Below are positions 1-62,000 of a stretch of 62,000 nucleotides of DNA, piece after piece. This DNA comes from Chiloscyllium plagiosum. Taxonomy: Eukaryota. The notes under the pieces were generated by a model. The model ran no database searches. It saw only the letters and a list, made by a program, of their open reading frames with translations, and was not told the origin of the DNA. The DNA is taken from assembly GCF_004010195.1 (NCBI RefSeq), contig NC_057753.1, positions 13,565,628 through 13,627,627 of the forward strand. The letters are read 5' to 3'. The stretch's first letter is position 1. Each line of letters opens with the position of its first letter. A program made the translations under genes and the position numbers.

Positions 1-797
1 ACCAAAGTGGATAATCATACATTTATCCACATTAAACTGCGTCTGCCATGCATCTGCCCACTCACCTGACTTGTCCAGGTCACCCTGTAATCTCCTAACA
101 TCCTCATCACATTTCACCCTGCCGCCCAGCTTTGTATCATCAGCAAATTTGCTAATGTTATTGCTGATACCATCTTCTATGTCATTAACATATATTGTAA
201 AAAGCTGTGGTCCCAGCATGGATCCCTGCGGTACCCCACTGGTCACTGCATGCCTTTCCGAAATGGAGCCGTTTATCACTACTCTTTGTTTCCTATTAGC
301 CAACCAATTTTCAATCCAATCTAGTACTTTGCCCCCAATACCATGCGCTCTAATTTTACTCACTAACCTCCTGTGTGGGACTTTATCAAAAGCTTTCTGA
401 AAGTTCAGGTACACTACATCTACTGGATTTCCCTCGTCCAACTTCATAGTTACATCCTCAAACAATTCAAGAAGATTAGTCAAGCATGATTTCCCCTTCA
501 TAAATCCATGCTGACTCTGTCCTATCCTGTTACTACTATCCAGATGTGCCGTAATTTCATCCTTTATAATGGACTCCAGCATCTTTCCCACCACTGTGGT
601 CAGACTAACTGGTCTATAATTTCCTGCTTTCTCTCTCCCACCTTTCTTAAAAAGTGGTATAACATTAGCCACCCTCAGGAACCGACCCCGAATCTATTGA
701 ACTCTGGAAAATAATCACCAACGCAACCACGATTTCCTGACCCACCTCCTTCAGTACCCTGGGATGCAGACCATCAGGCCCCGGAGACTAATCAACC
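1..797 (-). mobile_element. CR1-type LINE ORF2 (reverse transcriptase) fragment
   Basis: Minus strand reads SPGPDGLHPRVLKEV ... SGVPQGSMLGPQLF ... WADAWQTQFNVDKC, typical CR1 RT motifs. Confidence 0.9.
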
Positions 798-859
798 TTC
801 GTGCCATGGTCTTCACATTTTCACCCTGTGTTATCTGTCAATTGTCTGAAAGTTGTGAT

Positions 860-2215
860 TTTTGTCTATCAAACATTCCACCAGAAAGCTACTGGCTCCT
901 ATTGCTACCTTCAGTGCAGCTCATCACACCCCACATCCTGCAAGGGCGCCATCTCATTCTTCCAATTCCTTTGTGTACGCCGCATCTGTGCCAACTTCCA
1001 AAACACCACTGGCTGACATGGTTTTCGTCTTCCATGACTGTGGTTTCCCACCCACTGTGTTTGAAAGGGCGCTCAAAACGCACCCAACCTATCACCCGTG
1101 CTTCCACCCTTGCCCCTTCCCATCACTCACAGCTTGATCGAGAGTCTCCTGTCCTCACTTTGCATTCCACCAGCCTCCACGTTCAAAAGATCACGCTCCA
1201 CCATTTTATGCAACTCGAGCAGCACACCATGACTGAATATATCTTGCCCTCAGTCCCCGGTCTGCATTTCACAGGCATTGTTTCTGGCCTGGCACCCTAG
1301 TCCATTCTACCACCATCAACATCACGTCCATGGTACCTTCCCATGTAACTGCAGAAGGTGCAACACCAGCCCCTTCACCTCATCCCTGCTCACCAACCAA
1401 GGGCCTAAGACAGTCTTTCCAAATGAAGCAGCATTACACCTATACCATCTCCAATCTTGTGGTATCGTATTCATCGGATCCAATGTTGTCTACTCTACAA
1501 TTGGAGAACCAAATGCAAATTGGGTGACTGCTTTGCTGAACACCTCTGCTCTGTGCACAAGCAGGACACTTGTCTGTACTCAGCATGCTGCAATGTTCCA
1601 GTGAATAACAATGCAGACAGGAGGAATAACAATGCAGACTGGGCGGCACGGTGGCACAGTGGTTAGCACTGCTGCCTCGCAGCGCCAGAGATCCGGGTTC
1701 AATTCCCGCCTCAGGCGACTGACTGTGTGGAGTTTGCACATTCTCCCCGTGTCTGCGTGGGTTTCCTCCGGGTGCTCCGGTTTCCTCCCACAGGCCAAAG
1801 ATGTGCAGGTCAGGTGAATTGGCCATGCTAAATTGCCCATAGTGTTAGGTAAGGGGTAAATGTAGGGGTAGGGGTATGGGTGGTTTGCGCTTCGGCGGGG
1901 CGGTGTGGACTTGTTGGGCCGAAGGGCCTGTTTCCACACTGTAAAGTAATCTAATCTAATCTAATCTCATCTTCAGGTTTGGCACTTTACAGCCTTCTGA
2001 ATTTAATATGGAATTCAATCCATGAATTGTGAACATTTCATTTACAGGTACTACCCCCAGCTCCCCACCCAAACTATACCATAAATGCTCTTGCCTCAAC
2101 ACTTTACTTCAGCTCTGATGAAGAGTTATCGAGACTCAAAATGTTAGTTTGCTCTTTTCCATGGACCCAGTCTAAACTGCTGTAATCTCCAGCATTTGTT
2201 GTTTTCAATACATAT
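860..2215 (+). mobile_element. Degenerate Penelope-like element 3' half (RT C-terminus, GIY-YIG endonuclease, pLTR), interrupted by a SINE
   Basis: Frameshifted peptides SSSHPTSCKGAISFFQFLCVRRIC, GTFPCNCRRCNT, KLGDCFAEHLCSV. After the SINE it resumes LIFRFGTLQPSEFNMEF, then a decayed hammerhead motif at 2115-2145. Confidence 0.8.
1641..1967 (+). mobile_element. HE1-like tRNA-derived SINE
   Basis: tRNA-like head (GTGGCACAGTGGTTAGC A-box, GGTTCAATTCC B-box), conserved core, LINE-like 3' tail, (TCTAA)n end. Confidence 0.95.
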
Positions 2216-2594
2216 TCCAGCAACTGAAGTAATTTGTTCCTGCATTGTGACAATGCTAATAATTTTTGCTCTGTCTGCAAATGAAATATCTTGAAAATAA
2301 ATCTACATCTTGATTAGATCACTGCTGAATGTTCTCAGCTCCATGGAGAATTAACTGATCTTCTGCTGTCTCTCCAGAACCAGAAATCCTGTCCTAATTT
2401 AATTTTTTCATGGAGTATGATTTTTTTTTGCTGCCCAGGCCATATTTATTCTGTATGTCTCAAGATTTTTTTTCACTCTCTCTTACTATGTAAGATTTGG
2501 CCATACTGCTCATAAACAAAGCTTTTCACTATATTAATGTGGTAATAAATAAATAAATCAATATTGTCCATCATTATTTGACTTGGAAGATGGA

Positions 2595-3010
2595 CAGAGA
2601 GAAAGAGGAGAGACACAGGTAGAGGGAGCGAAAAATAGGACAGAGAGAGATTCAATGTGACTGATCAATTGAAGCTGATGGATAAATTTTGTTTCTGGAA
2701 GAGATGATACATCTGGCCAGAGAAGGACACAACATTGTCAATGGGAAGAGAGATTTCAGAGAGAGAGCAAAACATAGTGTTGGTCTCTTTGTGAGAGAGT
2801 GCCTGACTGTGTGTGTGTGTGAGAGAGAGAGAGAGAACGAGAGGGAGATTGTCCATGTATGTGAGACAGAATATGTGGAGAGAGAGAGAGAGAGAGAGAC
2901 GAAGCATCTGTGTTTGTGTGTGCGTGAGAGAAAACAAATCAACAATCTGTGAGTGAGTGACAGTCTATGTGAGAGAATCCGTGGCTCTGAAAGAGAGAGT
3001 GTGTCTTTGA
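2595..3010. repeat. Degenerate (GA)n/(GT)n microsatellite field
   Basis: Interleaved GA and GT dinucleotide runs. Confidence 0.85.
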
Positions 3011-3176
3011 GATTGACAGTAAGAGTCTCCAAATACAGGAGGATTTTAGTTGATGTAATATCGTTAGATTTACCATTGAACTTTTCAATGGAAAGTTTGA
3101 ATATCCCCCTGTCAATTCATATTGTTTATCTGGAAATATCAGGAAGAATTATATTAAATATAATTCTTCAGCACTA

Positions 3177-3318
3177 ACCCTCCAACAGTGTCTGTTCACT
3201 CAACATCGACCCTTCGACAGGAAACACTCCCTCAGCCCCGACCCTCCGGCAGTGAGCACTCCCTCAGTATTAAGCCTCCTACAGCACCCGCTCCCTCAGC
3301 CCTGACCCTCTGACAGTG
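3177..3318. repeat. 32-bp minisatellite, about 4.4 diverged copies
   Basis: Units resembling ACCCTCCGACAGTGAGCACTCCCTCAGCACTG start at 3177, 3209, 3241, 3273, 3305. Confidence 0.75.
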
Positions 3319-4530
3319 CCCTCTCTCTTGGTATTCTGGCTGAGGATTGGTTCCCGTTTCCGTGTTGTACTCACTTGCACAGTGTTAGATCTCATAGTTA
3401 TCAATGAGAGTCTGAGCCCAGCAGAAGGTTTATGCAACCTTTATTACGAACCACACGTAAGTTGCAGCAGAGTAATAAGATGGGCAAACAGTTGCTAAGT
3501 GGGTTATTTTATACAGCTGAAGCTCAACACGCACACGCCACCCTTCCCCACACCCCGACCTCCCTTTGTTGCCTCTTGGTGAGCAGCACTGAGTTGTCCC
3601 TTTGTAACTATGCTTTAACCCGAAGGCAATACTGCTGCACTCAACAATTTCAATATATCTGCTGCATTAACTGCCAATTAACTGGATACTTGCACATCAC
3701 TTAAGGACCTTTTAAGTTCCTTGTTAACCTCATTGCAAAAAATACAAAAAAGTACTGAATTTTATTAATTCTTATGATATCAAAGTTATATGGTTACAAC
3801 TAACTGTTAGAATTCTTTAACTAACAAGTTATGAAGAGATTGATTAAATTATTCAAGGGAGATTAGTGTGAAGTGTTCTGGTCTATGTCTTATGTGTTAA
3901 TGACTGCAGCTGACCTTGAGTCAACAAAGCTACCCTTGTTTGACTTGTGAAGACAACTTTAAGCCACTATCTTCCCAAGCTCTCAAATTACTGTCAGCCA
4001 TGTTCTGCTGCATTGGCCATGGGCAGCCATTTTGTTCTGCTCAGTCAAAGGCAGACATCTTTGCACCTTCATTACGACTGGGTGAAAATCCTGGAAATCC
4101 TCAACCAACAACAGTGGGCGTTTTTCTTTTCTATTTGTTCGTGAGATGTGAGCATCACTGGCTGAGGCCTGGTTCCTCACTGGTGAATGGCGCTTTCTTG
4201 TTCCACATTCAATTTCTGACGATCATCTGTTTGTGATAAGTTGGGTGATGCGATCAGATCCTCCCTTTTATAATCCTGTGAAATTGATGTTAAACAAAAA
4301 TCAAGAGAGTTTGAGAGAACATCTCAAAAATACCCTGGCTTCTATGTGAAGGTACAATTAAGGGAGGGACTGAAGGATAGGTATTTTGTACACTTTCGAC
4401 CTGACGAGAACTTTGCAGGAACCTTTCAAGCACTCAGCTTCCACCAACATGAAGGAGCAGGACAGCTGCTGGACACATTCATGAGCCAGAATGGAAGGAA
4501 CTGCTGGTGAGGGAGATGAAGCGGGGTAGA

Positions 4531-4990
4531 CTTTTTTTTATTAACCCCCACACTACCACCTAAGTGCGGTAGTGCTTTTTTTCCCCCAGCACCCATGATG
4601 TGTGTGTGTGTGCAGGTGTGAGACACAGTGAAAGACACAAAGTGCACGAATCTTTATTCAAATTCCACCACCAGGAAGATAGGAAAACACCCGAGTGGCC
4701 AGTGACAAACACTGCCCTTCACATCAAAGCAGTGAAGGGGAGGGTAGGGACTAAATCAAAATAGAGTTGGAGGGAGAAAGAATGCACTCCACTCCCCGCG
4801 GCGCCCGCCTCTCCCTGAACAACTCCAGGGTGTTGGTCGACACCGCGTACTCCTTCTCCAAGGACACCCGGGCTCTAACGTAATCGCGGAAGAGGGACAG
4901 GCAGTCGGCCCTAACGACCCCCTCCACGGCTCGCTGCCTGGACCTGTTGGTGGCCAGTTAGGCCATGCCCAGGAGCAGACCCACGAGGAG
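4531..4990 (-). mobile_element. 5'-truncated Tx1-like LINE 3' end with target-site duplication
   Basis: Minus strand LLVGLLLGMA*LATNRSRQRAVEGVVRADCLSLFRDYVRARVSLEKEYAVSTNTLELFRERR, 3' UTR, A-tail; 13-bp TSD GAAGCGGGGTAGA at 4518-4530 and 4991-5003. Confidence 0.8.
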
Positions 4991-5153
4991 GAAGCGGGGT
5001 AGATAGATGCTCAGATGGAGCATGCCATTGGCAGAGACCAAATTAGCTGACTGGCTTGGTGCTGTGCTGCATAGTCAGTGATTCAGACATGTGTTTATTT
5101 CAGATTTTGTAACGGGCATGAAAACATTATTGACAGATCAGGATAAATTCTTC

Positions 5154-5299
5154 GAGGAGAAAGTGAGGACTGCAGATGGCTGGAGATCAGAGCAGAAAAT
5201 GCGTTGCTGGAAAAGCGCAGCGGGTCAGGCAGCATCCAAGGAGCAGGAGAATCGACGTTTCGGGCATGAGCCCTTCTTCAGGAATGAAGAAATTCCTGA
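5154..5299 (-). mobile_element. Short PLE pLTR-derived insertion with intact hammerhead core
   Basis: Minus strand CTGAAGA-A-GGGC-TCAT-GCCC-GAAAC-GTC; short inverted copy ATTCCTGAAG; 14-bp direct repeat AGATCAGGATAAAT at 5135-5148 and 5300-5313. Confidence 0.85.
5254..5281 (-). ncRNA. Minimal type I hammerhead ribozyme motif
   Basis: CUGAAGA core, 4-bp stem II, GAAA, palindromic ACGU stem III, GUC cleavage triplet. Confidence 0.75.
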
Positions 5300-5509
5300 A
5301 GATCAGGATAAATGTTCCTGAACAGCTTTTGCTGATCATTTCTCTGGGAATGAGCAGTCCCAAGCACAAAGAGCATTAGCCTTACTGGAAGCAAACTGGA
5401 GAGGTTGGCCAGTCCAGCAGATAGAAACCCTCTGAACCTACTACTTCACCCCACTCTCAAAACAAACATGGCTTAGTCCTGTGTGGGATTTTCCCCCACA
5501 TTTAAAATC

Positions 5510-5750
5510 AATTCATGGGATGTAGCATCAAAGTGTCGGTCAGCATTGACTATTCATCCCTAATTGTCCTCCTTGAGAAGGTGATGGTGAGCTGTCTTCT
5601 GCATCTACAGTCCTTGTGGTGTGGAGAAACCCACAATGCTGTGAGGGAGGAGTTCCAGAATTTTTGCCCAGCAACAGCCAGTATCGTTCCAAATGAGGAT
5701 GGTGTGTGCAACATGGAGAGTTTGCAGGTGATGATGGTCTCACAACTGTG
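5510..5750 (-). mobile_element. Old CR1/L2-group LINE 3' end
   Basis: Minus strand has a decayed AVAGQKFWNSS (WNSLP-like) RT C-terminus. Related copies at about 28830-28960, 33920-34245, 37150-37420, 55455-55545. Confidence 0.65.
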
Positions 5751-5779
5751 GCCCAGCAGCATAGGTGTTGTTCCTGATT

Positions 5780-6560
5780 AACAGCAGATCCAACTCTTGA
5801 ATTCACGAATGAATTTGCTGATCTTTCCACAGGTGTGATGACTGAGTGAATTCTTCCAGGAAATCAGAACACTTAAATGGCCTCTCCCTGGTTTGAACTC
5901 ACTGGTGTGCATGCATACTGGAGAACTGAGTGAATACGTTCCCACATGCCGACCAGCTGGATAGTTGGCCCCAGTGTGAGCTCACTGGTGTCTCAGTGTA
6001 TCCATTGAAATATTCACAGAGTTTCTTTCCAGATTCAGAGCAGGCAAATGCCCTTTCTCCAGTGGCAGCAGGCTGACCTTTCTGCAGGGCAAATGAGTCA
6101 GTGAATTCATTCCCACATTCAGAGCTGGTGAATGGCCTCTCCCTTCACGCAGTCCTCACATTTTTACAATTTTTTTTTCATGTGACGGGTATTGAAAGCT
6201 CAAGAATCAGCTGAAGCTCAACAATCAGCCGGTATGGTGTCTCCCTACTGTGAATAGTACAATGCCTTTTCTGGCTGTGTCATAGGTTAAAGGCTTTCCA
6301 TGTCAGTTCACTGGGGAGGCGGAGGATGGGGTTCATCTAAGTGCTTTTCCAGTGCAATAGATGTTTAAAACCTTTAATGTAGACAGAACAAATCGACATT
6401 TCTCCATCTGTGGTTATTCAAGTTCTGGTTAGTTTTGTGTCTTTCTGCACATGATGTCTGTTTTGAGATACGCATCTGCAAATCTTAACCCCCTAACATC
6501 CTGCAGAAGGAATTATAAAGTATTAAATTCAGATTAGAAATTCAGAAGATAATTCTAGTT
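5780..6560 (-). pseudogene. C2H2 zinc-finger pseudogene
   Basis: About 5 decayed fingers (ERPF-x-C-SE-C-G...HQ) with frameshifts, preceded by the cluster-typical 5' exon segment and splice acceptor near 6505. Confidence 0.8.
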
Positions 6561-6617
6561 TCTCTGGGAGTCTTTTTTTACCTTTCTCATCCCCCAAACC
6601 TGCAACGTGAAGATGCC

Positions 6618-6725
6618 AGAGTTGGATGGTGGTGGACAAAGCCAGAAGTCGCAGGACACAGGGTTATGGTCCAATAGGTTTATTTGAAATCACAGGCTTT
6701 CAGAGCGCTGGTCCTTCATCAGATA
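6618..6725 (-). mobile_element. PLE pLTR fragment (GGAGC-AGC-GCTCC hammerhead family), decayed
   Basis: Minus strand CTGATGAAGGACCAGCGCTCTGAAAGCC followed by family 3' sequence AAATAAACCTATTGGACCATAACC. Confidence 0.7.
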
Positions 6726-6931
6726 AAGTGAGTAACTCTGTAAACTTACACTCCACACTGTCTTATAACATTCTCACTCTGCGGTTCCTAATATACGCCC
6801 TGCCCATTCTCTGGAAAGTGTTGATAAAATGTTCAGTGCTCACCACTTCCTGTCGTGGACGGAATCTGCACCCTTTCTGGGATCACTCCATTTTCCTTCC
6901 GTTTTAACAACCCAAGATTTATTTTTTTTCA

Positions 6932-7800
6932 ATGGAAAGGAAGATAGCAGACAGATGCTTGATCAGATGGGCCAATGGGCTGAGGAGTGGTAGATGGAGT
7001 TTAATTTACATAAATGCGAGGTGTTGCATTTTGGAAAAGCAAATCTTAGCAGGACTCATACACTTAATGATAAGGTCCGAGGGAGTGTTGCTGAACAAAG
7101 AGACCTTGGAGTGCAGGTTCATAGCTCTTTGAAAGTAGAGACACAGGTAGATAGGATAGTGAAGAAGGAGTTTGGTATGCTTTCCTTTATTAGTCAGAGC
7201 ATTCAGTATAGGAGTTGGGAGGTCATGTTGCAGCTGTACAGAATGTTGGTTGGGCCAATTTTGGAATATTGCATATAATTCTGGTCTCCTTCCTATCGGA
7301 AGGATGTTGTAAAACTTGAAAGGGTTCAGAAAAGATTCACAAAGATATTGCCGAGGTTGGAGAATTTGAGCTACAGGGAGAGGTTGAATAGGCTGGGTCT
7401 GTTTTCCCTGGAGTGTCAGAGGCTGAGGAGTGACCTTATAGAGGTTTATAAAATCATGAAGGACATGGATAGGGTAAATAGAGAAGGTCTTTTCCCTGGG
7501 GTGGGGGAGTCCAGAACTAGAGGGGCATAGGTTTAGGGTGAGAGGAGAAAAATATAAAAGAGACCTAAGGGGCAACCTTTTCACACAGAGGGTGGTGTGG
7601 TATGGAATGAGCTGCCAGAGGATGTGGTGGAGGCTGGTACATTTACAACATTTAAAAGGTATCTGGTTGGGTATATGAATAGGAAGGGTTTGAAGGGATA
7701 TGGGCCAGGTACTGGCAGGTGGGACTAGATTGGGTTGGCATATCTGGTTGGCATGCCGGGTTGGACCGAAGGCTCTGTTCCATGCTGTACATCTCAATGA
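6932..7800 (+). mobile_element. CR1/HER1-type LINE 3' fragment
   Basis: MEFNLHKCEVLHFGK ... LSYRERLNRLGLFSLE ... WNELP, then 3' UTR ending GGTTGGACCGAAGG. Confidence 0.95.
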
Positions 7801-7930
7801 CTGTGTATTGAGAAGAGGATGGAGGTTCAGTCTGGGTGAAGCTCACTCTTCATTTAGAGGGAGGAGCAGTAGCAGCAGCTTCAGAAGATTATTGTCCCAT
7901 GTTCACTCACAGACAATAGGGGAGCTCTGA

Positions 7931-8247
7931 TTAGAAGACAGTATGGGGAAGGGGCTATTTGGCCCAACTAGTCCACACCAACCCTCTGAAGAGTAACCCA
8001 TTCAGACCCATTCCCCTACACTATGTTTACCTCAGACTAATGCACTCTGGGCAATTTTTAGCATAGCCAATTCACCTGACCTGCATACCTTCGGATTGTG
8101 GTAGGAAACCGGAGCACCCAGAGGAAACCCATGCAGACATGGGGAGAGTGTGCAAACTCCACATAGAAAGTCACCCGAGGCTGGAATCGAACCTGGGTCC
8201 CTGGTGCGGTGAGGCAGCAGTGCTAGCCACTGAGCCACTGTGCCACC
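7931..8247 (-). mobile_element. HE1-like SINE, older subfamily
   Basis: Reverse-complement SINE head, core and tail. Confidence 0.9.
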
Positions 8248-8254
8248 AAGCCAC

Positions 8255-8515
8255 TGTGATTGGCTCGAGATCCAAAGTGCCTCCAAACCTCCAGCTTTTC
8301 CCATTGGTCACATTACTGAAGATGACAGTGTTTGATGAAACATGGAATCAGGTGGGGCTCTTGGACTATAAACCCGTAACATTTGCAAACTTCAGTCAAT
8401 AGAAAAATAGGGTGCTGCCTTCCTAATCCAATCACAGAGTGGGGGCTGTTCTGGCAATGACTGGCTGGAAAATCAGAGTGCTTTTAATCTTCCTCCATTT
8501 CCCATTGGTCAATCT
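8255..8515 (-). promoter_or_regulatory. Decayed ZNF promoter module (paired CCAAT boxes), two tandem copies
   Basis: GATTGGCTCGAGATCC...CCTCCAG...CCCATTGG at about 8258-8307 and again at about 8457-8510; similar to 39147-39200 and 59052-59113. Confidence 0.5.
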
Positions 8516-9094
8516 CCAATATTTTGACAACTTGGCGGTAGAACTCAGACCCACATGGGGCCAACATTTGAATAGTCAACTAATGGTAACTCTTAGTGAA
8601 TGACTGGGACTCAGTAATCTAAATAATTTCAGTTTATTATGAAACAAACAAGTCTGTTGCCCGAAGGAAAATTGCAAGAAATCACAGGAGATTGTTGAGT
8701 TAAATTGAAGTCTTGGCTTCTCGCTTGGAACCAAAACTAGAACCAATGATCATCTCAAACAATTATAAACCTACAAATAAAAGGTTGAGTATCTATCAAG
8801 TAATAACACAAGAAATACCAAAATCTTACAGTCTCCTTAAATATCAGCTTTTCCCAGAATAAATCATTCTTTTAATTGTGAATATTAAGAAGGGGGCTAT
8901 CCTTTTAGCCAAACAAGGAAATATATCAAACTGTGATAGTAAAAGATGTCAGTGTCTATAAGAAAGACAGGAATAGGAACCAACATTTCCAAAATCTGCA
9001 CTCTCCTCGATTCACTTGGTAGCTGCCAATGAACATATTCCAACTTCCCTCCCAAGATTGGGCACAGAGGCAATAGCTGCAGTCTGAAGCTCAT

Positions 9095-9300
9095 CGTTTT
9101 CCAGTCACAGTGCAGTCTGCAGCTGACAGAACGGTTAATTATTTCACCTTTCAGATTAAAAGTTCAATGACATTCATATCCGATGGGTTGAGTGACTCCG
9201 TCAGATCTTCGCATCAAGCTTGTTTTGAGAGTTATGTCTGCAAATCCTGTCCTGCGTATTCAACAGTGCCCTGAGAAGGGAATTTGCCAAAGTCATCTCT
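9095..9300 (-). pseudogene. Relic of the ZNF 5' exon segment, no fingers downstream
   Basis: Minus strand TTCTCAG|...GATTTGCAGAC...AGATCTGACGGAGTCACTC...TGAATGTCAT...GTTCTGTC...GTGACTGGAAAA matches the segment upstream of the finger arrays. Confidence 0.6.
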
Positions 9301-9476
9301 AGAAGTGGAGGTGATAGATTATTTCAAAATTATTGGATGGTGTACTTAAAGGAAATAAACTTGCAATGCCATCAGTCTTTAGAGGGTGGATGAGACTAAT
9401 TCCTTCTAAATTTACTGCCCCATAAATCCTGACCATCTCTGATAGAAATAATATGATTGTGAACATTTATAAAGAG

Positions 9477-9640
9477 CCATGATGAGGAGGTGTTGGTGTA
9501 GGACTGGTGGACCAAATTAAAAATCACACAACACCAGGATATAGTCCAAAAGGAAACTAGCTACCTGACAAAGGCCTTTGAAGGCCACTACTTCCAAATA
9601 AACCAGCTGGACTATAACCTAGTGTTGTGTGATTTTTAAG
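9477..9640. mobile_element. Fold-back PLE pLTR fragment
   Basis: Arms TTAAAAATCACACAACACCAGGATATAGTCCA / TGGACTATAACCTAGTGTTGTGTGATTTTTAA; TTTATAAAGAG repeated at 9466-9476 and 9641-9651. Confidence 0.75.
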
Positions 9641-9769
9641 TTTATAAAGAGGCCACAGGTTTTCAGCAGGTTTTCAGCAAATAAATGTGTGTGGCTGAGA
9701 GAGCAATAATGACAATAAATGTAAGAGGGTGTTCCCTCACCTCATTCACTTCCTGTACCTGTGGTCTCT

Positions 9770-9885
9770 TTATAAAAAGCCATGATGAGGAGGTGCTGGT
9801 GTTGGATTGGGGTGGACAAAGTTAAAAATCACACGACACCAGGTTATAGTCCAACAGGCCACTAGCTACCTGATGATGGACTACC
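9770..9885. mobile_element. Second copy of the PLE pLTR fragment with the same left flank
   Basis: TTTATAAAAAGCCATGATGAGGAGGTG...AAAAATCACACGACACCAGG...CTAGCTACCTGA parallels 9466-9570. Confidence 0.7.
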
Positions 9886-9934
9886 TTCAGTGGCTGTAAG
9901 TGAATGATTTTCTCCCTCTCCCTCCCTCCCAGGT

Positions 9935-10900
9935 CAGAGAGTCATAGAGTCATACAAATGTTCAGCCTTCGGTCCAACACGTATATGCCGACCAGATATC
10001 CCAACCCAATCTAGTCCCACCTGCCAGCACCCGGCCCATATCCCTCCAAACCCTTCCTATTCATATGCCCATCTAAATGCCTCTTAAATGTTGCAATTGT
10101 ACCAGCCTCCACCACTTCCTCTGGCAGCTCATTCCATACATGTACTACCCTCTGCGTGAAAAAGTTGCCCCTGAGGTCTCTTTTATATTTGTCCCCTCTC
10201 ACCATAAACCTATGCCCTCTAGTTCTGGACTCCCCGACCCCAGGGAAAAGACTTTGTCTATTTATCCTATCCATGCCCCTCATAATTTTGTAAACCTCCA
10301 TAAGGTCACCCCTCAGCCTCCGACGCTCCAGGGAAGACAGCCCCAGCCTGTTCAGCCTCTCCCTGTAGCTCAAATTCTCCAACCCTGGCAATATCTTTGT
10401 GAATCTTTTCTGAACCTGTTCAATTTTCACAACATCTTTCTGATAGGAAGGATACCAGAATTGCATGCAATATTCCAACAGTGGCCTAACCAATGTCCTG
10501 TACAGCCGCAACATGACCTCCCAACTCCTGTACTCAATACTCTGACCAATAAAAGAAAGCATACCAAATGCCGCCTTCACTATCCTATCTACCTGCGACT
10601 CCACTTTCAAGGAGCTATGAATCTGCACTCCAAGGTCTCTTTGTTCAGCCTTATCATTAAGTGTATAAGTCCCGCTAAGATTTGCTTTCCCAAAATGCAG
10701 CACCTCGCATTTATCTGAATTGAACTCCATCTGCCACTTCTCAGCCCATTGGCCCATCTGGTCCAGATCCTGTTGTAATCTGAGGTAACCCTCTTCGCTG
10801 TCCACTACACCTCCAATTTTGGTGTAATCTGCAAACTAACTAATTGTACCTCTTATGCTCGCATCCAAATCATTTATGTAAATGATAAAAAGTAGAGGGC
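9935..10900 (-). mobile_element. CR1/HER1-type LINE 3' fragment, young
   Basis: Open 264-aa RT C-terminal frame (10011-10805); 3' UTR with CTCTATGA-type tail. Confidence 0.95.
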
Positions 10901-11519
10901 TGGAGCACACCGGGGGTCTAAGATTTCCTGTCATGACTTCTCTTTAAATTAAGCTCGTTACTCTCTTTGCACAGAATTCAATAGAGCCAGTGATCTTCCT
11001 TCATTTTAAAAAATTCTAATATAATCAAAACTTCTACCTGTACTTTAGCTGATATATTATACTTGATAAACTCTGTAGAAAATAATCTCACAATATTACC
11101 TACCAACTGATTGTTTCAACTGGGCCAGTGTCACTTTCTAAACTTCACAGACTGAGGGCACTGCATTCAATCTTTCAGTTCGACCTTCTCTATGTCTCAC
11201 TCACTATCTGTTTCCACCCAACTCTCATTGTGCAATGCAGCACTCACAGTGCAGCCTTATTACTTTAATTGTCTTGTCACACCCATTCTGACCCAAGACT
11301 CCTGTACTGTTCCAATGCAGCTCAATGGGAGCTCAGGGAACAGCATCTCATCTTTCAGTTCAGCACTTCATAATGCTTAGGACTCAAAGATCTGTACCGT
11401 TCCACCTGAAAGGGAGTAGGAACATAAGTCCATAAGGAATTTTACAAGCAAGTGTGCAGGTGTTTGAGAATGAGGGATTTAAAGGTTAAAATTATGAAGT
11501 GGGTACAAAACTGGGACAA

Positions 11520-11920
11520 ACTATGGTGTGGAGGATCCAGCGTTGCACTGGGGTGGTCAAAGTTAAATTGACGTGGAGGAACCGGTATTGGACTGGGGTG
11601 GATGAAGTTAAAAAATGACTCCATTGTGACGAGGAATGTTCCCGGTTCAACTAGTCCATGGTGCTGAGTTTCTGTAAGAAATCCATAGTGTTGCAATAGA
11701 AGCTGGGAGTCGTGATGGAAGCTGAGATGATATATCATTTCAGTTGCATGACACTGTTATCTTTTGCTGGAATTCTGTGTCTTATGATCCTGTTCCACAG
11801 CTACCTGTGGAAGCAGCAGCGCTCCGCAAGCTAGTGCTTCCAAGCAAACCTGTTGGACTATAAACTGGTGTGTGATTTTTAACTTTGTCCACCCCAGTCC
11901 AACACTGGCTCCTCCACACC
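11520..11920. mobile_element. Rearranged PLE: pLTR pieces in both orientations plus a short RT fragment
   Basis: Minus strand DFLQKLS and HGLVEPGTFLVTM (PLE RT) at about 11620-11720; + strand pLTR with decayed hammerhead at 11805-11835. Confidence 0.65.
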
Positions 11921-12034
11921 TCAGGTCAATATCTCCTTCTTTATCTGCAGGGTCAAGAACTGACCACATACGTTCGGGGTGATCTAGCCACGAATTTGAA
12001 TATCTTGGGTTTTTTTTGAGTTACAAAGATCTCC

Positions 12035-12245
12035 GAAATATTTTTCCAACAGGCATAACAGAACAATTTTTTTTCCTTCAACAGCTGAGTGCCAATGATA
12101 TTCAAATCCTGTCGACTCCGCTAATTCTGTTCAAAGTTGTTTTCGAGATCTCGGTCTGCAAGTTATTCTCAATTAATATCCTGGAAAATGAATTCCCTCA
12201 AGAAAACTCACTGCCAGTTCGGGATTGAAATCTAGAAAAGACAAA
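12035..12245 (-). pseudogene. Relic of the ZNF 5' exon segment, no fingers downstream
   Basis: Minus strand CATTTTCCAG|GATATT...TTGCAGAC...GGATTTGAATATCATTGGC...GAAGGAAAA...TTGTTCTG matches the cluster exon start. Confidence 0.6.
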
Positions 12246-12272
12246 CATTAATGCCTCAGCCTTTCCATTTCT

Positions 12273-12977
12273 CTTGGAGTGCAGGTTCATAGCTCCTTGA
12301 AAGTGGAGTCGCAGGTAGATAGGATCGTGAAGAAGGTGTTTGGTATGCTTTCCTTTATTGGTCAGAGTATTGAGTACAGGAGTTGGGAGGTCATGTTGCA
12401 TCTGTACAGGACATTGGTTAGGCCATTGTTGGAATATTGCATGCAATTCTGGTCTCCTTCCTATCGGAAAGATGTTGTGAAACTTGAAAGGGTTCAGAAA
12501 CGATTTACAAGGATGTTGCCAGGGTTGGTGGATCTGAGCTACAGGGAGAGGCTGAACAGGCTGGGGCTGTTTTCCCTGGAGCATCGGAGGCTGAGGGATG
12601 ACCTTATAGAGGTTTACAAAATCATGAGGGGCATGGATAGGATAAATAGACAAAGTCTTTTCCCTGGGGTCGGGAAGTCCAGAACTAGAGGGCAAAGGTT
12701 TAGGGTGAGAGGGGAAAGATATAAAAGAGACCTATGGGGCAACCTTTTCACACAGAGGGTGATACGTGTATGGAATGAGCTGCCAGAGGAGGTGGTGGAG
12801 GCTGGTACAATTGCAACATTTAAGAGGCATTTGGATGGGTATATGAATAGGAAGGGTTTGCAGGGATATGGGCCGGGTGATGGCAGGTGGGACTAGATTG
12901 GGTTGGGATATCTGGTCGGCATGGACGGGTTGGACCGAAGGGTCTGTTTCCATGCTGCACATCTCTATGACTCTATG
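12273..12977 (+). mobile_element. CR1/HER1-type LINE 3' fragment, young
   Basis: Open 205-aa RT C-terminal frame; ends CTCTATGACTCTATGA. Confidence 0.95.
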
Positions 12978-12979
12978 AC

Positions 12980-14080
12980 ACAGGTTAGGAGAGTGGGCAA
13001 AGAAGTGGCCGATGGAATACAGTGTGGAAAAATGTGAAGTCATGCACCTTGGTAGAAAGAATAGAGGCATGGACTATTTTCAAAATTGGGAGAAAATTCA
13101 TGAATCTGAACTGCAAAGGTGCTTGGGAGTCCTTGTCCACTGTTCTCTTCAGGTAAACTTACAGGTTGAGTTAGGAGTTAGGAAAGCAAACACAGTATCA
13201 GATTAGATTCCCTGTGGAAACAGCCCACTTGGCCCAACAAGCCCGCACCGACTCTTTGAACAGTAACCCACCCAGAACCATTTCCCTTTGACTAATGCAT
13301 CTAACACTATGGGCAATTTCTCATGGCCAATTCACCTAACCTACATATCTTTGGATTGTGGGAGAAAACCCACACAGGCACAGGGAGAATGTACAAACTC
13401 CACACAGTCACCTGAGGCAGGAATCAAACCTGGGTCCCTGGCACTGTGAGGCAGCAGTGCTAACCACTGAGCCACCCAACGGTGTCATTCATCTCGAAAG
13501 GACAAGAATTTTAAAGCAGGGGTGTACTTCTCAAGCTGTATAAAAGCTCTGGTCAGACCATCTTTACATTATGTGAGCAATTTTAGGCCTCATACCTCAG
13601 AAAGGGTGCACTGGCCCTGGAGCTGGTCCAGAGGAGGTTCACGAAAATTATTGTAGGAATGAAAGGCTTAAGATATGAGGAATAGTTGAAGACTGAGACT
13701 ATACACAATGGAGTTTTAAAGGATGAGAGGTGATCTAATCAAAACTTACAGAATACTGAATGGCCTCTTCAGAATGGACATTGGGAAAATGTTTCCATTG
13801 GCAGGAGAAACAAGGACCCAAGGGCACAGCCATTGAGTAAGGAGATAAGGCAGAGAGTGATGATTTTGTGGAATTCATTGCCACTGAAGGCTGTGGAGAG
13901 CAGGCCATTAAGTATATTTAGAACAGACATAGATTGATTCTCTTGACAATCAAGAACCTAAGGCTATGAGAAGAAAGCCAGAGAATGAGGTTGAAAAAAA
14001 ACTTATCAGCGATGATTGAATGAGGGAGCAGACTCGATGGGCCGACTGGCCTAATTTCTGCTTCAACGTTTTATGGTCGT
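12980..14080 (+). mobile_element. Older CR1-type LINE 3' fragment split by a SINE
   Basis: MEYSVEKCEVMHLGRKN, decayed RT C-terminus and 3' UTR GACTCGATGGGCCGACTGGCCT. Confidence 0.85.
13201..13477 (-). mobile_element. HE1-like SINE
   Basis: Reverse-complement SINE head, core and tail. Confidence 0.9.
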
Positions 14081-14939
14081 ATACATGCTGTGGCTGTGCT
14101 TTCCCTGAACTTTCTTATGCTCTCTAACAGAGGTAAAGAGATTTGTGAAGCCGGAGGAAATTACAGAGGTCAGAGGATTGTGAGGTTGGACGAAATTGCA
14201 GACACAAGGACAGTTGTGACTCAGAAGATTATACAGATATCGAGGATTGTCAGGTTGGAGGGGATTACCGAGGATTGTGTGTCTGGACGGGACTGCACCG
14301 AGAGGGAGAGTTGTGAGACTGCAGATTACTGTCTAAACAGCAGTGTGGTTTACTTACATGGACTACAGCAGTTCAAGAAGATTAATTACCACTTTCTCCA
14401 AATAAGTTAAAGATGGAGAATAAGTAATGGTCTGGGCAACAAAAACCACACCCCATGAATAAATTAAAACTAAAATAGGTTTCGGTTTTGTTGAGAGATA
14501 CCGGAATCTTTAGATAATTCTGCTGCCAGCTGAGACCGTGAAACGGAGATTTTGTTTTCAGGATATTTCATTTGCAAAGAGCATAGCAATTACCTTTGGT
14601 ATCCACACAACACAGATTTCAGACAATTGGCAAATCATGCCCGTTGAAAATGTGATGATTATTTCACTCAGCAAGTTCAGAGGGTCTGGAACAGTCTGAA
14701 CGGCAGTCGGGTGCAAATTCATTGGCTATTCTCAAAAGAAATTTGGAATTTAGTAAAACTTTGGTGGGCTGTGAGCAAAGGGCATGGGATTTGAGTAGAT
14801 TTGCAGCGTTTCTCGTGGTGAGAGAGTACAGTCAGAATGGGCTGAATGGACTCTGTGACACTGTCGCACTCCCTGTGGATGATGAAGTTCACCCCAGGGC
14901 AGAGACAGGGAAAGTCCCTCCTGTGACAAAACAATGGGC

Positions 14940-15435
14940 CCATCTGATTGACGTCGGGTCCCCGCCGAATAGGAACGGAGTGGGCGGGTCTGGAGGACCA
15001 TGCGGGTGCGGCTGGTCCTCCATCCAATGGGAGAGGAGGAGAGAGGCGGGGTCACCGTTAATGCTTCCGGCGCAGTGTCGCTGCGACTGGCGCCTGAGCG
15101 AACGCGTGAGAGGTAAGGGCATACAGCGGAGACTAGGAGAGAGAGAAAAAAAGGACTCAGTCTGGGTATGGGCGCTTTCACAAACGCTCGGTGTGGGCCG
15201 GTAGAGCTGAATTGTAAAATTTCGAATCCGCGTTTGAAGCAAACGGGAAAACGGCTGCGGGCCGCAGGCGGTGGTCAGCCGCGTGTCGCTGCCGCCATCT
15301 TTATTGGGGGCAAGGTGCAGGAACGAGCATGCGCATGTTCCTGATTGATTGCCTGGGGGCGGGACGCGCATGCGCATGTTCCTGAGTGACTGTCTGGGGG
15401 AGCGGGAAGCGCATGCGCATGTTCCTGACTGGGTG
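14940..15435 (+). promoter_or_regulatory. CpG-island promoter with non-coding first exon, probably of the 26-kb ZNF gene
   Basis: CpG-rich; TGACGTC, GC box, TGGAGGACC-N14-GGTCCTCCA, CCAAT (15024), CTTCCGG, donor AG|GTAAGG (GT at 15113), YY1-like GCCGCCATCTT, three NRF1-like GCATGCGCA; colinear with 58720-59135 (-). Confidence 0.75.
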
Positions 15436-15596
15436 GGGAATTTGCACAAATCGAACTGAAACCCAAGGGACATGTTTGTTCTGGATTTCTGCAACTGGAC
15501 TGGCAGTGATTTATTTTTTTTTCTTTTCTGAATTCGTTTCACAGAGTGTTAATTGCGAACGGAATCTGAAAGCCATTTCTGACAGTCAGCAGAGTG

Positions 15597-15752
15597 CAGC
15601 AGGGCAGCATCAAAGGAGAAGGAGAATCGACGTTTCGGGCATAAGCCCTTCTTCAGGAAAGCCCTTCTTCAGGAAAGCCCTTCTGCTGCGCTTTTCCAGC
15701 AACACATTTTTAAGCTCTGATCCCCAGCATCTGCAGTCCTCACTTTCTCCTC
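15597..15752. mobile_element. Short PLE pLTR insertion with inverted structure and intact hammerhead core
   Basis: First half minus (hammerhead core 15629-15656), second half plus; internal AGCCCTTCTTCAGGAA repeats; 12-bp TSD GTCAGCAGAGTG at 15585-15596 and 15753-15764. Confidence 0.85.
15629..15656 (-). ncRNA. Minimal type I hammerhead ribozyme motif
   Basis: CUGAAGA-A-GGGC-UUAU-GCCC-GAAAC-GUC. Confidence 0.75.
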
Positions 15753-16079
15753 GTCAGCAGAGTGATCAAGGACCCGAATGTCATTGCCTCCCAGCTGTGG
15801 GAGGAAACAGGTTTGTTTGTGCGAAGATTATTCCAATGTGTTTGTAACTCTAGAAGCAGCAAGATGTTCAAATTCTTAGTTATGTTACCCCTGTGTGTTC
15901 AGTTGTGAGCCCTGCAGCTGAGGAAGGAGATACAGGCTCGAGGGAGGCGCAGATTTGTCCAAATAATGCCTCGTCTCTTTGAAAGAACTGTCATGTTTAG
16001 TCCCCATCACCCACTCCTTGATTTTAACCTATAAATTTCTCATTCTTCAGTACCTGCAAACTTCCTTTTAAATTCCTTA

Positions 16080-16450
16080 TGCAAGTGGCAGATGGAGTTT
16101 AATTTATATAACTGCGAGGTGCTGCATTTTGGAAAAGCAAGTCAGGGATAGGAGGAGTCCAGAACTAGAGGGCATAGGTTTAGGGTGAGAGGGGAAAGAT
16201 ATAAATGAAACCTAAGGGGCACCTTTTTCTCGCAGAGGGTGGTGCATGTATGGAATGAGCTGCCAGACGAGTGGTGGAGGCTGGTATAATTGCACCTTTT
16301 AAAAGGCATCTGGATGGGTATGTGAATAGGAAGGGTTTCGAGGATATGGGGAAGTGCTGGAAAATGGGGCTAAATTAGGTTAGGGTATCTGGTCGGCATG
16401 GATGAGTTGGACCAAAGGGTGTATTTACATGCTGTACTTCTCTCAGACTC
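16080..16450 (+). mobile_element. Internally deleted CR1/HER1 3' fragment
   Basis: WQMEFN..CEVLHFGK joined directly to ESRTRGHRFRVRG and the 3' UTR. Confidence 0.9.
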
Positions 16451-16542
16451 TGAGTTGAATTCCAGCATCCTTTTCAGGTGGAATGTTCCAGATACTGACA
16501 ACTCTCTGTTGATGCTGAACATGTTGAAGTCTATGTTGAAAA

Positions 16543-16664
16543 TGATTTGGAGGAGCCAGTGTTGGACTGGGGTGCACAGAGTTAACAATCTCACAACACC
16601 AGGTTATAGTCCAACAGGTTTAATTGGAAGCACACTAGCTTTCGGAGTGTCGCTCCTTCATCAC
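16543..16664 (-). mobile_element. PLE pLTR fragment with near-intact hammerhead
   Basis: Minus strand GTGATGAAGGAGCGACACTCCGAAAGCTA (C3 lost) plus family 3' sequence. Confidence 0.75.
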
Positions 16665-17059
16665 CGAAGGAACTGCATTGTAACACTACTGAAGGCTGTG
16701 GTCAGCGTAGGTGTGAGCAGACACTTACCTTGACAAGCAGCACCGTGAATGTTGCTTAGCTCAATTAGAGTGCATTAGTGATGGGTGAAAGCAGATCGAG
16801 TTGAGATGGAGAAAGGGAAGCTGAAAGATTCCGTCCGGTCAGTCTCAGTTTAGCCAATTTTGAGTGACGCAATCCCACTGGAAACAGCCAATTGTTAAGT
16901 GATACTTGTAGATAATATTTTTACTGTTTTTAAAGTACAGTATTCAGCGGATGTACAGTTAGAAGTTTTTGATTACATTTGAAATAAAGGCTCAATTAAG
17001 TTCTCTTCAAGGGTAGGATAATCTTGAGAGAAGACCGGACAAGAGAGCTCCGAACTCTG

Positions 17060-17420
17060 GTGTGAGGATGTCCCCATGTTGCACAATGTGTACAATAAGT
17101 AACGCTTCCAGTGTTCGTGATGGCTATGTATACAGGAAGTGTTAACATCTGCAAAAACTGGCTTTTCATAGGTGGAGCTGTGGGTGGATTAATTGTGGAG
17201 CGCCTGCAATACAGAGAATCTCAGACAGCACAGTTAAGAGGATAAAAGTGAATGCATGTCTGGAGAAATGAACAAGACAAGGAATTAGCATCTTGAGGCA
17301 TGGGGACAGTTCCTGGGGAAGGTGAAACCTGTACAAGCCTGACTGGTTGCCCCAGGCAGAATTGGATAAATCTCCTCATCAAAACTTTTGCTAGTTTCAT
17401 TGGTGAGGTTTTAAACTAGT
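17060..17420 (+). mobile_element. Decayed CR1 ORF1 remnants
   Basis: Cys-rich start region (GYVYRKC) and esterase C-terminal remnant ending TTTAAACTAG as in the 21-kb copy. Confidence 0.55.
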
Positions 17421-17594
17421 GTGGGTAGCGGATGGGAGCTGAAGTGCCACCTTTAGATGTGTCAGACTCCCGATCAGAAAATGGGTGATGGAATATTAGG
17501 AGCTATTGAAAGGGATGGGGAGAAAACAGGAACAGGGTTGAGTTGCAGATTGATAAAAACCCTCTCCTCCATTCGTGCCTCTTCGACCGATTGA

Positions 17595-18760
17595 GACATA
17601 GTCTTATAGGAGGGAAACAGTCCCTTCGGTCCAACTAGTCCATGTCAACTATGTTCCCAAACTAAACTCGTCGCACTTACCTGCATTTGGCCGATATCCC
17701 TCAAAGCGTATCCTCGTCATGTACTTATCCAAATGTCCTTTAAATGTTGTAACTGTACCTGCATCCATCACTTCCTCTGGCAGTTCATTCCACATGTGAA
17801 CCACGGTTTTTAAAACAAAAATTGCATCTCACATCCTTTATAAAATTGTTTTCTTCATCTTAAATATATGCTCCTTTGGGTTTGAATGCTCCCACTTGAG
17901 GGAAAAGACCCTTGCTAGTCATCTTGTTTATGCTCCTAATAGTTTTGTAAACATCTGTAAAGTCACCCCTCTACCTCCGCCACACCATTGAAATAAAATT
18001 CCCACCCTATCTTTTTACCTTGAGCTCTCCCTTCCTGGCAACATCCTGGTAAATCTTTTCTGAATCCTATCCAATTAGTAATATCCTTCCCACAGCAGGG
18101 TGACCAGAACTGTACAGTTTTCTAAAAGAGGCCTTACCAGTGTCCCGTACAATCTCAACATGATGTCCCAACTCCTATACTCAATTAACTGAGCGATGAA
18201 GGCAAGCGATCTAGATGCCGCCTTCACCACCCTGTCCGTGACCCAAATTTCAATGACTTTTGTACCAGAAATCCTAGAACATGCTGATCTACAACATTAC
18301 CCAAGGCCCTACCACTAACTGTATAAGTCCTGCCTTTGTTTGTTGTACCAAAATGCAGTACCTCACATTTATCCAAATTAAATACCTTGTGGGTGGCACA
18401 GTGGTTAGCACTGCTGCCTCACAGCGCCAGAGACCCGGGTTCAATTCCCGCCTCAGGCGACTGACTGTGTGGAGTTTGCACATTCTCCCCGTGTCTGCGT
18501 GGGTTTCCTCNNNNNNNNNNNNNNNNNNNNNNTGGGTGGGTTGCGCTTCGGCGGGTCGGTGTGGACTTGTTGGGCCAAAGGGCCTGTTTCCACACTGTAA
18601 GTAATCTAATCTAATCTAAAAGTAATCTAATCTAATCTAAACTGCACCTACCACTCCTCAGCCCATTGACCGAATACATCAAGATTTCTTTGTAACCTTT
18701 GAGTGGACTGCGAAAAACGCTGTCTATCACCAATTCTGAAATCATTTGCAAACTTCTGGA
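17595..18760 (-). mobile_element. CR1-type LINE 3' fragment with nested SINE
   Basis: Reverse complement of RT C-terminus and 3' UTR (CCCTTCGGTCCAAC). Confidence 0.85.
18391..18640 (+). mobile_element. HE1-like SINE containing an assembly gap
   Basis: SINE head, 22 Ns at 18511-18532, tail and (TCTAA)n. Confidence 0.9.
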
Positions 18761-19024
18761 ATCATTTAATGCCTCATTGTTGGGGAGCATTAAATCTTGT
18801 GCTGAATCATTTGAAACAAAATAGCCAGGAGACGAGACCTTCAGCAACCAACTAGCTTTATCGTGACCATGGGAAATCTATCTTCGATCAAAGAAATGGA
18901 GTGCTACTGGTTATATAGTATACCACAAGCCCACTGCCCATTAACTGTGCAACCTAAGGGGTAGTTGTAAGGTCCGCATATATTTTCCAGACTTGCATTA
19001 ATGACTACAAAACTAAATGTTATC

Positions 19025-19478
19025 AAAGTTTGTGCGAAGATTTGTAGCTCGGGTGCTCGTTGTTATTCTGTTCGCCGAGCTGGAAGTTTTTGTTGCAAAC
19101 GTTTCGTCCCCTGGCTAGGCGACATCATCAGTGCTTGGGAGCCTCCTGCGAAGCGCTTCTTTGATGTTTCCTCCAGTGTTTATAGTGGTCTGTCCCTGCC
19201 GCTTCCGGTTGTCAGTTTCAGCTGTCCGCTGTAGTGGTTGGTATATTGGGTCCGGGTCGATGTGTTTGTTGATGGAGTTTGTGGATGAATGCCATGCCTC
19301 TAGGAATTCCCTGGCTGTTCTCTGTCTGGCTTGCCCTATGATAGTAGTGTTGTTCCAGTCGAATTCAGGTTGCTTGTTGTCTGCGTGTGTGGCTACTAAG
19401 GATAGCTGGTCGTGTCGTTTCGTGGCTAGTTGATGTTCATGTATGCGGATAGTTAGCTGTCTTCCTGTTTATCCTATA
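19025..19478 (-). mobile_element. Young 5'-truncated Penelope/Poseidon-type PLE (GIY-YIG C-terminus plus pLTR)
   Basis: Open minus frame TGRQLTIRIHEHQLATKRHDQLSLVATH...FDWNNTTIIGQ...AREFLEAWHS..SINKHID; 11-bp TSD TAAATGTTATC at 19014-19024 and 19479-19489. Confidence 0.9.
19095..19134 (-). ncRNA. Type I hammerhead ribozyme motif in PLE pLTR
   Basis: GCA-CUGAUGA-U-GUCGCCU-AGCC-AGGGGAC-GAAAC-GUU-UGC: stem I GCA/UGC, stem II with one mismatch, ACGU stem III. Confidence 0.8.
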
Positions 19479-19789
19479 TAAATGTTATCTTACACTGCAG
19501 GTTCAGCTAGGCAAAAACAACTGATAAGGGACATAATGAAACAATACATTATTCTATGAAGCAAAACTGTCTAAGGGGCCAGAGGAACAGAGACAGTCTG
19601 CAGCTGCAAGGTCAGGTTATCCTAACAGAATTCCTCAGCCAGGGCTCAAACGGCACTATGCTAGCAGGCTCCATTTTACTGCAAAACTTGCTTTGTGACA
19701 AAAATGGCTTCCACACAGTTTTTGTGTCCGTTTTGGTCAAATTTTCTCACACTCGTGTACACTCATCCAAATTGTTTATATAAATGAAA

Positions 19790-20050
19790 AGGAAAAAGTG
19801 GACACAGTATCAACACTGGTCACAGGCCTTCAGTTCAAAATACAACCCTCCCTCACCGCACTCTATCTTCTGTCATCAAGATAATTTTTGTATACAATTG
19901 GCACACATTCCTTGTATCCCATGTGATGTAATTAGTCTACCATGTGGAAACTTGTCGAACGCTTTACTGAAGTCCATTTAAACAATGTCTGCTACTTTGC
20001 CTTCATTAATCATTTTGGTCAGGTCCTCCACGAACCTTCAATAAAGTTTG
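19790..20050 (-). mobile_element. Decayed CR1 RT fragment
   Basis: Minus strand MDFSKAFDKFPHGRL...HGIQG. Confidence 0.75.
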
Positions 20051-20094
20051 AGAGAAATGGTTTAGAACATAGAAAAGTACAGCACAGAACAGGC

Positions 20095-21960
20095 CCTTAT
20101 CCTGTAAAGCTGTGCTAGATCCTCGCTTCCTCCACCTTAGGTAAGCTGACTTCTTTTTAACGAGAAGTTCCTCTGTTCTCGTCATCCAAGTTTCAGTAAT
20201 CTTACCCCTTCTTACCTGTCTCAGAAGAACAAATCTGTGCATCACTCGCAACAACTGCTCCTTAAATAGTCTCCCATATGTCTGCTGTGCCCTTCCTGTG
20301 GAACAATTGCTCCCAGTCTGTACTTCCCAACTCCTGTCTGATAGCGTCATAATTTCCTTTTCCCCAATTAAATATCTTCCCTTGGTAATTGCTCCTTTCA
20401 CGCTCCAAGGCTATGCTAAATGTGAGGCAATTGGGATCACTTTCACCAAAGTGCTCTCCCACCATGAGATCTGACACCTGTTCTGGCTCGTTGTAGAGCA
20501 CCAAATCCCAAATGGTCTCTCCCCTCGTCGGTCTGTCGACATACTGAGTAAGGAAACCCTCCTGAACACACCTGATAAAAACGGCTCCATCCAAGCCATG
20601 TGCACTTAGGAGGTTCCAGTCGATATTGGGAAAGTTGAGATCACCCATTACAACAACCCTGCTACTTTTGCATTTTTCCAGAATCTGCTCGCCTATGAGA
20701 TCTTCAATGTCTCTACTGCTATTAGGTGGTCTGTTCCCTTGCTGTTCCTAACTTCCACCCATACTGACTCAGTAGACAAACCTTCCTTAACAACCTTTGT
20801 TTCTGGAGCTGTGATGCACTCTGATTAGCAATGCCAAACTATTCTCCTCTTTTTCCACCCTCCCTGTTCTTTCTCTACGTTCTAAACCCTGGAACATCAA
20901 GCAACCATTCCGACCTCTGTGAAAGCCACGTCTCTGTTATGGCCACAACATCATATGCCCAAGTACTGATCCATGCTCTAAGTTCGTCACTCTTATTTCG
21001 GACACTCCTTGCATTAAAGTAGACACACTTTAACCAATCCCTTTGTTTCATCGCGTGAGAAACCTTCCTGATAGATTCAATATATCCAAACACTGTCGCG
21101 TCTGCAACTGACCCCCTCTCAGACATGTGGCTTTGATTCCCACTCCCCTGCCAAACTAGTTTAAACTCTCCTGAATCACACGAGCAAATTTTTTAGGTTA
21201 GATTAGATTACACAGTGTGGAAACTGGCCCTTCGGCCCAACAAGTCCACACCGACCTGCCGAAGCGCAACCCACCCAGACCAATTCCCCTACACCTAACG
21301 CTGCGGGCAATTTAGCATGGCCAATTCACCTGACCTGCACACTTTTTGGACTGTGGGAGGAAACCGGAGGAAACCCACGCAGACACGGGGAGAATGTGCA
21401 AACTGCACACAGCCAGTCGCCTGAGGCAGGAATTGAACCCGGGTCTCTGGCGCTGTGAGGCAGCAGTGCTAACCACCGTGCTGCCCACCCAGGACATTTG
21501 TGCCCTTCCAGTTCAGGTGCAACCTGTCCTTCATGTACAGGTCCCACCTTCCCCAGAAGGTATCCCCATGGTCAAGGTATCTGAAGCCCTCCCTCCTGCA
21601 CCAGCCTTGCAGCCACGTGTTTAGCTGCACTCGCTGACTGTTCCTCATCTCACTATCTCGTGGCACTGGTAGCAAACCTGAGATCACTACTCTACTTGTC
21701 CTGCTCTTCAGCTTCCAACCTAACTCTCTGTAGTCACGTTTCAGATCCTCGATCCCTTTCCTGGCTATATCATTGGTGCCAATATGTACCACGATTTCTG
21801 GCTGCTCACCCTCCCCCTTCAGAATCTTGTAAACCCGATCGGCAACATCCCGGACCCTGACACCACGGAGGCAACATACCTTCCAGGAGTCCAGTTCCTG
21901 ACCACAAAATCTCCTGTCAATCCGTCTAACTCTTGAGTCCCCTACCACTAGGTTTTCTAT
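20095..21960 (-). mobile_element. CR1 5' half: ORF1 SGNH/GDSL esterase plus ORF2 AP-endonuclease, split by a SINE
   Basis: ORF1 VVGDS...HIGTND...DRLH...[SINE]...FARVIQESLN*; ORF2 YFNARS...ITETWL...MGDLNFPNIDW...DLVL...GESD. Confidence 0.9.
21193..21486 (-). mobile_element. HE1-like SINE inserted in CR1 ORF1
   Basis: Full SINE on the minus strand between GTNVLG and the ORF1 stop. Confidence 0.95.
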
Positions 21961-22039
21961 TTTTTTTTTCCCACCCCCACCACCTCTGAGCCACAGTGCC
22001 AGAGACGTGACAACTGTGGCTTTCCCCGGTCGGCTGGCC

Positions 22040-22450
22040 CCAAGCAAAAAGCCGTGCTGACTATCCTCAATCAGACCTTGCCTCTCTGAGTTGGTGTAAG
22101 TTCCATCTTTCAGAATTGCCTCCAAAAATGTACCCACCACTCTTGTCACACTGACAGGTCTACAGTTCCCAGGCTTCTCCTTTATTAAATAAAGGTGCAA
22201 TATTACTCACCCCTCAGTCCTCTGGCACCTTATCCATGGTGATAGATGATATACTAAGACCTCTTACCACTTCCTGTTCTTTAACATGAACTGTTTTTAG
22301 AGCAGCAATATTAATTTCCCTGAGTTTTCCAGCCTCCATTTTATTCTGCACAGTAAAAAGTGACACAAAATGTTAATTTGTTATCTCTCCCATCTCCTGA
22401 GGTTCAAAGGATACTTAATCTCGTTGATCTTTAATGGACCCTATTTCCTC
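22040..22450 (-). mobile_element. Decayed CR1 ORF2 fragment
   Basis: KPGNCRPVSVTRVVG...LIEDSQHGF. Confidence 0.8.
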
Positions 22451-22684
22451 TGTGGTTGCTTTTTTTGCTCTCTGAGAGTAAACCAGAGATTTTAAAATGC
22501 TTTTGAGGTTCTGCTTTGTAACTTTCTACCTAATCTCCCATATTCACTCTGCAGATCCTTAACTCTTTCAATAGCTATGCCACTCTTACCAATGTGTGCA
22601 ACAACTTTGGGCCTCTCACTCTCCTCTCCTCTGACAATATGCTTCAATTATTTAATGACCCTCGCACCAGGACGTAATGTACAG

Positions 22685-24340
22685 TAGGAATGTAAGAACT
22701 AGGAGCAGGTGTAGGCCATCCAGCACTTCGAGCCTGCTCGGCCATTCAATAAGATCATGGCTGATTTTTACGTGAGCTTAGATCCACTAACCTGCGCTCT
22801 CACTGTATCCCTTCATTGCTTTATTGTTCAATAAAAATCTACCTTAGCTTAAAAAATGTTTACTGAAGTAGCTTCGACTACTTCACTGGGCAGGAAATTC
22901 CATGAATTAATGACTCTGGGTGAAGAAGTTCCTTCTTAATTCAGTCCTAAATCTGCTCCCTCTAATGTTGAGGCTCTGCTCTCTTGTCCTAGTTTCACCT
23001 GCCAGTGGAAACATCCTCTCTACTTTGATGTAATTTATTCCATCCATAATTTTATGTTTTGCCAAAATCCACACCCCCCCCCTCCCCATTCTTCTGAATT
23101 CCAATGAATATAATACCAGTCTACTCAGTCTGTCCCCATAAGTCAACCCCCTCAACTCCAGAATCAACCTAGTGAGCCTCCTCTGCACTCCCTCCAGTGC
23201 CAGTACATGCTTTCTCAAGTTAGGAGACTAAAACTGCACACAGTACTCCAGGTGTGGCCTTACCTTGCAACATAACCTCCCTGCTCTTAAACCCAATCCC
23301 TTTACCAATGAAAGACAACATTCCATTTGCCTTCCTAATTACTGTTGTACCTGCAGACCAACCTTCTGTGATTCATGCACAAGGACACCCAGGGTCCCTC
23401 TGCATAGCAGCACACTGCAACATTTTACCATTCAAGTAATATTCCTTTTTACTGTTACTCCTACCGAAATGTATGACTTTACATTTATTAACATTGTACT
23501 CCATCTGTCAGATCTTAGCCCACTCAATTAATGTATCTATGTTCCTCTGCAAAGTTTCACAGCCCTCTGCACACTTAGCTCTGCCACTCGTCTTAGTGTC
23601 ATCTGCAAACATTGATACCCTTCCTGTGGTCCCAAACTCCAACTCATCGATATAAATTGTAAGTAGTTGCAGTTCCAACATCGATCTGTGAGGCACACCA
23701 CTAGTCACTGATTGCCAGCCAGAATAGCACTCATTTATCCAAACTCTTTGCTTCGTGTTAGTCAACCAATCCACGATCCGTGCTAATACTTTGCCTGTAA
23801 TGCCATGCATCCTTATCTCAAGCAGCAGCCTCATGTGCGGCATCTTATCGAAGGCTTTTGGAAATCTAAGTACACCACATCCATTGGGTCTCCGTTGTCC
23901 ACCTTTATTGTAATGCCTTCAGAGACTTTCAAAAGATTTTTACAGGCATTAGTTATTTCTTTGTTTATTGCCTGCCCCAATGTGATGTTATTTGGTGGCC
24001 TATAGACTATGCTGACCAGTGACGTTTTCCTGTTAGAATTTTTAATTTCCACCCAAATAGATTCAGACTCATTCTGCATAGAACCTATATCATCTCTCAG
24101 CACCACCCTGATGTCGTCCTTGAATATCAGAGCTATACCACCTCCTTTACCTCCCTGTCTGCCCTTCCGAATAGTCTGGTACCCCTGGATATTTAACTCC
24201 CAGTTGTGACCATTCTGTAACCATGTCTCCGTATTGGTCTCCAAATCCTATTCATTTGCAATGATTTGTGTCGTTAACCCTTCAATCTTGTTACGAGTGC
24301 AGTGAGCATCCTGGTAAAGTGCCTTTATGCTCACATTCTT
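22685..24340 (-). mobile_element. CR1-type LINE with large internal deletion (endonuclease joined to RT)
   Basis: TETWLQ...ESIWVEI...VYRPPN fused to DVVYLDFQK; SGVPHRSML; FADDTK; 3' UTR at 22685-22780. Confidence 0.9.
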
Positions 24341-25768
24341 ACCCTCATGATTTCCAACATCTCAAATAATATCTCCTGAGTTATCCTTCCTTTTTTTGAT
24401 TCTTTCATAGTCAGATAGTTGGTTACCGTCATCAACGGTAAGAAACTCGTTCACAATTCCGCTGTGGTTATTCCTCCCTCAAACAGATATTCCATTTTGG
24501 GCACTGTTGAAGGGGATGATTTGTGCCATTAACTCAATCTTGTCACAGATGTTACAAGCATTCAGATGAAGTGCCTCTATGCTACCTTTCTTACCCTCGT
24601 GATTCAAGCTCATGGCTGCAAAATCTGTGCCCCCGACTGGACAGTCCCCTGTAACAATAATTCTTTTTATCTCTTGAAAAACCTTGCTGAACATAAGATT
24701 CATTCTTCGTGCCCAAGATCTGACTGCCCCTCCAATTGCCTTTTGAGAGCTGTCCCTTTCAACAGTATCTAAAATGGAATATCTGTTTGAAGGAGGACTA
24801 ACCACAGCAGACTTCTGAATTACTTTCTTACCTTTCATGACAGTCACTAACTATCTGACTGATCCAGCTATGTAACCACCTGTCTGAATCTACTGACTAT
24901 CACACTCTCCTGTATGCTCTGTGACATTAGGATTGAAAAGAAGAAACTCTTTAAAGAACCTTGTGTGTATATTTTTTTAAACAATCCCTTCCTTACCGAC
25001 CGAATTTAATCATGAGCATGTGAAAGAGAAAGCACGTTAAACATTTAAAGTTTTTAAAATAGTCAGGCACTTAGCTGAAACCCACATGAACCGGAAAAAA
25101 AAGCTTCCTCCTCAAGTCTGCTATCAGTCTGCTTTCAAATCTCTGGATCTGAGAGAAGAAATGCCATTCCCTGACCCCTGTCACTATTTAAACAGGCACA
25201 ACAAACAAGTTGAAAAGGAAAATTTTCAGACTTCCATCTGTGAAAACAGAGGGGGGAAAAAAAATCTATCTCCAGAGCTGTCAAACAGATGTGGACAGAC
25301 CTTTTCTACAATCTCAAGTCATTTTTATCGTCACATTGTTTTTTTTTTTGAACAAACAGAAAATAAAATCTCTCTCCAGAGCCATCGACACTCAACAACA
25401 CAGAACTACCTCTCCCCACACTCCACGTGGGGAAAAAAAAACTCCTCCGCATTATTTTCCTTCGCTTTTTATTTGAATTTGAAAGCTCAAAAACTAATTT
25501 CGAGCTTCGGCTGTTACAAAAACCGGATGAACTTCACAAGAAAAGCCTGCAGTTCAGGAGTAGCTGCAAGATCCACGTGACTTTCCTTCCACCCTTTTTG
25601 TTTTCTCTCTCTGTAATTTTGTGTAAGCACAGACTGCTTCCCTTCCCGGAAGGCATTTAGGAACCAGTTCAGTTTTCATGATAAACCACCGGTTTCTCCA
25701 AATGTTGGCTCCACAATTTAGCAAATTAATTTCTAAGTTTCACAACCTGTGTATGTTCTTCTGATTTT

Positions 25769-25791
25769 TCTCTCTCTCTCTCTCTCTCTCT
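25769..25791. repeat. (CT)n microsatellite upstream of the ZNF coding exon
   Basis: Perfect CT run, could act as polypyrimidine tract. Confidence 0.9.
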
Positions 25792-25991
25792 CCCCCTACT
25801 TTTATTTTCAACTAAAAGTTTAATTTGCAGTTAGAGATCTCGAATGAAGCCACATCCAGTTCTGACAGTCACTCTGTTTATCTCGATCTATTTACCTCAG
25901 GATTTTGAACATTGAAGGAAAAAGCACCATTTCCACCAGGGAGAAACACGTATCATCTGTGCGCGGAAAGGTCTTGGAAGGTTAATCTGAA

Positions 25992-26957
25992 ATGTCCGTA
26001 CGTCAGCGCAGTCACACTGGGGAGAGACTGTGTAAATGTGAGGATTGTGGGAAGGGATTTATTTACCCATCCCAGCTGAAAATTCACCAACGCAGTCACA
26101 CTGGGGAGAAGCCATTCACCTGCTCTGATTGTGGGATGGGATTTGCTCTGTCATCCAACCTGCTCAAACACCGGCGGGTTCACACTGGAGAGAGGCCTTT
26201 CACCTGCTCTGTGTGTGGGATGGGATTCACTCAGACAACTCACCTGCTGAAACACCAGCTAGTTCACACTGGAGAGAGACCGTTCACTTGCTCCACGTGT
26301 GGAAAAGGATTCACTTTGTCGTCCAGCCTACTAATACATCAGCGAATTCACAATGGGGAGAGGCCATTCACTTGCTCCACGTGTGGTAAAGGATTCACTT
26401 TGTCATCGAGCTTGCTGAGACACCAGCGCGTTCACACTGGAGAGAAACCATTCACTTGCTCTGTGTGTGGGAAAGGATTCACTCAGTCATCCTACCTGTT
26501 GGAACACCAGCGGGTTCACACGACAGAGAGACCTTTCACCTGTTCTGAATGCGGGAAAGGATTCACTCGCTCGTCTAAACTACTGGTACACCAGCGAGTT
26601 CACACCGGAGAGAAACCGTTCACCTGTTCGGAATGTGGGAGGGGATTTACTCACTCCTCAAACCTGCTGAGACACCAGCGAGTTCACACTGGGGAGAGGC
26701 CATTCGCCTGTTCGGAGTGTGGGAAAGCATTCACTCAGACAATTCACCTCCTGATACACCAGCGTATTCACACTGGGGAGAAACCGTTTACCTGTTCTGT
26801 GTGTGGAAAAGGCTTTGCTGACTCGACCTCCCTGCTGATACACCAGCGAGTTCACACTGGGGAGAGGCCATTCGTTTGCTCCTTGTGCGGGAGGCGATTC
26901 ACTCGGTCATCCAAACTGTTAACGCACCAGCAAATCCACAAAAAAACCCACAGTTGA
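25992..26957 (+). CDS. C2H2 zinc-finger protein, 11 tandem fingers, no effector domain seen
   Basis: Intact ORF of CxxC-x12-HxxxH units with TGE(K/R)PF linkers; in-frame TAA 9 nt upstream of the ATG; AATAAA at about 27058. Confidence 0.9.
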
Positions 26958-27253
26958 AGGATTTTGCTCGAACTCAAAGTAAGGAATGAACTGTGGTCTT
27001 TGGGCTATTTCTACTGCTGTTATTAACCCCTGCTCAATTAAAGCTGCTGAATTTGTAAATAAAATGTTCAAAGCAGTTGTGTCCCTGTAGGGTAGGTCTG
27101 GGTAATGTTTGTTAACACACTTGCACTGAGTACAGAGTGTCCATATACACGGCATATGAAAAGCGATTTCCTGGTTCATCAGAACTGCTTAACCAATGGG
27201 TTCCCAAGTAACTGGAGGAATTGATTCATGATGCTACTATGGCTCAGTGGTTG

Positions 27254-27590
27254 GGGTGGCACGGTGGCTCAGTAGTTCGCACTGCTGTCTCAAAGCCCCG
27301 GGGACCTGGGTTCAATTCCAGCCACGGGCATCTGCCTGTGTGGAGTTTCCACATTCTCCCAGTATCTGTGTGGGTTTCCCCGGGTGCTCCGGTTTCCTCC
27401 CACAATCCAAAGATATGCTGGGTTAGGTGAATTGGCCATGCTAAATAGCTCATAGTGTTCAGTGGTGTGTAGGCTAGGTGCATTAGTCAGTGGTAAATAT
27501 AGTGATTTCAGTGGGTTACTCTTCAGAGGGTCAGTGTGGACTTGTTGGGCCAAAGGGCCTGTTTCCACACTGTAGGTATTTTAATTCTAA
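27254..27590 (+). mobile_element. HE1-like SINE, older subfamily
   Basis: SINE head, core and tail. Confidence 0.9.
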
Positions 27591-27894
27591 AATCCATACC
27601 ATGTTCTCTGGGCCTGTTTCTGATGTTTGTAAACAGCACATGTCCTTTTATATATTTGCAAGAAAAGTGATACAGATCAGTTTTTTTTTCGTTAAGCTAG
27701 TGTACATCAACTCTTTATCTTATTGCTAAAACAGTCTCAAATATTTTGATAGGCTGTCCATCTCCCCTGTTTCCTCCATCCTTACCTCCAACAAGTGTGG
27801 GGAATCTCATGGAGTTTGTTTTTTGTCACTCAGAATGGGATAATCAGTATGCTTCCCGTGAGCACAAAGAAATGTGGAAGCTGGAATTCAAAAC

Positions 27895-28035
27895 AAAAAA
27901 ACAGAAATTACTGGAAAAGCTCAGCAGGTTCCTCAGAGGAAAGGTTTTTGTTTTTTGGACCTGAAATGTTAACTCTGATTTCTCTTCACAGATGCTGCCA
28001 GAACTGTTGAGCTTTTCTGGCAATTTCTGTTTTAT
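27895..28035. mobile_element. Fold-back PLE pLTR remnant
   Basis: ACAGAAATTACTGGAAAAGCTCAGCAG and CTGTTGAGCTTTTCTGGCAATTTCTGT are inverted; decayed GACCTGAAATGTTAAC hammerhead half between them. Confidence 0.65.
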
Positions 28036-28169
28036 TCCTCCCTGTTTCTGCCCTGGGGTGAACTTCATCATTCACAGTGAATGGTGCAGTATCACTGGGC
28101 ACAGGGGCTGGTGGCCATCCAGTCCATTGGAACTGTAGTGTATCACTCAAGGTTTACTGTGGATCTACC

Positions 28170-28430
28170 CCAACTCCCTGACCCGCAGTCCCCCAAATCT
28201 GTGTTCCTTTCTTTGTCTTTCCTCTGGCTCTGTCTCCATTCATCAGCCTCCCTTCCCCCACATTAATCAGCATACATATTACCATTTCCTAGCTACCTTC
28301 CATTCTGACAAAGGGTCACTGGACCTGAAACCTTATCTCTGTTTTTGTGTCACAGATGCAGCCAGACTTGCAAAGTTCCTCCAGTGATGTATTTTTTTTC
28401 AGAACTTCAGCCTCTGCAGGTTTTTTTTTG
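28170..28430 (+). mobile_element. PLE 3' pLTR remnant with decayed hammerhead
   Basis: Pyrimidine-rich leader, CTGACAAAGGGTCACTGGACCTGAAACCTT at 28305-28333, then CAGATGCAGCCAGAC. Confidence 0.65.
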
Positions 28431-29329
28431 TGTGTGGATAATGTGGCCTCTAAACGTTTGCCTATTAAGTGACATTCCAAACCGGTATTCCGAATGCCAG
28501 TTAAATCTGCTTGCACTTATCATTCAGTCTTTTCCAGCTTCCCTGAAGTTGCTGAGTAAAATTAGCTCCATATCTTTATATTACATTATATGCTAATTAT
28601 CTGAAAGCTGAATTTTGTGGTTACCAAACATTCTACCAGTGTAAATAATTTCTCCATCTCTGCACGTGACATCTTCTAGGAATAAACTATAATGATGAAA
28701 TCATTGCTTAACTTTCCCATATCCAAAGAAAATTATCCAAGCTTGTACAAGCACACCGTGTATCCGAAAACCATCATTTTTCTTCATCGTGTGATCTGAT
28801 CTTCATTGCATAGATCTGTATTTATTGCTTGCCTTTTCTCCCATGAAGGGGTGATGGTTAGCTGCTGCTTGAAATGTTGCAGTACCTGTTGTGTAGATAT
28901 GCCCATAGTGCGGTCAGGAAGGGTGTTTTGGAATTTTTCCCCATGGCAGGGAGTTAATTGCAATATATAATGACAATGGCCTTGTGTTATTGCTAGATTA
29001 TTAATCCAGAAATTTAGATTGAAGCAATTGTAACAGTGAAGATACTTGAAAGTTACAGCAAATTGAAATCCATCATGCTTACATAATAAAAAATTTTAGT
29101 GAACTTCCCAAAGGTAAGATGCCTTCTGTATAATGGAAGAAGTTGACTGGGGAGACGAATCTCTATTTTAATCTGAAGTTTATTTTGGTTTAGTTAAGAA
29201 ATAAACAAATGGTGGTGTACTATACAGTGCAGCTCCAGTTCCATGAGGTAAAACCATGACACTTCTTGTGTCCAGACAACCATAACAACAGGAAGGTGAG
29301 TCTAGAACTGTCGGGAATACTAGTTTGAC

Positions 29330-30230
29330 CGCACCTAAAGCGCTGAACTAGTTATGGTCCCCACATTCCAGGATCGATTGTGATTACATTAGAGAGAACA
29401 CAACGGAGATTGATTAGGATGTTTCCAGGATTGGAGAATTGTAGCTGTGAGAAAGATCTGATAGGCTGGAGTTGTTTTCTGTCAAACAGAGGAGACTGTG
29501 GTGAGATTAATTAATGTGATTAAAATTATGAGTCTCGATAGAGTGGATAAGAAGGAGCTAATCTTTAATAGATCAGTACTGGAGATATCGGATTGAAAGT
29601 AATTCACAGAGCGGGAGGGGAGGATTGATTTCACCCAGAGATGGTGGAGAAGTCGGAGGTTGAGGGGTCACCTTTATAGAGGTTTACAAAATCGTGAGGG
29701 GCATGGATAGGGTAAATAGGTGAAGTCTTTTTCCACGGGTCAAGGATTACAGAACTAGAGGGCATAAGTTTAGGATAAGGGGGTAAGATATAAAAGAGAC
29801 CTAAGGGGCAACTTTTTCTCACACAGGGTGGTACGTGTGTGGAATGAGCTGCCAGAGGAAGTGGTGGAGGCTGGTACAATTGCAGCATTTAAAAAGCATT
29901 TGGATGGGCATATGAATAGGAAGGGTTTGGAGGGATATGGGCCGAGTGCTGGCAGGTGGGACTAGATTGGGTTGCAATAGCTGGTCAGCATGGACGAGTT
30001 GGGCCGAAGGGTCTCTTTCCATGCTGTACGTCTCTAACTCTAAAACTGGAACGCTGACTGTGAGGGTGTTAGAGTCAGCAACCCTCCTCACAATGATGAA
30101 AAAGACATAAGTAGACATGAAATCTCAGACCTTAGAGGTCTGCGGACTGCAGAATGGGATTAGCCGGGATAATTCTATTTCAGCCAACAAAAGCACGATG
30201 GGCCAAATGGTCTCAAATTTTTGTTGTAAG
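29330..30230 (+). mobile_element. Old CR1 3' fragment with a younger CR1/HER1 3' end (29665-30045) nested in it
   Basis: Two RT C-terminal/3' UTR sequences of different divergence. Confidence 0.8.
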
Positions 30231-31222
30231 TTTGATTTTTTTTTAAAAATTCTGATCACTGGAGTTTGTTTCTGATGATGTTAATGCCACAAATTGGACT
30301 GGGAGTTTAATATTTTGCCTTATCACCATGTCATCCCTGACTTTCCGCTTATTACCTGTGCTTGGGTTCAGGTTTATTTAGAATAGGGAAACGGGAATAA
30401 GTCATTGTGCCACTCAGAACTGTCATTGATAGAGGGTCATGTCCGACCTGTAACCAAACCCAATGTGCACAGATTTTTAAAAAAATATACTACCTTCACC
30501 AGTCTATTAAAATCTGAGTTAATTCATTCAGTTTACACCTTCAGTTAGGAAAGTGACCGAAGGTACTTTTCAGAGAATGCTGAGTCAAAGGAGATATTGG
30601 GAGGGTGTACTGAAGTCCAGTTAATGACATAGGCTTTTAGGAGGATTTGAAAAGCGGAATGGTGGGGAATTAGCAGGGAAGGAAATTCCTCCTCATGTTT
30701 TTTTTTCATTTATTTGTCATGACAGTATCAAATAAATATCATTGTTTTTAAAGGCATGTGTAAGATGAAATATTCTGGTTGCAAAACACACTTTATTGTG
30801 TTAAAATGCAAACAATTGAAAGAAGAAATGGTATAACTTTAACTCGTGGAAAGCTTAACACGCAAATGCATTACTTAATTGCGAAGCAACAGCTGTTTAA
30901 ATGCACAAGATCCCGTGAATTCCTCATTGGCGAAGGCAAATTCAGTAAATAGATTATTCTCAAATGTGTTGTTTCTCCTGTCCACAAGATGACAACACCC
31001 AAGAGAACTCCCTGGTAGAGAGAGAGGGAGGTATGGCACAACCAAGTACAAAATCTCAACAACAACAAAGGTAAACTAAGAGCCTGGTTTCTGTGGAAGA
31101 CTGCCTCTTCTCTCTTTCCCCCCCCCCCCCTACAATTCCTGCCGTTTACTTTGTTCCAACTTCTAAAATAAACACCAAGGTCTCTCAAGCTATTTACTTC
31201 ATTCATTTTAAAGAGAGAGCTT

Positions 31223-31525
31223 TTAGATTAGATTACTTAGTGTGGAAACAGGCCCTTTGGCCCACACCGCCCCGCCGCAGCGCAACCCACCCAGACCCCT
31301 ACATTTACACCTTACCTAACACTACGGGCAATTCAGCATGGCCAATTCACCTGACCCTGCACATCTTTGTGACTGTGGGAGGAATCCGGAGCACCCGGAG
31401 GAAACCCACGCAGACACTGGGAGAATGTGCAAACTCCACACGGTCAGTCGCCTGAAGCGGGAATTGAACCCGGGTCTCTGGCGGTGTGAGGCAGCAGTGC
31501 TAACCACTGTGCCACCGTGCCGCCC
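31223..31525 (-). mobile_element. HE1-like SINE
   Basis: Full SINE on the minus strand with (TTAGA)n. Confidence 0.95.
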
Positions 31526-33919
31526 ACAAAAAAATGTCCAGAATTTTCCTCTTGAATTGTCACATCTTTGCCTTTCAACAGAAATGAGCCATAAATATTC
31601 AAAGTTTGCCTTCATTTTTGAAACCCTTTACTCTTATGCTGTTCATCCACTACAATACATGTACATTACATTGCATTGAATGTTTGCATGCTTAAATTCG
31701 ACAACTCATTTCAATCCGTTTCTTCCACACCGAAAGCCTTTACTATATACAGAGCATGAGTATGGTTTCTATTCACCCTGGGAGCTGTTTTCTTTTTTTT
31801 TCCATGGTCAAAATCCAATGATACTCTGGTAGCAATAAGTTAGGCAATTCCATAAGCTATTTGGTTGAAGTTTTCCAACTGAATCCTCGCCTTCCAATAT
31901 GGTGTGAAATTGATTTTAGGTAAAAGAATGAGTGCGAGCCCACAAAAATACAATAGAAGAATGTGAAACTGAAAATAGTCATTTGTTGGGCTGACATTAG
32001 GAAAATATGACCATGATCGCAACTGGTTACAATCACAGATTCCTGACAGTGCAGAAAGAGGCCATTCGGCCCATCGTACCTGCACTGACTGTGCAAAACA
32101 TTCCACCCAGTCCCACTCGTCCACATTAAGCCCATAATCCTGTGTTTACCATGGCTAAACCCCAACCCACCGAACCTGCACACAGTGGGACAATCCATCT
32201 AATCCACATATCTTCATCAGGGCTTATGCCTGAAACATCGATTCTCCTGCCCATATCATGTACTGTGGGAGGATCACAGTTAGATCCAGAGCACAGCTCG
32301 AAAAGCTCAAAATTTTTTGGGTGAAGGCTCAAAATGCTCACCTCTGAAATGAATGCACTTTCTCGAGCTAAAATCTGGGGGACCCTGCACCTACAGATCC
32401 TCTCTGGAGGAAGAGAATTTGAAACTCGTGCCACTGACCCAGGGGACACGGTGACATCAGAGGCCTGGGAAACATCAGAAATGTAACAGATTTTGAGCAA
32501 GGAGAGGGGGGCTGAGACAAGGACAAAAAGATGGTCTGTCAAGGGGGAAGGCACAAGGGATTAAATGGCAGAAACATTAGTCATTTGAGGTCACAGGGAA
32601 TGGAAATTGGGGCTGGAGAAGAAAAAGAAACAAAATGTGCCAGCAGCTGACAAAGAAACAAATTGAAACAAGAATTGAAACAAAAATAGGGGCAGAATTC
32701 ACAATCTAAGTTGTTTGTCCAGTGGTAAGTCCAGAAAGCTGTCAAGCCTGTGTCGTTCTATTTCAGCCAACACAAACCTGATGGGCCAAATGGCCTCGAT
32801 CTGTGTTGTAACTTCCAGATGTTTTTATTCTGGCTCTTGGAGTTTGTTTCTGATGTTAACTTCACAAGTTCGACTGGAGTTTGATATTCTGGAGAAATGT
32901 CAAATAAATCCAATTTGCTTCAAACCAGTTGCTGTAGATGGTTGTATTTCTCGCCTGAATGTTTAATATCCACCAGGAACTCAGAAAGGACAAGTCTCAG
33001 GGGAGCATACTGCAGCAACAGCACTTGAGTCTGGGCACAGCCTTCAGGATCCACATTGAGGGGAACAAATGCAACTTTGGTCTTTCTCATCCCTCTTCGC
33101 TGATAGCAAAGCCCCGGTGTGATTTAATCGTGCAGTGTGTCGGAAATGTACGCCTGCAATGGTCTTCCCGGGCTCAGAACTTCTGGACCCAGAACTCTTG
33201 TTTATAACTGTGTTCAGAGTCGAAGGAAGAGCTATGGTGAATGCTGGGAATATGCTTCAAACCAAAGATTAGTGTAAAACTGCAATCTGTTCCTGATTGG
33301 AAGTGTATCTGCGGATTTAAGTTTTCCCTAAGTTGGTAAAGATAAAACCATGTTTGAGTAATCTACCATACAGAGATCAAATCAAATGAGCAGTGGAAGC
33401 AGGGATATGAGAAGCCTTTGTCTACTTCTGCTGAAACTATACAGGATGTACCAGGTAGAAGTAAGAGAAAGTTCTGGGTTATAGATAAAAATTCACCAAG
33501 AGTGAAGACATGGAAGCATTTGACAAAATGTTAATTTTCATTTTCAATAACCACCGGTAACATCCATTGGTCAGGAAGGGTGTAATAGGGGTTGATGGAA
33601 GAATGTTGTTTCCTGAAGGAGTCTCATCTGAGACGTTATCACTTTCTAATGATTTATAACCTGCTGTGAATATCCCTAGGACGTGTCTTTATTCCTACAT
33701 TGCCATCATTTCCCAACTTGCCCACCTTCCATTCACTTGTCCTATCAGGAGGTTACTGTCAGAAACTAAACGTTTGCTTTGTGGACAGTTTCATTGGACA
33801 ATGTTTGCTTGTTATTTCAAAAACCTTGCCTAAGACTTGACACCCTCCAACACAAAGCAGCCATCTTAATCCGTATCCCAACTACCTCCTTGTACTTAGA
33901 CTCCTTTTACCACTAATGC

Positions 33920-34245
33920 ACAGTGGCAGCAGTGCGTACCATCTACAAGATACACTACCGTGATTCAGCAAGGCTCCTCCAACAGCACCTTCCAAAAATG
34001 CAACATTTGCAATCCAAAAGCAAAATAGCAACAGGTACATAGGAATGCTAGATCCCTTCCAGGCGACACACCACCCCAGCTCAGAAATATATTCTGTTCC
34101 TCCAGTGACGCTTGGTCAAAATCCTGGAATTCTCTACCTATTGACACTGGATCTACCAACAACACATGGACTGCAGTCATTCAAATAGGCAACTCACCAT
34201 TACTTCTTCCAGGACAGTTAGATGGGCAATAAATGTTGGTTTCAC
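33920..34245 (+). mobile_element. Old CR1/L2-group LINE 3' end
   Basis: Decayed QHLPK...SKSWNSLP...FK..THH ending GGGCAATAAATG. Confidence 0.7.
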
Positions 34246-35173
34246 CAGCGATGCTAATGACTCAAAGAAAAAAAAATCTAGTTACAGTGTTTCAATTAAT
34301 ACCTGCTGATTGGCAAAAAAGAAAATTGAATAGGACATTTACTTACTTCAGGGGTATAGTTTTTTTTTCTCTCTCTCTCTCTAACCCACCTCTTAATTGC
34401 ACTTTGCTATTTTTCAGTTCTGTTGTAACCACTGCTGCTTCACCTCGACTCAATATTTCCTTCTCCTAAAAGAATGCCGTGAGTTATAAATTACTTATCC
34501 ACAGACACATGATCTTCAAGCAACAGATCAACCATGGACGTAAAATGTTCTCCATTCTGTTTATTCAGCTATATCTAACCTCTAGACAGCCCAATTTTAA
34601 TTCAGCCCAATTCAAAAAGTTTAAACCCTTCTGAATTAAACTCGTTGCCTTCCTGACCATTTCCCATGGATTGATTTCTCTCCCGTTTGATTAAAGTCAA
34701 TTTCTCTCGGGAGAATGCCGTCACCGTCTTGAAGGTGTCACAATACTATCTCATTACCACCGGCCACATTAACCATTTCATTTCTGGCTATTTCTCGAGG
34801 AGCTGCCACGTGCTTGGGACCCGCTCGTTAGTAGTGCAGGTTCACCGTGAACTTGCACTTTATTTCTTTCAAGTATAACGCACTTCATCTGCACATCCAT
34901 TGCTAGCCCAATATTATGATGCCCAACATTGACTTCCAGGTGCATTTATTAAAAGTGATGTCTGTCCCAGCATCTCCTCGAGTGATCCTGATATTTCAGG
35001 TTGTGATCTGACTATCAAATGTGGTTTCCTAAAACAAAAAAAAAATGGGCCAACAATCCAAATATTCCCAAGGAAAGAGATCAACATATTCAAATCATCT
35101 CAACTTTTCAGACTTTAACAACATGGATGGATTTTAGATTGGAAGGTTCTTCTGAACTACGTCCAATATGAAT

Positions 35174-35447
35174 TACTTCCATTCGTTTATCACCCTGAAC
35201 AACAATTTCGTACCTTTTTTTTTAAAACATTGGAGGGTCCTTGATAGATACAAACTTGGTGTGTTATTGGGATACAACAGGAACTGACACCTGTTCTAAA
35301 CAGAACCAGCATACTTCCATTCGTTTATCACCCTGAACAACAATTTCGTACCTTTTTTTTAAACACTGGAGGGTCCTTGATAGATACAAACTTGGTGTGT
35401 TATTGGGATACAACAGGAACTGACACCTGTTCTAAACAGAACCAGCA
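35174..35447. repeat. Near-perfect tandem duplication of about 138 bp
   Basis: 35174-35311 is repeated at 35312-35447, differing mainly in homopolymer lengths and one substitution. Confidence 0.95.
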
Positions 35448-37149
35448 TTACCTCAGAGGACTGAATGGGCTCTCTCTCTCATCTGCCACAATGATTCTAT
35501 GATCCAAAGACAAGAAGATCAGTTGCTACAATCTCCCGAATCCTTGATGACATTCCCATAATTACTGTGGAAGCCATTTTGTGGCCTTGCTAACCGGAAG
35601 TCATTTTCTTTGTGCCTTCCTCGACTGCCCTGAAAATCATAACTAAAATAATTGTTGAAACTAACCATGTGACAGGTTCGGTGTCACAGCTTGACCTGAC
35701 CTCATAGGGAGGAGATAAAGTCCATCCACAAGAGAGAAAGCATTGTCAAAAATCGACAGCTGCTTATCCCTGTTCTGTACTCCTGCAAAAATGTACTAAA
35801 TAGAATGACTGTCTGCAATTAAGTGTCAGCTTAAGCAATCAGTAAAACTCATATATAACCGCCTGTTAATTTGTGACTCCTGGGGTAAGAGAGAGTGCCC
35901 AGTGAAGAATTCGAGTCCATTCCTAAATGGCCTCTGTTTTTCCCCAAGTTTTGGTGCTGCCTTGCCTTGGTTTGAGTTTTTACCCTCAAGTGACCCTAGC
36001 TGTGCTTTCTGCATAACTCATGGAATACATTATCTGTAGAATGTCGCTAATCAGCATGTGAATACAAAGTATTAACTTAAATCGAAGAACAACACACCTT
36101 TAATGTACACTCTTGGCAAGACCTCAGTTTGCTTCATGCCAATGCAAGTTGGCTATCTAGTGGCTATTTTGTAGTACTGTGTTTAGTTAAGCAAATTATC
36201 AACTGGACCCTGTATTATCAACTGAACCTTGCTGAACTGTATTGTTTCGAAGCAGTAGTGATCCGTTTCTTTTACGGACTGGCTGCTTCCCAATATATAT
36301 GTTGAGATTTAATCAATTTGGTTAGTTCTTAAGGTCTGCGTCCGAGATTTTCTTCAACAATTCCTGTCTCTAACATCTCAAAAAGGAACTTAATATATTT
36401 CTGCAAAGGCATGGCCCGTATTTGGTTTCCTTTCGACAAGAATAGAACTGAAAAGGAGCAAGATATGTTTCACTTACTTCAACCTAATGTTTGACTCCAC
36501 TGCGAGCGCTGTCAAAATTTGCCATTTCTATTTAGACAAAGGAAATAGGGGAAAACGTTTCACGTGAATTTTCAAAAAAAATAATAGAACTGGGAGCATG
36601 TAACTCAGGAAAGGCTGGGGAGCTTTTCAAGGGGGATCTGGTGGATTTTTTTTTTTTAAATGATGAAGGACTTTAATAATCCAACAAGGATTTCATAAGA
36701 AACCTCTTTACCCAGTCAGGGGCGAAAACGTGACAATCACTCTCACAACAAGTAGTTGAGAGTAGAAAAGAACTGGAAGCTGGATTCAGACTTGAGAGAG
36801 AAGGATCTGTTGATGTAGGGAGATAAGACAGGAAGGCCGAGGGTGATGTGGAGTGTTAGTACTGACAGAGTACAACTGAGGCCACTTGTCTGGCTCTATG
36901 ATGTCAACTCAATGGGACACAGTCAAGCATTTAGTCTTAATTAGAGTGATAGGAAATATATTATGGACAGTTGAAGACAAAAGAAATGTCTTTCATCATG
37001 TTTTGTCGATCGATTTCATGGGAATATGCAAAATTGTGAGAGCGGCCAGTCAAGCAGTAAGAAATCCTGTGAACCATCCACTTCACCACTGTGATGAACG
37101 TGGCTCAGATGTGGATGTGATCTTCCCTCATTTTAAAATCAGTTCATAG

Positions 37150-37420
37150 GGTATGGTATCAATATCGGGGTTAACATTTATTTCCCCTCGCTAATTGTCT
37201 TCCTTGAGAAGATAGTGGTGATCTGCCTTTTTCAATTGCAGTCCTTGTAGTGTCGAAACTTTCACAATGCTGTTAGGGAGGAATTCCAGAATTTTGACCC
37301 AGTATAATTCCAGGCGAGGATGTTGTGCGGCATGGAGGGGAGTTTGCAGGCGGTGATAGTCTCAGGTTGCCTTTGATTTTCTAGATGGTAGAGGTTAACA
37401 GTTTGGAAGGTGCTGTCTAA
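37150..37420 (-). mobile_element. Old CR1/L2-group LINE 3' end downstream of a ZNF pseudogene
   Basis: Same family, orientation and relative position as 5510-5750. Confidence 0.7.
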
Positions 37421-37639
37421 GATCACAGATACAGCTGAATTCTGTGAATGGTGCGATGTTTCTGAATGCTGAGACCGGTTGAAGCTACCTCCAGAATCAT
37501 TTCACCAAAAGACACTCACTTGGGTGTATATGTTTCAGCCTTCTCCAGACAAGCAGATGGTTAAATAAGTTTGAACGAGACATTCCTCCATATATGGTTC
37601 CAAGCTGACGATTTACAGCTGAACCAACTCTCCTATTCA

Positions 37640-38660
37640 CTTGTGAATTCGCTTATGTTTCTGCAGGTTTGATGATTCAAGACTTGCAACAGATGAATAG
37701 CTTAGCCCAGTATGAATTCGCTGGTGTATCTGGAGGTCAGTTGTATATCGTAATTGCTTCCGAACGCTTGCAAGATTTGAATGGTCCCTCCCCTGTGTGA
37801 ATTCTTTGGTGTCTCAGCAAGATTGATGACAGAGTTAATTCCATTCCACAATCTGAGCAAGTAAATGGCCTCTCTCCATTGTGAACACGCTGGTGCATCT
37901 ACAGACTGGATAACTGAGCGAATACCTTTCCGCATTTCGAGCAGGGGAATAGCCTGTCCTCAGTGAGAACTCGCTGGTGTCTCAGCAGGGTGAAATATTC
38001 ACGGAACTTTTTCCCACACTCAGAGAACGTGAACGACCTCTCTTCAGTGGCAATAGTCTTGTGTTTGCGCAGGGCAGATGAGTCAGAGAATTCCTCCCAC
38101 ATTCAGAGCAGGTGAATGGCCTCCCCTTGGTGTGACTTTGTTGGTGTAACTTCAGGGTTGACAGGGTATGGAATCCTTTCCCACAGTCCTCACATCACCA
38201 TGGTTTCTCCATGTTATGAGTGGCATGTATCTCTGTAAATCTCTGACCATAAGCTGAATCCTCATCCAGCAGAATGCAGATACAGTTCTTTGTGGTCTTC
38301 TTCAACCGGTCTCAGCATACAGAAACATTGTACATTCTTACTGTGAATGGTGCGATGTTTCTGAATGCTGAGACCGGTTGAAGCTACCTCCAGAATCATT
38401 TCACCAAAAGACACTCACTTGGGTGTATATGTTTCAGCCTTCTCCAGACAAGCAGATGGTTTAATAATTTTGAACGAGACATTCCTCCATATATGGTTCC
38501 AAGCTGACGATATTCAAGTCCCAGTCATTTCAATGACTCTTTCAGGCATTCTTGTGATGGTTGATTTGCGATTTATAAATCTTCCCTTCCTATAAAAGAG
38601 TTATAAAATTAATCACTTAGAGATTCTGGACACAAATCTAGTTTGTCTGGATTACTTTTT
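37640..38660 (-). pseudogene. C2H2 zinc-finger pseudogene
   Basis: MEKPW-type start near 38212, decayed fingers ([34 protein letters not shown]) with stops and frameshifts. Confidence 0.85.
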
Positions 38661-38783
38661 TTTTCTCTCCCGTTCCCTGAAATCAGTATACCTCCATTCC
38701 ACAATCTTTCCCACCATTCTCATTCTGTAGCACCTAAAATTCTCATACTCCCCATTATCCAGAAGGAGCTGGTTAACAGATCC

Positions 38784-38873
38784 TGTTCTGAGGAAGGGTC
38801 ACTCGACCCAAAACGTTAACTCTGATTTCTTTCCACAGATGCTGCCGACCTTTTGCAACAACTTGTGTTTTTG
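38784..38873 (+). mobile_element. 90-bp PLE pLTR insertion with near-intact hammerhead and TSD
   Basis: GTT-CTGAGGA-AGGGTC-ACTC-GACCC-AAAAC-GTT-AAC (G12 to A); TSD TAACAGATCC at 38774-38783 and 38874-38883. Confidence 0.8.
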
Positions 38874-39309
38874 TAACAGATCCGTGACCCGCACCCTCCT
38901 TAGGTTGAATTCATTTCCTTTTAGTTGTTGCAAGTAAATAGCTTGAGCGCAGAAGTTTCTTTTTTAAAAAGAAGAAACCTAAAGACATAGTTGTGCTCAT
39001 AGATTTCGGACGGGAGGAGGTTTCAGTCTGGATGAAGCTCAATCTTTATTAGAGAGGAGAAGCAGGAGCAACAGCTTTACTGGGCAGAAATGAGCAGTTT
39101 CAGAACCTCATTGCTGCACGTCTGCACTCAGACCATAAGGGAGCTCTGATTGGCTGGAAATTGAAAATTCTTCTGGTCCTTTGGCATTTCCCATTAGTCA
39201 AATTACTGGATTGTGACGGAAAAAGGTGCAGAACACGAATCCATATGAGATTGCAAGAAACTGGGATCCATGACGTGACGTTCCAGCCAATAGAAAAAGA
39301 AGATGGAGT

Positions 39310-40055
39310 GATAACGCGAGGTGATGAGTTTTGGAAAGTCAAGGACAGTTGGAAATTATACAGTGAATTGCAGAACCCTTAGGAGTACTGATATGCAGGT
39401 CCACAGATCATATAAGGTGGCAGCACAGGTAGATAAGTTAGTGAAAAGACCTATAGTATGCCTGCCTTCGTTAGTAGGGACACTGAGACTAAGGATAGGA
39501 AAGTTAAGGTGCAGCTTTACAGAAATTATAGTTAGGCCACACTTGGAATGTTGCATACAGCTCTGATTACCACACTGCCAGAAGGATGTGGAGAGGGTAC
39601 AAAAAACATTTACCATGATGTTGTCTGGTATGGGGACTTCTAGATATGAAGAAAGATTGGATCGGCGGGCTTTGCTTTTACTGGAACACAGAAGGTTGAG
39701 GGGCGATCTGCTAGATTGCTAAAAGTTTGAGAATGACATGGTAGTGTGAAAAGTATGAGAATTTTCCCAGATCGGAGGGGTCAATTACGAGGGGACACAG
39801 ATTCAAGGTATGAATGGGGCAATTTAAAAGAGATATGCGAGACTTCACTCAATGTATGGTGAGTGCCTGGAAGGCGTTGCCAGAGGAGTGGAAGCAAGCA
39901 CATCAGCAGAATTCAAGAAACACCTGGACGAATGCATGAATAGGAAGTGAATAGCTGAACACAGATGCTATAAGTGAAGACAGTTTAAGTATGGTACGGC
40001 AATATGTGTCAGTGAACGCTTGAAGGGCTGAATGACCTGTTCCAGCGCTGTATCC
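39310..40055 (+). mobile_element. Decayed CR1-type LINE 3' fragment
   Basis: QVHRSYKVAAQVDK...VRPHLECCIQ and 3' UTR. Confidence 0.85.
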
Positions 40056-40124
40056 TCCACCAATGTGATAGGATTTACTTAGTTTGGAAGTTTACAGGGA
40101 AGTTCACATGATCATTGAATTTTT

Positions 40125-40325
40125 CTTCTTTTTTCTTCCCCCACACACTACCACCTAACAGCAGTGTGCTTATTTTCCCCCAGCACCCATGTTGTGTGTG
40201 CTGGTGTAAGACACAGTTAATGAACAACAAGTACACAAAACTTTATCCATGTTCCACCAACAGGAAGAAAGGAAACATCCAAGTGGCCACTGACAAACAG
40301 CGCCCTTCTGGTCAAAGGGCAATGT
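40125..40325 (-). mobile_element. Tx1-like LINE 3' UTR fragment
   Basis: Similar to 4535-4730 (CACACTACCACCTAA...CCCCCAGCACCCATG...AGTGGCCA-TGACAAACA). Confidence 0.75.
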
Positions 40326-40599
40326 TCATTGTGTTAACACCAAACGGAAGCTGTTTCTATCTTCTGTGTGTGAGCAGTCCATCCCAAACCACTGTGACAC
40401 TGCTGACTTCAGATGTGACAGGAGGTTTGAATTCTCTCATTGCTGCTGTCTGGCTGGTGGCATTCATCCTTCACAAATTCACATTCCCCTCCTTTTTTTG
40501 GTGGACTGCGAAAAGTTCAGGAGGTTGGACTTGCGTATCTCTCGCTTCGTGTACTGACTGCGCCTCCCTCCCTCGTCTCCAAACCCGTAAATTCCTTTT

Positions 40600-41090
40600 T
40601 AAGGAAAGGTCACCATCCGCAATTCGGTCAAACGAATGGCGGCAACTTTACCCATCACCCCTCGCGGCGGTGACAGTGGCCGGGGCACTTCGCCCAAGAA
40701 GGCGGTGCGCAGGCGCGGCGCCTGGAGCAGGCCGGGGAGCGACGGCCGGACGGGGCCCCCTCCGGGGAACAAGGCGGGGTGCGTGTGACCACAAAGGCCG
40801 GGCAGGGTCGCTGCAGGTCCCGGGGTTTGCAGAGAGTGAGGGGGCAGCCGGACTGACCGGGATGGGTTTTTGTTTTTGTAAACTCCCTTTCCCAGGCGGG
40901 GAGGCGTCTGCAAGTTGCAGCCCAGATGGAGGGAGGCAGCGCTTGCACCCCCACCCACCCTCCCAGCCCACGTCCTTGCACCGATGCAGATGAGGTTCAC
41001 CAAATGAAAATAATGCAGCCTTTGCGAAAGATGGGAGCGGGTTGCGGCCTTCGAGGAAGGCTCCGCAGCGATCTGACCGAGAGCAGCTTG
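40600..41090 (+). promoter_or_regulatory. CpG island, probable promoter and first exon of the 42-kb ZNF gene
   Basis: GC/CpG-rich; YY1-like AATGGCGGC, NRF1-like TGCGCAGGCGCG, GC box; acceptor TCTTTCTCCAG| at 41355 downstream. Confidence 0.7.
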
Positions 41091-41707
41091 AACTGATCAA
41101 GTGTCTTGGATTGGGGGGGGGGGGGGGGGTCAGTTGTGTGGAAGCCAGCAAAATAGTCCAGACAAAAAGCAGTGAGGAAGGAAATTAGGGATAGTCTGCG
41201 AAGGAGAAGGGATTAGAAAAAAAAAATGTGTCAGAAAACTGAGGTGAGGTTGATGGAAATGGAAGGGAAAACATTTTTTAAGCAGAGTAAATGGACCGAA
41301 TAGCCTGATTGTTTGTTTTGTATTCGAATTATTTCATTCCAAGTTCTTTCTCCAGGCATTTCGAAGGTTGTTTTCGAATCCAGAAGGCGAGGTAATGCAT
41401 CGCGTCGAAATCTGAGAGCCATTCAGTTCATCAGAATCTGAACATCATCGGCCTCTGGATGTGGAGTGGGAAACGCCTGCCTCCAAGAAAAGAGTTTGAA
41501 CATCAGTTTCACTGCAAAAGCACCAAGACACACGGACTTGAGGAATAATATTCCACTGAACTGACTTTGGAAAGAGCAGTAACAAGTTACTCAGCCTGAA
41601 AATTAATTGCGCCATCCACAACACGGAGAGACCGCCCATGTATTTAGTCTGTGGAGATCAGTTTAAATCAATCGTTGATCCTGGAAGGAATCAAGGACAC
41701 TGACACC

Positions 41708-42856
41708 ATGGAAAAACCATGGAAGTGTGGAGATTGTGGGAAGGGATTCCGTTACCCTTCAGGATTGGAAACTCATCAACGCAGTCACACTGGGGAGAGG
41801 CCGTTCAGCTGCTCTGTGTGTGGGAAAGGATTCACTCAGTCATCCAGCCTCTATACACACCAGCACGTTCACACTGGGGAGAAGCCATTCACCTGCTCTG
41901 TGTGTGGGCAGGGGTTTAATGCTTTATCAACCCTCCGGACCCACGAGCAAGTTCACTCTGATGAGAGACCATTTAAATGTTCTGACTGTGAGAAGAGTTT
42001 TAAAAGCAGAAAGGATATATTGATACATCAACGCAGTCACACTGGGGAGAGACCGTTCATCTGTAAAGTGTGTGGGAAAGGGTTCACTCAGTCATCCCAC
42101 CTCTTGACACACCAACTTGTTCACACTGATGAGAGACCTTTTAAATGTTCTGATTGTTTGAAGAGCTTTAAAAGTAAAAAGGATTTACTGAACCACCAAC
42201 GTGCTTTGACTGGGGAGAGACCGTTCATCTGCTCAGTTTGTGGGAAGGGATTCACTAGTTCATCCTACCTTCTGACACATCAATTTGTTCACACTGATGA
42301 GAGACCTTTTGGATGTCCTGACTGTGAGAAGAAATTTAAATGCAGAAAGCATTTGCTCAAACACCAGTACACTCACACTGGAGAGAGGCCATTCTCCTGC
42401 TCTATCTGTGGGAAAGGATTCACTCGATTATCCCACCTGCTGAGACACCATCGAGTTCACACAGGGGAGAGGCCATTCTCGTGTGCTGACTGCAAACAGG
42501 AGTTTGTTGATTCATCCGACCTTCTGATCCACCAGCGAGTTCACAGCGGGGAGAGACCATACACCTGCTCGCTGTGTGGCAAGCGATTCACTCAGTCATC
42601 CCATCTCACGACACACCAACTTGTTCATACTGAAGAGAGACCCTTTCAATGTTCTGACTGCGAGAAGAGGTTCAAAAGTAAACAGAATCTGCTGAAACAT
42701 AAACAAATTCACACTGGAGATGGACCGTTCATCTGCTCCGTGTGTGGGAAAGGATTCGCTCAATCTCACAACCTCCTGAGACACCAGCAACTTCACTTGC
42801 GAGAGCAGCAATTGGATTCTGCTGTTATTGCTGATGTTAACTGCATCCAGGAGTGA
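41708..42856 (+). CDS. C2H2 zinc-finger protein, 13 fingers (finger 6 lacks its last His), no effector domain seen
   Basis: Intact ORF from ACCATGG (MEKPWKC...) to LDSAVIADVNCIQE*. Confidence 0.9.
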   Translation: MEKPWKCGDCGKGFRYPSGLETHQRSHTGERPFSCSVCGKGFTQSSSLYTHQHVHTGEKPFTCSVCGQGFNALSTLRTHEQVHSDERPFKCSDCEKSFKSRKDILIHQRSHTGERPFICKVCGKGFTQSSHLLTHQLVHTDERPFKCSDCLKSFKSKKDLLNHQRALTGERPFICSVCGKGFTSSSYLLTHQFVHTDERPFGCPDCEKKFKCRKHLLKHQYTHTGERPFSCSICGKGFTRLSHLLRHHRVHTGERPFSCADCKQEFVDSSDLLIHQRVHSGERPYTCSLCGKRFTQSSHLTTHQLVHTEERPFQCSDCEKRFKSKQNLLKHKQIHTGDGPFICSVCGKGFAQSHNLLRHQQLHLREQQLDSAVIADVNCIQE

Positions 42857-43654
42857 ACTTTGTCTGGCTTCAGATTTCCAGTGATGTTCCACAGTTTTGT
42901 GGAATATATCAAAGCTTTAGACTTCAAAGTAGTGGTCCTGATGAAGAAATTTGTAGATATCACAGAAGTTGTCCGTGTGGTGGCCAATGAGGACTAAAGC
43001 TACAGACTGCATAATATCAATGGACAACTCCAACAGACCGAGGGCAAACAGGGCAAAGAAAATGCTCAAAGATTGGTCAGATACTGAGAAGTGTAGAAGA
43101 AGAGTGAGACCTTGGAGTGATGCCCACAAGTCCCTGAAGGTGGCTGGACAGGTAGTTACAGAGGTCAGTAAGGCATTTGGTTCACCCTAGAATATAAGAG
43201 CATGGAGATTATGCTGGAACTTCATAAAGCACTAGTTATAGCACAGTTGGAGTACTGAAGGCAGTTCTTGTCCTCACATTAATCAACTAGAAATTGAGAT
43301 TAGATTAATTATCATATAACTGAAGTTAATTTATTAATGTATTTACAGTCAGTTTGAATGCGAATAAAGATAAGACTAACCTACAAGCTTATAACAGGAA
43401 AAATTTCTGAACTTTATTAGCAAATTAAAATTTGCAGTATTTCAATAATAATAGTTAAGGAAAAACTTTGCTTACCTTCCAATAAAATAAGGTGACTTCT
43501 GCATAATGGAAGAATTTGATTAGTGAGTAGCTGATGAACCTTTCTTTATTTTAATCTGAAGTTTATTTAGAATTAGTTAAGAAGTAAACACATGGTAAGG
43601 AATCCCAGTCTCATGGACTGCACGCCAAGTTCCATGTGGGAAAACAAGGACAAT

Positions 43655-44325
43655 TAGAGTGACAGCACAGAAACAGGCCCTTTGGCCCGACTCATTCACG
43701 CGGCCCAGATTTGCTAAAATCAATGTGTCCCATTTTCCTGTGTTTGGCTAATATCTCGCTGTAACTTTCCTAGCCATGTACTTGTCCAAATGTCTTTTAA
43801 ATGTTATAATTGTACCCACCTCTACCACTATCTCGGGCTGCTCGTTCCATATACACACCAACCTCGAGATGATAAAGTTGCTCCTCAATAAACTATTCAA
43901 TCTTTCCCATTTCCCCTCTCATCTTAAACCCACAACCTCTTGTTCTGGACTCCTCTACACTGGCAAAAAAAATTCGCCTATTCACCTTATCTATGTTAAT
44001 AATGATTTTATAAACCTCTAAGATCTCCCCCCACCCCCCCGCCTCAGTCTGCACACTCCAGAGAAATAGGTCCCAACCAATCAAGCCCCTCCCCTGCCTA
44101 ATAACTCAAACCTTCCAGACTTGGAAAAATCCTAGTAAATCTTTTTGCACCCCTTCCCGTTGAAAAACATCCATCTTCTGCCAAGGTGACTAGAAATGTA
44201 TGTAGTATTTCAAATGTGGCCTCACTAATATCTTGTACAGCTGTAACATGATGTCCCAACACCTGTACTCAGTGCTGTGACCAGTGAAGCCAAGTATGTC
44301 AAGTACCTTCTTCATCACTGTCTCT
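43655..44325 (-). mobile_element. CR1-type LINE 3' fragment
   Basis: Minus strand WDIMLQLYKILVRPHLKY...EVYKII...ESRTRG and 3' UTR. Confidence 0.85.
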
Positions 44326-44369
44326 CTGCGATGCCAGGGACACAATGCTTGTGATTGAGAAGAACATTC

Positions 44370-44920
44370 ATTTGACTCAAGCTTAAGCATTGCACTGAGT
44401 TCTGGTCCCCACATTCCAGGATATATGTCATCACACCAGAGACCATATAGAGGAGATTAATGAGATGTTTTCAGGATTGGAGAATTTTAGCTGAAACGAA
44501 AAATTGGTCAGGCTGGGGTTGTTTTCTGTGGAACAGGAGACAGAAGTGAGATTTAATTGAAATGATAAGATTATGAGGAGTCCATATAGAGTAGACAGGA
44601 AGGAGCTATTCATTAACAGGAAGGTCAGTAATTGGAGGCTTTAGATTCAACGTAATTCACAGAAGTGGGGGTGGGGTTGGGGTTGGGGTTGGGGGCAGGT
44701 CATTTCACCTAGAGATAGTGGGGAGTTGGAACTCACCAAGTGACAGGTTGGTAAAGGCACAAATCTTCATCACATTAGAAAGAAACATGAAAGGATATGC
44801 TTGAAATGCAGAATGGACAGGGTTATGGATTAAAATCTGCCAAATAGGGTCAGCCTGGATAGTTCTATATAAACCACACAAACACCGTAGGTCAAGTGGC
44901 CTTGATATGTGCTGTAATGT
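44370..44920 (+). mobile_element. Old CR1 3' fragment, paralogous to 29330-30230
   Basis: TGGTCCCCACATTCCAGGAT...CAGGATTGGAGAATT shared with the 29-kb copy. Confidence 0.75.
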
Positions 44921-46189
44921 TTGAATTTTTAAAATTCCGACCATTGAAGGTTGTTTCTGCTGATGTTAATGACCTGTTATATTGAACTGGTGTTTAATAT
45001 TCTGGAGAAATGTTAATTAAATCAGCTTTGTTTCAAACACGTTGCTGTGGATTGTTGTGTTTCTGCCCCGAGTTTTCAATACCACCCGGAGCTCAGAAAG
45101 GACAGTCTTGGGGGAAGATCGTATGGCAGCAACAGACGTCAGCCTGGACACATCTTTCAGGTCACACTGAGGGGGACAAATGGCACTTTTGGTCTTTCTT
45201 GTCTCGCTTCTCCAACAGCAAAGCCTTGGTGTGGGTTAATCCTGCGGTAGTGTAAGACATGTGTCCCAACCACTGTCTTCCATGGCACAGAGCTCCTAGA
45301 CGTGGAACAGAACCTCATTTACAACTGGGTTTAGGGTCAGCGGACGAACAGTGAGTGCTGGAAATGTGGTTTAAATCAGAGATTAGTGTAAAGCTGTGAT
45401 CTGTTCCTGACTGGAAGTGAACCTGCAGGTTTGTTTCCCGTACATTGCTAAAAATAAAACACTGTTTTGCAATCCAAGCTGAGCTAGGAATTATCCTTCA
45501 TCAAGAGTATGACCAGTTGGGGAAGTTGGCAAAATATTAACTTTCATTTTTAAATAACCACATATAATACACCCATTGACTGGTCAGGAGGGTGTGCAAT
45601 AGGGGTTAGTGTTAGTGCTGGGAAGTGTTCCTTTTGAAGTAGTCTGACCTGAAACTGTCTACATTTAATTTATCACTTTCTAACGACATGGGACCTATCC
45701 CCATCTGTGTTCTTTTCAGTGTTGCAGGATTTGATTTCTCTTTTTTTCTTAAATCTCTGTGAAGTCGTGTTCTTGTTGTAACACTGAAATCCTAAGGGTT
45801 TGAATTCTTTAAAAAACTCTATCCCCATTGAGTACAGGAGTATTTGACTGGCTTTCAGTACTTATGGTATCAGTAAACGAGGACCTTGCAAGGTGTTTCT
45901 GAAAAATGTGCTGGAGAAACTCAGCAGGTCTGCCAGCACCGTGGCAAAACAGATAGTGTTTCAATTCCAATTATTCCTCTGCACAGAGGCTTCCAGATCT
46001 GCTGAATTTCTTCAACAGTTTTACTTATTATTGCAGCACACAGATGGACAGTCTCTATCCAGTGTGAATATGTGCATGTTGTGATCATTTAAAAACCAAG
46101 TCCTCCAGCTACAAAAGTATTACTACTATTTTAACTGCCAAAGACAAATGTTCATTCTTTGGTGTTAACAAGAGAAAACCTCCTTCAAC

Positions 46190-46930
46190 TGAACTTGTTC
46201 GTGAATTCGCTGGTGACTCACCAGGGATGACTAAGTGAATACATTACTTTCCCACAGTCAGAGCAGGTGAAAAGTTTCTCTCCATTGTGAACTCGGTGTT
46301 ACCAGGTTGGATGCCTGACTGAATCCCTTTCCACACACTGAGCGGTTGAACGGTTTCTCTCCACTGGTGTCTCAGCAGATCAGTTGTGAGAGTGAAATCC
46401 ATTCCACACATGGAGCAAGTGAACGGTTTCTCACCAGTATGAACTCACTGGTGTCTTTGCAGGGAGGATGGCTGAATGAATCCCTTCCCTGACTGGGAGC
46501 AGCTGAACAGTTTCTCCCGAGTGTGAACTTGCTGATGCATCCGAAGTGTGGATGACGAAATGACTCCCTTCCCGCACAGAGATCAAATGAATGGTCTCTC
46601 TCCAGTGTCAACAGGTTGGATGATGGTGTGAATCTCTTTCCCCCAGTCAGAGCAGGTGAATGCCTTCTCCCCAGTGTGACTGTGTTGGTGCGTTAGCTGG
46701 GATGGGTAAAAAAAAACCCCTTCACACAATTCCCATATTTCCACTGTCACTCTCCTGTGTATCTGCAATGGTGTTTGGACATTGTGAGATAAATGCTGGC
46801 AGACTCTGGCGCACACACAGTGGGTGTGACGTACTTTTTCCTTCCATGTTCAAAATCCTTTCGATTAACAGAATGCCTGTCAGACCTGGATGCTTACTCA
46901 TACGAATCTGCTAGTTGCAAATTAACCTTT
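46190..46930 (-). pseudogene. C2H2 zinc-finger pseudogene, about 7 decayed fingers
   Basis: FYPSQLTHQHSHTGEKAFTCSDWGK and further frameshifted fingers. Confidence 0.85.
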
Positions 46931-47114
46931 TGAACAGCAAACGAAAGGTTGTGAGAGAGGAGCGAGAAGAACATACACAGGTTGTGAAGTTGAGAGAAAC
47001 TGATCTGATCCTTTGTGGAGACAATACTTGGGGAAAAACATGACTAAGTAAGCTCTTGGACTATTATTAAAAGCCAACGTTGAAGTAAGTGAATGTTTGC
47101 ACAAATCCACAAAA

Positions 47115-47460
47115 GGAGAGTCAAAAGTGTGGTGCTGGAAAAGCACAGCAGATCAGGCAGCATCCGAGGAGCAGGAGAATCGACATATCAGGCATAAGCC
47201 CTTCAGGAATGTGGAAGGGGAGGGATGGGAATTGGGAGATAAATAGGAGGATGGGGGTTGGGGTGGGCTTGAAGGAAGCTGGAAAGGCGATAAGTAGGTG
47301 CAGGTGGGGTTTGATGGTGATGGGTCAGAGGGGAGGGTGGAGTGGATAGGTGGGAAGGAAGATGGGCAGGTTGGACAGTTCAAGGGGGCGGTGCCGAGTT
47401 TGAGGTTTGGAACTGGGATGAGGTGGGGGAGGGGAAGCAGAGCTGGGAGATTTAGTCATG
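47115..47460 (-). mobile_element. PLE 3' region and pLTR with decayed hammerhead
   Basis: GCTGGAAAAGCACAGCAG...GAGAATCGACATATCAGGCATAAGCCCTTCAGG followed by a purine-rich segment. Confidence 0.75.
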
Positions 47461-48904
47461 AAGGTTTTCTCCCTCCACCCTTTGAACCCTCGAGTCCTAA
47501 GAACAAATGCAGAAGCAAAATGCTGGAAATCTGACAGAAAAAAGATGCAAATACCCAACAGGTCTGGCAGCTTCTGAAAGCATGATTGCAGTCAATGCCA
47601 TCATAAACTGATTTTTAAAAAAATTTGTATTTAGGATATCTAAATATTCTGTTCACACCTCATCCAGATACACCTCGATGCCTCTACATCTCCATTACTA
47701 CTCTTTCATTTTGCCAAATGAAAACTTTTTGTCAGTTAATTCAGCACTGACAGGGCAGTCAGTTAAATCTGGGTGCTGTGGCACGTTAGAAATGAGCATA
47801 CTGGACAAAATGAGGAGCCAGTTGAAGAAACGTAGATTCATTCGGGAAAGCAAAAACAGGATCGTTCACAGAAAATCATGGTGAACTATATCTCGAAGTT
47901 TCAAGGAGAGTTGATGATATTTCAGTTGATCGGATGAACATGGACAGGCAAAGGTATTCGATAAAAGCTCCTGACTGACCCAGTGAGCAAAACCTAGATG
48001 TAAAGGAATAAAAGGGACGACAATAACATTGATATGAAACTGGCTGAGTGACAGAAAATAGAGGCATCATTCATAGTTGTCTTTGAACTGGAGGTAGTTT
48101 TTTTAGTGGAGTTAGTTTGAGGCTTGATGTCTGCAACACACACTCCTTAGAATATCAGGACCAAGAAACAGGAAACTTGGCAGCAGGAAGAACAGGCTCA
48201 ACTCCAGTTCGACCAACTGAAATTGGGTTAGAGTGCACGTTTTAACATCTCAGCAGATTTCAAGTTTGCGTGTGTGCACAAACATTTAAGAACTTTAAGG
48301 TTACTCAGGGTTCAGAGTAAAATAAGTCAGGTACAGTGTCAGGGACTGTAGCTCAGCAAAGAATAATAAAAAACGCGAGGTACAGAGACAGGGACCTGTA
48401 GCTTGGCGTGAGGTACAGAATCAGGCACCTGTAGCTCAGCAAGGATCCAGAGATTGGCAAGGGAAATGCAGGAGATATCAAAATGACAAGCAGCCCCACA
48501 GATGGTCCCCATGGCCTGGAGGAATGAGTGGTAGGGCAGAGGAAGGGCCCCAGAACAAGGGACGGGTCAGCTTTGTAAGTGGCCAGATCGGTCACGGTGC
48601 TCGCTGGGAGCTGACACTCCGGAGGAAGTTATAGCACTGCTCTGCCCTGAGAAGGGCCAGAGAGACCAGTGCCTGTTAACATGGTTAACCCAGGATCTGG
48701 AAACCCAGGCTGCAGATCCACCTTCCTGCATCATGAGTGGTCAATTTTGGCACCAGGAATGGGTCCTTTTAAACCGAAATAGAACGTGGAGAGTGATATT
48801 GGCGGCAATATTCGTGGCATTGACAGGGAAATTCCAAATAATTGTATGGACAGGACTTCTTATGTAAATAGGGGGCCAACGGTATATAGGATGTTCACAT
48901 GCAG

Positions 48905-49041
48905 TAATACAATTCCTGATGAAGGGCTTATGCCTGAAATGTTGATTCTCCTGCTTCTTGGATGCTGCCTAACCTGCTGTGCTTTTCCAGCATGACACAC
49001 TTGACTCTGATTTCCAGCATCTGCTGTCCTCACTTTCTCCC
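48905..49041 (+). mobile_element. Short PLE pLTR insertion with CpG-decayed hammerhead and TSD
   Basis: CTGATGA-A-GGGC-TTAT-GCCT-GAAAT-GTT at 48916-48943; TGTT(C/T)ACATGCAG at 48892-48904 and 49042-49054. Confidence 0.85.
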
Positions 49042-49385
49042 TGTTTACATGCAGGACCCAAATTGGAGGTCTTGATGGGGTGGGGAGCCCAGATAAACTA
49101 CCTGCAAATATGGGGCCGCAAGGTGTGGAATTAGCAACTGTCCCTTTTATTTCTTTACATCTAGGTTTTGCTCACTGGGTCATTCTGGAGCTTTTATCAA
49201 ATACCTTTGCCTTTGTGGAAGAACAACCAGAGATTTCCAGGAAGAGATGGTATATTCAAAGTAGCTTACGGTGGCAAAAACATTCTAGAGAAAGTTAAAG
49301 CACACTGAAAAACACGGAAATAAAAGTGCAGATATAATAACCAGGGAAGGACTGCTCACAGAGGGACAGGACAGAGACATTTCGA

Positions 49386-49729
49386 TCATAGAATCCCCAG
49401 TGTGGGAACAGGCTATTCAGTCCAACATATTCACACTGACCCTTCGAAGAGCATCCCACCCAGACCCAACCCTCGACCCCGTTCCTGTATTCCCCATGGA
49501 TACTGCACCGAAGCGACAGATCCCTGAATATGATGAGCAATTTAGCCAATCTGCCTAACTTCCACATCTTTAGATGGTGGGAGGAAAGCCTAGGTTACAC
49601 AATGGAAACCCATGTGGACATGCGGAGAATGTGCAAACTCCACACAGACAGTCGCCTGAGGTTTGAATCGAACCTGGGTCCCTGGCACTGTGAGATAGCA
49701 GTGATAACCACTGAACCAGCGTGCCACCC
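49386..49729 (-). mobile_element. HE1-like SINE, older subfamily
   Basis: Reverse-complement SINE. Confidence 0.85.
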
Positions 49730-50234
49730 CCAAAGGTTGAGCCTGTTGACCCCAAGGAAGACTTCGGGGCCAGGATTGTGGCACCGCGTAGATTGGGGAA
49801 GGCAGTATAAACTCAGAAGGTTCTGTGGGACAAACACGTGCACCTTGTGGACTATAAACTAGGGGGCACAGTGATGCTGACAGTGTTCTGAACTACATCT
49901 CTCCTTTCCCCACAGTGTGCTGGGCTCGATTTGATTCTTGAGAAATTGAGTCCTTCACTTTGCAAATTACAGCTGGGAATAGTCAAAAAAAGCTGGCATC
50001 GTATAAATCAGCTCAAATTTCTCAAGGGGCAGGTAGCCCATATATTGTCACTCAGCCCAGGTACAAACTGATGTCCCTTGAGCAGGAGACTCAGGCTGAA
50101 GGCAACCTGAGAATCGAACCAGTGAACAGACCTCCTTCTCTGACTATCAGGACATCCTACACACTCGATCAGAGTTCTTCCCCCCTACCTGAACAGAGGA
50201 AGAAAGAGAGAGAGAGACACCCCCCTCTTAATAT

Positions 50235-50532
50235 TTAGATTAGATTAGATTACTTACAGTGTGGAAACAGGCCCTTCGGCCCAACAAGTCCACACCGACC
50301 CTCTGAAGAGCAACCCACCCAGACCCATTCCCCTACATTTTACCCTTTCACCCATTAGCATGGCCAATTCACCTAACCTGCACAATTTTGGACTGTGGGA
50401 GGAAACCGGAGCACCCGGAGGAAACCCATTCAGACACGGGGAGCATGTGCAAACTCTACACAGATGGTTGCCTGAGGCAGGAATTGAACCCGGGTCTTTG
50501 GCGCTGTGAGACAGCAGTGCGAACTACTGTGC
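50235..50532 (-). mobile_element. HE1-like SINE
   Basis: (TTAGA)n plus reverse-complement SINE body. Confidence 0.95.
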
Positions 50533-51564
50533 TCAAGAGATTGAGAAATAAAAGGGAGGAGCACTGCTGTCAAACTAACCCACTCCATTCTCATCTTGCT
50601 ACTGATCCAGATGGGAGCATGAGAGCTGTGACGTGACAGCACTGATGTGTATTTTAAAATGAGATGAGTGGTGGTGTTCAGATTCTAAAATTTAATGGGG
50701 TTTTAAACTTTAAACTTTTCTGCTCATTAATATGACAAAGGGTCTCGGAAACTAAACCGTGATACTCACAGAAACTACACTTGATTGTTTTTTAAGATGG
50801 CCTGCCTCACGGAAACGTACAAGCAACCAGACTGACTGCAGTTCGTATGTTCTTCTCCACCTCTATAGTTATCGGTGGATGTGTAGCTGTTGCATTGCGT
50901 GTTCACATGGGAAGCCGAGGGACCTGGGGGAATCTGAGATTTGATCCATCCAATGCTGCAGGATGCGAGGGCAGGATTCTGTGGGTTCACCAGCAAAAAT
51001 GGTCACGTTCAGTTGTGATAACCAACTTACTGTATACAGGAAATCCAATGGAAGATTCCCCTTTTGTTGTATGTGTAGAGGTCTTACAGAGGATTGGTGA
51101 GGCTGTACTAAAAGCAGGTGCGCCAAAATAGGCTGCTCAGCCCACAGCCAAGAGAAGGGTTTAGAAACACTGCATTGGTGTCCAGGGAAGCCAAAACTGG
51201 TTGTGTCTTTAGAAAATGTGAAGTTAAAAAAGAACTGACCAAAAACAGCAGTGAGGACACCCACCATGAATTTTTTATTGATTTGTCTGTAAAATACTTC
51301 CGTCTTCAATTTCATGCTCCTTCATAATTTCATTTCACAATAGACACGCCACAATCAAGAATGTGCAAAATAGCGAGAATTTTCAGAGAGGATTAACCAG
51401 CACTTTTTCATTGGAGACGTTCATCAGTACAGCCTTTCAGAGTTATAGATTTGCTGCCAAAGGTCCATTTAGAATTTATGAAAAGTTCACAATTTTACTG
51501 TGAACAGGTTTCTGAGATTTTTTGAATCAATCCTCTTGGGAAATAAGGCAGGCCAGCACAGCAA

Positions 51565-53705
51565 TTGACTGAGGTATCAGTGGGGGAGTACTTCGGGGCC
51601 AGCAACCATTATTCTATTAGTTTGGAAATATTGATGGAAAAGGAGAGACCAGATCTAAGAGTTAAAGTTCTAAATTGGACAAAGGCCAACTTTGACTGTA
51701 TTAGGCCAGAAATTCCAAAAGGTGATTGGGGGTGGATAGTCGCAGGTAAAAGAACGGCTGGAAAAGGGAAAGCATTCAGAAATGAGATAATGAGAGTCCA
51801 GAGACAATGATTCTGTTATTGTGAAAGGCGAGTCTGGTAGGTGAAAGGAATGTTGGATGGCTACAGAAATTGACGTTTTGGTCAGGTTTACACAGCAGAT
51901 ATTGAGTGAATCCTTAGAAGTGTATGAAGACAGTAGGAATATACTTAACAGGGAAATCAGGAAGACAAAAAATGGGACATGAGATAGCTTTGGCAAATAG
52001 GGTTAAGGAGAACTCAAAGGGACTTTATAAATATGTTAAGGACAAAACGGTAATTGAGGAGAGAATAGAGCCAATTAAAGATCAGCAAGGCAGCCTATTT
52101 GTGGAACTGCAGGAAATAAAGGAGATGCTTAACAAGTATTTTCCATCAGTGTTTACTGTGGAGAAGGACACGGAAGATATAGAATGTGGAGAAATAGATG
52201 GTGACATTGTGAAAAATGTCCATATTAATAGAGGAGGAGGTGCTGGATGCCTTAAAACACATAAAGGAGGATATATCCCTAGGACCTGATCCTAGAACTC
52301 TGTGGAAGCCATGGAAATGATTGCTGGGCTCCTCACTGAGATATCTGTATCATCAATAGTCACAAAATGAGGATGCTGGAAGACTGGAGGTTGACTAGTG
52401 TAGTGCCACTAATTAAGGAACAATGGACCAGTGAGCATGACATCAGTGGTGGGTAAGTTTTGGAAGGAATCCTGAGGGACAGGAATTTCATGTGTTTGGA
52501 AAGGCAAGGACTTATTAGGGATAGTAAACATGGCTTTGTGCATGGGAAATCATGTCTCACAAACTTGATTCTATGGGGGGACTCTTAAATACTGAAGAGG
52601 ATTCATGAGGGCAGAATGATGGATGTAATTGAAATGGACTTCAGTATGGCATCTGACAAGGTTCCCCATGGGAGAATGGTTAGCAAGGTTAGATCACATG
52701 GAATACAGGGAGAACGAGACATGTGGATACAGAGCTGGCTTGAAGGTAGAAGAGAGAGGGTGACGGTCGAGGGTTGTTTTTCAGACTGGAGGCCTGTGAC
52801 CAGTGGTGTGCCACAAGGATCAGTGCTGAGTCCACTGCTTTTTGTCATTTATATAAATGATTGAATGTGAACATAGGAGGTACAGTTAGTAAGTTTGCAG
52901 ATGACACCAAAATTGGAGGTGACAGAATACAAAGGAATCTTGATCAGATGGGCCAATGGGCTGACGAGTGGCAGATGGGAGTTTAATTTAGGTGAATATG
53001 AGGTGCTGCATTTTGGAAAGGCAAATAAGGCAGGATTTATACACTTAATGATGTGGTCCTGGGAATGTTGCTGAATGAGGAGACCTTGGATTGCAGATTC
53101 ATAGTTCCTGAAAGTAGAGTCGCAGGTGGATAGGATAGTGAAGAAGGCATTTGGTGTGCTTTCCTTTATTAGAGTATTGAGTATAAGATTTGGGAGGTCA
53201 CGTTGCAGCTGTACAGGACATTGGTTAGGCCACTTTTGGAGTACTGTTTGCAATTCTGGTCTCCATCCTATCGGAAGGATGTTGTGAAACTTGAAAGGGC
53301 TCAGAAAAGATGTACAAGGATGTTGCCAGGTTTGGAGGGTTTGAACTACAGGAAGATGCTGAATAGGCTGGGGGCGCTTTCCCTGGATTGTCGGAGGCTG
53401 AGGGATGACTTGAAAGAGATTTATAAAATCACAAGAGACATGGATAGGATAGACACGATATTTTCCCTGGGGTGGGGGAAGGCCAGGATTAGAGGGCATT
53501 GGTTTAGGTGAGAGGGGAACAATTTGTAAGGGATTTAAGGGGCAACTCTTTCATGCAGAGGGTAGTGCATATGTGGAATGAGCTGCTAGAGGAAGTGGTG
53601 GAGGCGGGTACAATTACAATATTTAAAAGGCATCTGAATGAGCATATGATTAGGGAGGATGTGGGCTAAGTGCTGGCAAATGAGACTAGATTAATTTAGG
53701 TTATC
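51565..53705 (+). mobile_element. Long degenerate CR1/HER1 ORF2 (end of endonuclease through RT and 3' end)
   Basis: EYFGASNH...[37 protein letters not shown]...[30 protein letters not shown]. Confidence 0.95.
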
Positions 53706-53759
53706 CAGAATGTTAAACTCCAGCCAGTTACAGGTCTGCTCATGTCAGCAGAAACAAAC

Positions 53760-54920
53760 TAAGTGCTTTCACAGGATGAATCCTGCCTGTTGTTAATGTG
53801 GACAATAGCAGCAGAATCAGAACCCTGCCTTCACTTATGAACGCACTGACATTTCCGCAGGTATCACAACTGAGGCATCCGTTCCTTCACATGGAACACG
53901 GGAACAGTTCCTTGCCAGTTTGAACGTGGGGATTCTGAACAAAGTGGCACTGCACCCAAAACATTGACTCTGTGCTCTTCCTCCCCAGATGCTGCCCTAC
54001 CAGCTGAGTCTCTCCAGTAATTCCTGTTTTTGATTTGGATAACTGTCTGAAATGCTTCCAAAAGGAAGAGCCGCCGAACTGTGTTTCTCCTTAGTGTGAA
54101 CTCAGTGGTATGACAGGAGAACAAACAACTGAGTGAACCCCTTCCCACAACCAAGTCGGGTGAATGGTCTTGTCTACTCTGTGAACCCCTTGGTGTCCAA
54201 TCAGGTCGAATGTTTGAGTGAATCCTTTCCCACACACGGTCTCCCCCTGTGCGAAGTCATTGGGGTGCAGCGTGGCTGGATGAATTGTTGAATTCCTTTC
54301 CCACTGTAAATGCAGTTGCAGGGCCTCTGCTCGGTGCGAACTGTCTGCTGTGACATCCGGGGGAGATGTCTGAGGAGATCTCTTCCCACATACAGAATAG
54401 ATAAATTGATTACCCCCAACGGGACCACATCAGTAACTTCCCAGCCAAGACGAAGATGTTAACCCTTTACCACAGTGCTCACATTTCCACATTTTGTTCA
54501 TGGTGCCCGTGTTTCTGTCTCTCTCCAGGTTGGACAATCAGATGAAGCCCTGATCCGACGTGTAACACAAACACTGTGTCTCCCCACTGTGAATGATGTA
54601 GTAATTTTTAAAAACTGATTACACAGTCACTGCTGCCCCAGTATCCTCTTAGATTGTGTGCCTGTTGCTGATTCTCACTGATTATTTGATTTGCTCTCCC
54701 GCAGACAAAATAAACACTCCTCCTTCAACTTTTCAAGATCAATGGTATTCAAGTCCTGATGGATCAAGTCGCTCTGTTGACGAGTGACATGAGGTTTGAT
54801 TTGAGATTCTGAACAGGGAACCCTCCCCTTCTGGTATCCTGTAAAGGAGTTTACTCAAGTCCACAGTGACAGTCGAGGGTAGGTATTCAGAAAGATAATT
54901 TCAGTTTTTAATAAAAGGAT
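53760..54920 (-). pseudogene. C2H2 zinc-finger pseudogene with a PLE pLTR insertion (about 53932-54032)
   Basis: Minus strand ACCATGAACAAAATGTGGAAATGTGAG start near 54502, decayed fingers, cluster-typical 5' exon segment at 54700-54900. Confidence 0.8.
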
Positions 54921-54949
54921 TTTCCTCGGTGTAAATCCTAGTCCCAAAC

Positions 54950-55190
54950 AGCTTCCCTTACAGGCAAGGAGTTACAGAAAGTTCATGAGACTTTGCAGCT
55001 GAGTCTCTGTGCGAGTGACTAACACAGCATTTTCAGTGCAGGACAAGTCTCTGAAAGCATACTGTATTTTTGGCCTTGTTTTCAGTTGGGACTGATTTTC
55101 AACTTGCTGTCCGACTGGTGTACAAATAAATTTCTTTCGTATCTGCAGGGGACAGCAAGGATAGGAAACTGGGAAAAAAAAAATCAAATC
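54950..55190 (-). mobile_element. Possible RTE-clade LINE RT fragment
   Basis: QLKTRPKIQYAFRDLSCTENAVLVTRTETQLQSLMN resembles the RTE RT motif (L..KTKV....RELLFADDAAL....E..LQ.LM). Confidence 0.5.
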
Positions 55191-55454
55191 AAGTGGACGA
55201 TTACGTGTCACTTTCTTCCACTTCGTTCTTAACCTGAAAAATGTTGGGTGTGGTGTGTCAGATTCCACAATACAGGACTAAATGACAAAATCATAGTGGA
55301 GAGCTTGGCTGTACAAAGCACTTGTAATCCCCTCTGCAAGCTATACTTTTGTGAATGTGTTGGCTTCATGTTAAAAATGTCCTGAAGCAAGTGAAGCAAA
55401 AATATGAGAATCCAAATTCCGCAGTCCCTCTTTTCGCATTATTTCATGGTGTAA

Positions 55455-55545
55455 GGGAATCACTGGCTGGGCCAGCATTTATTGTCTGTTCCTCTTTGAG
55501 AAGATGTTGGTGAACTCTCTTCTTGAGTTGCTGTAGTCCGTGGGG
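55455..55545 (-). mobile_element. CR1/L2-group LINE extreme 3' end forming the ZNF 3' UTR
   Basis: CACCAACATCTTCTCAAAGAGGAACAGACAATAAATGCTGGCCCAGCCAGTG begins about 10 nt after the stop. Confidence 0.7.
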
Positions 55546-55554
55546 CACTGGGGT

Positions 55555-56481
55555 TCACTTATGAATTCGCTCGTGTGACATTAGGTTGACGGACTGAGTG
55601 AATCCCTTCCCACACACAGAGCAGGTGAACGGTCTCTCCCCAGAGTGAACTCGCTGGTGCACAATGAGGGTGGATTTCCTCCTGAAATTCTTCCCGCAGG
55701 TAATGCAGCTGAAAGGCTTTTCTCCAGTGTGAACGCGCTGGTGTGTCGACAGATTGATCTTCTGAGCAAACCCCTTGCCACATTCGGAGCAGGTGAAAGG
55801 TTTTTCTCCAGTGTGAACCCGCTGGTGTATGAGCAAGCTGGCTGATCGAGTGAATCCCTGCCCACATTCAGAGCAGGTGAACGGTTTCTCTCCACTATGA
55901 ATTCTCTGGTGTGTCAACACATGGGCTCTCTGGGCAAATCCCTTGCCACACAAGGGGCACGTGAACGGCTTTTCTCCAGTGTGAACCCGCTGGTGGATGA
56001 GCAGTTTGGATGACTGCGTGAATCCTTTCCCGCACAGGGAGCAAGTGAATGGCCTCTCCCTGGTGTGAGTGAATTGGTGTACAATGAGAACAGAAGAGTG
56101 TCTGAACCTCTTACCACAGGAGGTGCAGCTGAATGGCTTCTGCTCAGTATGAATTCGCTGGTGTGATCGAAGGCCAGATGAACGAGTAAATCTCTTCCCA
56201 CACACAGAGCAGATGAACGGCTTCTCCCCAGTGTGAACTCGCTGGTGCTTATTCACTTCAGAAGAAGATCTGAACCTTTTTGAACAGCAGCTGCAGCTGA
56301 ATGGCCTCTCCTCGGTATGAATTCGCTGGTGTGCCACCAATTTGTTTGACTCAATAAATCCTTTGCCACACATGGAGCAGTTGAATGGCTTCTCCCCAGT
56401 GTGAATGCGTTGATGGATTTCCAGCCGGGAGGGGTACTTGAATGCCTTCCCGCAGTCCTCACATTTCCACAAATTCTCCAT
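55555..56481 (-). CDS. C2H2 zinc-finger protein, 11 tandem fingers, no effector domain seen
   Basis: Intact ORF from ACCATGG (MENLWKCEDCGK...); acceptor TTTTCCAG| at 56808; upstream CpG-island promoter. Confidence 0.9.
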   Translation of the reverse strand: MENLWKCEDCGKAFKYPSRLEIHQRIHTGEKPFNCSMCGKGFIESNKLVAHQRIHTEERPFSCSCCSKRFRSSSEVNKHQRVHTGEKPFICSVCGKRFTRSSGLRSHQRIHTEQKPFSCTSCGKRFRHSSVLIVHQFTHTRERPFTCSLCGKGFTQSSKLLIHQRVHTGEKPFTCPLCGKGFAQRAHVLTHQRIHSGEKPFTCSECGQGFTRSASLLIHQRVHTGEKPFTCSECGKGFAQKINLSTHQRVHTGEKPFSCITCGKNFRRKSTLIVHQRVHSGERPFTCSVCGKGFTQSVNLMSHERIHK

Positions 56482-56979
56482 GGTGTGGATGTATTTGTAC
56501 CTCTTCAGCTGAAGGATTAGTTAGAAGATTGTCCAAACATGTACAGTCTCTCCCTGCTCGAATGGTGATCTCTTAACTGTGTGAATGATTGGAGTTCCTT
56601 TCACTGTCTGTATGCTGGCAACACTCACTTATGACGCGCCTGCCTTGGTGCTTTTCCAGTCGCACTGATGTTTGTAGTCTTTTCTCCAAAAGACAGAACA
56701 AAAGTTTCTCCTTACATACTCAAAGGCTGGCGATATTCAGATCCTGGTGAACTGATGACTCTGTTGAACCTTGACAGGACATTTTCAAATCTGTGCAATT
56801 GCTTCCCCTGGAAAACGAGATGACAAAAGCCAGTGAAGATTAGAACATCAAAAAAGACAGTTCCAGTTTCTATGGAGTGGTTTTTCCTCTCTTTTTTTTG
56901 TCTAGTGGTTGTGGGTGAATACTCTCTGCCCATCTTCTAGCATTTCCTTCCTTACCAGAGGTCAGACCCTCATTGAAAC

Positions 56980-58020
56980 AAGGGCAAGACTTACACAATT
57001 AAAGATAGTGTTGTAGAACAGGGAGACACAGGGGTTCTGATTCACAACCCTTTGAAGTTTGCGTCACATATCGACAGGGTAGTTAAGAAGGCATTCAGTA
57101 CACTTGCCTTCACTGGTCACACCTCTGGACACAGGAGTTGGGACATCATATTGAGGCTGTACAGGATGTTTAGAGCTTAAACATGTGTTGCTGGAAAAGC
57201 GCAGCAGGTCAGGCAGCATCAAAGGAGAAGGAGAATCGAAGTTTCGGGCATAAGCCGTTGGATTATATGCAGTTTTGGTAATCCTACTGTCAGAAGAATA
57301 TTATGAAATTGGAGAGGGTTCAGAAAAGATTTACCAGGATGTTATGGAGTTTAGATTAGACTACTTAAGAGTGTGGAAACAGGCCCTTCGGCCCAACAAG
57401 TCCACACCGACCCGCCGAAGCGCAACCCACCAGACCCATTCCCTTAGATTTACCCATTGACCTAACACTGGCAATTTAGCATGGCCAATTCACCTAACCT
57501 GCACATTTTTGGACTGTGGGAGGAAACCGGAGCACCCGGAGGAAACCCACGCAGACACGGGGAGAATGTGCAAACTCCACACAGTCAGTCACCAGAGGCG
57601 AGAATTTAACCCGTGTCTCTGGCGCTGTGAGGCAGCAGTGCTAACCACTGTGCCACCATGCCACCCATGAGTGTGGAGGGTTTGATTTATAAAAGTAGGC
57701 TGAGACCTTTTTCACTGGAATTAGGCGTTTTAGGGGTGGCCTTATAGATGTTTAGAAAATCCTGAAGGGCATGGATAAGGTTAATAGCAAGGGTCTTTAC
57801 CAGAGGAGTTCAAAACCAGGGGGCACAATTCTGAGGTGAGAGGAGGAAGTTTTAAAAAGGGGAATGAGGGCAACAAGTTTGAAAGAGTCATTCATGTGTG
57901 GAATTAAATGCCAGAGGATCTGGTGGAAGCAGGTACAGTTACAACTTTTAAAAGGTATTCAGTTAAGTGCATGAATAGGGACCAAAGGCAGGCAGGCAGG
58001 TGGAACCAGTTTAATTTGGG
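56980..58020 (+). mobile_element. Decayed CR1 3' fragment with nested PLE piece (57172-57257) and SINE
   Basis: RT C-terminal remnants flank both insertions. Confidence 0.8.
57351..57666 (-). mobile_element. HE1-like SINE
   Basis: Full SINE on the minus strand. Confidence 0.95.
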
Positions 58021-58032
58021 AACACCGTCGGT

Positions 58033-58343
58033 GATTAGATTAGATTACAGTGTAGAAACAGGGCCTTCGGCCCAACAAGTCCACACCGACCCGCCGAAGC
58101 GAAACCCACCCATACCCCTACACTTACCCCTTACCTAACACTACGGGCAACTTAGCATGGCCAATTCACCTGACCCTGCACATCTTTGGACTGTGGGAGG
58201 AAACCGGAGCACCTGGAGGAAACCCACGCAGACACGGGGAGAATGTGCAAACTCCACACAGTCAGTCGCCTGAGGCGGGAATTGAACCCGGGTCTCTGGC
58301 GCTGTGAGGCAGCAGTGCTAACCACTGTGCCACCGTGCCGCCC
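58033..58343 (-). mobile_element. HE1-like SINE
   Basis: Full SINE on the minus strand. Confidence 0.95.
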
Positions 58344-58719
58344 ATCAAATGCTGGACAATCTGTCTGGGTTAATTTACAACATCTTGAGGTCACAGGCGA
58401 GTTGGACTGAAGGCCCTGTTTCCGTAACATTATCACTCAATCATTTTCCCCCCACCCCACCCCCCCAAAGTGGAATTATTGTTTATTCTTCTTCCACCCA
58501 CATCCCCACTTGTGAACCTTCCTCCTCAAACTGGGGCCTATTGCGTTTACTGCTTGCAAATCATCAGAAAAAAAAAATGTAAAAAGTCATCAGAGTACTG
58601 CAAAATTTGGATAGAAATTGTGAATAAACGTACATTCCTCTGTGCTCTTCCAGCACCACTAATCCAGAACATTTCTCTGGGTTTGAATTCACTATGGGCA
58701 GATCTGCTTTCCCCAGCCA

Positions 58720-59135
58720 CCTGTGACGTAATGCTACGCATGCGCCCTGATGCACTTTTCCCACAATAAAGATGGCCGCCCTCAATCGGGCACTGCCCCG
58801 CTTTAGGCCTGCCGCCATTTTCTGGTCGGCCTCAAACCATAGCCTCAGGCGTCCCGTTCCGAGCGGGAGGATTTCCCAGCGTTTAACAAAGCTGTTGAAT
58901 CCGTTCTCACTCTTGTCGCTCTCGACTTATTCTCACCTTTGAACGACTCGGCTCTCCCACAAGCCCAGACCTGAGTTAGAACGACGTTGCCGCTTGCGCA
59001 CGGGGACACCGACGTGGCGGACGGTCACGTGCCCAGCCGTCCGTTCACTCCGATTGGCTGGAGGACCTGCGGCTTCCACGCGGTCCTCCAGGCCCGCCCC
59101 CTGCTCCCATTGGTTGGGTGTTGCCTTCAATGACG
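58720..59135 (-). promoter_or_regulatory. CpG-island promoter with non-coding first exon of the 56-kb ZNF gene
   Basis: Minus strand CCAAT, GC box, TGGAGGACC-N14-GGTCCTCCA, CCAAT, donor AAAG|GTGAGA (GT at 58936), then YY1-like and NRF1-like sites. Confidence 0.8.
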
Positions 59136-59425
59136 TGGGCAAGCCTGCATTGTCCTGGGGTGGACACAGTTGAAGTCCACCCAACACCAGGCTTACAGTC
59201 CAACAGGTGTATTTGGAAGCATTAGCTTTCTGAGCGCTGCTCCTTCATCAAGTAGCCAGTGAAATAGGATCATAGGACACAGCAAGCCATCACAGTGTCA
59301 TGCAATTAAAACGATATATTTAACAAACCTGGATTGTTGTTAAGTTCTTAAATCTTATAAAATGGTTTGCAGGTTTTGGTTCATTAGTATGTAAATCCCA
59401 GAACTTCATTTAAGTCACATTCTCA

Positions 59426-59681
59426 GGTTCAATTCTCGCCTCAGGCGACTCTCTGTGTGGAGTTTGCACATTCTCCCCGTGTCTGCGTGGGTTTCCTCTG
59501 GGTGCTCCGGTTTCCTTCCACATTCCAAAAATGTGCAGGTTAGGTGAATTGGCCGTGCTAAATTGCCCGTAGTGGGTGAATGGGTAAATGTAGGGGAATG
59601 GGTCTGGGTGGGTTGCGCTTCGGTGGGTCGGTGTGGACTTGTTTGGCCGAAGGGCCTGTTTCCACACTAAGTAATCTAATC
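59426..59681 (+). mobile_element. 5'-truncated HE1-like SINE
   Basis: Starts at the B-box GGTTCAATTCTC, ends GTAATCTAATC. Confidence 0.95.
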
Positions 59682-59921
59682 ATAACAAAGTAACTCAAGT
59701 CAACCAAGCAGGTGCCATGAGGATGGGTGAAAGGACAGCGCAAAACAATCACCAGACAGGGGTGTGCCCTCCCAGTCGCGGAATATGTCAGCGGGTCAAG
59801 GACATTCGCCCTCGGATCTTCAGGTGGCCATCCTCCAGGGTGGACCTGCGGACAGGCAACAATGCAAAGTGGCCAAACAGGGTTTGATAACCAAGGTAAC
59901 CCATGACGATGGCCTCAACCA

Positions 59922-60223
59922 GGACGGCATGGTGGCTCAGTGGTTAGCACTGCTGTCTCACAGCATCAGGGTCCCAGGTTCGATTCCAGCCTCGGCAACT
60001 GCCTGTGTGGAGTTTGCACATTCTCCCATTGTCTGCATGGGTTTGCTCCGGTTTCCTCCCACAGTCCAAAGATGTGCAGGTCAGGTGAATTGGCCATTTT
60101 AAATTGCCCATAGTGTTAGGTACATTAGTCAGAGGGGAAATGGGTTTGGATGGGTTGCTCTTCAGAGGATCGGTGTGGACTGGTTGGGCTGAAGGGCCTG
60201 TTTCCACACTGTAGGGAATCTAA
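59922..60223 (+). mobile_element. HE1-like SINE, older subfamily
   Basis: SINE head, core and tail inside the PLE ORF. Confidence 0.9.
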
Positions 60224-60934
60224 GGACCTTGGTTTCATGTCACACTCCAGGTGAACCCACGACATTGTACACTATCTCTCTTACACATACACACTCCCTC
60301 ATGCAGACCCTTTGTCATATACATGCTCTCTCACACAGACACATACACCCACCAACCTTCTCACAGGCTTATAACCCATCACATTTGCACACACTTTACC
60401 AAACTTGCACACACGTAAACACACACCCTCTCATGTGCACTCGCATTCAAATGCTCACATGCACACATTCATATTTTCTCTCTCTGTCTCTCCTGTATGC
60501 ACACACACATATAAGTCTATGGGGTGAATTTGTATTTGCAGAATTATATTTAAACATGCATTCTATTTTGTTCAAACAATGCACAACCTATGGGCAGTCA
60601 ATGCAGACAGTCAATCTGTAAAGTATTTGGTAAATTCCACTTTGGAAATAGAACCAGTCTGACTCAATATTGGGATACAGACAGACCCTGACCTCACACC
60701 TTTAGTGCATTGTCTGAACTGATGTCACCTTATTTTATGAAACCTTAACTTATCTTGAGAATGTGACTTAAAAGAATTTTAGGGATTTACATATTAATGA
60801 ACAAAAACCTGGAACCCATTCTAAAATATGAAAGATTTAACAACAATCTAGGTTTGTTAAATATACCATTTTATTTGCATGTCACTAATTTTTCACTATA
60901 AATTCTTTGTCTTTTGCTCCTGCTTCACAACCAA

Positions 60935-60963
60935 CTGAAGAAGGATCAGTGCTCCGAAAGCTA
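60935..60963 (+). ncRNA. Minimal hammerhead ribozyme motif
   Basis: CUGAAGA-A-GGAUC-AGU-GCUCC-GAAA-GCU-A: core intact, one stem II mismatch, palindromic AGCU stem III. Confidence 0.65.
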
Positions 60964-61254
60964 GTATTTCTAAGTAAACCTGTTTAACTATAACCCGATG
61001 TTGTGTGATTTTTTTTAACTTTGTCATCTTCAATCCCATGATGGTCTGAGCATGTGCAGTCTATGGTGAGACGGAGGGAGCTAGAGTTGCAAATCAAACT
61101 GGGAACTTGATTCCCTGCCCAAACCCCACTCTGTGGTTTATGCTTCACTTGATATCTCTCAGACAGAAATGAGGAATTTGGTCTCTCAAAGGGCAGTGAT
61201 TGTGTGAAGTGCATTCCTGCAAAGTTTGTCAGGATGAGGTGGTTCAATGTGACC

Positions 61255-61880
61255 ATCATAAATAGGAACAGGGTGATGCTGTTCAGCCCATTGAGCATGC
61301 TCCCCTGTTCAATAGGATCATGACTGATCAGATATTCCTCATGTCCACTTTCCTGCCCTGTCCCTGCAACCTTTGATTCCCGACTGATCAAGAGTCCATC
61401 CATCTCAGCCATAAAGTACACAAAGACTCTGCCCTCACTGCTGACTGTAGGCAGCCAGGAGGCTGGAAGAACACAGCTAGCCAGGCAGCATCAGGAGGTG
61501 GAGAAGTCGACGTTTTGGGTGTTCCACTGCACAGTCTGTTCAAAAGGTGCCCACTCTGAATAAGTTATCCACCTTACACCTGAAACGTTGACTTGTCCAC
61601 CTCCTGATGCCGCCTGACTTGCTGCCTTCCAATCTCCTGCCTGTCTACTTTGGATTCCAGCATCTGCAGTTACTTTGTTTCACAGCTCGCTGTGGCAAAG
61701 AGTTCCAAAGACTCAGAATTCTCTGAGAGAAGAAATTCCTCCTCATCTCAGAATTAAATTGGTGTCCATTTCTTCTAAGACTCTGCCCTCTTCTGCTTGT
61801 AGAATCTCCCATGAAGGGAAACAGTCTTTCAGCAGTTATCCCATTATGCTTCTTACGAATCTTACGTACTTCAATGAGAC
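61255..61880 (-). mobile_element. Decayed CR1 3' fragment interrupted by a fold-back element
   Basis: CR1 3' UTR (GATCATGACTGATC) and RT C-terminal remnants. Confidence 0.75.
61449..61680. mobile_element. Fold-back PLE pLTR insertion
   Basis: Arms AGGCAGCATCAGGAGGTGGAGAAGTCGACGTTTTGGGTG / CACCTGAAACGTTGACTTGTCCACCTCCTGATGCCGCCT; imperfect TSD CACTGCTGACTGT / CACAGCTCGCTGT. Confidence 0.75.
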
Positions 61881-62000
61881 CGCCGTTCGCGGTGAGACAG
61901 ATATTTTAAAGGAGTTGATTAAAGGCAAAATTATGGGGAACCTCTAAGTGTGAAATTAACACTGAGCGCTATCAAAACTCAGTAGGCCTGGTAGCTTCTA

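Follow-up and report, generated by a model that had tools for sequence, protein, structure and literature searches.

Penelope-like 3' ends in the window

The window, by which we mean the whole 62,000-nt stretch of Chiloscyllium plagiosum DNA analysed here (assembly GCF_004010195.1, contig NC_057753.1, positions 13,565,628 to 13,627,627 of the forward strand), contains 17 loci with hammerhead-like motifs. These are very probably the 3' ends (a pLTR with an optional tail) of at least four Penelope-like families, each with a minimal type I hammerhead, the individual copies being in all likelihood inert insertion stubs, not working ribozymes. Four family profiles, built from copies outside the window in the same genome, gave 28 matches in the window, among which all 17 loci were found, and none in a reversed-sequence control. 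The recurrence of the motifs reported in a preliminary description of this DNA is borne out, on both strands and at the positions given, as is its estimate of about 17 loci, except that it overlooked degenerate arms near 9481-9647, 45904-46039 and 61432-61625. The features are as follows.

831..1481, plus strand: degraded Neptune-type fragment with RT thumb, Zn-finger linker and GIY-YIG (30% identical to the L229 protein in tblastn, E 1e-10)
2108..2216, plus strand: family C-like pLTR end whose motif, 2115-2145, has A in place of G12 (descriptor and family profiles)
5156..5291, minus strand: family A pLTR end with tail; its motif, 5281-5254, is intact and would be cut after GUC at 5254
6605..6725, minus strand: family B pLTR end with C in place of U16.1 (family profiles)
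9481..9647, both arms: family B head-to-head palindrome, both cores broken (previously overlooked)
11730..11918, plus strand: family B pLTR end, two core changes
15562..15753, both arms: family A head-to-head insertion, minus arm with intact core 15656-15629, plus arm 15683-15753 with tail
16544..16663, minus strand: family B pLTR end, truncated at C3
19023..19480, minus strand: truncated copy of family D (Poseidon-type), its C-terminal GIY-YIG frame at 19477-19181 followed by intact motif 19131-19098
27892..28034, both arms: family C head-to-head insertion; in the plus arm, motif 27934-27970 has a changed U4 and an insertion in a loop
28299..28420, plus strand: family C pLTR end with a changed G8 and a broken palindrome
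32219..32253, plus strand: family A fragment without CUGA box
38781..38882, plus strand: family C pLTR end with a CpG change of G12 to A
45904..46039, both arms: old family C head-to-head remnant (previously overlooked)
47108..47440, minus strand: family A copy that extends ~230 nt into the upstream UTR and has lost core bases
48911..49040, plus strand: family A pLTR end with tail, core 48916-48943 intact, G-U wobbles at 10.1-11.1 and in the palindrome
53932..54043, plus strand: family C-like pLTR end, two core changes
57172..57256, minus strand: family A fragment without CUGA box
59133..59425, minus strand: family B copy with ~180 nt of UTR, C3 changed to U
59791..61045, plus strand: family B long copy, endonuclease C-terminus 59791-59943, UTR, core-intact motif 60935-60963
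61432..61625, both arms: A-related head-to-head remnant, both cores broken (previously overlooked)

Judging by strand and distance, the fragment at 831..1481 and the pLTR end at 2108-2216 are likely body and end of one element. The family A insertion at 5156..5291 is flanked by a 14-nt direct repeat, and that at 15562..15753 has a 16-bp triplication at its junction. The family D motif has its predicted cut after GUU, and the nearest genome copies of this insertion are 96-98% identical to it. In the long family B copy a 300-bp repeat has inserted at 59922-60223, and its motif has one helix II mismatch and a weak helix I.

Coding parts and family assignment

In each of the four families examined the motif sits downstream of a GIY-YIG endonuclease frame, which upholds the earlier assignment of the motifs, as minimal type I hammerheads, to several Penelope-like families. 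Three families (A, B and C) are of Neptune type and one (D) is of Poseidon type, the former assignment being made by linker and C-terminal GIY-YIG, not by an RT tree, with Neptune and Nematis not formally separated. The CX2-5CxxC linker precedes the C-terminal GIY-YIG in A, B and C (in C, as seen in copy L191). Family A has a CX4CX2C linker and GIY-YIG frame ~170 nt upstream of the motif, and its longer copies give RVT_1 and GIY-YIG Pfam matches; in families B and C the motif is joined to Neptune-like endonuclease frames. Family D carries a C-terminal GIY-YIG without linker (L097 translation), as in the Penelope/Poseidon clade, and its endonuclease frame adjoins the motif within the window itself, where the 94-aa piece, which is without the first motif, gave no Pfam match.

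Copies of these families have fixed 3' ends and truncated 5' ends, and are often paired head to head, flanked by target duplications and with only one of the two arms tailed. The loci are thus 5'-truncated copies of coding elements and do not form the separate, mostly non-coding class of derivatives that had been proposed. Among 40 loci, many with masked stretches, the longest stop-free RT-EN frame was 518 aa and there was no full-length source element with two direct pLTRs, so that the ORF start and promoter are not visible.

Motif, core integrity and detection

The motif reads CUGANGA-N-helix II-GAA-ACGU/AGCU-H. The further ‘TH’ that had been placed after the palindrome does not exist, the palindrome already containing A15.1 and U16.1. 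A structural descriptor found five perfect-core matches in the window; in 60 dinucleotide shuffles it found 0.33 on average and never more than 2. In all four families the core (CUGANGA...GAAA...UH), the extra base before helix II and G10.1-C11.1 are the commonest letter in each column; the family B motif, read by eye, has an AGCU palindrome and a 5-bp helix II.

Every core base is kept in only five of the 17 loci (5281, 15656 and 19131 on the minus strand, 48916 and 60935 on the plus strand), and just three (5281, 15656 and 19131) are clean, in that G10.1-C11.1 is kept as well, the palindrome forms Watson-Crick pairs throughout and helix II is paired. The other 12 have broken cores: two without the CUGA box (32221, 57238), one with a core deletion (47180) and nine with one or two core changes. 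The kind of sequence is real, but to call the loci ribozyme-bearing overstates the case, as ~70% of those in the window are not intact ribozymes. Across the genome, 64 of 185 random copies have an intact core. Rfam searches of the whole window and of 15500-19300 returned no hammerhead family, even among matches to E 5 and E 10; the loci thus escape these models, and generic annotation may miss them too, as had been proposed.

Genome-wide number and density

Intact-core matches number 166,014 genome-wide (~47 per Mb), against 225 in the control, and exact family A matches alone reach 39,678. In sampled matches helix II was paired and the palindrome kept in 41 of 41, and helix I closed in 37 of 41. 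The pLTR ends make up ~2.9% of sampled sequence. The very high density claimed for this DNA is true of the genome at large, but the window is not special: family-profile matches occur 28 times in its 62 kb (452 per Mb) and 285 times in 959,904 random bases (297 per Mb), where individual stretches hold 0-7 per 10 kb.

Covariation and decay

Evidence that helices I and II covary comes from 15 natural copies, hand-picked for intact cores and drawn from families A, C, D and relatives (family B was left out), in which 86.5% of cells were paired, compared with 71.0% when shuffled and 18-42% when slid, and 22 helix changes were two-sided, compared with 5.4. A covariance model from this set recovered 11 of 12 non-B loci and none of the five B loci. 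The proposal that stems change while pairing is kept therefore holds between families and subfamilies but fails within a single family, whose copies carry CpG changes on one side only, without compensation. At non-CpG positions of the family A core, 12 of 590 cells (2.0%) depart from the commonest letter, as against 325 of 3434 (9.5%) downstream; the CpG base G12 is changed in nine of 74 copies, and the palindrome CpG is changed one-sidedly in 28 of 74. Core and helices may be maintained by selection in a few source elements, with inserted copies decaying through CpG deamination.

Layout, insertion and cleavage

Both in the window and in the random sample, copies are solo stubs or head-to-head palindromes, without same-strand tandems. 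An intact same-strand neighbour within 4 kb was present for none of the 28 window matches and for 10 of the 185 random ones, a layout that makes cis-dimer cleavage unlikely; the idea that these hammerheads cut as dimers thus lacks the same-strand partner it requires. Among close head-to-head pairs, the tail is on one arm only in 32 of 40, and a flanking direct repeat of at least 8 nt is present in 20 of 40 (6.5% in the control).

Of the 211 5' ends in Neptune-type copies, 116 cluster around helix I, at -13..+9, and five are at the predicted cut site. This suggests that templates were probably uncut, and that the fold may set where the cDNA ends. We considered two other sources of these structures. 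A spliced leader is rejected as the cause of the pile-up, as 54 solo copies share no upstream sequence save a pyrimidine-rich 10-mer in three. Pure fold-back priming is likewise rejected: the tail-less arm is longer toward 5' in ~17 pairs and the tailed arm in ~7, the opposite of what priming from a tailed first strand would give, in a tally blurred by junction microhomology.

Single-strand folding of three copies gave the catalytic fold for none, and two-molecule folding gave no catalytic dimer, a result that carries no weight because the energy model does not represent this dimer. In one RNA run (poly(A) single-cell reads, ~2% of the run, poor for end mapping) family A reads covered the two strands about equally deeply, and neither their starts nor their ends piled up; family D reads were strand-skewed ~4:1. 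The 64 core-intact copies among 185 random ones point to a large pool that might yet cleave in trans or if assisted by protein. Transcribed head-to-head copies would form long perfect hairpins, a putative and likely source of double-stranded RNA in shark cells.

Anolis Poseidon offers a precedent for the insertion step: in PMC11167929, its RT-endonuclease is described as nicking in vitro, with two start sites ~25-35 nt apart and insertion that did not need ribozyme cutting. By this model the shark element's RT-endonuclease would bind pLTR RNA and nick both target strands, reverse transcription would begin at two sites ~25-35 nt apart, and cDNA synthesis would copy through the uncut ribozyme, the enzyme of Neptune-type families usually releasing at the 5' strand of helix I. 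Any cleavage would call for a same-strand partner or protein help, and might occur mainly in tandem source elements. We tentatively propose, as a possible rather than a probable reading, that in Neptune-type families cDNA synthesis might be brought to an end by the uncut hammerhead fold, acting as a boundary (either a stop with protein bound or a protected 5' template edge) and making a 3-kb retrotransposon a factory for 110-250 bp stubs and hairpins. This would have left the shark genome with about a million pLTR ends and a hammerhead count higher than any other we met, in publications or in this analysis.

Alternative readings

The short copies might instead be a self-propagating non-autonomous class, retrozyme- or MITE-like, in which short or palindromic masters would give rise to transcripts that their own hammerheads cut and Penelope protein re-inserts. 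Very many copies are short, several loci have the same inversion junction, and retrozymes have been proposed to come from pLTRs (10.64898/2026.07.22.740005). Yet the hallmark of retrozymes, same-strand tandem hammerhead units, is absent from the window and the random sample, with no hammerhead-bearing array among the 18 tandem-repeat rows of the window; the scarcity of intact same-strand neighbours and of 5' ends at the predicted cut site also counts against such masters, and junctions mostly differ, the shared one being found with the tail on either arm. We regard this reading as improbable.

Host domestication, in which some copies would cut or regulate transcripts of surrounding C2H2 zinc-finger genes, is less credible still. 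The three clean copies do lie within a zinc-finger gene cluster, and domesticated intronic hammerheads occur in amniotes (PMC6155905), but the clean copies belong to the youngest subfamilies, as the number of exact family A matches and the identity among family D copies indicate, and are intact because these are young; moreover, there is no helix III, and none of three copies reached the catalytic fold in single-strand folding.

Chance similarity in ordinary SINE or LINE tails, to which the empty Rfam result and a loose descriptor with mis-specified helix III (71 matches, 48.8 in shuffles) might have pointed, is refuted by the genome-wide counts, the pairing in sampled matches, helix covariation, and the linkage to Penelope endonuclease frames.

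So many insertion fossils in one genome permit a statistical test of the hammerhead's role, and a first look points to uncut templates and ends at helix I.

Comparison with known systems

Minimal pLTR hammerheads of Penelope-like elements are a kind already described in 2014 (PMC4209133), and the new contribution here is their scale. In the literature searched (subscription journals, Repbase and Dfam lay outside it) no paper dealt with Penelope hammerheads of sharks, and none with 5' ends at helix I. The results, discussion and bioinformatic methods of PMC4209133 name no sharks, and the accessible text of PMC7677710 mentions neither Penelope nor ribozymes.

The likeness to the min-HHRs described in those sections of PMC4209133 extends to the type I topology without helix III loop, the palindromic 15.2-16.2, the short helix I, the extra base between A9 and 10.1, the G10.1-C11.1 pair, and the occurrence of several families per genome, mostly as single motifs or opposite-strand pairs. 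The numbers differ, with 166,014 here against ~4,000 in coelacanth and ~9,000 in Xenopus, under different search rules.

Neptune and Penelope/Poseidon units, so far as they are set out in the available portions of PMC8557442, PMC3846280 and PMC11167929, share with the shark families an RT followed by GIY-YIG (with the linker in A, B and C and without it in D), 5' truncation, an inverted 5' copy, a one-end tail, target duplication and, as is probable for the shark families, uncut RNA as substrate. The architecture of the family copies agrees with PMC4209133, PMC8557442 and PMC3846280. Those portions of the latter two papers and of PMC11167929 do not mention that 5' ends accumulate at the base of helix I.

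Non-LTR retrozymes, in the parts of PMC7229834 and 10.64898/2026.07.22.740005 available, resemble the shark copies in type I hammerheads, very high copy number and relation to pLTRs; the 126,247 hammerheads published there for axolotl are exceeded by the shark count. Retrozymes, however, consist of units of 170-400 nt repeated in tandem on one strand and give rise to circular RNA, whereas the shark copies are solo or head-to-head, have fixed ends and run back into an endonuclease frame.

Hammerhead motifs in the window

The preliminary description listed about 17 hammerhead loci with several types of helix II, and all 17 are included among the 28 window matches to four family profiles, each made from 24–60 copies taken from the genome; the reversed-sequence control gave no profile match. 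The motif runs CUGANGA, a single extra base, helix II, GAA, a 4-base palindrome that is either ACGU or AGCU, and then the base at the cut site; the helix II signatures are GGGC/GCCC in family A, GGAGC/GCTCC in B, GGGTC/GACCC in C and GTCGCCT/AGGGGAC in D. A descriptor of this form found 5 perfect-core matches in the window versus 0.33 in 60 shuffles, and 7 versus 0.33 when one change was allowed with full helix II and palindrome. Of the 12 loci outside family B, a covariance model from 15 non-window copies recovered 11 (E ≤ 0.07); it recovered no family B locus in the window, and the Rfam search of the window returned no hammerhead match. The motifs are real and of a known kind, in new families of a shark-type genome, but most are broken here: with every core position scored, the core is intact in 5 of 17 loci and only 3 are clean (intact core, G10.1–C11.1, Watson–Crick palindrome, paired helix II). 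Their interest rests on genome scale and on the pattern of 5′ ends.

The window is rich in repeats and also holds a zinc-finger gene cluster, with 11–12 fingers in three open frames and both orientations present.

Other contents of the window
25986–26954, + strand: C2H2 zinc-finger array
41648–42853, + strand: C2H2 zinc-finger array
55558–56520, − strand: C2H2 zinc-finger array
About 37028–38511 and 46138–47036: C2H2 zinc-finger arrays
1639–1964, 5776–6145, 7928–8256, 13197–13478, 21191–21488, 27245–27602, 31221–31530, 49389–49734, 50234–50533, 54047–54418, 58033–58349, 59922–60223 and others: 300–370 bp repeat
6958–7811, 9941–10901, 12273–12979, 17605–18382, 43662–44314, 52629–53705: LINE 3′ fragments
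35174–35448: tandem duplication of a 136-bp unit, 97% identical

The 300–370 bp repeat (about 13–18 copies) presumably resembles the shark HE1 SINE, and its copy at 59922–60223 sits inside a family B element. The LINE fragments, about eight and related, have RT-like frames and are taken here to be CR1-like.

Identity of the elements

The loci had been ascribed to several families of Penelope-like elements, and each family's motif is indeed tied to an endonuclease frame. Upstream, long family A copies include a frame that carries a CX4CX2C linker plus GIY-YIG and ends about 170 nt before the hammerhead motif, and longer ones match RVT_1 and GIY-YIG (Pfam). A related frame lies about 690 nt upstream of the family B motif, and also within the window at 59791–59943; 4 of the 30 family C loci are joined to another such frame; at 19023–19480 the family D copy includes its own endonuclease C-terminus, and a longer D copy has a frame without the linker. 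By the linker criterion of PMC8557442, the sequences class A–C as Neptune-type and D as Poseidon-type. The 40 loci examined yielded no full-length source element. Among named proteins, the nearest relatives of the element-linked protein come from Chiloscyllium punctatum (87–90% identity), whale shark and rays, which points to a shark-like host. Two ray proteins (P0006 and P0012, named as kinase-domain and chitinase-domain isoforms) match the Penelope frame over 65–72% of the query, and are probably gene models that have absorbed element sequence, or cases of exonisation. Other helix II variants occur at L013:2524–2563 (−), L151:9723–9768 (−) and L173:4711–4749 (+), loci from elsewhere in the genome, which therefore holds more than four families.

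Covariation and decay

Stem covariation is borne out in 15 natural copies selected by hand from A, C, D and their relatives, after the two B rows, the window row and one other row of the first alignment had been removed: helices I and II both show two-sided changes, and 86.5% of helix cells are paired versus 71.0% when shuffled and 18–42% when slid. Core positions outside CpGs vary at 2.0% in family A versus 9.5% downstream, part of this being subfamily difference, and CpG decay is one-sided (G12 changed in 9 of 74 copies, the palindrome in 28 of 74). This pattern fits selection on source elements with neutral decay of copies. Sequence directly upstream of family A motifs (5281–5292 (−) and A-type references) can pair with the CUGAAGA box in a competing hairpin, possibly an off-state of the ribozyme.

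Abundance across the genome

An exact pattern of 30 letters for family A occurs 39,678 times across the 3.56-Gb assembly and a family B pattern 18,959 times, neither occurring in the control; with a general intact-core pattern, which sets no pairing requirement, the count is 166,014 versus 225 in the control. A sample of 959,904 bases, taken from the large contigs as 100 stretches placed at fixed round positions, contains 41 intact-core matches; helix II is paired and the palindrome kept in all of them, and helix I is closed in 37. The same sample holds 285 pLTR ends, the 3′ terminal parts that carry the motif, i.e. 297 per Mb or 2.9% of bases, which extrapolates to about one million genome-wide. 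The very high density claimed earlier holds for the genome; with 452 ends per Mb, the window lies somewhat above the sample mean. Published hammerhead totals offer a rough comparison, since search rules differ: about 4,000 in coelacanth and 9,000 in Xenopus (PMC4209133), and 126,247 in axolotl (PMC7229834).

Where 5′ ends stop

With C3 as zero, the first mapping of 180 sampled ends placed 92 at −15 to +4 and 1 at +25 to +29. When natural long references were used, 116 of the 211 A–C ends mapped to −13 to +9, including 52 at −5 to −2, the 5′ strand of helix I, and 5 mapped to +27 to +30, the predicted cut site. The stop rate per base is 4.7% in the helix I zone, whose limits were picked after data inspection, versus 0.5% downstream and 0.7% upstream. 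The stop is seen in A1, A2, B and C (the last with few matched references), and 29 of the 40 A1 copies with 92% or more identity to their reference show it; family D has no clear step (6 copies; read depth gradual), whereas in family A the read depth increases about fivefold at the stop point. It accounts for 61 of 90 paired and 55 of 121 solo copies, about 7 of 54 listed solo cases being alignment drop-off into divergent UTR or other element sequence. Solo copies have no common upstream leader.

Our reading is that the templates were uncut and that release occurred at helix I. Alternatively, a promoter at the stop point could account for the 5′ ends. For family A, endonuclease trimming at the ATT is a further alternative. 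One poly(A) single-cell run has family A reads on both strands, similarly deep, as expected of passive read-through; no pile-up of their starts or ends is seen in that run, a weak test of cleavage. A literature search found no description of 5′ ends clustering at helix I, the site of release on our reading.

Anatomy of the copies

Copies terminate at two fixed points about 25–35 nt apart. Among 40 close head-to-head pairs, the longer end is present in one arm only in 32, in both arms in 2 and in neither in 6, and 20 have a flanking direct repeat of at least 8 nt, versus 6.5% by chance. An intact same-strand neighbour within 4 kb accompanies 0 of 28 window matches and 10 of 185 random matches. 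One palindrome from elsewhere in the genome (L007) is predicted to form a single long hairpin (−179 kcal/mol), and such a hairpin, if transcribed, would bury both motifs. A 16-bp unit occupies 15643–15684 in 2.6 successive copies, exactly on the junction where a family A insertion is inverted, which suggests repeated re-priming while joining. The anatomy is consistent with two internal start sites and extension of both strands (PMC11167929), and the head-to-head pairs match the Penelope/Neptune insertion unit described in PMC8557442 and PMC3846280.

What the first reader, a model, noticed from the sequence alone, without database searches (positions are those of the whole stretch)
5135..5313. 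About 150-bp ribozyme-carrying insertion with TSD and micro-inversion: a possible non-autonomous retrozyme-like family
Seen: the insert has no ORF, only a pLTR 3' segment that starts a few nt before the intact hammerhead core. It is followed by a 10-nt inverted copy (CTTCAGGAAT / ATTCCTGAAG) and flanked by a 14-bp direct repeat. Related inserts at 15597, 48905 and 38784 also break close to the hammerhead core. Inference: the 5' ends cluster at the ribozyme, suggesting self-cleavage or the hairpin defines the mobilised RNA or the RT stop.
Basis: partly seen in the sequence, partly recalled or inferred. Interest (0 to 1): 0.7.

Follow-up and report, generated by a model that had tools for sequence, protein, structure and literature searches.

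The report
Penelope stub starting at ribozyme edge
This 151-base insert is a cut-short copy of a very common Penelope-type jumping gene; such stubs mostly begin just in front of the gene's small self-cutting RNA motif and not at its cut site, which likely marks where the gene's RNA starts, so it is a clue to how these elements copy themselves and not a new family.

Summary
The insert, its 14-bp duplication and the micro-inversion (11 bp, overlapping the duplication by 3) are real. It is the pLTR end of an abundant Neptune-type Penelope-like element (PLE). In 1.57 Mb of evenly sampled genome, 70 of 125 segments that reach the hammerhead core stop within 11 nt before it, 9 to 25 times the neighbouring rate. 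The mode is 4 nt before the core, 31 nt upstream of the predicted cut site, where only 6 of 187 ends fall. Short and long copies are mixed on a tree (18 changes, 18.0 shuffled) and no tandem arrays were found, so this is no separate retrozyme family. A second family stops at the same place and has a TATA-like box and initiator there; a Poseidon-like hammerhead family does not stop (at most 2 of 39). Most likely the reverse transcriptase primes on the 5' pLTR and runs off the transcript's start (0.6; not shown by RNA data). The scan noted this pile-up before on other DNA; I did not find it in print.

The parts
5135..5148 (.). Target-site duplication, copy at the element's 3' end (14 bp)
   Evidence: lengths in 49 other copies 8-21 bp, most often 14
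5150..5292 (-). Direct segment of the PLE pLTR, from 11 nt before the hammerhead core to the end of the tail (subfamily A, 96% to its consensus)
5150..5189 (-). About 40-bp tail between the two 3' end classes (+88 to +95 and +123 to +131), the inferred two reverse-transcription start sites
   Evidence: PMC11167929 for the meaning of the tail
5250..5285 (-). Minimal type I hammerhead: helix I 5' strand 5282-5285, core 5275-5281, helix II 5270-5273 with 5262-5265, second box 5258-5261, predicted cut between 5254 and 5253; helix I holds a U-U mismatch; activity untested
   Evidence: PMC4209133
5285..5285 (-). Modal 5' end of subfamily A copies (4 nt before the core); A of an initiator-like word; inferred transcription start
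   Evidence: 21 of 49 subfamily A ends between -14 and 0
5292..5302 (+). Micro-inversion: 11-bp inverted copy of positions -4 to +6, the last 3 bases shared with the duplication
   Evidence: 1 of 22 comparable solo copies has a similar one
5300..5313 (.). Target-site duplication, copy at the element's 5' end
15585..15764 (+). Related subfamily A insertion: 12-bp duplication, inverted arm ending at -3 with a stutter, direct arm from +58
48912..49040 (+). Related older copy (subfamily B) starting at -4
38774..38883 (+). Stub of a second hammerhead family (E), 10-bp duplication, starting 3 nt before its core

Best explanation
The insert is a short copy of the pLTR end of an abundant Neptune-type Penelope-like element, and its start, like that of most such stubs, lies just before the hammerhead, likely because the element's RNA begins there and the reverse transcriptase runs off that end. 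Shown: parent element with RT, cysteine linker and GIY-YIG-type endonuclease; two fixed 3' ends; a sharp pile-up of 5' ends at -11 to 0; no separate lineage of short copies. Inferred: a promoter in the pLTR starts the RNA 4 to 8 nt before the core; the protein primes at the internal start site of the 5' pLTR copy and reaches the RNA end after about 130 nt; the product is then joined to the target, paired with a second cDNA (inversions), or jumps to another place on an RNA (partial tandems). Copies primed at the 3' pLTR or on read-through RNA pass this point. The micro-inversion is likely a brief fold-back of the new DNA end before it joined the target by 3 shared bases. Such stubs would be dead, lacking the sequence beyond the start site that a related protein needs.
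For: Pile-up: 70 of 125 segments reaching the core end at -11 to 0; 8.8 times the rate of +1 to +60 and 25 times that of -60 to -12; subfamily A alone 26 of 53, with 0 of 23 ending in the next 49 nt; copies without an inverted partner 17 of 45. Reads of an unrelated RNA run show the same step, 252/188 to 91/65 in depth. Copies that run on into the ORF stop there too (subfamily A 8 of 10), and 11 of 22 internal jumps leave from -3 to -6, as expected of a physical RNA end. Family E, with other letters at -4 to -1, stops at the same place (about 26 of 42) and its long copies carry a TATA-like word at -33 to -35 and an initiator-like word with A at -4. In A to D an AT island lies at -34 (A) or -36 (C, D) and the mode shifts from -4 to -8. 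A Poseidon-like family shows at most 2 of 39 (Fisher p 1.5e-9). About half stop and half pass, as two priming sites per RNA would give. Start sites in pLTRs, internal priming, the tail, and TATA plus initiator words in pLTRs are known (PMC8557442, PMC2377424, PMC11167929, PMC3846280).
Against: No RNA 5' end was seen: the one run that could be laid gave both-strand read-through and no place where many molecules begin. The extra G expected from a copied cap is weak: 26 of 72 against 26 of 98 in controls (p 0.12); at the two modal sites, chosen afterwards, 18 of 34 (p 0.005), falling to 11 of 24 (p 0.06) without arm-microhomology cases. In subfamilies C and D only 2 of 11 ORF-extending copies stop at the wall. 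The Poseidon-like family has a TATA-like word near -53 but no pile-up 30 nt after it. The wall also coincides with the first base of helix I, so promoter and RNA structure cannot be told apart by sequence. Paired segments are not independent, so the p values for all segments are too small.
Confidence: 0.6

Rival explanations
1. The RNA continues upstream, and the wall comes from structure: either the RNA is trimmed back to a protein-bound ribozyme, or the new DNA snaps into a small hairpin just past the core and the enzyme falls off.
For: The mode is the first base of helix I. A 7-bp hairpin spans -11 to +7 in the window's copy. Many inversion joints are near-symmetric here. It fits the leakiness in subfamilies C and D.
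Against: Subfamilies C and D have little hairpin (-1.7 and -0.8 kcal/mol) yet stop as often, 14 of 21 and 4 of 9. The Poseidon-like family has a well-paired helix I and no wall. A fold blocks a reverse transcriptase where it enters, not where it leaves (established knowledge). Trimming to a protected fragment could not be tested.
Confidence: 0.22
2. The element's endonuclease nicks the new copy at an ATT word 4 nt before the core and so trims it.
For: A related protein prefers ATT and cuts its own pLTR DNA (PMC11167929). Subfamily A peaks at that word.
Against: Family E has no ATT there in most copies and stops at the same place. Subfamilies C and D have ATT at -4 but peak at -8.
Confidence: 0.07
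3. A non-autonomous, retrozyme-like or SINE-like short family with a fixed 5' end that multiplies on its own.
For: Many copies share one short form, about 35 in 1.5 Mb. Retrozymes are reported to derive from pLTRs (bioRxiv 10.64898/2026.07.22.740005). Two loci share one internal jump joint (L205, L206).
Against: Short and long copies are unclustered on the tree, 18 changes against 18.0 shuffled, with at least 8 forced by strong branches. Of 3 close same-strand pairs none is a head-to-tail unit. The stubs share no upstream flank. They lack the sequence 3' of the priming site that the anole protein requires (PMC11167929). The tree rests on 129 columns and is weakly resolved.
Confidence: 0.06
4. 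Hammerhead self-cleavage makes the template's 5' end.
For: A small excess sits exactly at the predicted cut: 6 of 187 ends at +28 against about 1 per position (Poisson p 0.0005). This may be a real minor route.
Against: The main peak is 31 nt upstream of the cut and keeps the whole ribozyme. At least three of the six +28 ends are inversion joints at a 4-base palindrome. Helix I has a mismatch in most copies. Cleavage was not needed for insertion in vitro and no RNA reads ended at the cut in the anole element (PMC11167929).
Confidence: 0.05

Closest known systems
Endonuclease-positive Penelope-like elements, Neptune clade (PMC8557442, PMC3846280; passages)
   Same: RT, C-x4-C-x2-C linker, C-terminal GIY-YIG-type domain, pLTR with hammerhead, heavy 5' truncation, inverted 5' copy, 30-40-bp tail on one end, duplications of about 8-20 bp, palindromes at the pLTR 5' end.
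   Different: Those passages describe truncation without a preferred site; here more than half of the segments that reach the ribozyme stop at its front edge.
Poseidon element PAc of the green anole (PMC11167929; parts 1-2 of 4)
   Same: Two internal priming sites that define the tail; AT-rich targets; ribozyme not needed for insertion.
   Different: In PAc the ORF starts inside helix II; here about 160 nt after the core. The Poseidon-like family of this genome shows no pile-up.
Minimal type I hammerheads of metazoan PLEs (PMC4209133; parts 1-2 of 4)
   Same: Core boxes, bulged base before helix II, palindromic helix III without loop, mostly single dispersed motifs in truncated copies.
   Different: Helix II is 4 bp and helix I has a mismatch; cleavage untested.
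Non-LTR retrozymes (PMC7229834 passages; bioRxiv 10.64898/2026.07.22.740005 parts 1-3 of 5)
   Same: Short, non-coding, type I hammerhead, related to pLTRs.
   Different: Retrozymes are tandem repeats of 150-450-bp units with canonical hammerheads, expressed as circles; this is a dispersed single stub with a minimal hammerhead, a tail and a target duplication.
Minus-strand strong-stop DNA of LTR elements (recalled, no call)
   Same: Works like it, if the inference holds: priming near the RNA 5' end, run-off, then a jump.
   Different: Target-primed, no tRNA primer, no integrase; not a member.

Membership tests
EN+ Penelope-like element | Parent with RT and C-terminal GIY-YIG-type endonuclease in line with this pLTR | tested here: met
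   L031 minus strand; Pfam RVT_1 only weak, E 0.003, below cut-off, and no Pfam hit for the frameshifted endonuclease part; endonuclease and DKG motifs read by eye, motif names partly recalled
EN+ Penelope-like element | pLTR with minimal hammerhead | tested here: met
   helix II kept in 61 of 88 copies while its loop differs by subfamily
EN+ Penelope-like element | 30-40-bp tail and inverted tail-less 5' copy | tested here: met
   two 3' end classes; 47 of 114 tail-bearing copies have an inverted partner, 43 of them ending at +80 to +96
EN+ Penelope-like element | Target-site duplication | tested here: met
   found in 49 of 114 copies
Neptune clade | C-x2-5-C-x2-C linker between RT and endonuclease | tested here: met
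   10 loci with the linker in its own context; Nematis also has such a motif (PMC8557442)
Neptune clade | RT phylogeny with named Neptune elements | not tested
   no reference PLE proteins were at hand
Non-LTR retrozyme | Head-to-tail tandem units, each with a hammerhead | tested here: not met
   3 close same-strand pairs in 1.57 Mb, none a tandem unit
Non-LTR retrozyme | Canonical type I hammerhead | tested here: not met
   minimal motif; no Rfam match
Non-LTR retrozyme | Unit ends set by self-cleavage | tested here: not met
   mode at -4, cut at +27/+28; 6 of 187 ends at +28
Non-LTR retrozyme | Linear and circular monomer RNAs | tested here: inconclusive
   only a poly(A) single-cell run could be laid; one 4-read back-joint of 35 nt and no start or end peaks
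Non-autonomous PLE family | Short copies form their own lineage | tested here: not met
Non-autonomous PLE family | Short copy can be copied again | not testable with these tools
   needs an in vitro or cell assay

The most novel reading that the evidence does not exclude
Neptune-type elements start copying at the 5' pLTR, make a strong-stop DNA of about 130 nt that ends at the capped start of the RNA, whose first bases are the hammerhead, and must then jump to the 3' copy of the same sequence to copy the body. The stubs would be failed jumps, tens of thousands per genome, and pseudo-LTRs would arise by a retrovirus-like strand transfer in a target-primed element.
Probability: 0.3. Interest if true: 0.7.

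Novelty: new member of a known kind. Interest (0 to 1): 0.38.

Why it matters
The insert itself is one of some hundred thousands of dead copies. The pattern behind it matters more: how PLEs form their pseudo-LTRs, and what their hammerhead is for, are open questions (PMC8557442, PMC11167929). A sharp, clade-specific 5' wall with core-promoter spacing gives a single base to test by cap mapping, and argues that cutting by the ribozyme does not make the main template.

Tried and rejected
Rfam: nothing relevant. Folding the insert: no more stable than shuffles, z 0.01. A single reference overstated the pile-up because subfamilies differ upstream; redone with seven subfamily references. Sequencing runs: no RNA holder listed; X22 laid no reads, X21 showed read-through only. 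Splice acceptor at the wall: rejected, no AG before -4 in A, C or D. Type III hammerhead cutting at -4: rejected, helix III cannot pair (by eye). Cap G test: weak. NCBIfam: only a faint RT hit. The dimer-cleavage paper PMC5785218 is not held. The text supplements of PMC11167929 held none of the search terms; its figure of genomic copy ends could not be seen and may already show a 5' pile-up. Supplements of the bioRxiv preprint were not seen. Look-up of earlier findings by sequence: none. Rows dropped: 79 of 302 segments (under 84% identity or 3' end before +68); 36 of the 223 kept were censored; L221 dropped as the same locus as L053; 44 family E rows reduced to 42 loci and 49 family F rows to 39.

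Full report
The observation. The window holds a 14-bp exact direct repeat at 5135-5148 and 5300-5313 with 151 bases between. On the minus strand these read as a minimal type I hammerhead with core C3 at 5281, followed by about 100 nt to the 3' end. All positions below count from C3 along the element. The predicted cut is after +27. An 11-bp inverted copy of -4 to +6 lies at 5292-5302 and shares 3 bases with the duplication. Rfam does not see the motif; it fits the minimal hammerhead of PMC4209133 (parts 1-2 of 4 read).

The parent. A genome search gave 3532 first-look candidates, 40 scored. Many continue upstream into a pyrimidine-rich region, an endonuclease and an RT. Ten loci show a C-x4-C-x2-C linker, which points to the Neptune clade (PMC8557442, passages); no RT tree was made. 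Downstream of the tail other copies continue into an ORF with an inferred start near +162. The genome is 3.56 Gb; that it is of shark type is recalled and untested.

Unbiased sample. I took 157 evenly spaced 10-kb stretches, 1.57 Mb, 71 kb of it withheld. One reference confounds subfamilies, so seven references were used. Of 302 segments, 223 were kept (84% identity or more, 3' end at +68 or later), 36 of them censored. The 114 tail-bearing copies give about 76 per Mb, or roughly 270,000 in the genome if the sample is typical. The 3' ends fall into two classes about 38 nt apart, the known tail. Of the 114, 47 have an inverted partner and 49 a detectable duplication of 8-21 bp.

The pile-up. 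Of 125 segments that reach the core, 70 end at -11 to 0, 51 go on and 4 are censored. The rate per base is 8.8 times that of +1 to +60 and 25 times that of -60 to -12. In the young subfamily A, where alignment error is least, 26 of 53 stop there and 0 of 23 in the next 49 nt. Copies with no inverted partner do the same, 17 of 45. Exact matching puts the mode at -4 in A (21 of 49) and -8 in C and D (7 of 21) (sample plus ORF-selected loci). RNA reads from a public run show the same step, on both strands, as read-through of genomic copies. At the cut site there are 6 of 187 ends, above the local rate of about 1, but several are inversion joints at a palindrome.

Not a family of its own. On a tree of 54 sampled copies plus the window's, the short label needs 18 changes, as many as shuffled labels (18.0); the tree is short and weakly resolved, but strong branches force 8. 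The window's copy sits among long subfamily A copies. No head-to-tail units were found, and the stubs share no flank. The retrozyme features (tandem units, canonical hammerhead, circles; PMC7229834 passages; bioRxiv 10.64898/2026.07.22.740005 parts 1-3 of 5) are not met or not seen.

Controls from other families. A reference-free scan found 107 hammerhead-like motifs, nearly all in three families. Family E, to which the window's 38784 insert belongs, has other letters before the core, yet about 26 of 42 loci start at -11 to 0 (two false stops removed by eye), and 29 of 42 lack the upstream region by score. Most of its 12 long copies carry a TATA-like word near -33 to -35 and an initiator-like word with A at -4 (consensus words recalled). 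Family F, Poseidon-like by its ATG in helix II and AC-rich 3' part (compare PMC11167929), has at most 2 of 39 ends there. So a hammerhead alone does not make the wall.

Copies that run into the ORF. Among 30 subfamily A loci chosen by ORF sequence, 8 of the 10 that reach the core stop at -7 to -1, and 11 of 22 internal jumps leave from -3 to -6. Among 30 C/D loci only 2 of 11 stop; this is against a single fixed RNA start and needs read-through RNA.

Mechanism. Most likely the RNA starts 4 to 8 nt before the core, the protein primes at the internal site in the 5' pLTR, and the copy ends at the RNA end. Start sites in pLTRs are known (PMC8557442, PMC2377424, PMC6765202, passages), as are TATA and initiator words and 5' palindromes in pLTRs (PMC3846280, passages) and internal priming that needs sequence 3' of the site (PMC11167929, parts 1-2 of 4). 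The direct signs are missing: no RNA start was seen and the cap G is only suggestive. The window's own copy matches to -11; its last 7 bases may be element sequence or a second fold-back, so this one copy does not prove the model. Micro-inversions are uncommon, 1 of 22 comparable copies. Structural stalls, nicking at ATT and self-cleavage are weighed as rivals.

Novelty. The insertion is an ordinary product of a known kind. The 5' wall was not found in seven literature searches; one key paper was not held and one supplementary figure could not be seen. Earlier notes of this scan report the same pile-up and the cap idea on other DNA; I had written the idea down before, and they are not independent support. 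The eight notes were seen only as short listings, which mention neither the two control families nor the jump starts.

Noticed in passing
L191, L203, L205, L206, L210, L212, L213: In 7 of 30 ORF-selected subfamily A loci the ORF part ends at +199 to +205; a preferred RNA 3' end or landing site, or an effect of the query ending there.
   Followed up: no
L205 and L206: Two loci on different contigs share the same internal jump joint; a hot spot, or a small self-copying deletion form.
   Followed up: no
L224:1323-2078 (oriented copy): Mini-element with both pLTRs starting at -47 around 400 nt of ORF; a candidate for a true non-autonomous form, since it keeps the sequence beyond the priming site.
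   Followed up: no
window 15585-15764: The inverted arm stutters: a 16-nt piece at the wall is repeated before the direct arm begins.
   Followed up: partly
window near 19131, minus strand: Copy of the Poseidon-like hammerhead family F, with a TATA-like word about 53 nt before the core; four F ends fall at -53 to -57.
   Followed up: partly
window near 28304, plus strand: Long copy of family E that keeps the upstream region.
   Followed up: partly
window 47117-47436, 57172-57259, 61462-61670: Further copies of the same families: a long tail-less copy, a solo tail-less stub and an old inverted pair.
   Followed up: no
window 5899-6144, minus strand: Frame that looks like decayed C2H2 zinc-finger sequence (by eye).
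   Followed up: no
window 6900-7840: CR1/L2-like LINE fragment (by eye, name recalled).
   Followed up: no
L094, L109, L178, L049: One young subfamily has a fully paired 4-bp helix I, unlike the rest; the best candidate for a cleavage assay.
   Followed up: no

Follow-up and report, generated by a model that had tools for sequence, protein, structure and literature searches.

A paired nine-base word beside GC and CCAAT boxes at zinc-finger gene promoters of Chiloscyllium plagiosum

Two C2H2 zinc-finger (ZNF) genes of the cartilaginous fish Chiloscyllium plagiosum have, in the CpG islands upstream of them, the same nine-base word written twice in opposite directions, and the question that this locus raises is what keeps the two words in place. 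To our knowledge, the co-activation of large tandem zinc-finger clusters is poorly understood, mammals included. An earlier note on this DNA had pictured a cluster-specific cis-element that would bind a dimeric factor, possibly a ZNF protein of the cluster itself, and act with NF-Y; a domesticated transposon end was its other suggestion. On balance, we favor the reading that the word GGTCCTCCA is the putative half-site of a sequence-specific factor that would bind beside NF-Y and SP/KLF factors, in a cassette that spread by duplication. Judged from the sequence, the word is a family-specific promoter word of the NF-Y-composite type, and the evidence that it is under constraint is good.

Two cassettes in the window

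The window, that is the whole stretch of 62,000 nucleotides that was analyzed (G000:C44:13565628-13627627), contains two intact cassettes. In cassette 1, on the plus strand, arm 1 (TGGAGGACC, 14991-14999) and arm 2 (GGTCCTCCA, 15014-15022) are exact inverted copies that enclose a 14-nt spacer (15000-15013), the final 5-6 nt of which (GCGGCT) are partly retained among paralogs. Cassette 2 (59059-59090) is on the minus strand, with arm 1 at 59082-59090 and arm 2 at 59059-59067, again exact and again 14 nt apart, and the letters of its spacer differ from those of the first. The perfect arms and the equal but unlike spacers had both been described before, and both descriptions are accurate. This exact form has two matches in the window (shuffle mean 0.04), and no third was found anywhere in the 62,000 nt when up to three mismatches were allowed.

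The neighbors of the arms also agree with the earlier description. A GC box of the SP/KLF type adjoins arm 1 (14982-14990, plus strand; 59091-59099, minus strand), and a CCAAT box of the NF-Y type begins 1 nt past arm 2 (15024-15028, plus strand; 59053-59057, minus strand). The second CCAAT-like box, said to lie about 56-58 nt upstream of the main one, is a true CCAAT at 56 nt in cassette 2 (59109-59113, minus strand) and a degenerate CGAAT at 58 nt in cassette 1 (14966-14970, plus strand). The upstream end of cassette 1 carries TGATTGAC (14945-14952, plus strand), a DECA-like word predicted from published geometry to bind PBX/PREP-type proteins (bioRxiv 10.64898/2026.02.16.706105).

Both cassettes are inside CpG islands and upstream of intact, same-strand ZNF open reading frames (ORFs) of 11 fingers each. 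From strand and position, the likely target of cassette 1 is the ORF at 25986-26957 (plus strand) and that of cassette 2 the ORF at 55555-56520 (minus strand), which has an acceptor-like site near 56808. The CpG island of the third intact ZNF gene (41648-42856) does not contain the arm element. Four degenerate ZNF relics, all on the minus strand, accompany the three intact ORFs (5806-6309, 37640-38455, 46168-46774 and 53890-54723).

Splice-donor-like words 90-130 nt downstream of the cassettes suggest short non-coding first exons. The prediction for cassette 1 (15064-15117, plus strand) goes with an ETS-like word (15064-15070) and the donor-like word (15111-15117), and that for cassette 2 (58932-59031, minus strand) with an E-box (59026-59031) and its donor-like word (58932-58938). 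Farther down, about 280-400 nt past arm 2 of cassette 1, are GCCATCTT and three copies of GCGCATGC, words of the YY1 and NRF1 types, respectively (15294-15418, plus strand); the same words of cassette 2 are similarly positioned (58737-58776, minus strand). One single-cell polyA run, of which about 2/100 was read, had no depth over 14700-15277 and is uninformative on 5' ends.

Decayed versions of the cassette had also been claimed, at 8258, 8457 and 39147, and here the outcome is mixed. The three places (8255-8310, 8455-8511 and 39145-39200, all on the minus strand) have in common the word TGACYAATGGGAAA, which has three matches in the window (shuffle mean 0.10, for a pattern picked post hoc), and each has two CCAAT-like boxes at a distance of 44 nt. 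However, a profile of 46 cassettes from which the window copies had been left out matched none of the three at E<=1, and the same profile recovered both intact cassettes (58 and 63 bits). The first place is upstream of the minus-strand relic at 5806-6309, the third is upstream of the one at 37640-38455, and the second appears to be another copy. Since the shared word is accompanied by the 44-nt CCAAT spacing of a short variant without a GC box, which is intact elsewhere, it is plausible that all three are decayed cassettes of this short type. The variant itself occurs at G000:C44:11.52-11.56 Mb (L060 and L215) and on contig C101710. Its 11-nt spacer contains an ETS-like CCGGAAG, and it stands directly upstream of a ZNF ORF whose reading frame stays open through the cassette.

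Copies elsewhere in the genome and their ZNF neighbors

The earlier note had proposed a genome-wide pattern search, and this search indicates that the element extends well beyond the window and is concentrated in ZNF clusters. The full cassette has the order DECA-like word, CCAAT, GC box, arm, spacer, arm, CCAAT, often with a second GC box and an E-box; its spacer is 10-16 nt, and its CCAAT boxes are mostly 55-61 nt apart. Exact head-to-head arm pairs with spacers of 4-30 nt number 119 in the whole genome, versus one for the reversed control, and most are on the ZNF-cluster contigs C44 and C45, on C8 and on unplaced contigs. A GC box followed by the arm occurs 118 times (control 0), never on C1-C7. 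The arm, one base and CCAAT occur together 349 times (control 52), which bears out the part of the NF-Y proposal that concerns neighborhood, the arm lying directly beside the CCAAT box; NF-Y binding itself is predicted. Contigs C1-C6 have four arm-plus-CCAAT matches, all in CpG-poor sequence, and no GC box with an arm. The count of arms in direct repeat (336, control 199) is dominated by satellites among the matches listed and is uninformative, and a search of metagenome contigs, which gave 0 matches, has no bearing on the range of the element.

Spacer length is less regular than the window would suggest. Among the exact pairs, there is one with a spacer of 4 nt, five with 5 nt, three with 10 nt, 22 with 11 nt, 59 with 12-13 nt (at least 39 of them 12 nt among the matches listed), 21 with 14 nt, three with 15 nt, one with 16 nt and four with 24-30 nt. 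Thus, the idea of a fixed 14-nt spacer does not hold: lengths from 4 to 16 nt are found, and 14 nt accounts for only 21 of the 119, 11 of these on C44 and six on C45 (control 0). The peak at 12 nt is largely due to a single family, duplicated on C8 and unplaced contigs. The modal length is 14 nt on C44/C45 and among flank clusters (12 of 23 clusters, one of which holds 79 of the 110 pairs), and 14 nt is also found in eight of the 16 two-arm sites of the arm-blind search described next.

That search used only a GC box, 28-35 nt and a CCAAT box as its anchor and gave 95 sites genome-wide. On C44-46, arm 2 is present in 20 of the 22 sites and arm 1 in 16 of the 22 (up to two mismatches); on C1-C43, arm 2 is present in seven of the 52 as counted by eye, a comparison that leaves out 21 sites on unplaced contigs. 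Clear cassettes make up five of these seven (C8, C16 and C37); the other two are borderline, with two mismatches and no first arm. Most GC-box/CCAAT pairs on ordinary contigs are without the arm word; therefore, NF-Y and SP do not demand it. A second anchor, the CCAAT box alone (RCCAATS), was applied to 862 kb of contiguous sequence, namely C44:4.74-5.14 Mb, C45:8.8-9.0 Mb, the window and the 200 kb to its left. The arm precedes 22 of the 39 CpG-rich boxes versus one of the 458 elsewhere. The ZNF-poor 200 kb to the left of the window have no profile match.

In the three ZNF regions, 16 of the 57 non-coding CpG islands carry the strict half-module (mean 0.4 and maximum 1 in 20 shuffles). These figures, together with the uneven result of the arm-blind search (20/22 versus 7/52), uphold the view of the element as cluster-specific. 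As for the genes, the nearest upstream island carries the strict half-module for 15 of the 44 intact ZNF ORFs; 29 of the 44, about two thirds of those examined, have no strict match, and the cluster-wide share may be lower still because the first two of the three regions were selected for containing exact matches. The cassette points towards its assigned gene in nine of the 15 cases and away from it in six, two of these at shared divergent islands.

The downstream words also recur. The word AAGATGGC is present in 35 of the 57 cluster islands, where the YY1- and NRF1-type words top the 8-mer enrichment. The YY1-type word GCCATYTT, accompanied by NRF1-type words, follows 25 of 50 cassettes at 250-350 nt, nearly always in the same orientation (25 versus 3). 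These words belong to the inherited promoter unit. They lie in the predicted first intron and may form a convergent antisense promoter.

Copies outside C44/C45 appear to tell of duplication. Those on C8 form families that align over kilobases at 80-96% and carry the entire promoter unit, with its GCCATCTT and its GCGCATG-like words some 300 nt farther down. For many C44 copies, mutual alignment is limited to a core of 50-90 nt. An intact ZNF ORF within 10 kb was found at none of the 10 sites on C8, C16 and C27, and degenerate ZNF sequence at two of the 10. Farther away, the sites at C8:23.87 Mb and C8:59.2 Mb have degenerate ZNF exons at a distance of 20-30 kb, and the C27 site has an intact ZNF ORF on the same strand 21.6 kb off; five other sites had neither in the stretch examined. 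Ten of 20 further 10-kb stretches around sites contained ZNF sequence. We read the off-cluster sites as probable duplicated cluster fragments, many of them orphaned. Many exact C8 copies without an intact ZNF ORF within 10-30 kb retain perfect arms, for which recent duplication alone suffices.

A Pfam scan of 150 of the 387 unmasked ORFs near the C8 sites revealed no host gene family; what it did give was one sub-threshold match and, 8 kb from one site, gag-like pieces. These broken pieces (L083:8114-9142, about 32.10 Mb on G000:C8; Gag_p30 at E 5e-11, Gag_p12 below the cut-off) are the relic of an endogenous retrovirus and lie roughly 8 kb from a copy of the cassette. An origin of the C8 families from LTRs was considered and rejected, in a comparison made without a library search: the homology runs for kilobases or stops at other repeats or gaps, the unit shares its first-exon words and those farther down with the ZNF promoters, and four sites have degenerate ZNF exons nearby.

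Several arrangements of the cassette deserve a record of their own. A 59-kb layout resembling an inverted duplication (G000:C8:59223016-59282059, L161-L166) has two cassettes in facing orientation; beyond each of them come a single-arm promoter, at 10 kb, and a degenerate ZNF exon, at about 22 kb. Tandem cassette arrays are found at G000:C44:485492-486038 (L054-L057) and C44:3998633-3998878, with units of 49 nt that have 5-nt spacers and units of 33 nt that consist of arm and CCAAT. At G000:C44:4786288 and 4916051, cassettes with a damaged CCAAT box are aimed, from 0.6-1.2 kb, at the 3' end of the adjacent opposite-strand ZNF gene; possibly, they are relic promoters of lost sister genes. Finally, minisatellites with units of 28-36 nt repeat the arm word directly (G000, C22:57564789-57569978, C7:94972818-94981296 and C39:21100736-21102189), and the unit on C39 also includes a GC box.

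What is conserved and what might conserve it

Whether the arms are better kept than the spacer, a check that had been suggested earlier, can be answered from the 22 arm-blind sites on C44-46. Identity to the commonest base is 0.87 for arm 2 and 0.76 for arm 1, versus 0.50 for the first five bases of the spacer and 0.73 for its last five. The CCAAT-side arm is thus the better kept, and its conservation extends into the spacer. The retention of the last five bases means that part of the contrast between arms and spacer reflects shared ancestry, and also that the actual site may extend further and be lopsided. Each arm, followed along its own strand, runs into RCC, the start of the GC box or of the CCAAT box. 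Single arms are frequent: seven of the 19 arm-plus-CCAAT sites and three of the nine GC-plus-arm sites have no partner arm, and a direct-repeat module of single arms with other spacings is found at C44:4799133-4799347.

Among 106 distinct pairs, 112 changes are one-sided, six are mirrored and three are doubled but unpaired, and the stem is not extended into the spacer beyond permutation, which implies that the sequence is kept and not the pairing. Mirrored changes do exceed their permuted number (6 versus 2.0, P about 0.01, relatedness not corrected). The copy of cassette 1 in organism B differs at 48 and 47 positions over 14700-15391 (two runs of one study), about 7% divergence. One change, 14989 T>G, moves the GC box towards the consensus and another, at 15001, is in the spacer; the arms and the CCAAT box have none among the changes listed, a weak observation, as 7% divergence would leave 18 bases unchanged in about a quarter of cases.

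We propose that one ancestral ZNF promoter bore the cassette, that duplications of genes and segments spread it and that selection for protein binding preserved the arms while the flanks became unalignable. One half-site would adjoin the SP/KLF-type box and its mirrored copy the CCAAT box of NF-Y, and the candidate factor, NF-Y and an SP/KLF factor would together drive the ZNF genes. The arms would be read independently, the CCAAT-side arm mattering most, and the pair would provide two-site occupancy rather than an obligate rigid dimer. The main rival, which we think rather improbable, holds that the arms have no factor of their own and are filler inherited from one ancestral promoter, kept by duplication, gene conversion and mild flank preferences of NF-Y and SP/KLF. 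Several observations agree with it: the order of motifs is common to the copies out to about 350 nt downstream, as expected if all copies derive from one promoter unit; on C8, alignments extend over kilobases (80-96%), and perfect arms persist at orphan copies; the spacer retains an ancestral consensus, notably at its end; the terminal CA of the arm is the human NF-Y motif's own flank; and the CCAAT-side arm falls within NF-Y's contact zone of about 30 bp. Nevertheless, filler would not readily explain arms at 76-87% identity where the flanks are unalignable and identity in the first spacer bases is down to 50%, nor GC-box/CCAAT pairs on ordinary contigs that mostly do without the rest of the word, nor the retention of the arm in the single-arm tandem modules of C44:4799133-4799347, whose spacings differ.

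The other explanations differ mainly in what they make of the pair. A dimeric factor with fixed geometry, as the earlier note had it, does not fit the single arms at seven of the 19 sites, the variable spacer and the unequal conservation of the arms. One dimeric factor with a flexible linker, which needs head-to-head arms and binds best at 14 nt, is unlikely as well, even though head-to-head pairs outnumber tail-to-tail pairs (119 versus 17, the latter mostly tandem cassette repeats), spacers of 11-14 nt make up 102 of the 119, 14 nt is the mode on C44/C45, in the arm-blind sites (8/16) and in the flank clusters (12/23), and mirrored changes are in slight excess. Descent from one cassette explains the orientation and the modal spacing equally well, perfect arms also occur with spacers of 4, 5, 10, 15 and 16 nt, across the 11-14 nt range alone the arms turn relative to each other through about 100 degrees, and, besides the frequent single arms, arm 1 is the faster to decay. 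Template switching can correct one arm of an inverted repeat on the other. Upkeep of that kind, or a function of a hairpin or cruciform, would suit the six mirrored substitutions (2.0 by permutation) and the foldability of both window copies (-11.8 and -12.7 kcal/mol, DNA parameters); we consider it very unlikely, given that the 112 one-sided changes outweigh the mirrored ones, that stem extension is not beyond chance, that single arms persist and that the arm sequence does not drift between lineages, although selection on structure alone would permit drift. Short perfect repeats facing inward around a variable interior are also what the ends of a tiny or domesticated DNA transposon would look like. 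However, a flanking direct repeat of at least 4 nt was found at none of the 106 pairs (duplications of 2-3 nt are outside this count), most copies have one GC box and CCAAT box setting in common instead of independent insertion sites, the large contigs C1-C6 are nearly empty, and the copies are not dispersed. The transposon end suggested earlier can therefore be given hardly any credence as a mobile element, though one ancient insertion into the ancestral promoter may lie behind the arms.

Returning to the half-site reading, the nature of the factor is a matter for more tentative statements. It is possible, but we would not lean on it, that one dedicated DNA-binding protein reads the arm word beside NF-Y and SP at 100 or more ZNF promoters and so acts as a family-wide switch of ZNF clusters in cartilaginous fish; with the same reserve, the candidates would be a conserved zinc-finger protein, a transposase-derived factor or one of the cluster's own ZNF proteins. 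Autoregulation by a cluster ZNF, which had been raised before, gained nothing from a crude recognition-code screen of 56 finger arrays, a weak test that gave no candidate run.

Known promoter elements and wider meaning

The cassette resembles several known systems and is identical to none of those compared. Like other NF-Y composite elements, it has, in a CpG-island promoter, a canonically flanked CCAAT box and a partner word at a fixed distance (arm, 1 nt, CCAAT, the one distance counted genome-wide; 22/39 versus 1/458). ERSE-II, ATTGG-N-CCACG, is bound by NF-Y with ATF6 and has the geometry of arm 2, with the partner site 1 nt 5' of CCAAT; the partner words differ (CTCCA here, CGTGG there before N-CCAAT), and the cassette has an additional mirrored copy at the GC box. 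The site of HINFP has the core GGTCCG. HiNF-P/HINFP binds the histone H4 subtype-specific element (PMC5706932), and an H4 promoter primer contains this core (PMC3128520). The two elements are alike as gene-family-specific promoter words of a clustered multigene family, and they have the letters GGTCC in common; here, however, the genes are ZNF genes, and the base after GGTCC is T in 14 of 16 cases, C in two and G in none. Both HINFP/H4 and ERSE-II were rejected as the identity of the arm word for mismatch with their cores. The tRNA primer-binding site, REST, NFI, GLI, PRDM10/15, the SMAD GC site and nuclear-receptor repeats, compared by motif, do not fit either.

The human NF-Y motif is given as cc_CaGCCAATcaG. 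NF-Y contacts roughly 30 bp (bioRxiv 10.64898/2026.02.16.706105). The same source describes a DECA-CCAAT composite bound by PBX/PREP, NF-Y and Sp2, with the word GAnnGAC at a canonical gap of 11, 12 being tolerated in models. Some cassettes, including that at 14945-14952 of the window, likewise have a DECA-like word ahead of the first CCAAT. Seven of 46 cassettes have a gap of 12 nt, and no such word was detected in the other 39; the first CCAAT of the window copy is degenerate, and the likeness concerns the upstream end of the cassette and not the arms. Human double-CCAAT modules bound by NF-Y fall into classes of 19, 26/36 and 43 bp with GC boxes between the CCAAT boxes (PMC4889920). They share with the cassette two same-sense CCAAT boxes around an Sp-type site in promoters, and the 43-bp class, for which the sections of that paper drawn on here name no partner factor, is close to the 44 nt of the short variant. 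The main variant differs from them in its CCAAT boxes, about 55-61 nt apart, and in its inverted pair of 9-mers; the string 'palindrom' is absent from the main text of that paper. The literature searches, which were thin on subscription journals and had no access to supplements, turned up no description of the element.

In conclusion, the arm word is nearly absent from the rest of a 3.6-Gb genome and has a fixed place beside the NF-Y box, and its natural one-arm, two-arm and varied-spacer versions offer a ready bait for pull-downs and a ready set of variants for reporters. If there is no dedicated factor, then the element would still mark the birth and death of promoters in ZNF clusters. If there is one, then the ZNF clusters of a deep vertebrate lineage would have a regulator at the family level, and a factor acting family-wide would be comparable to the promoter elements of the histone and MHC class II genes.
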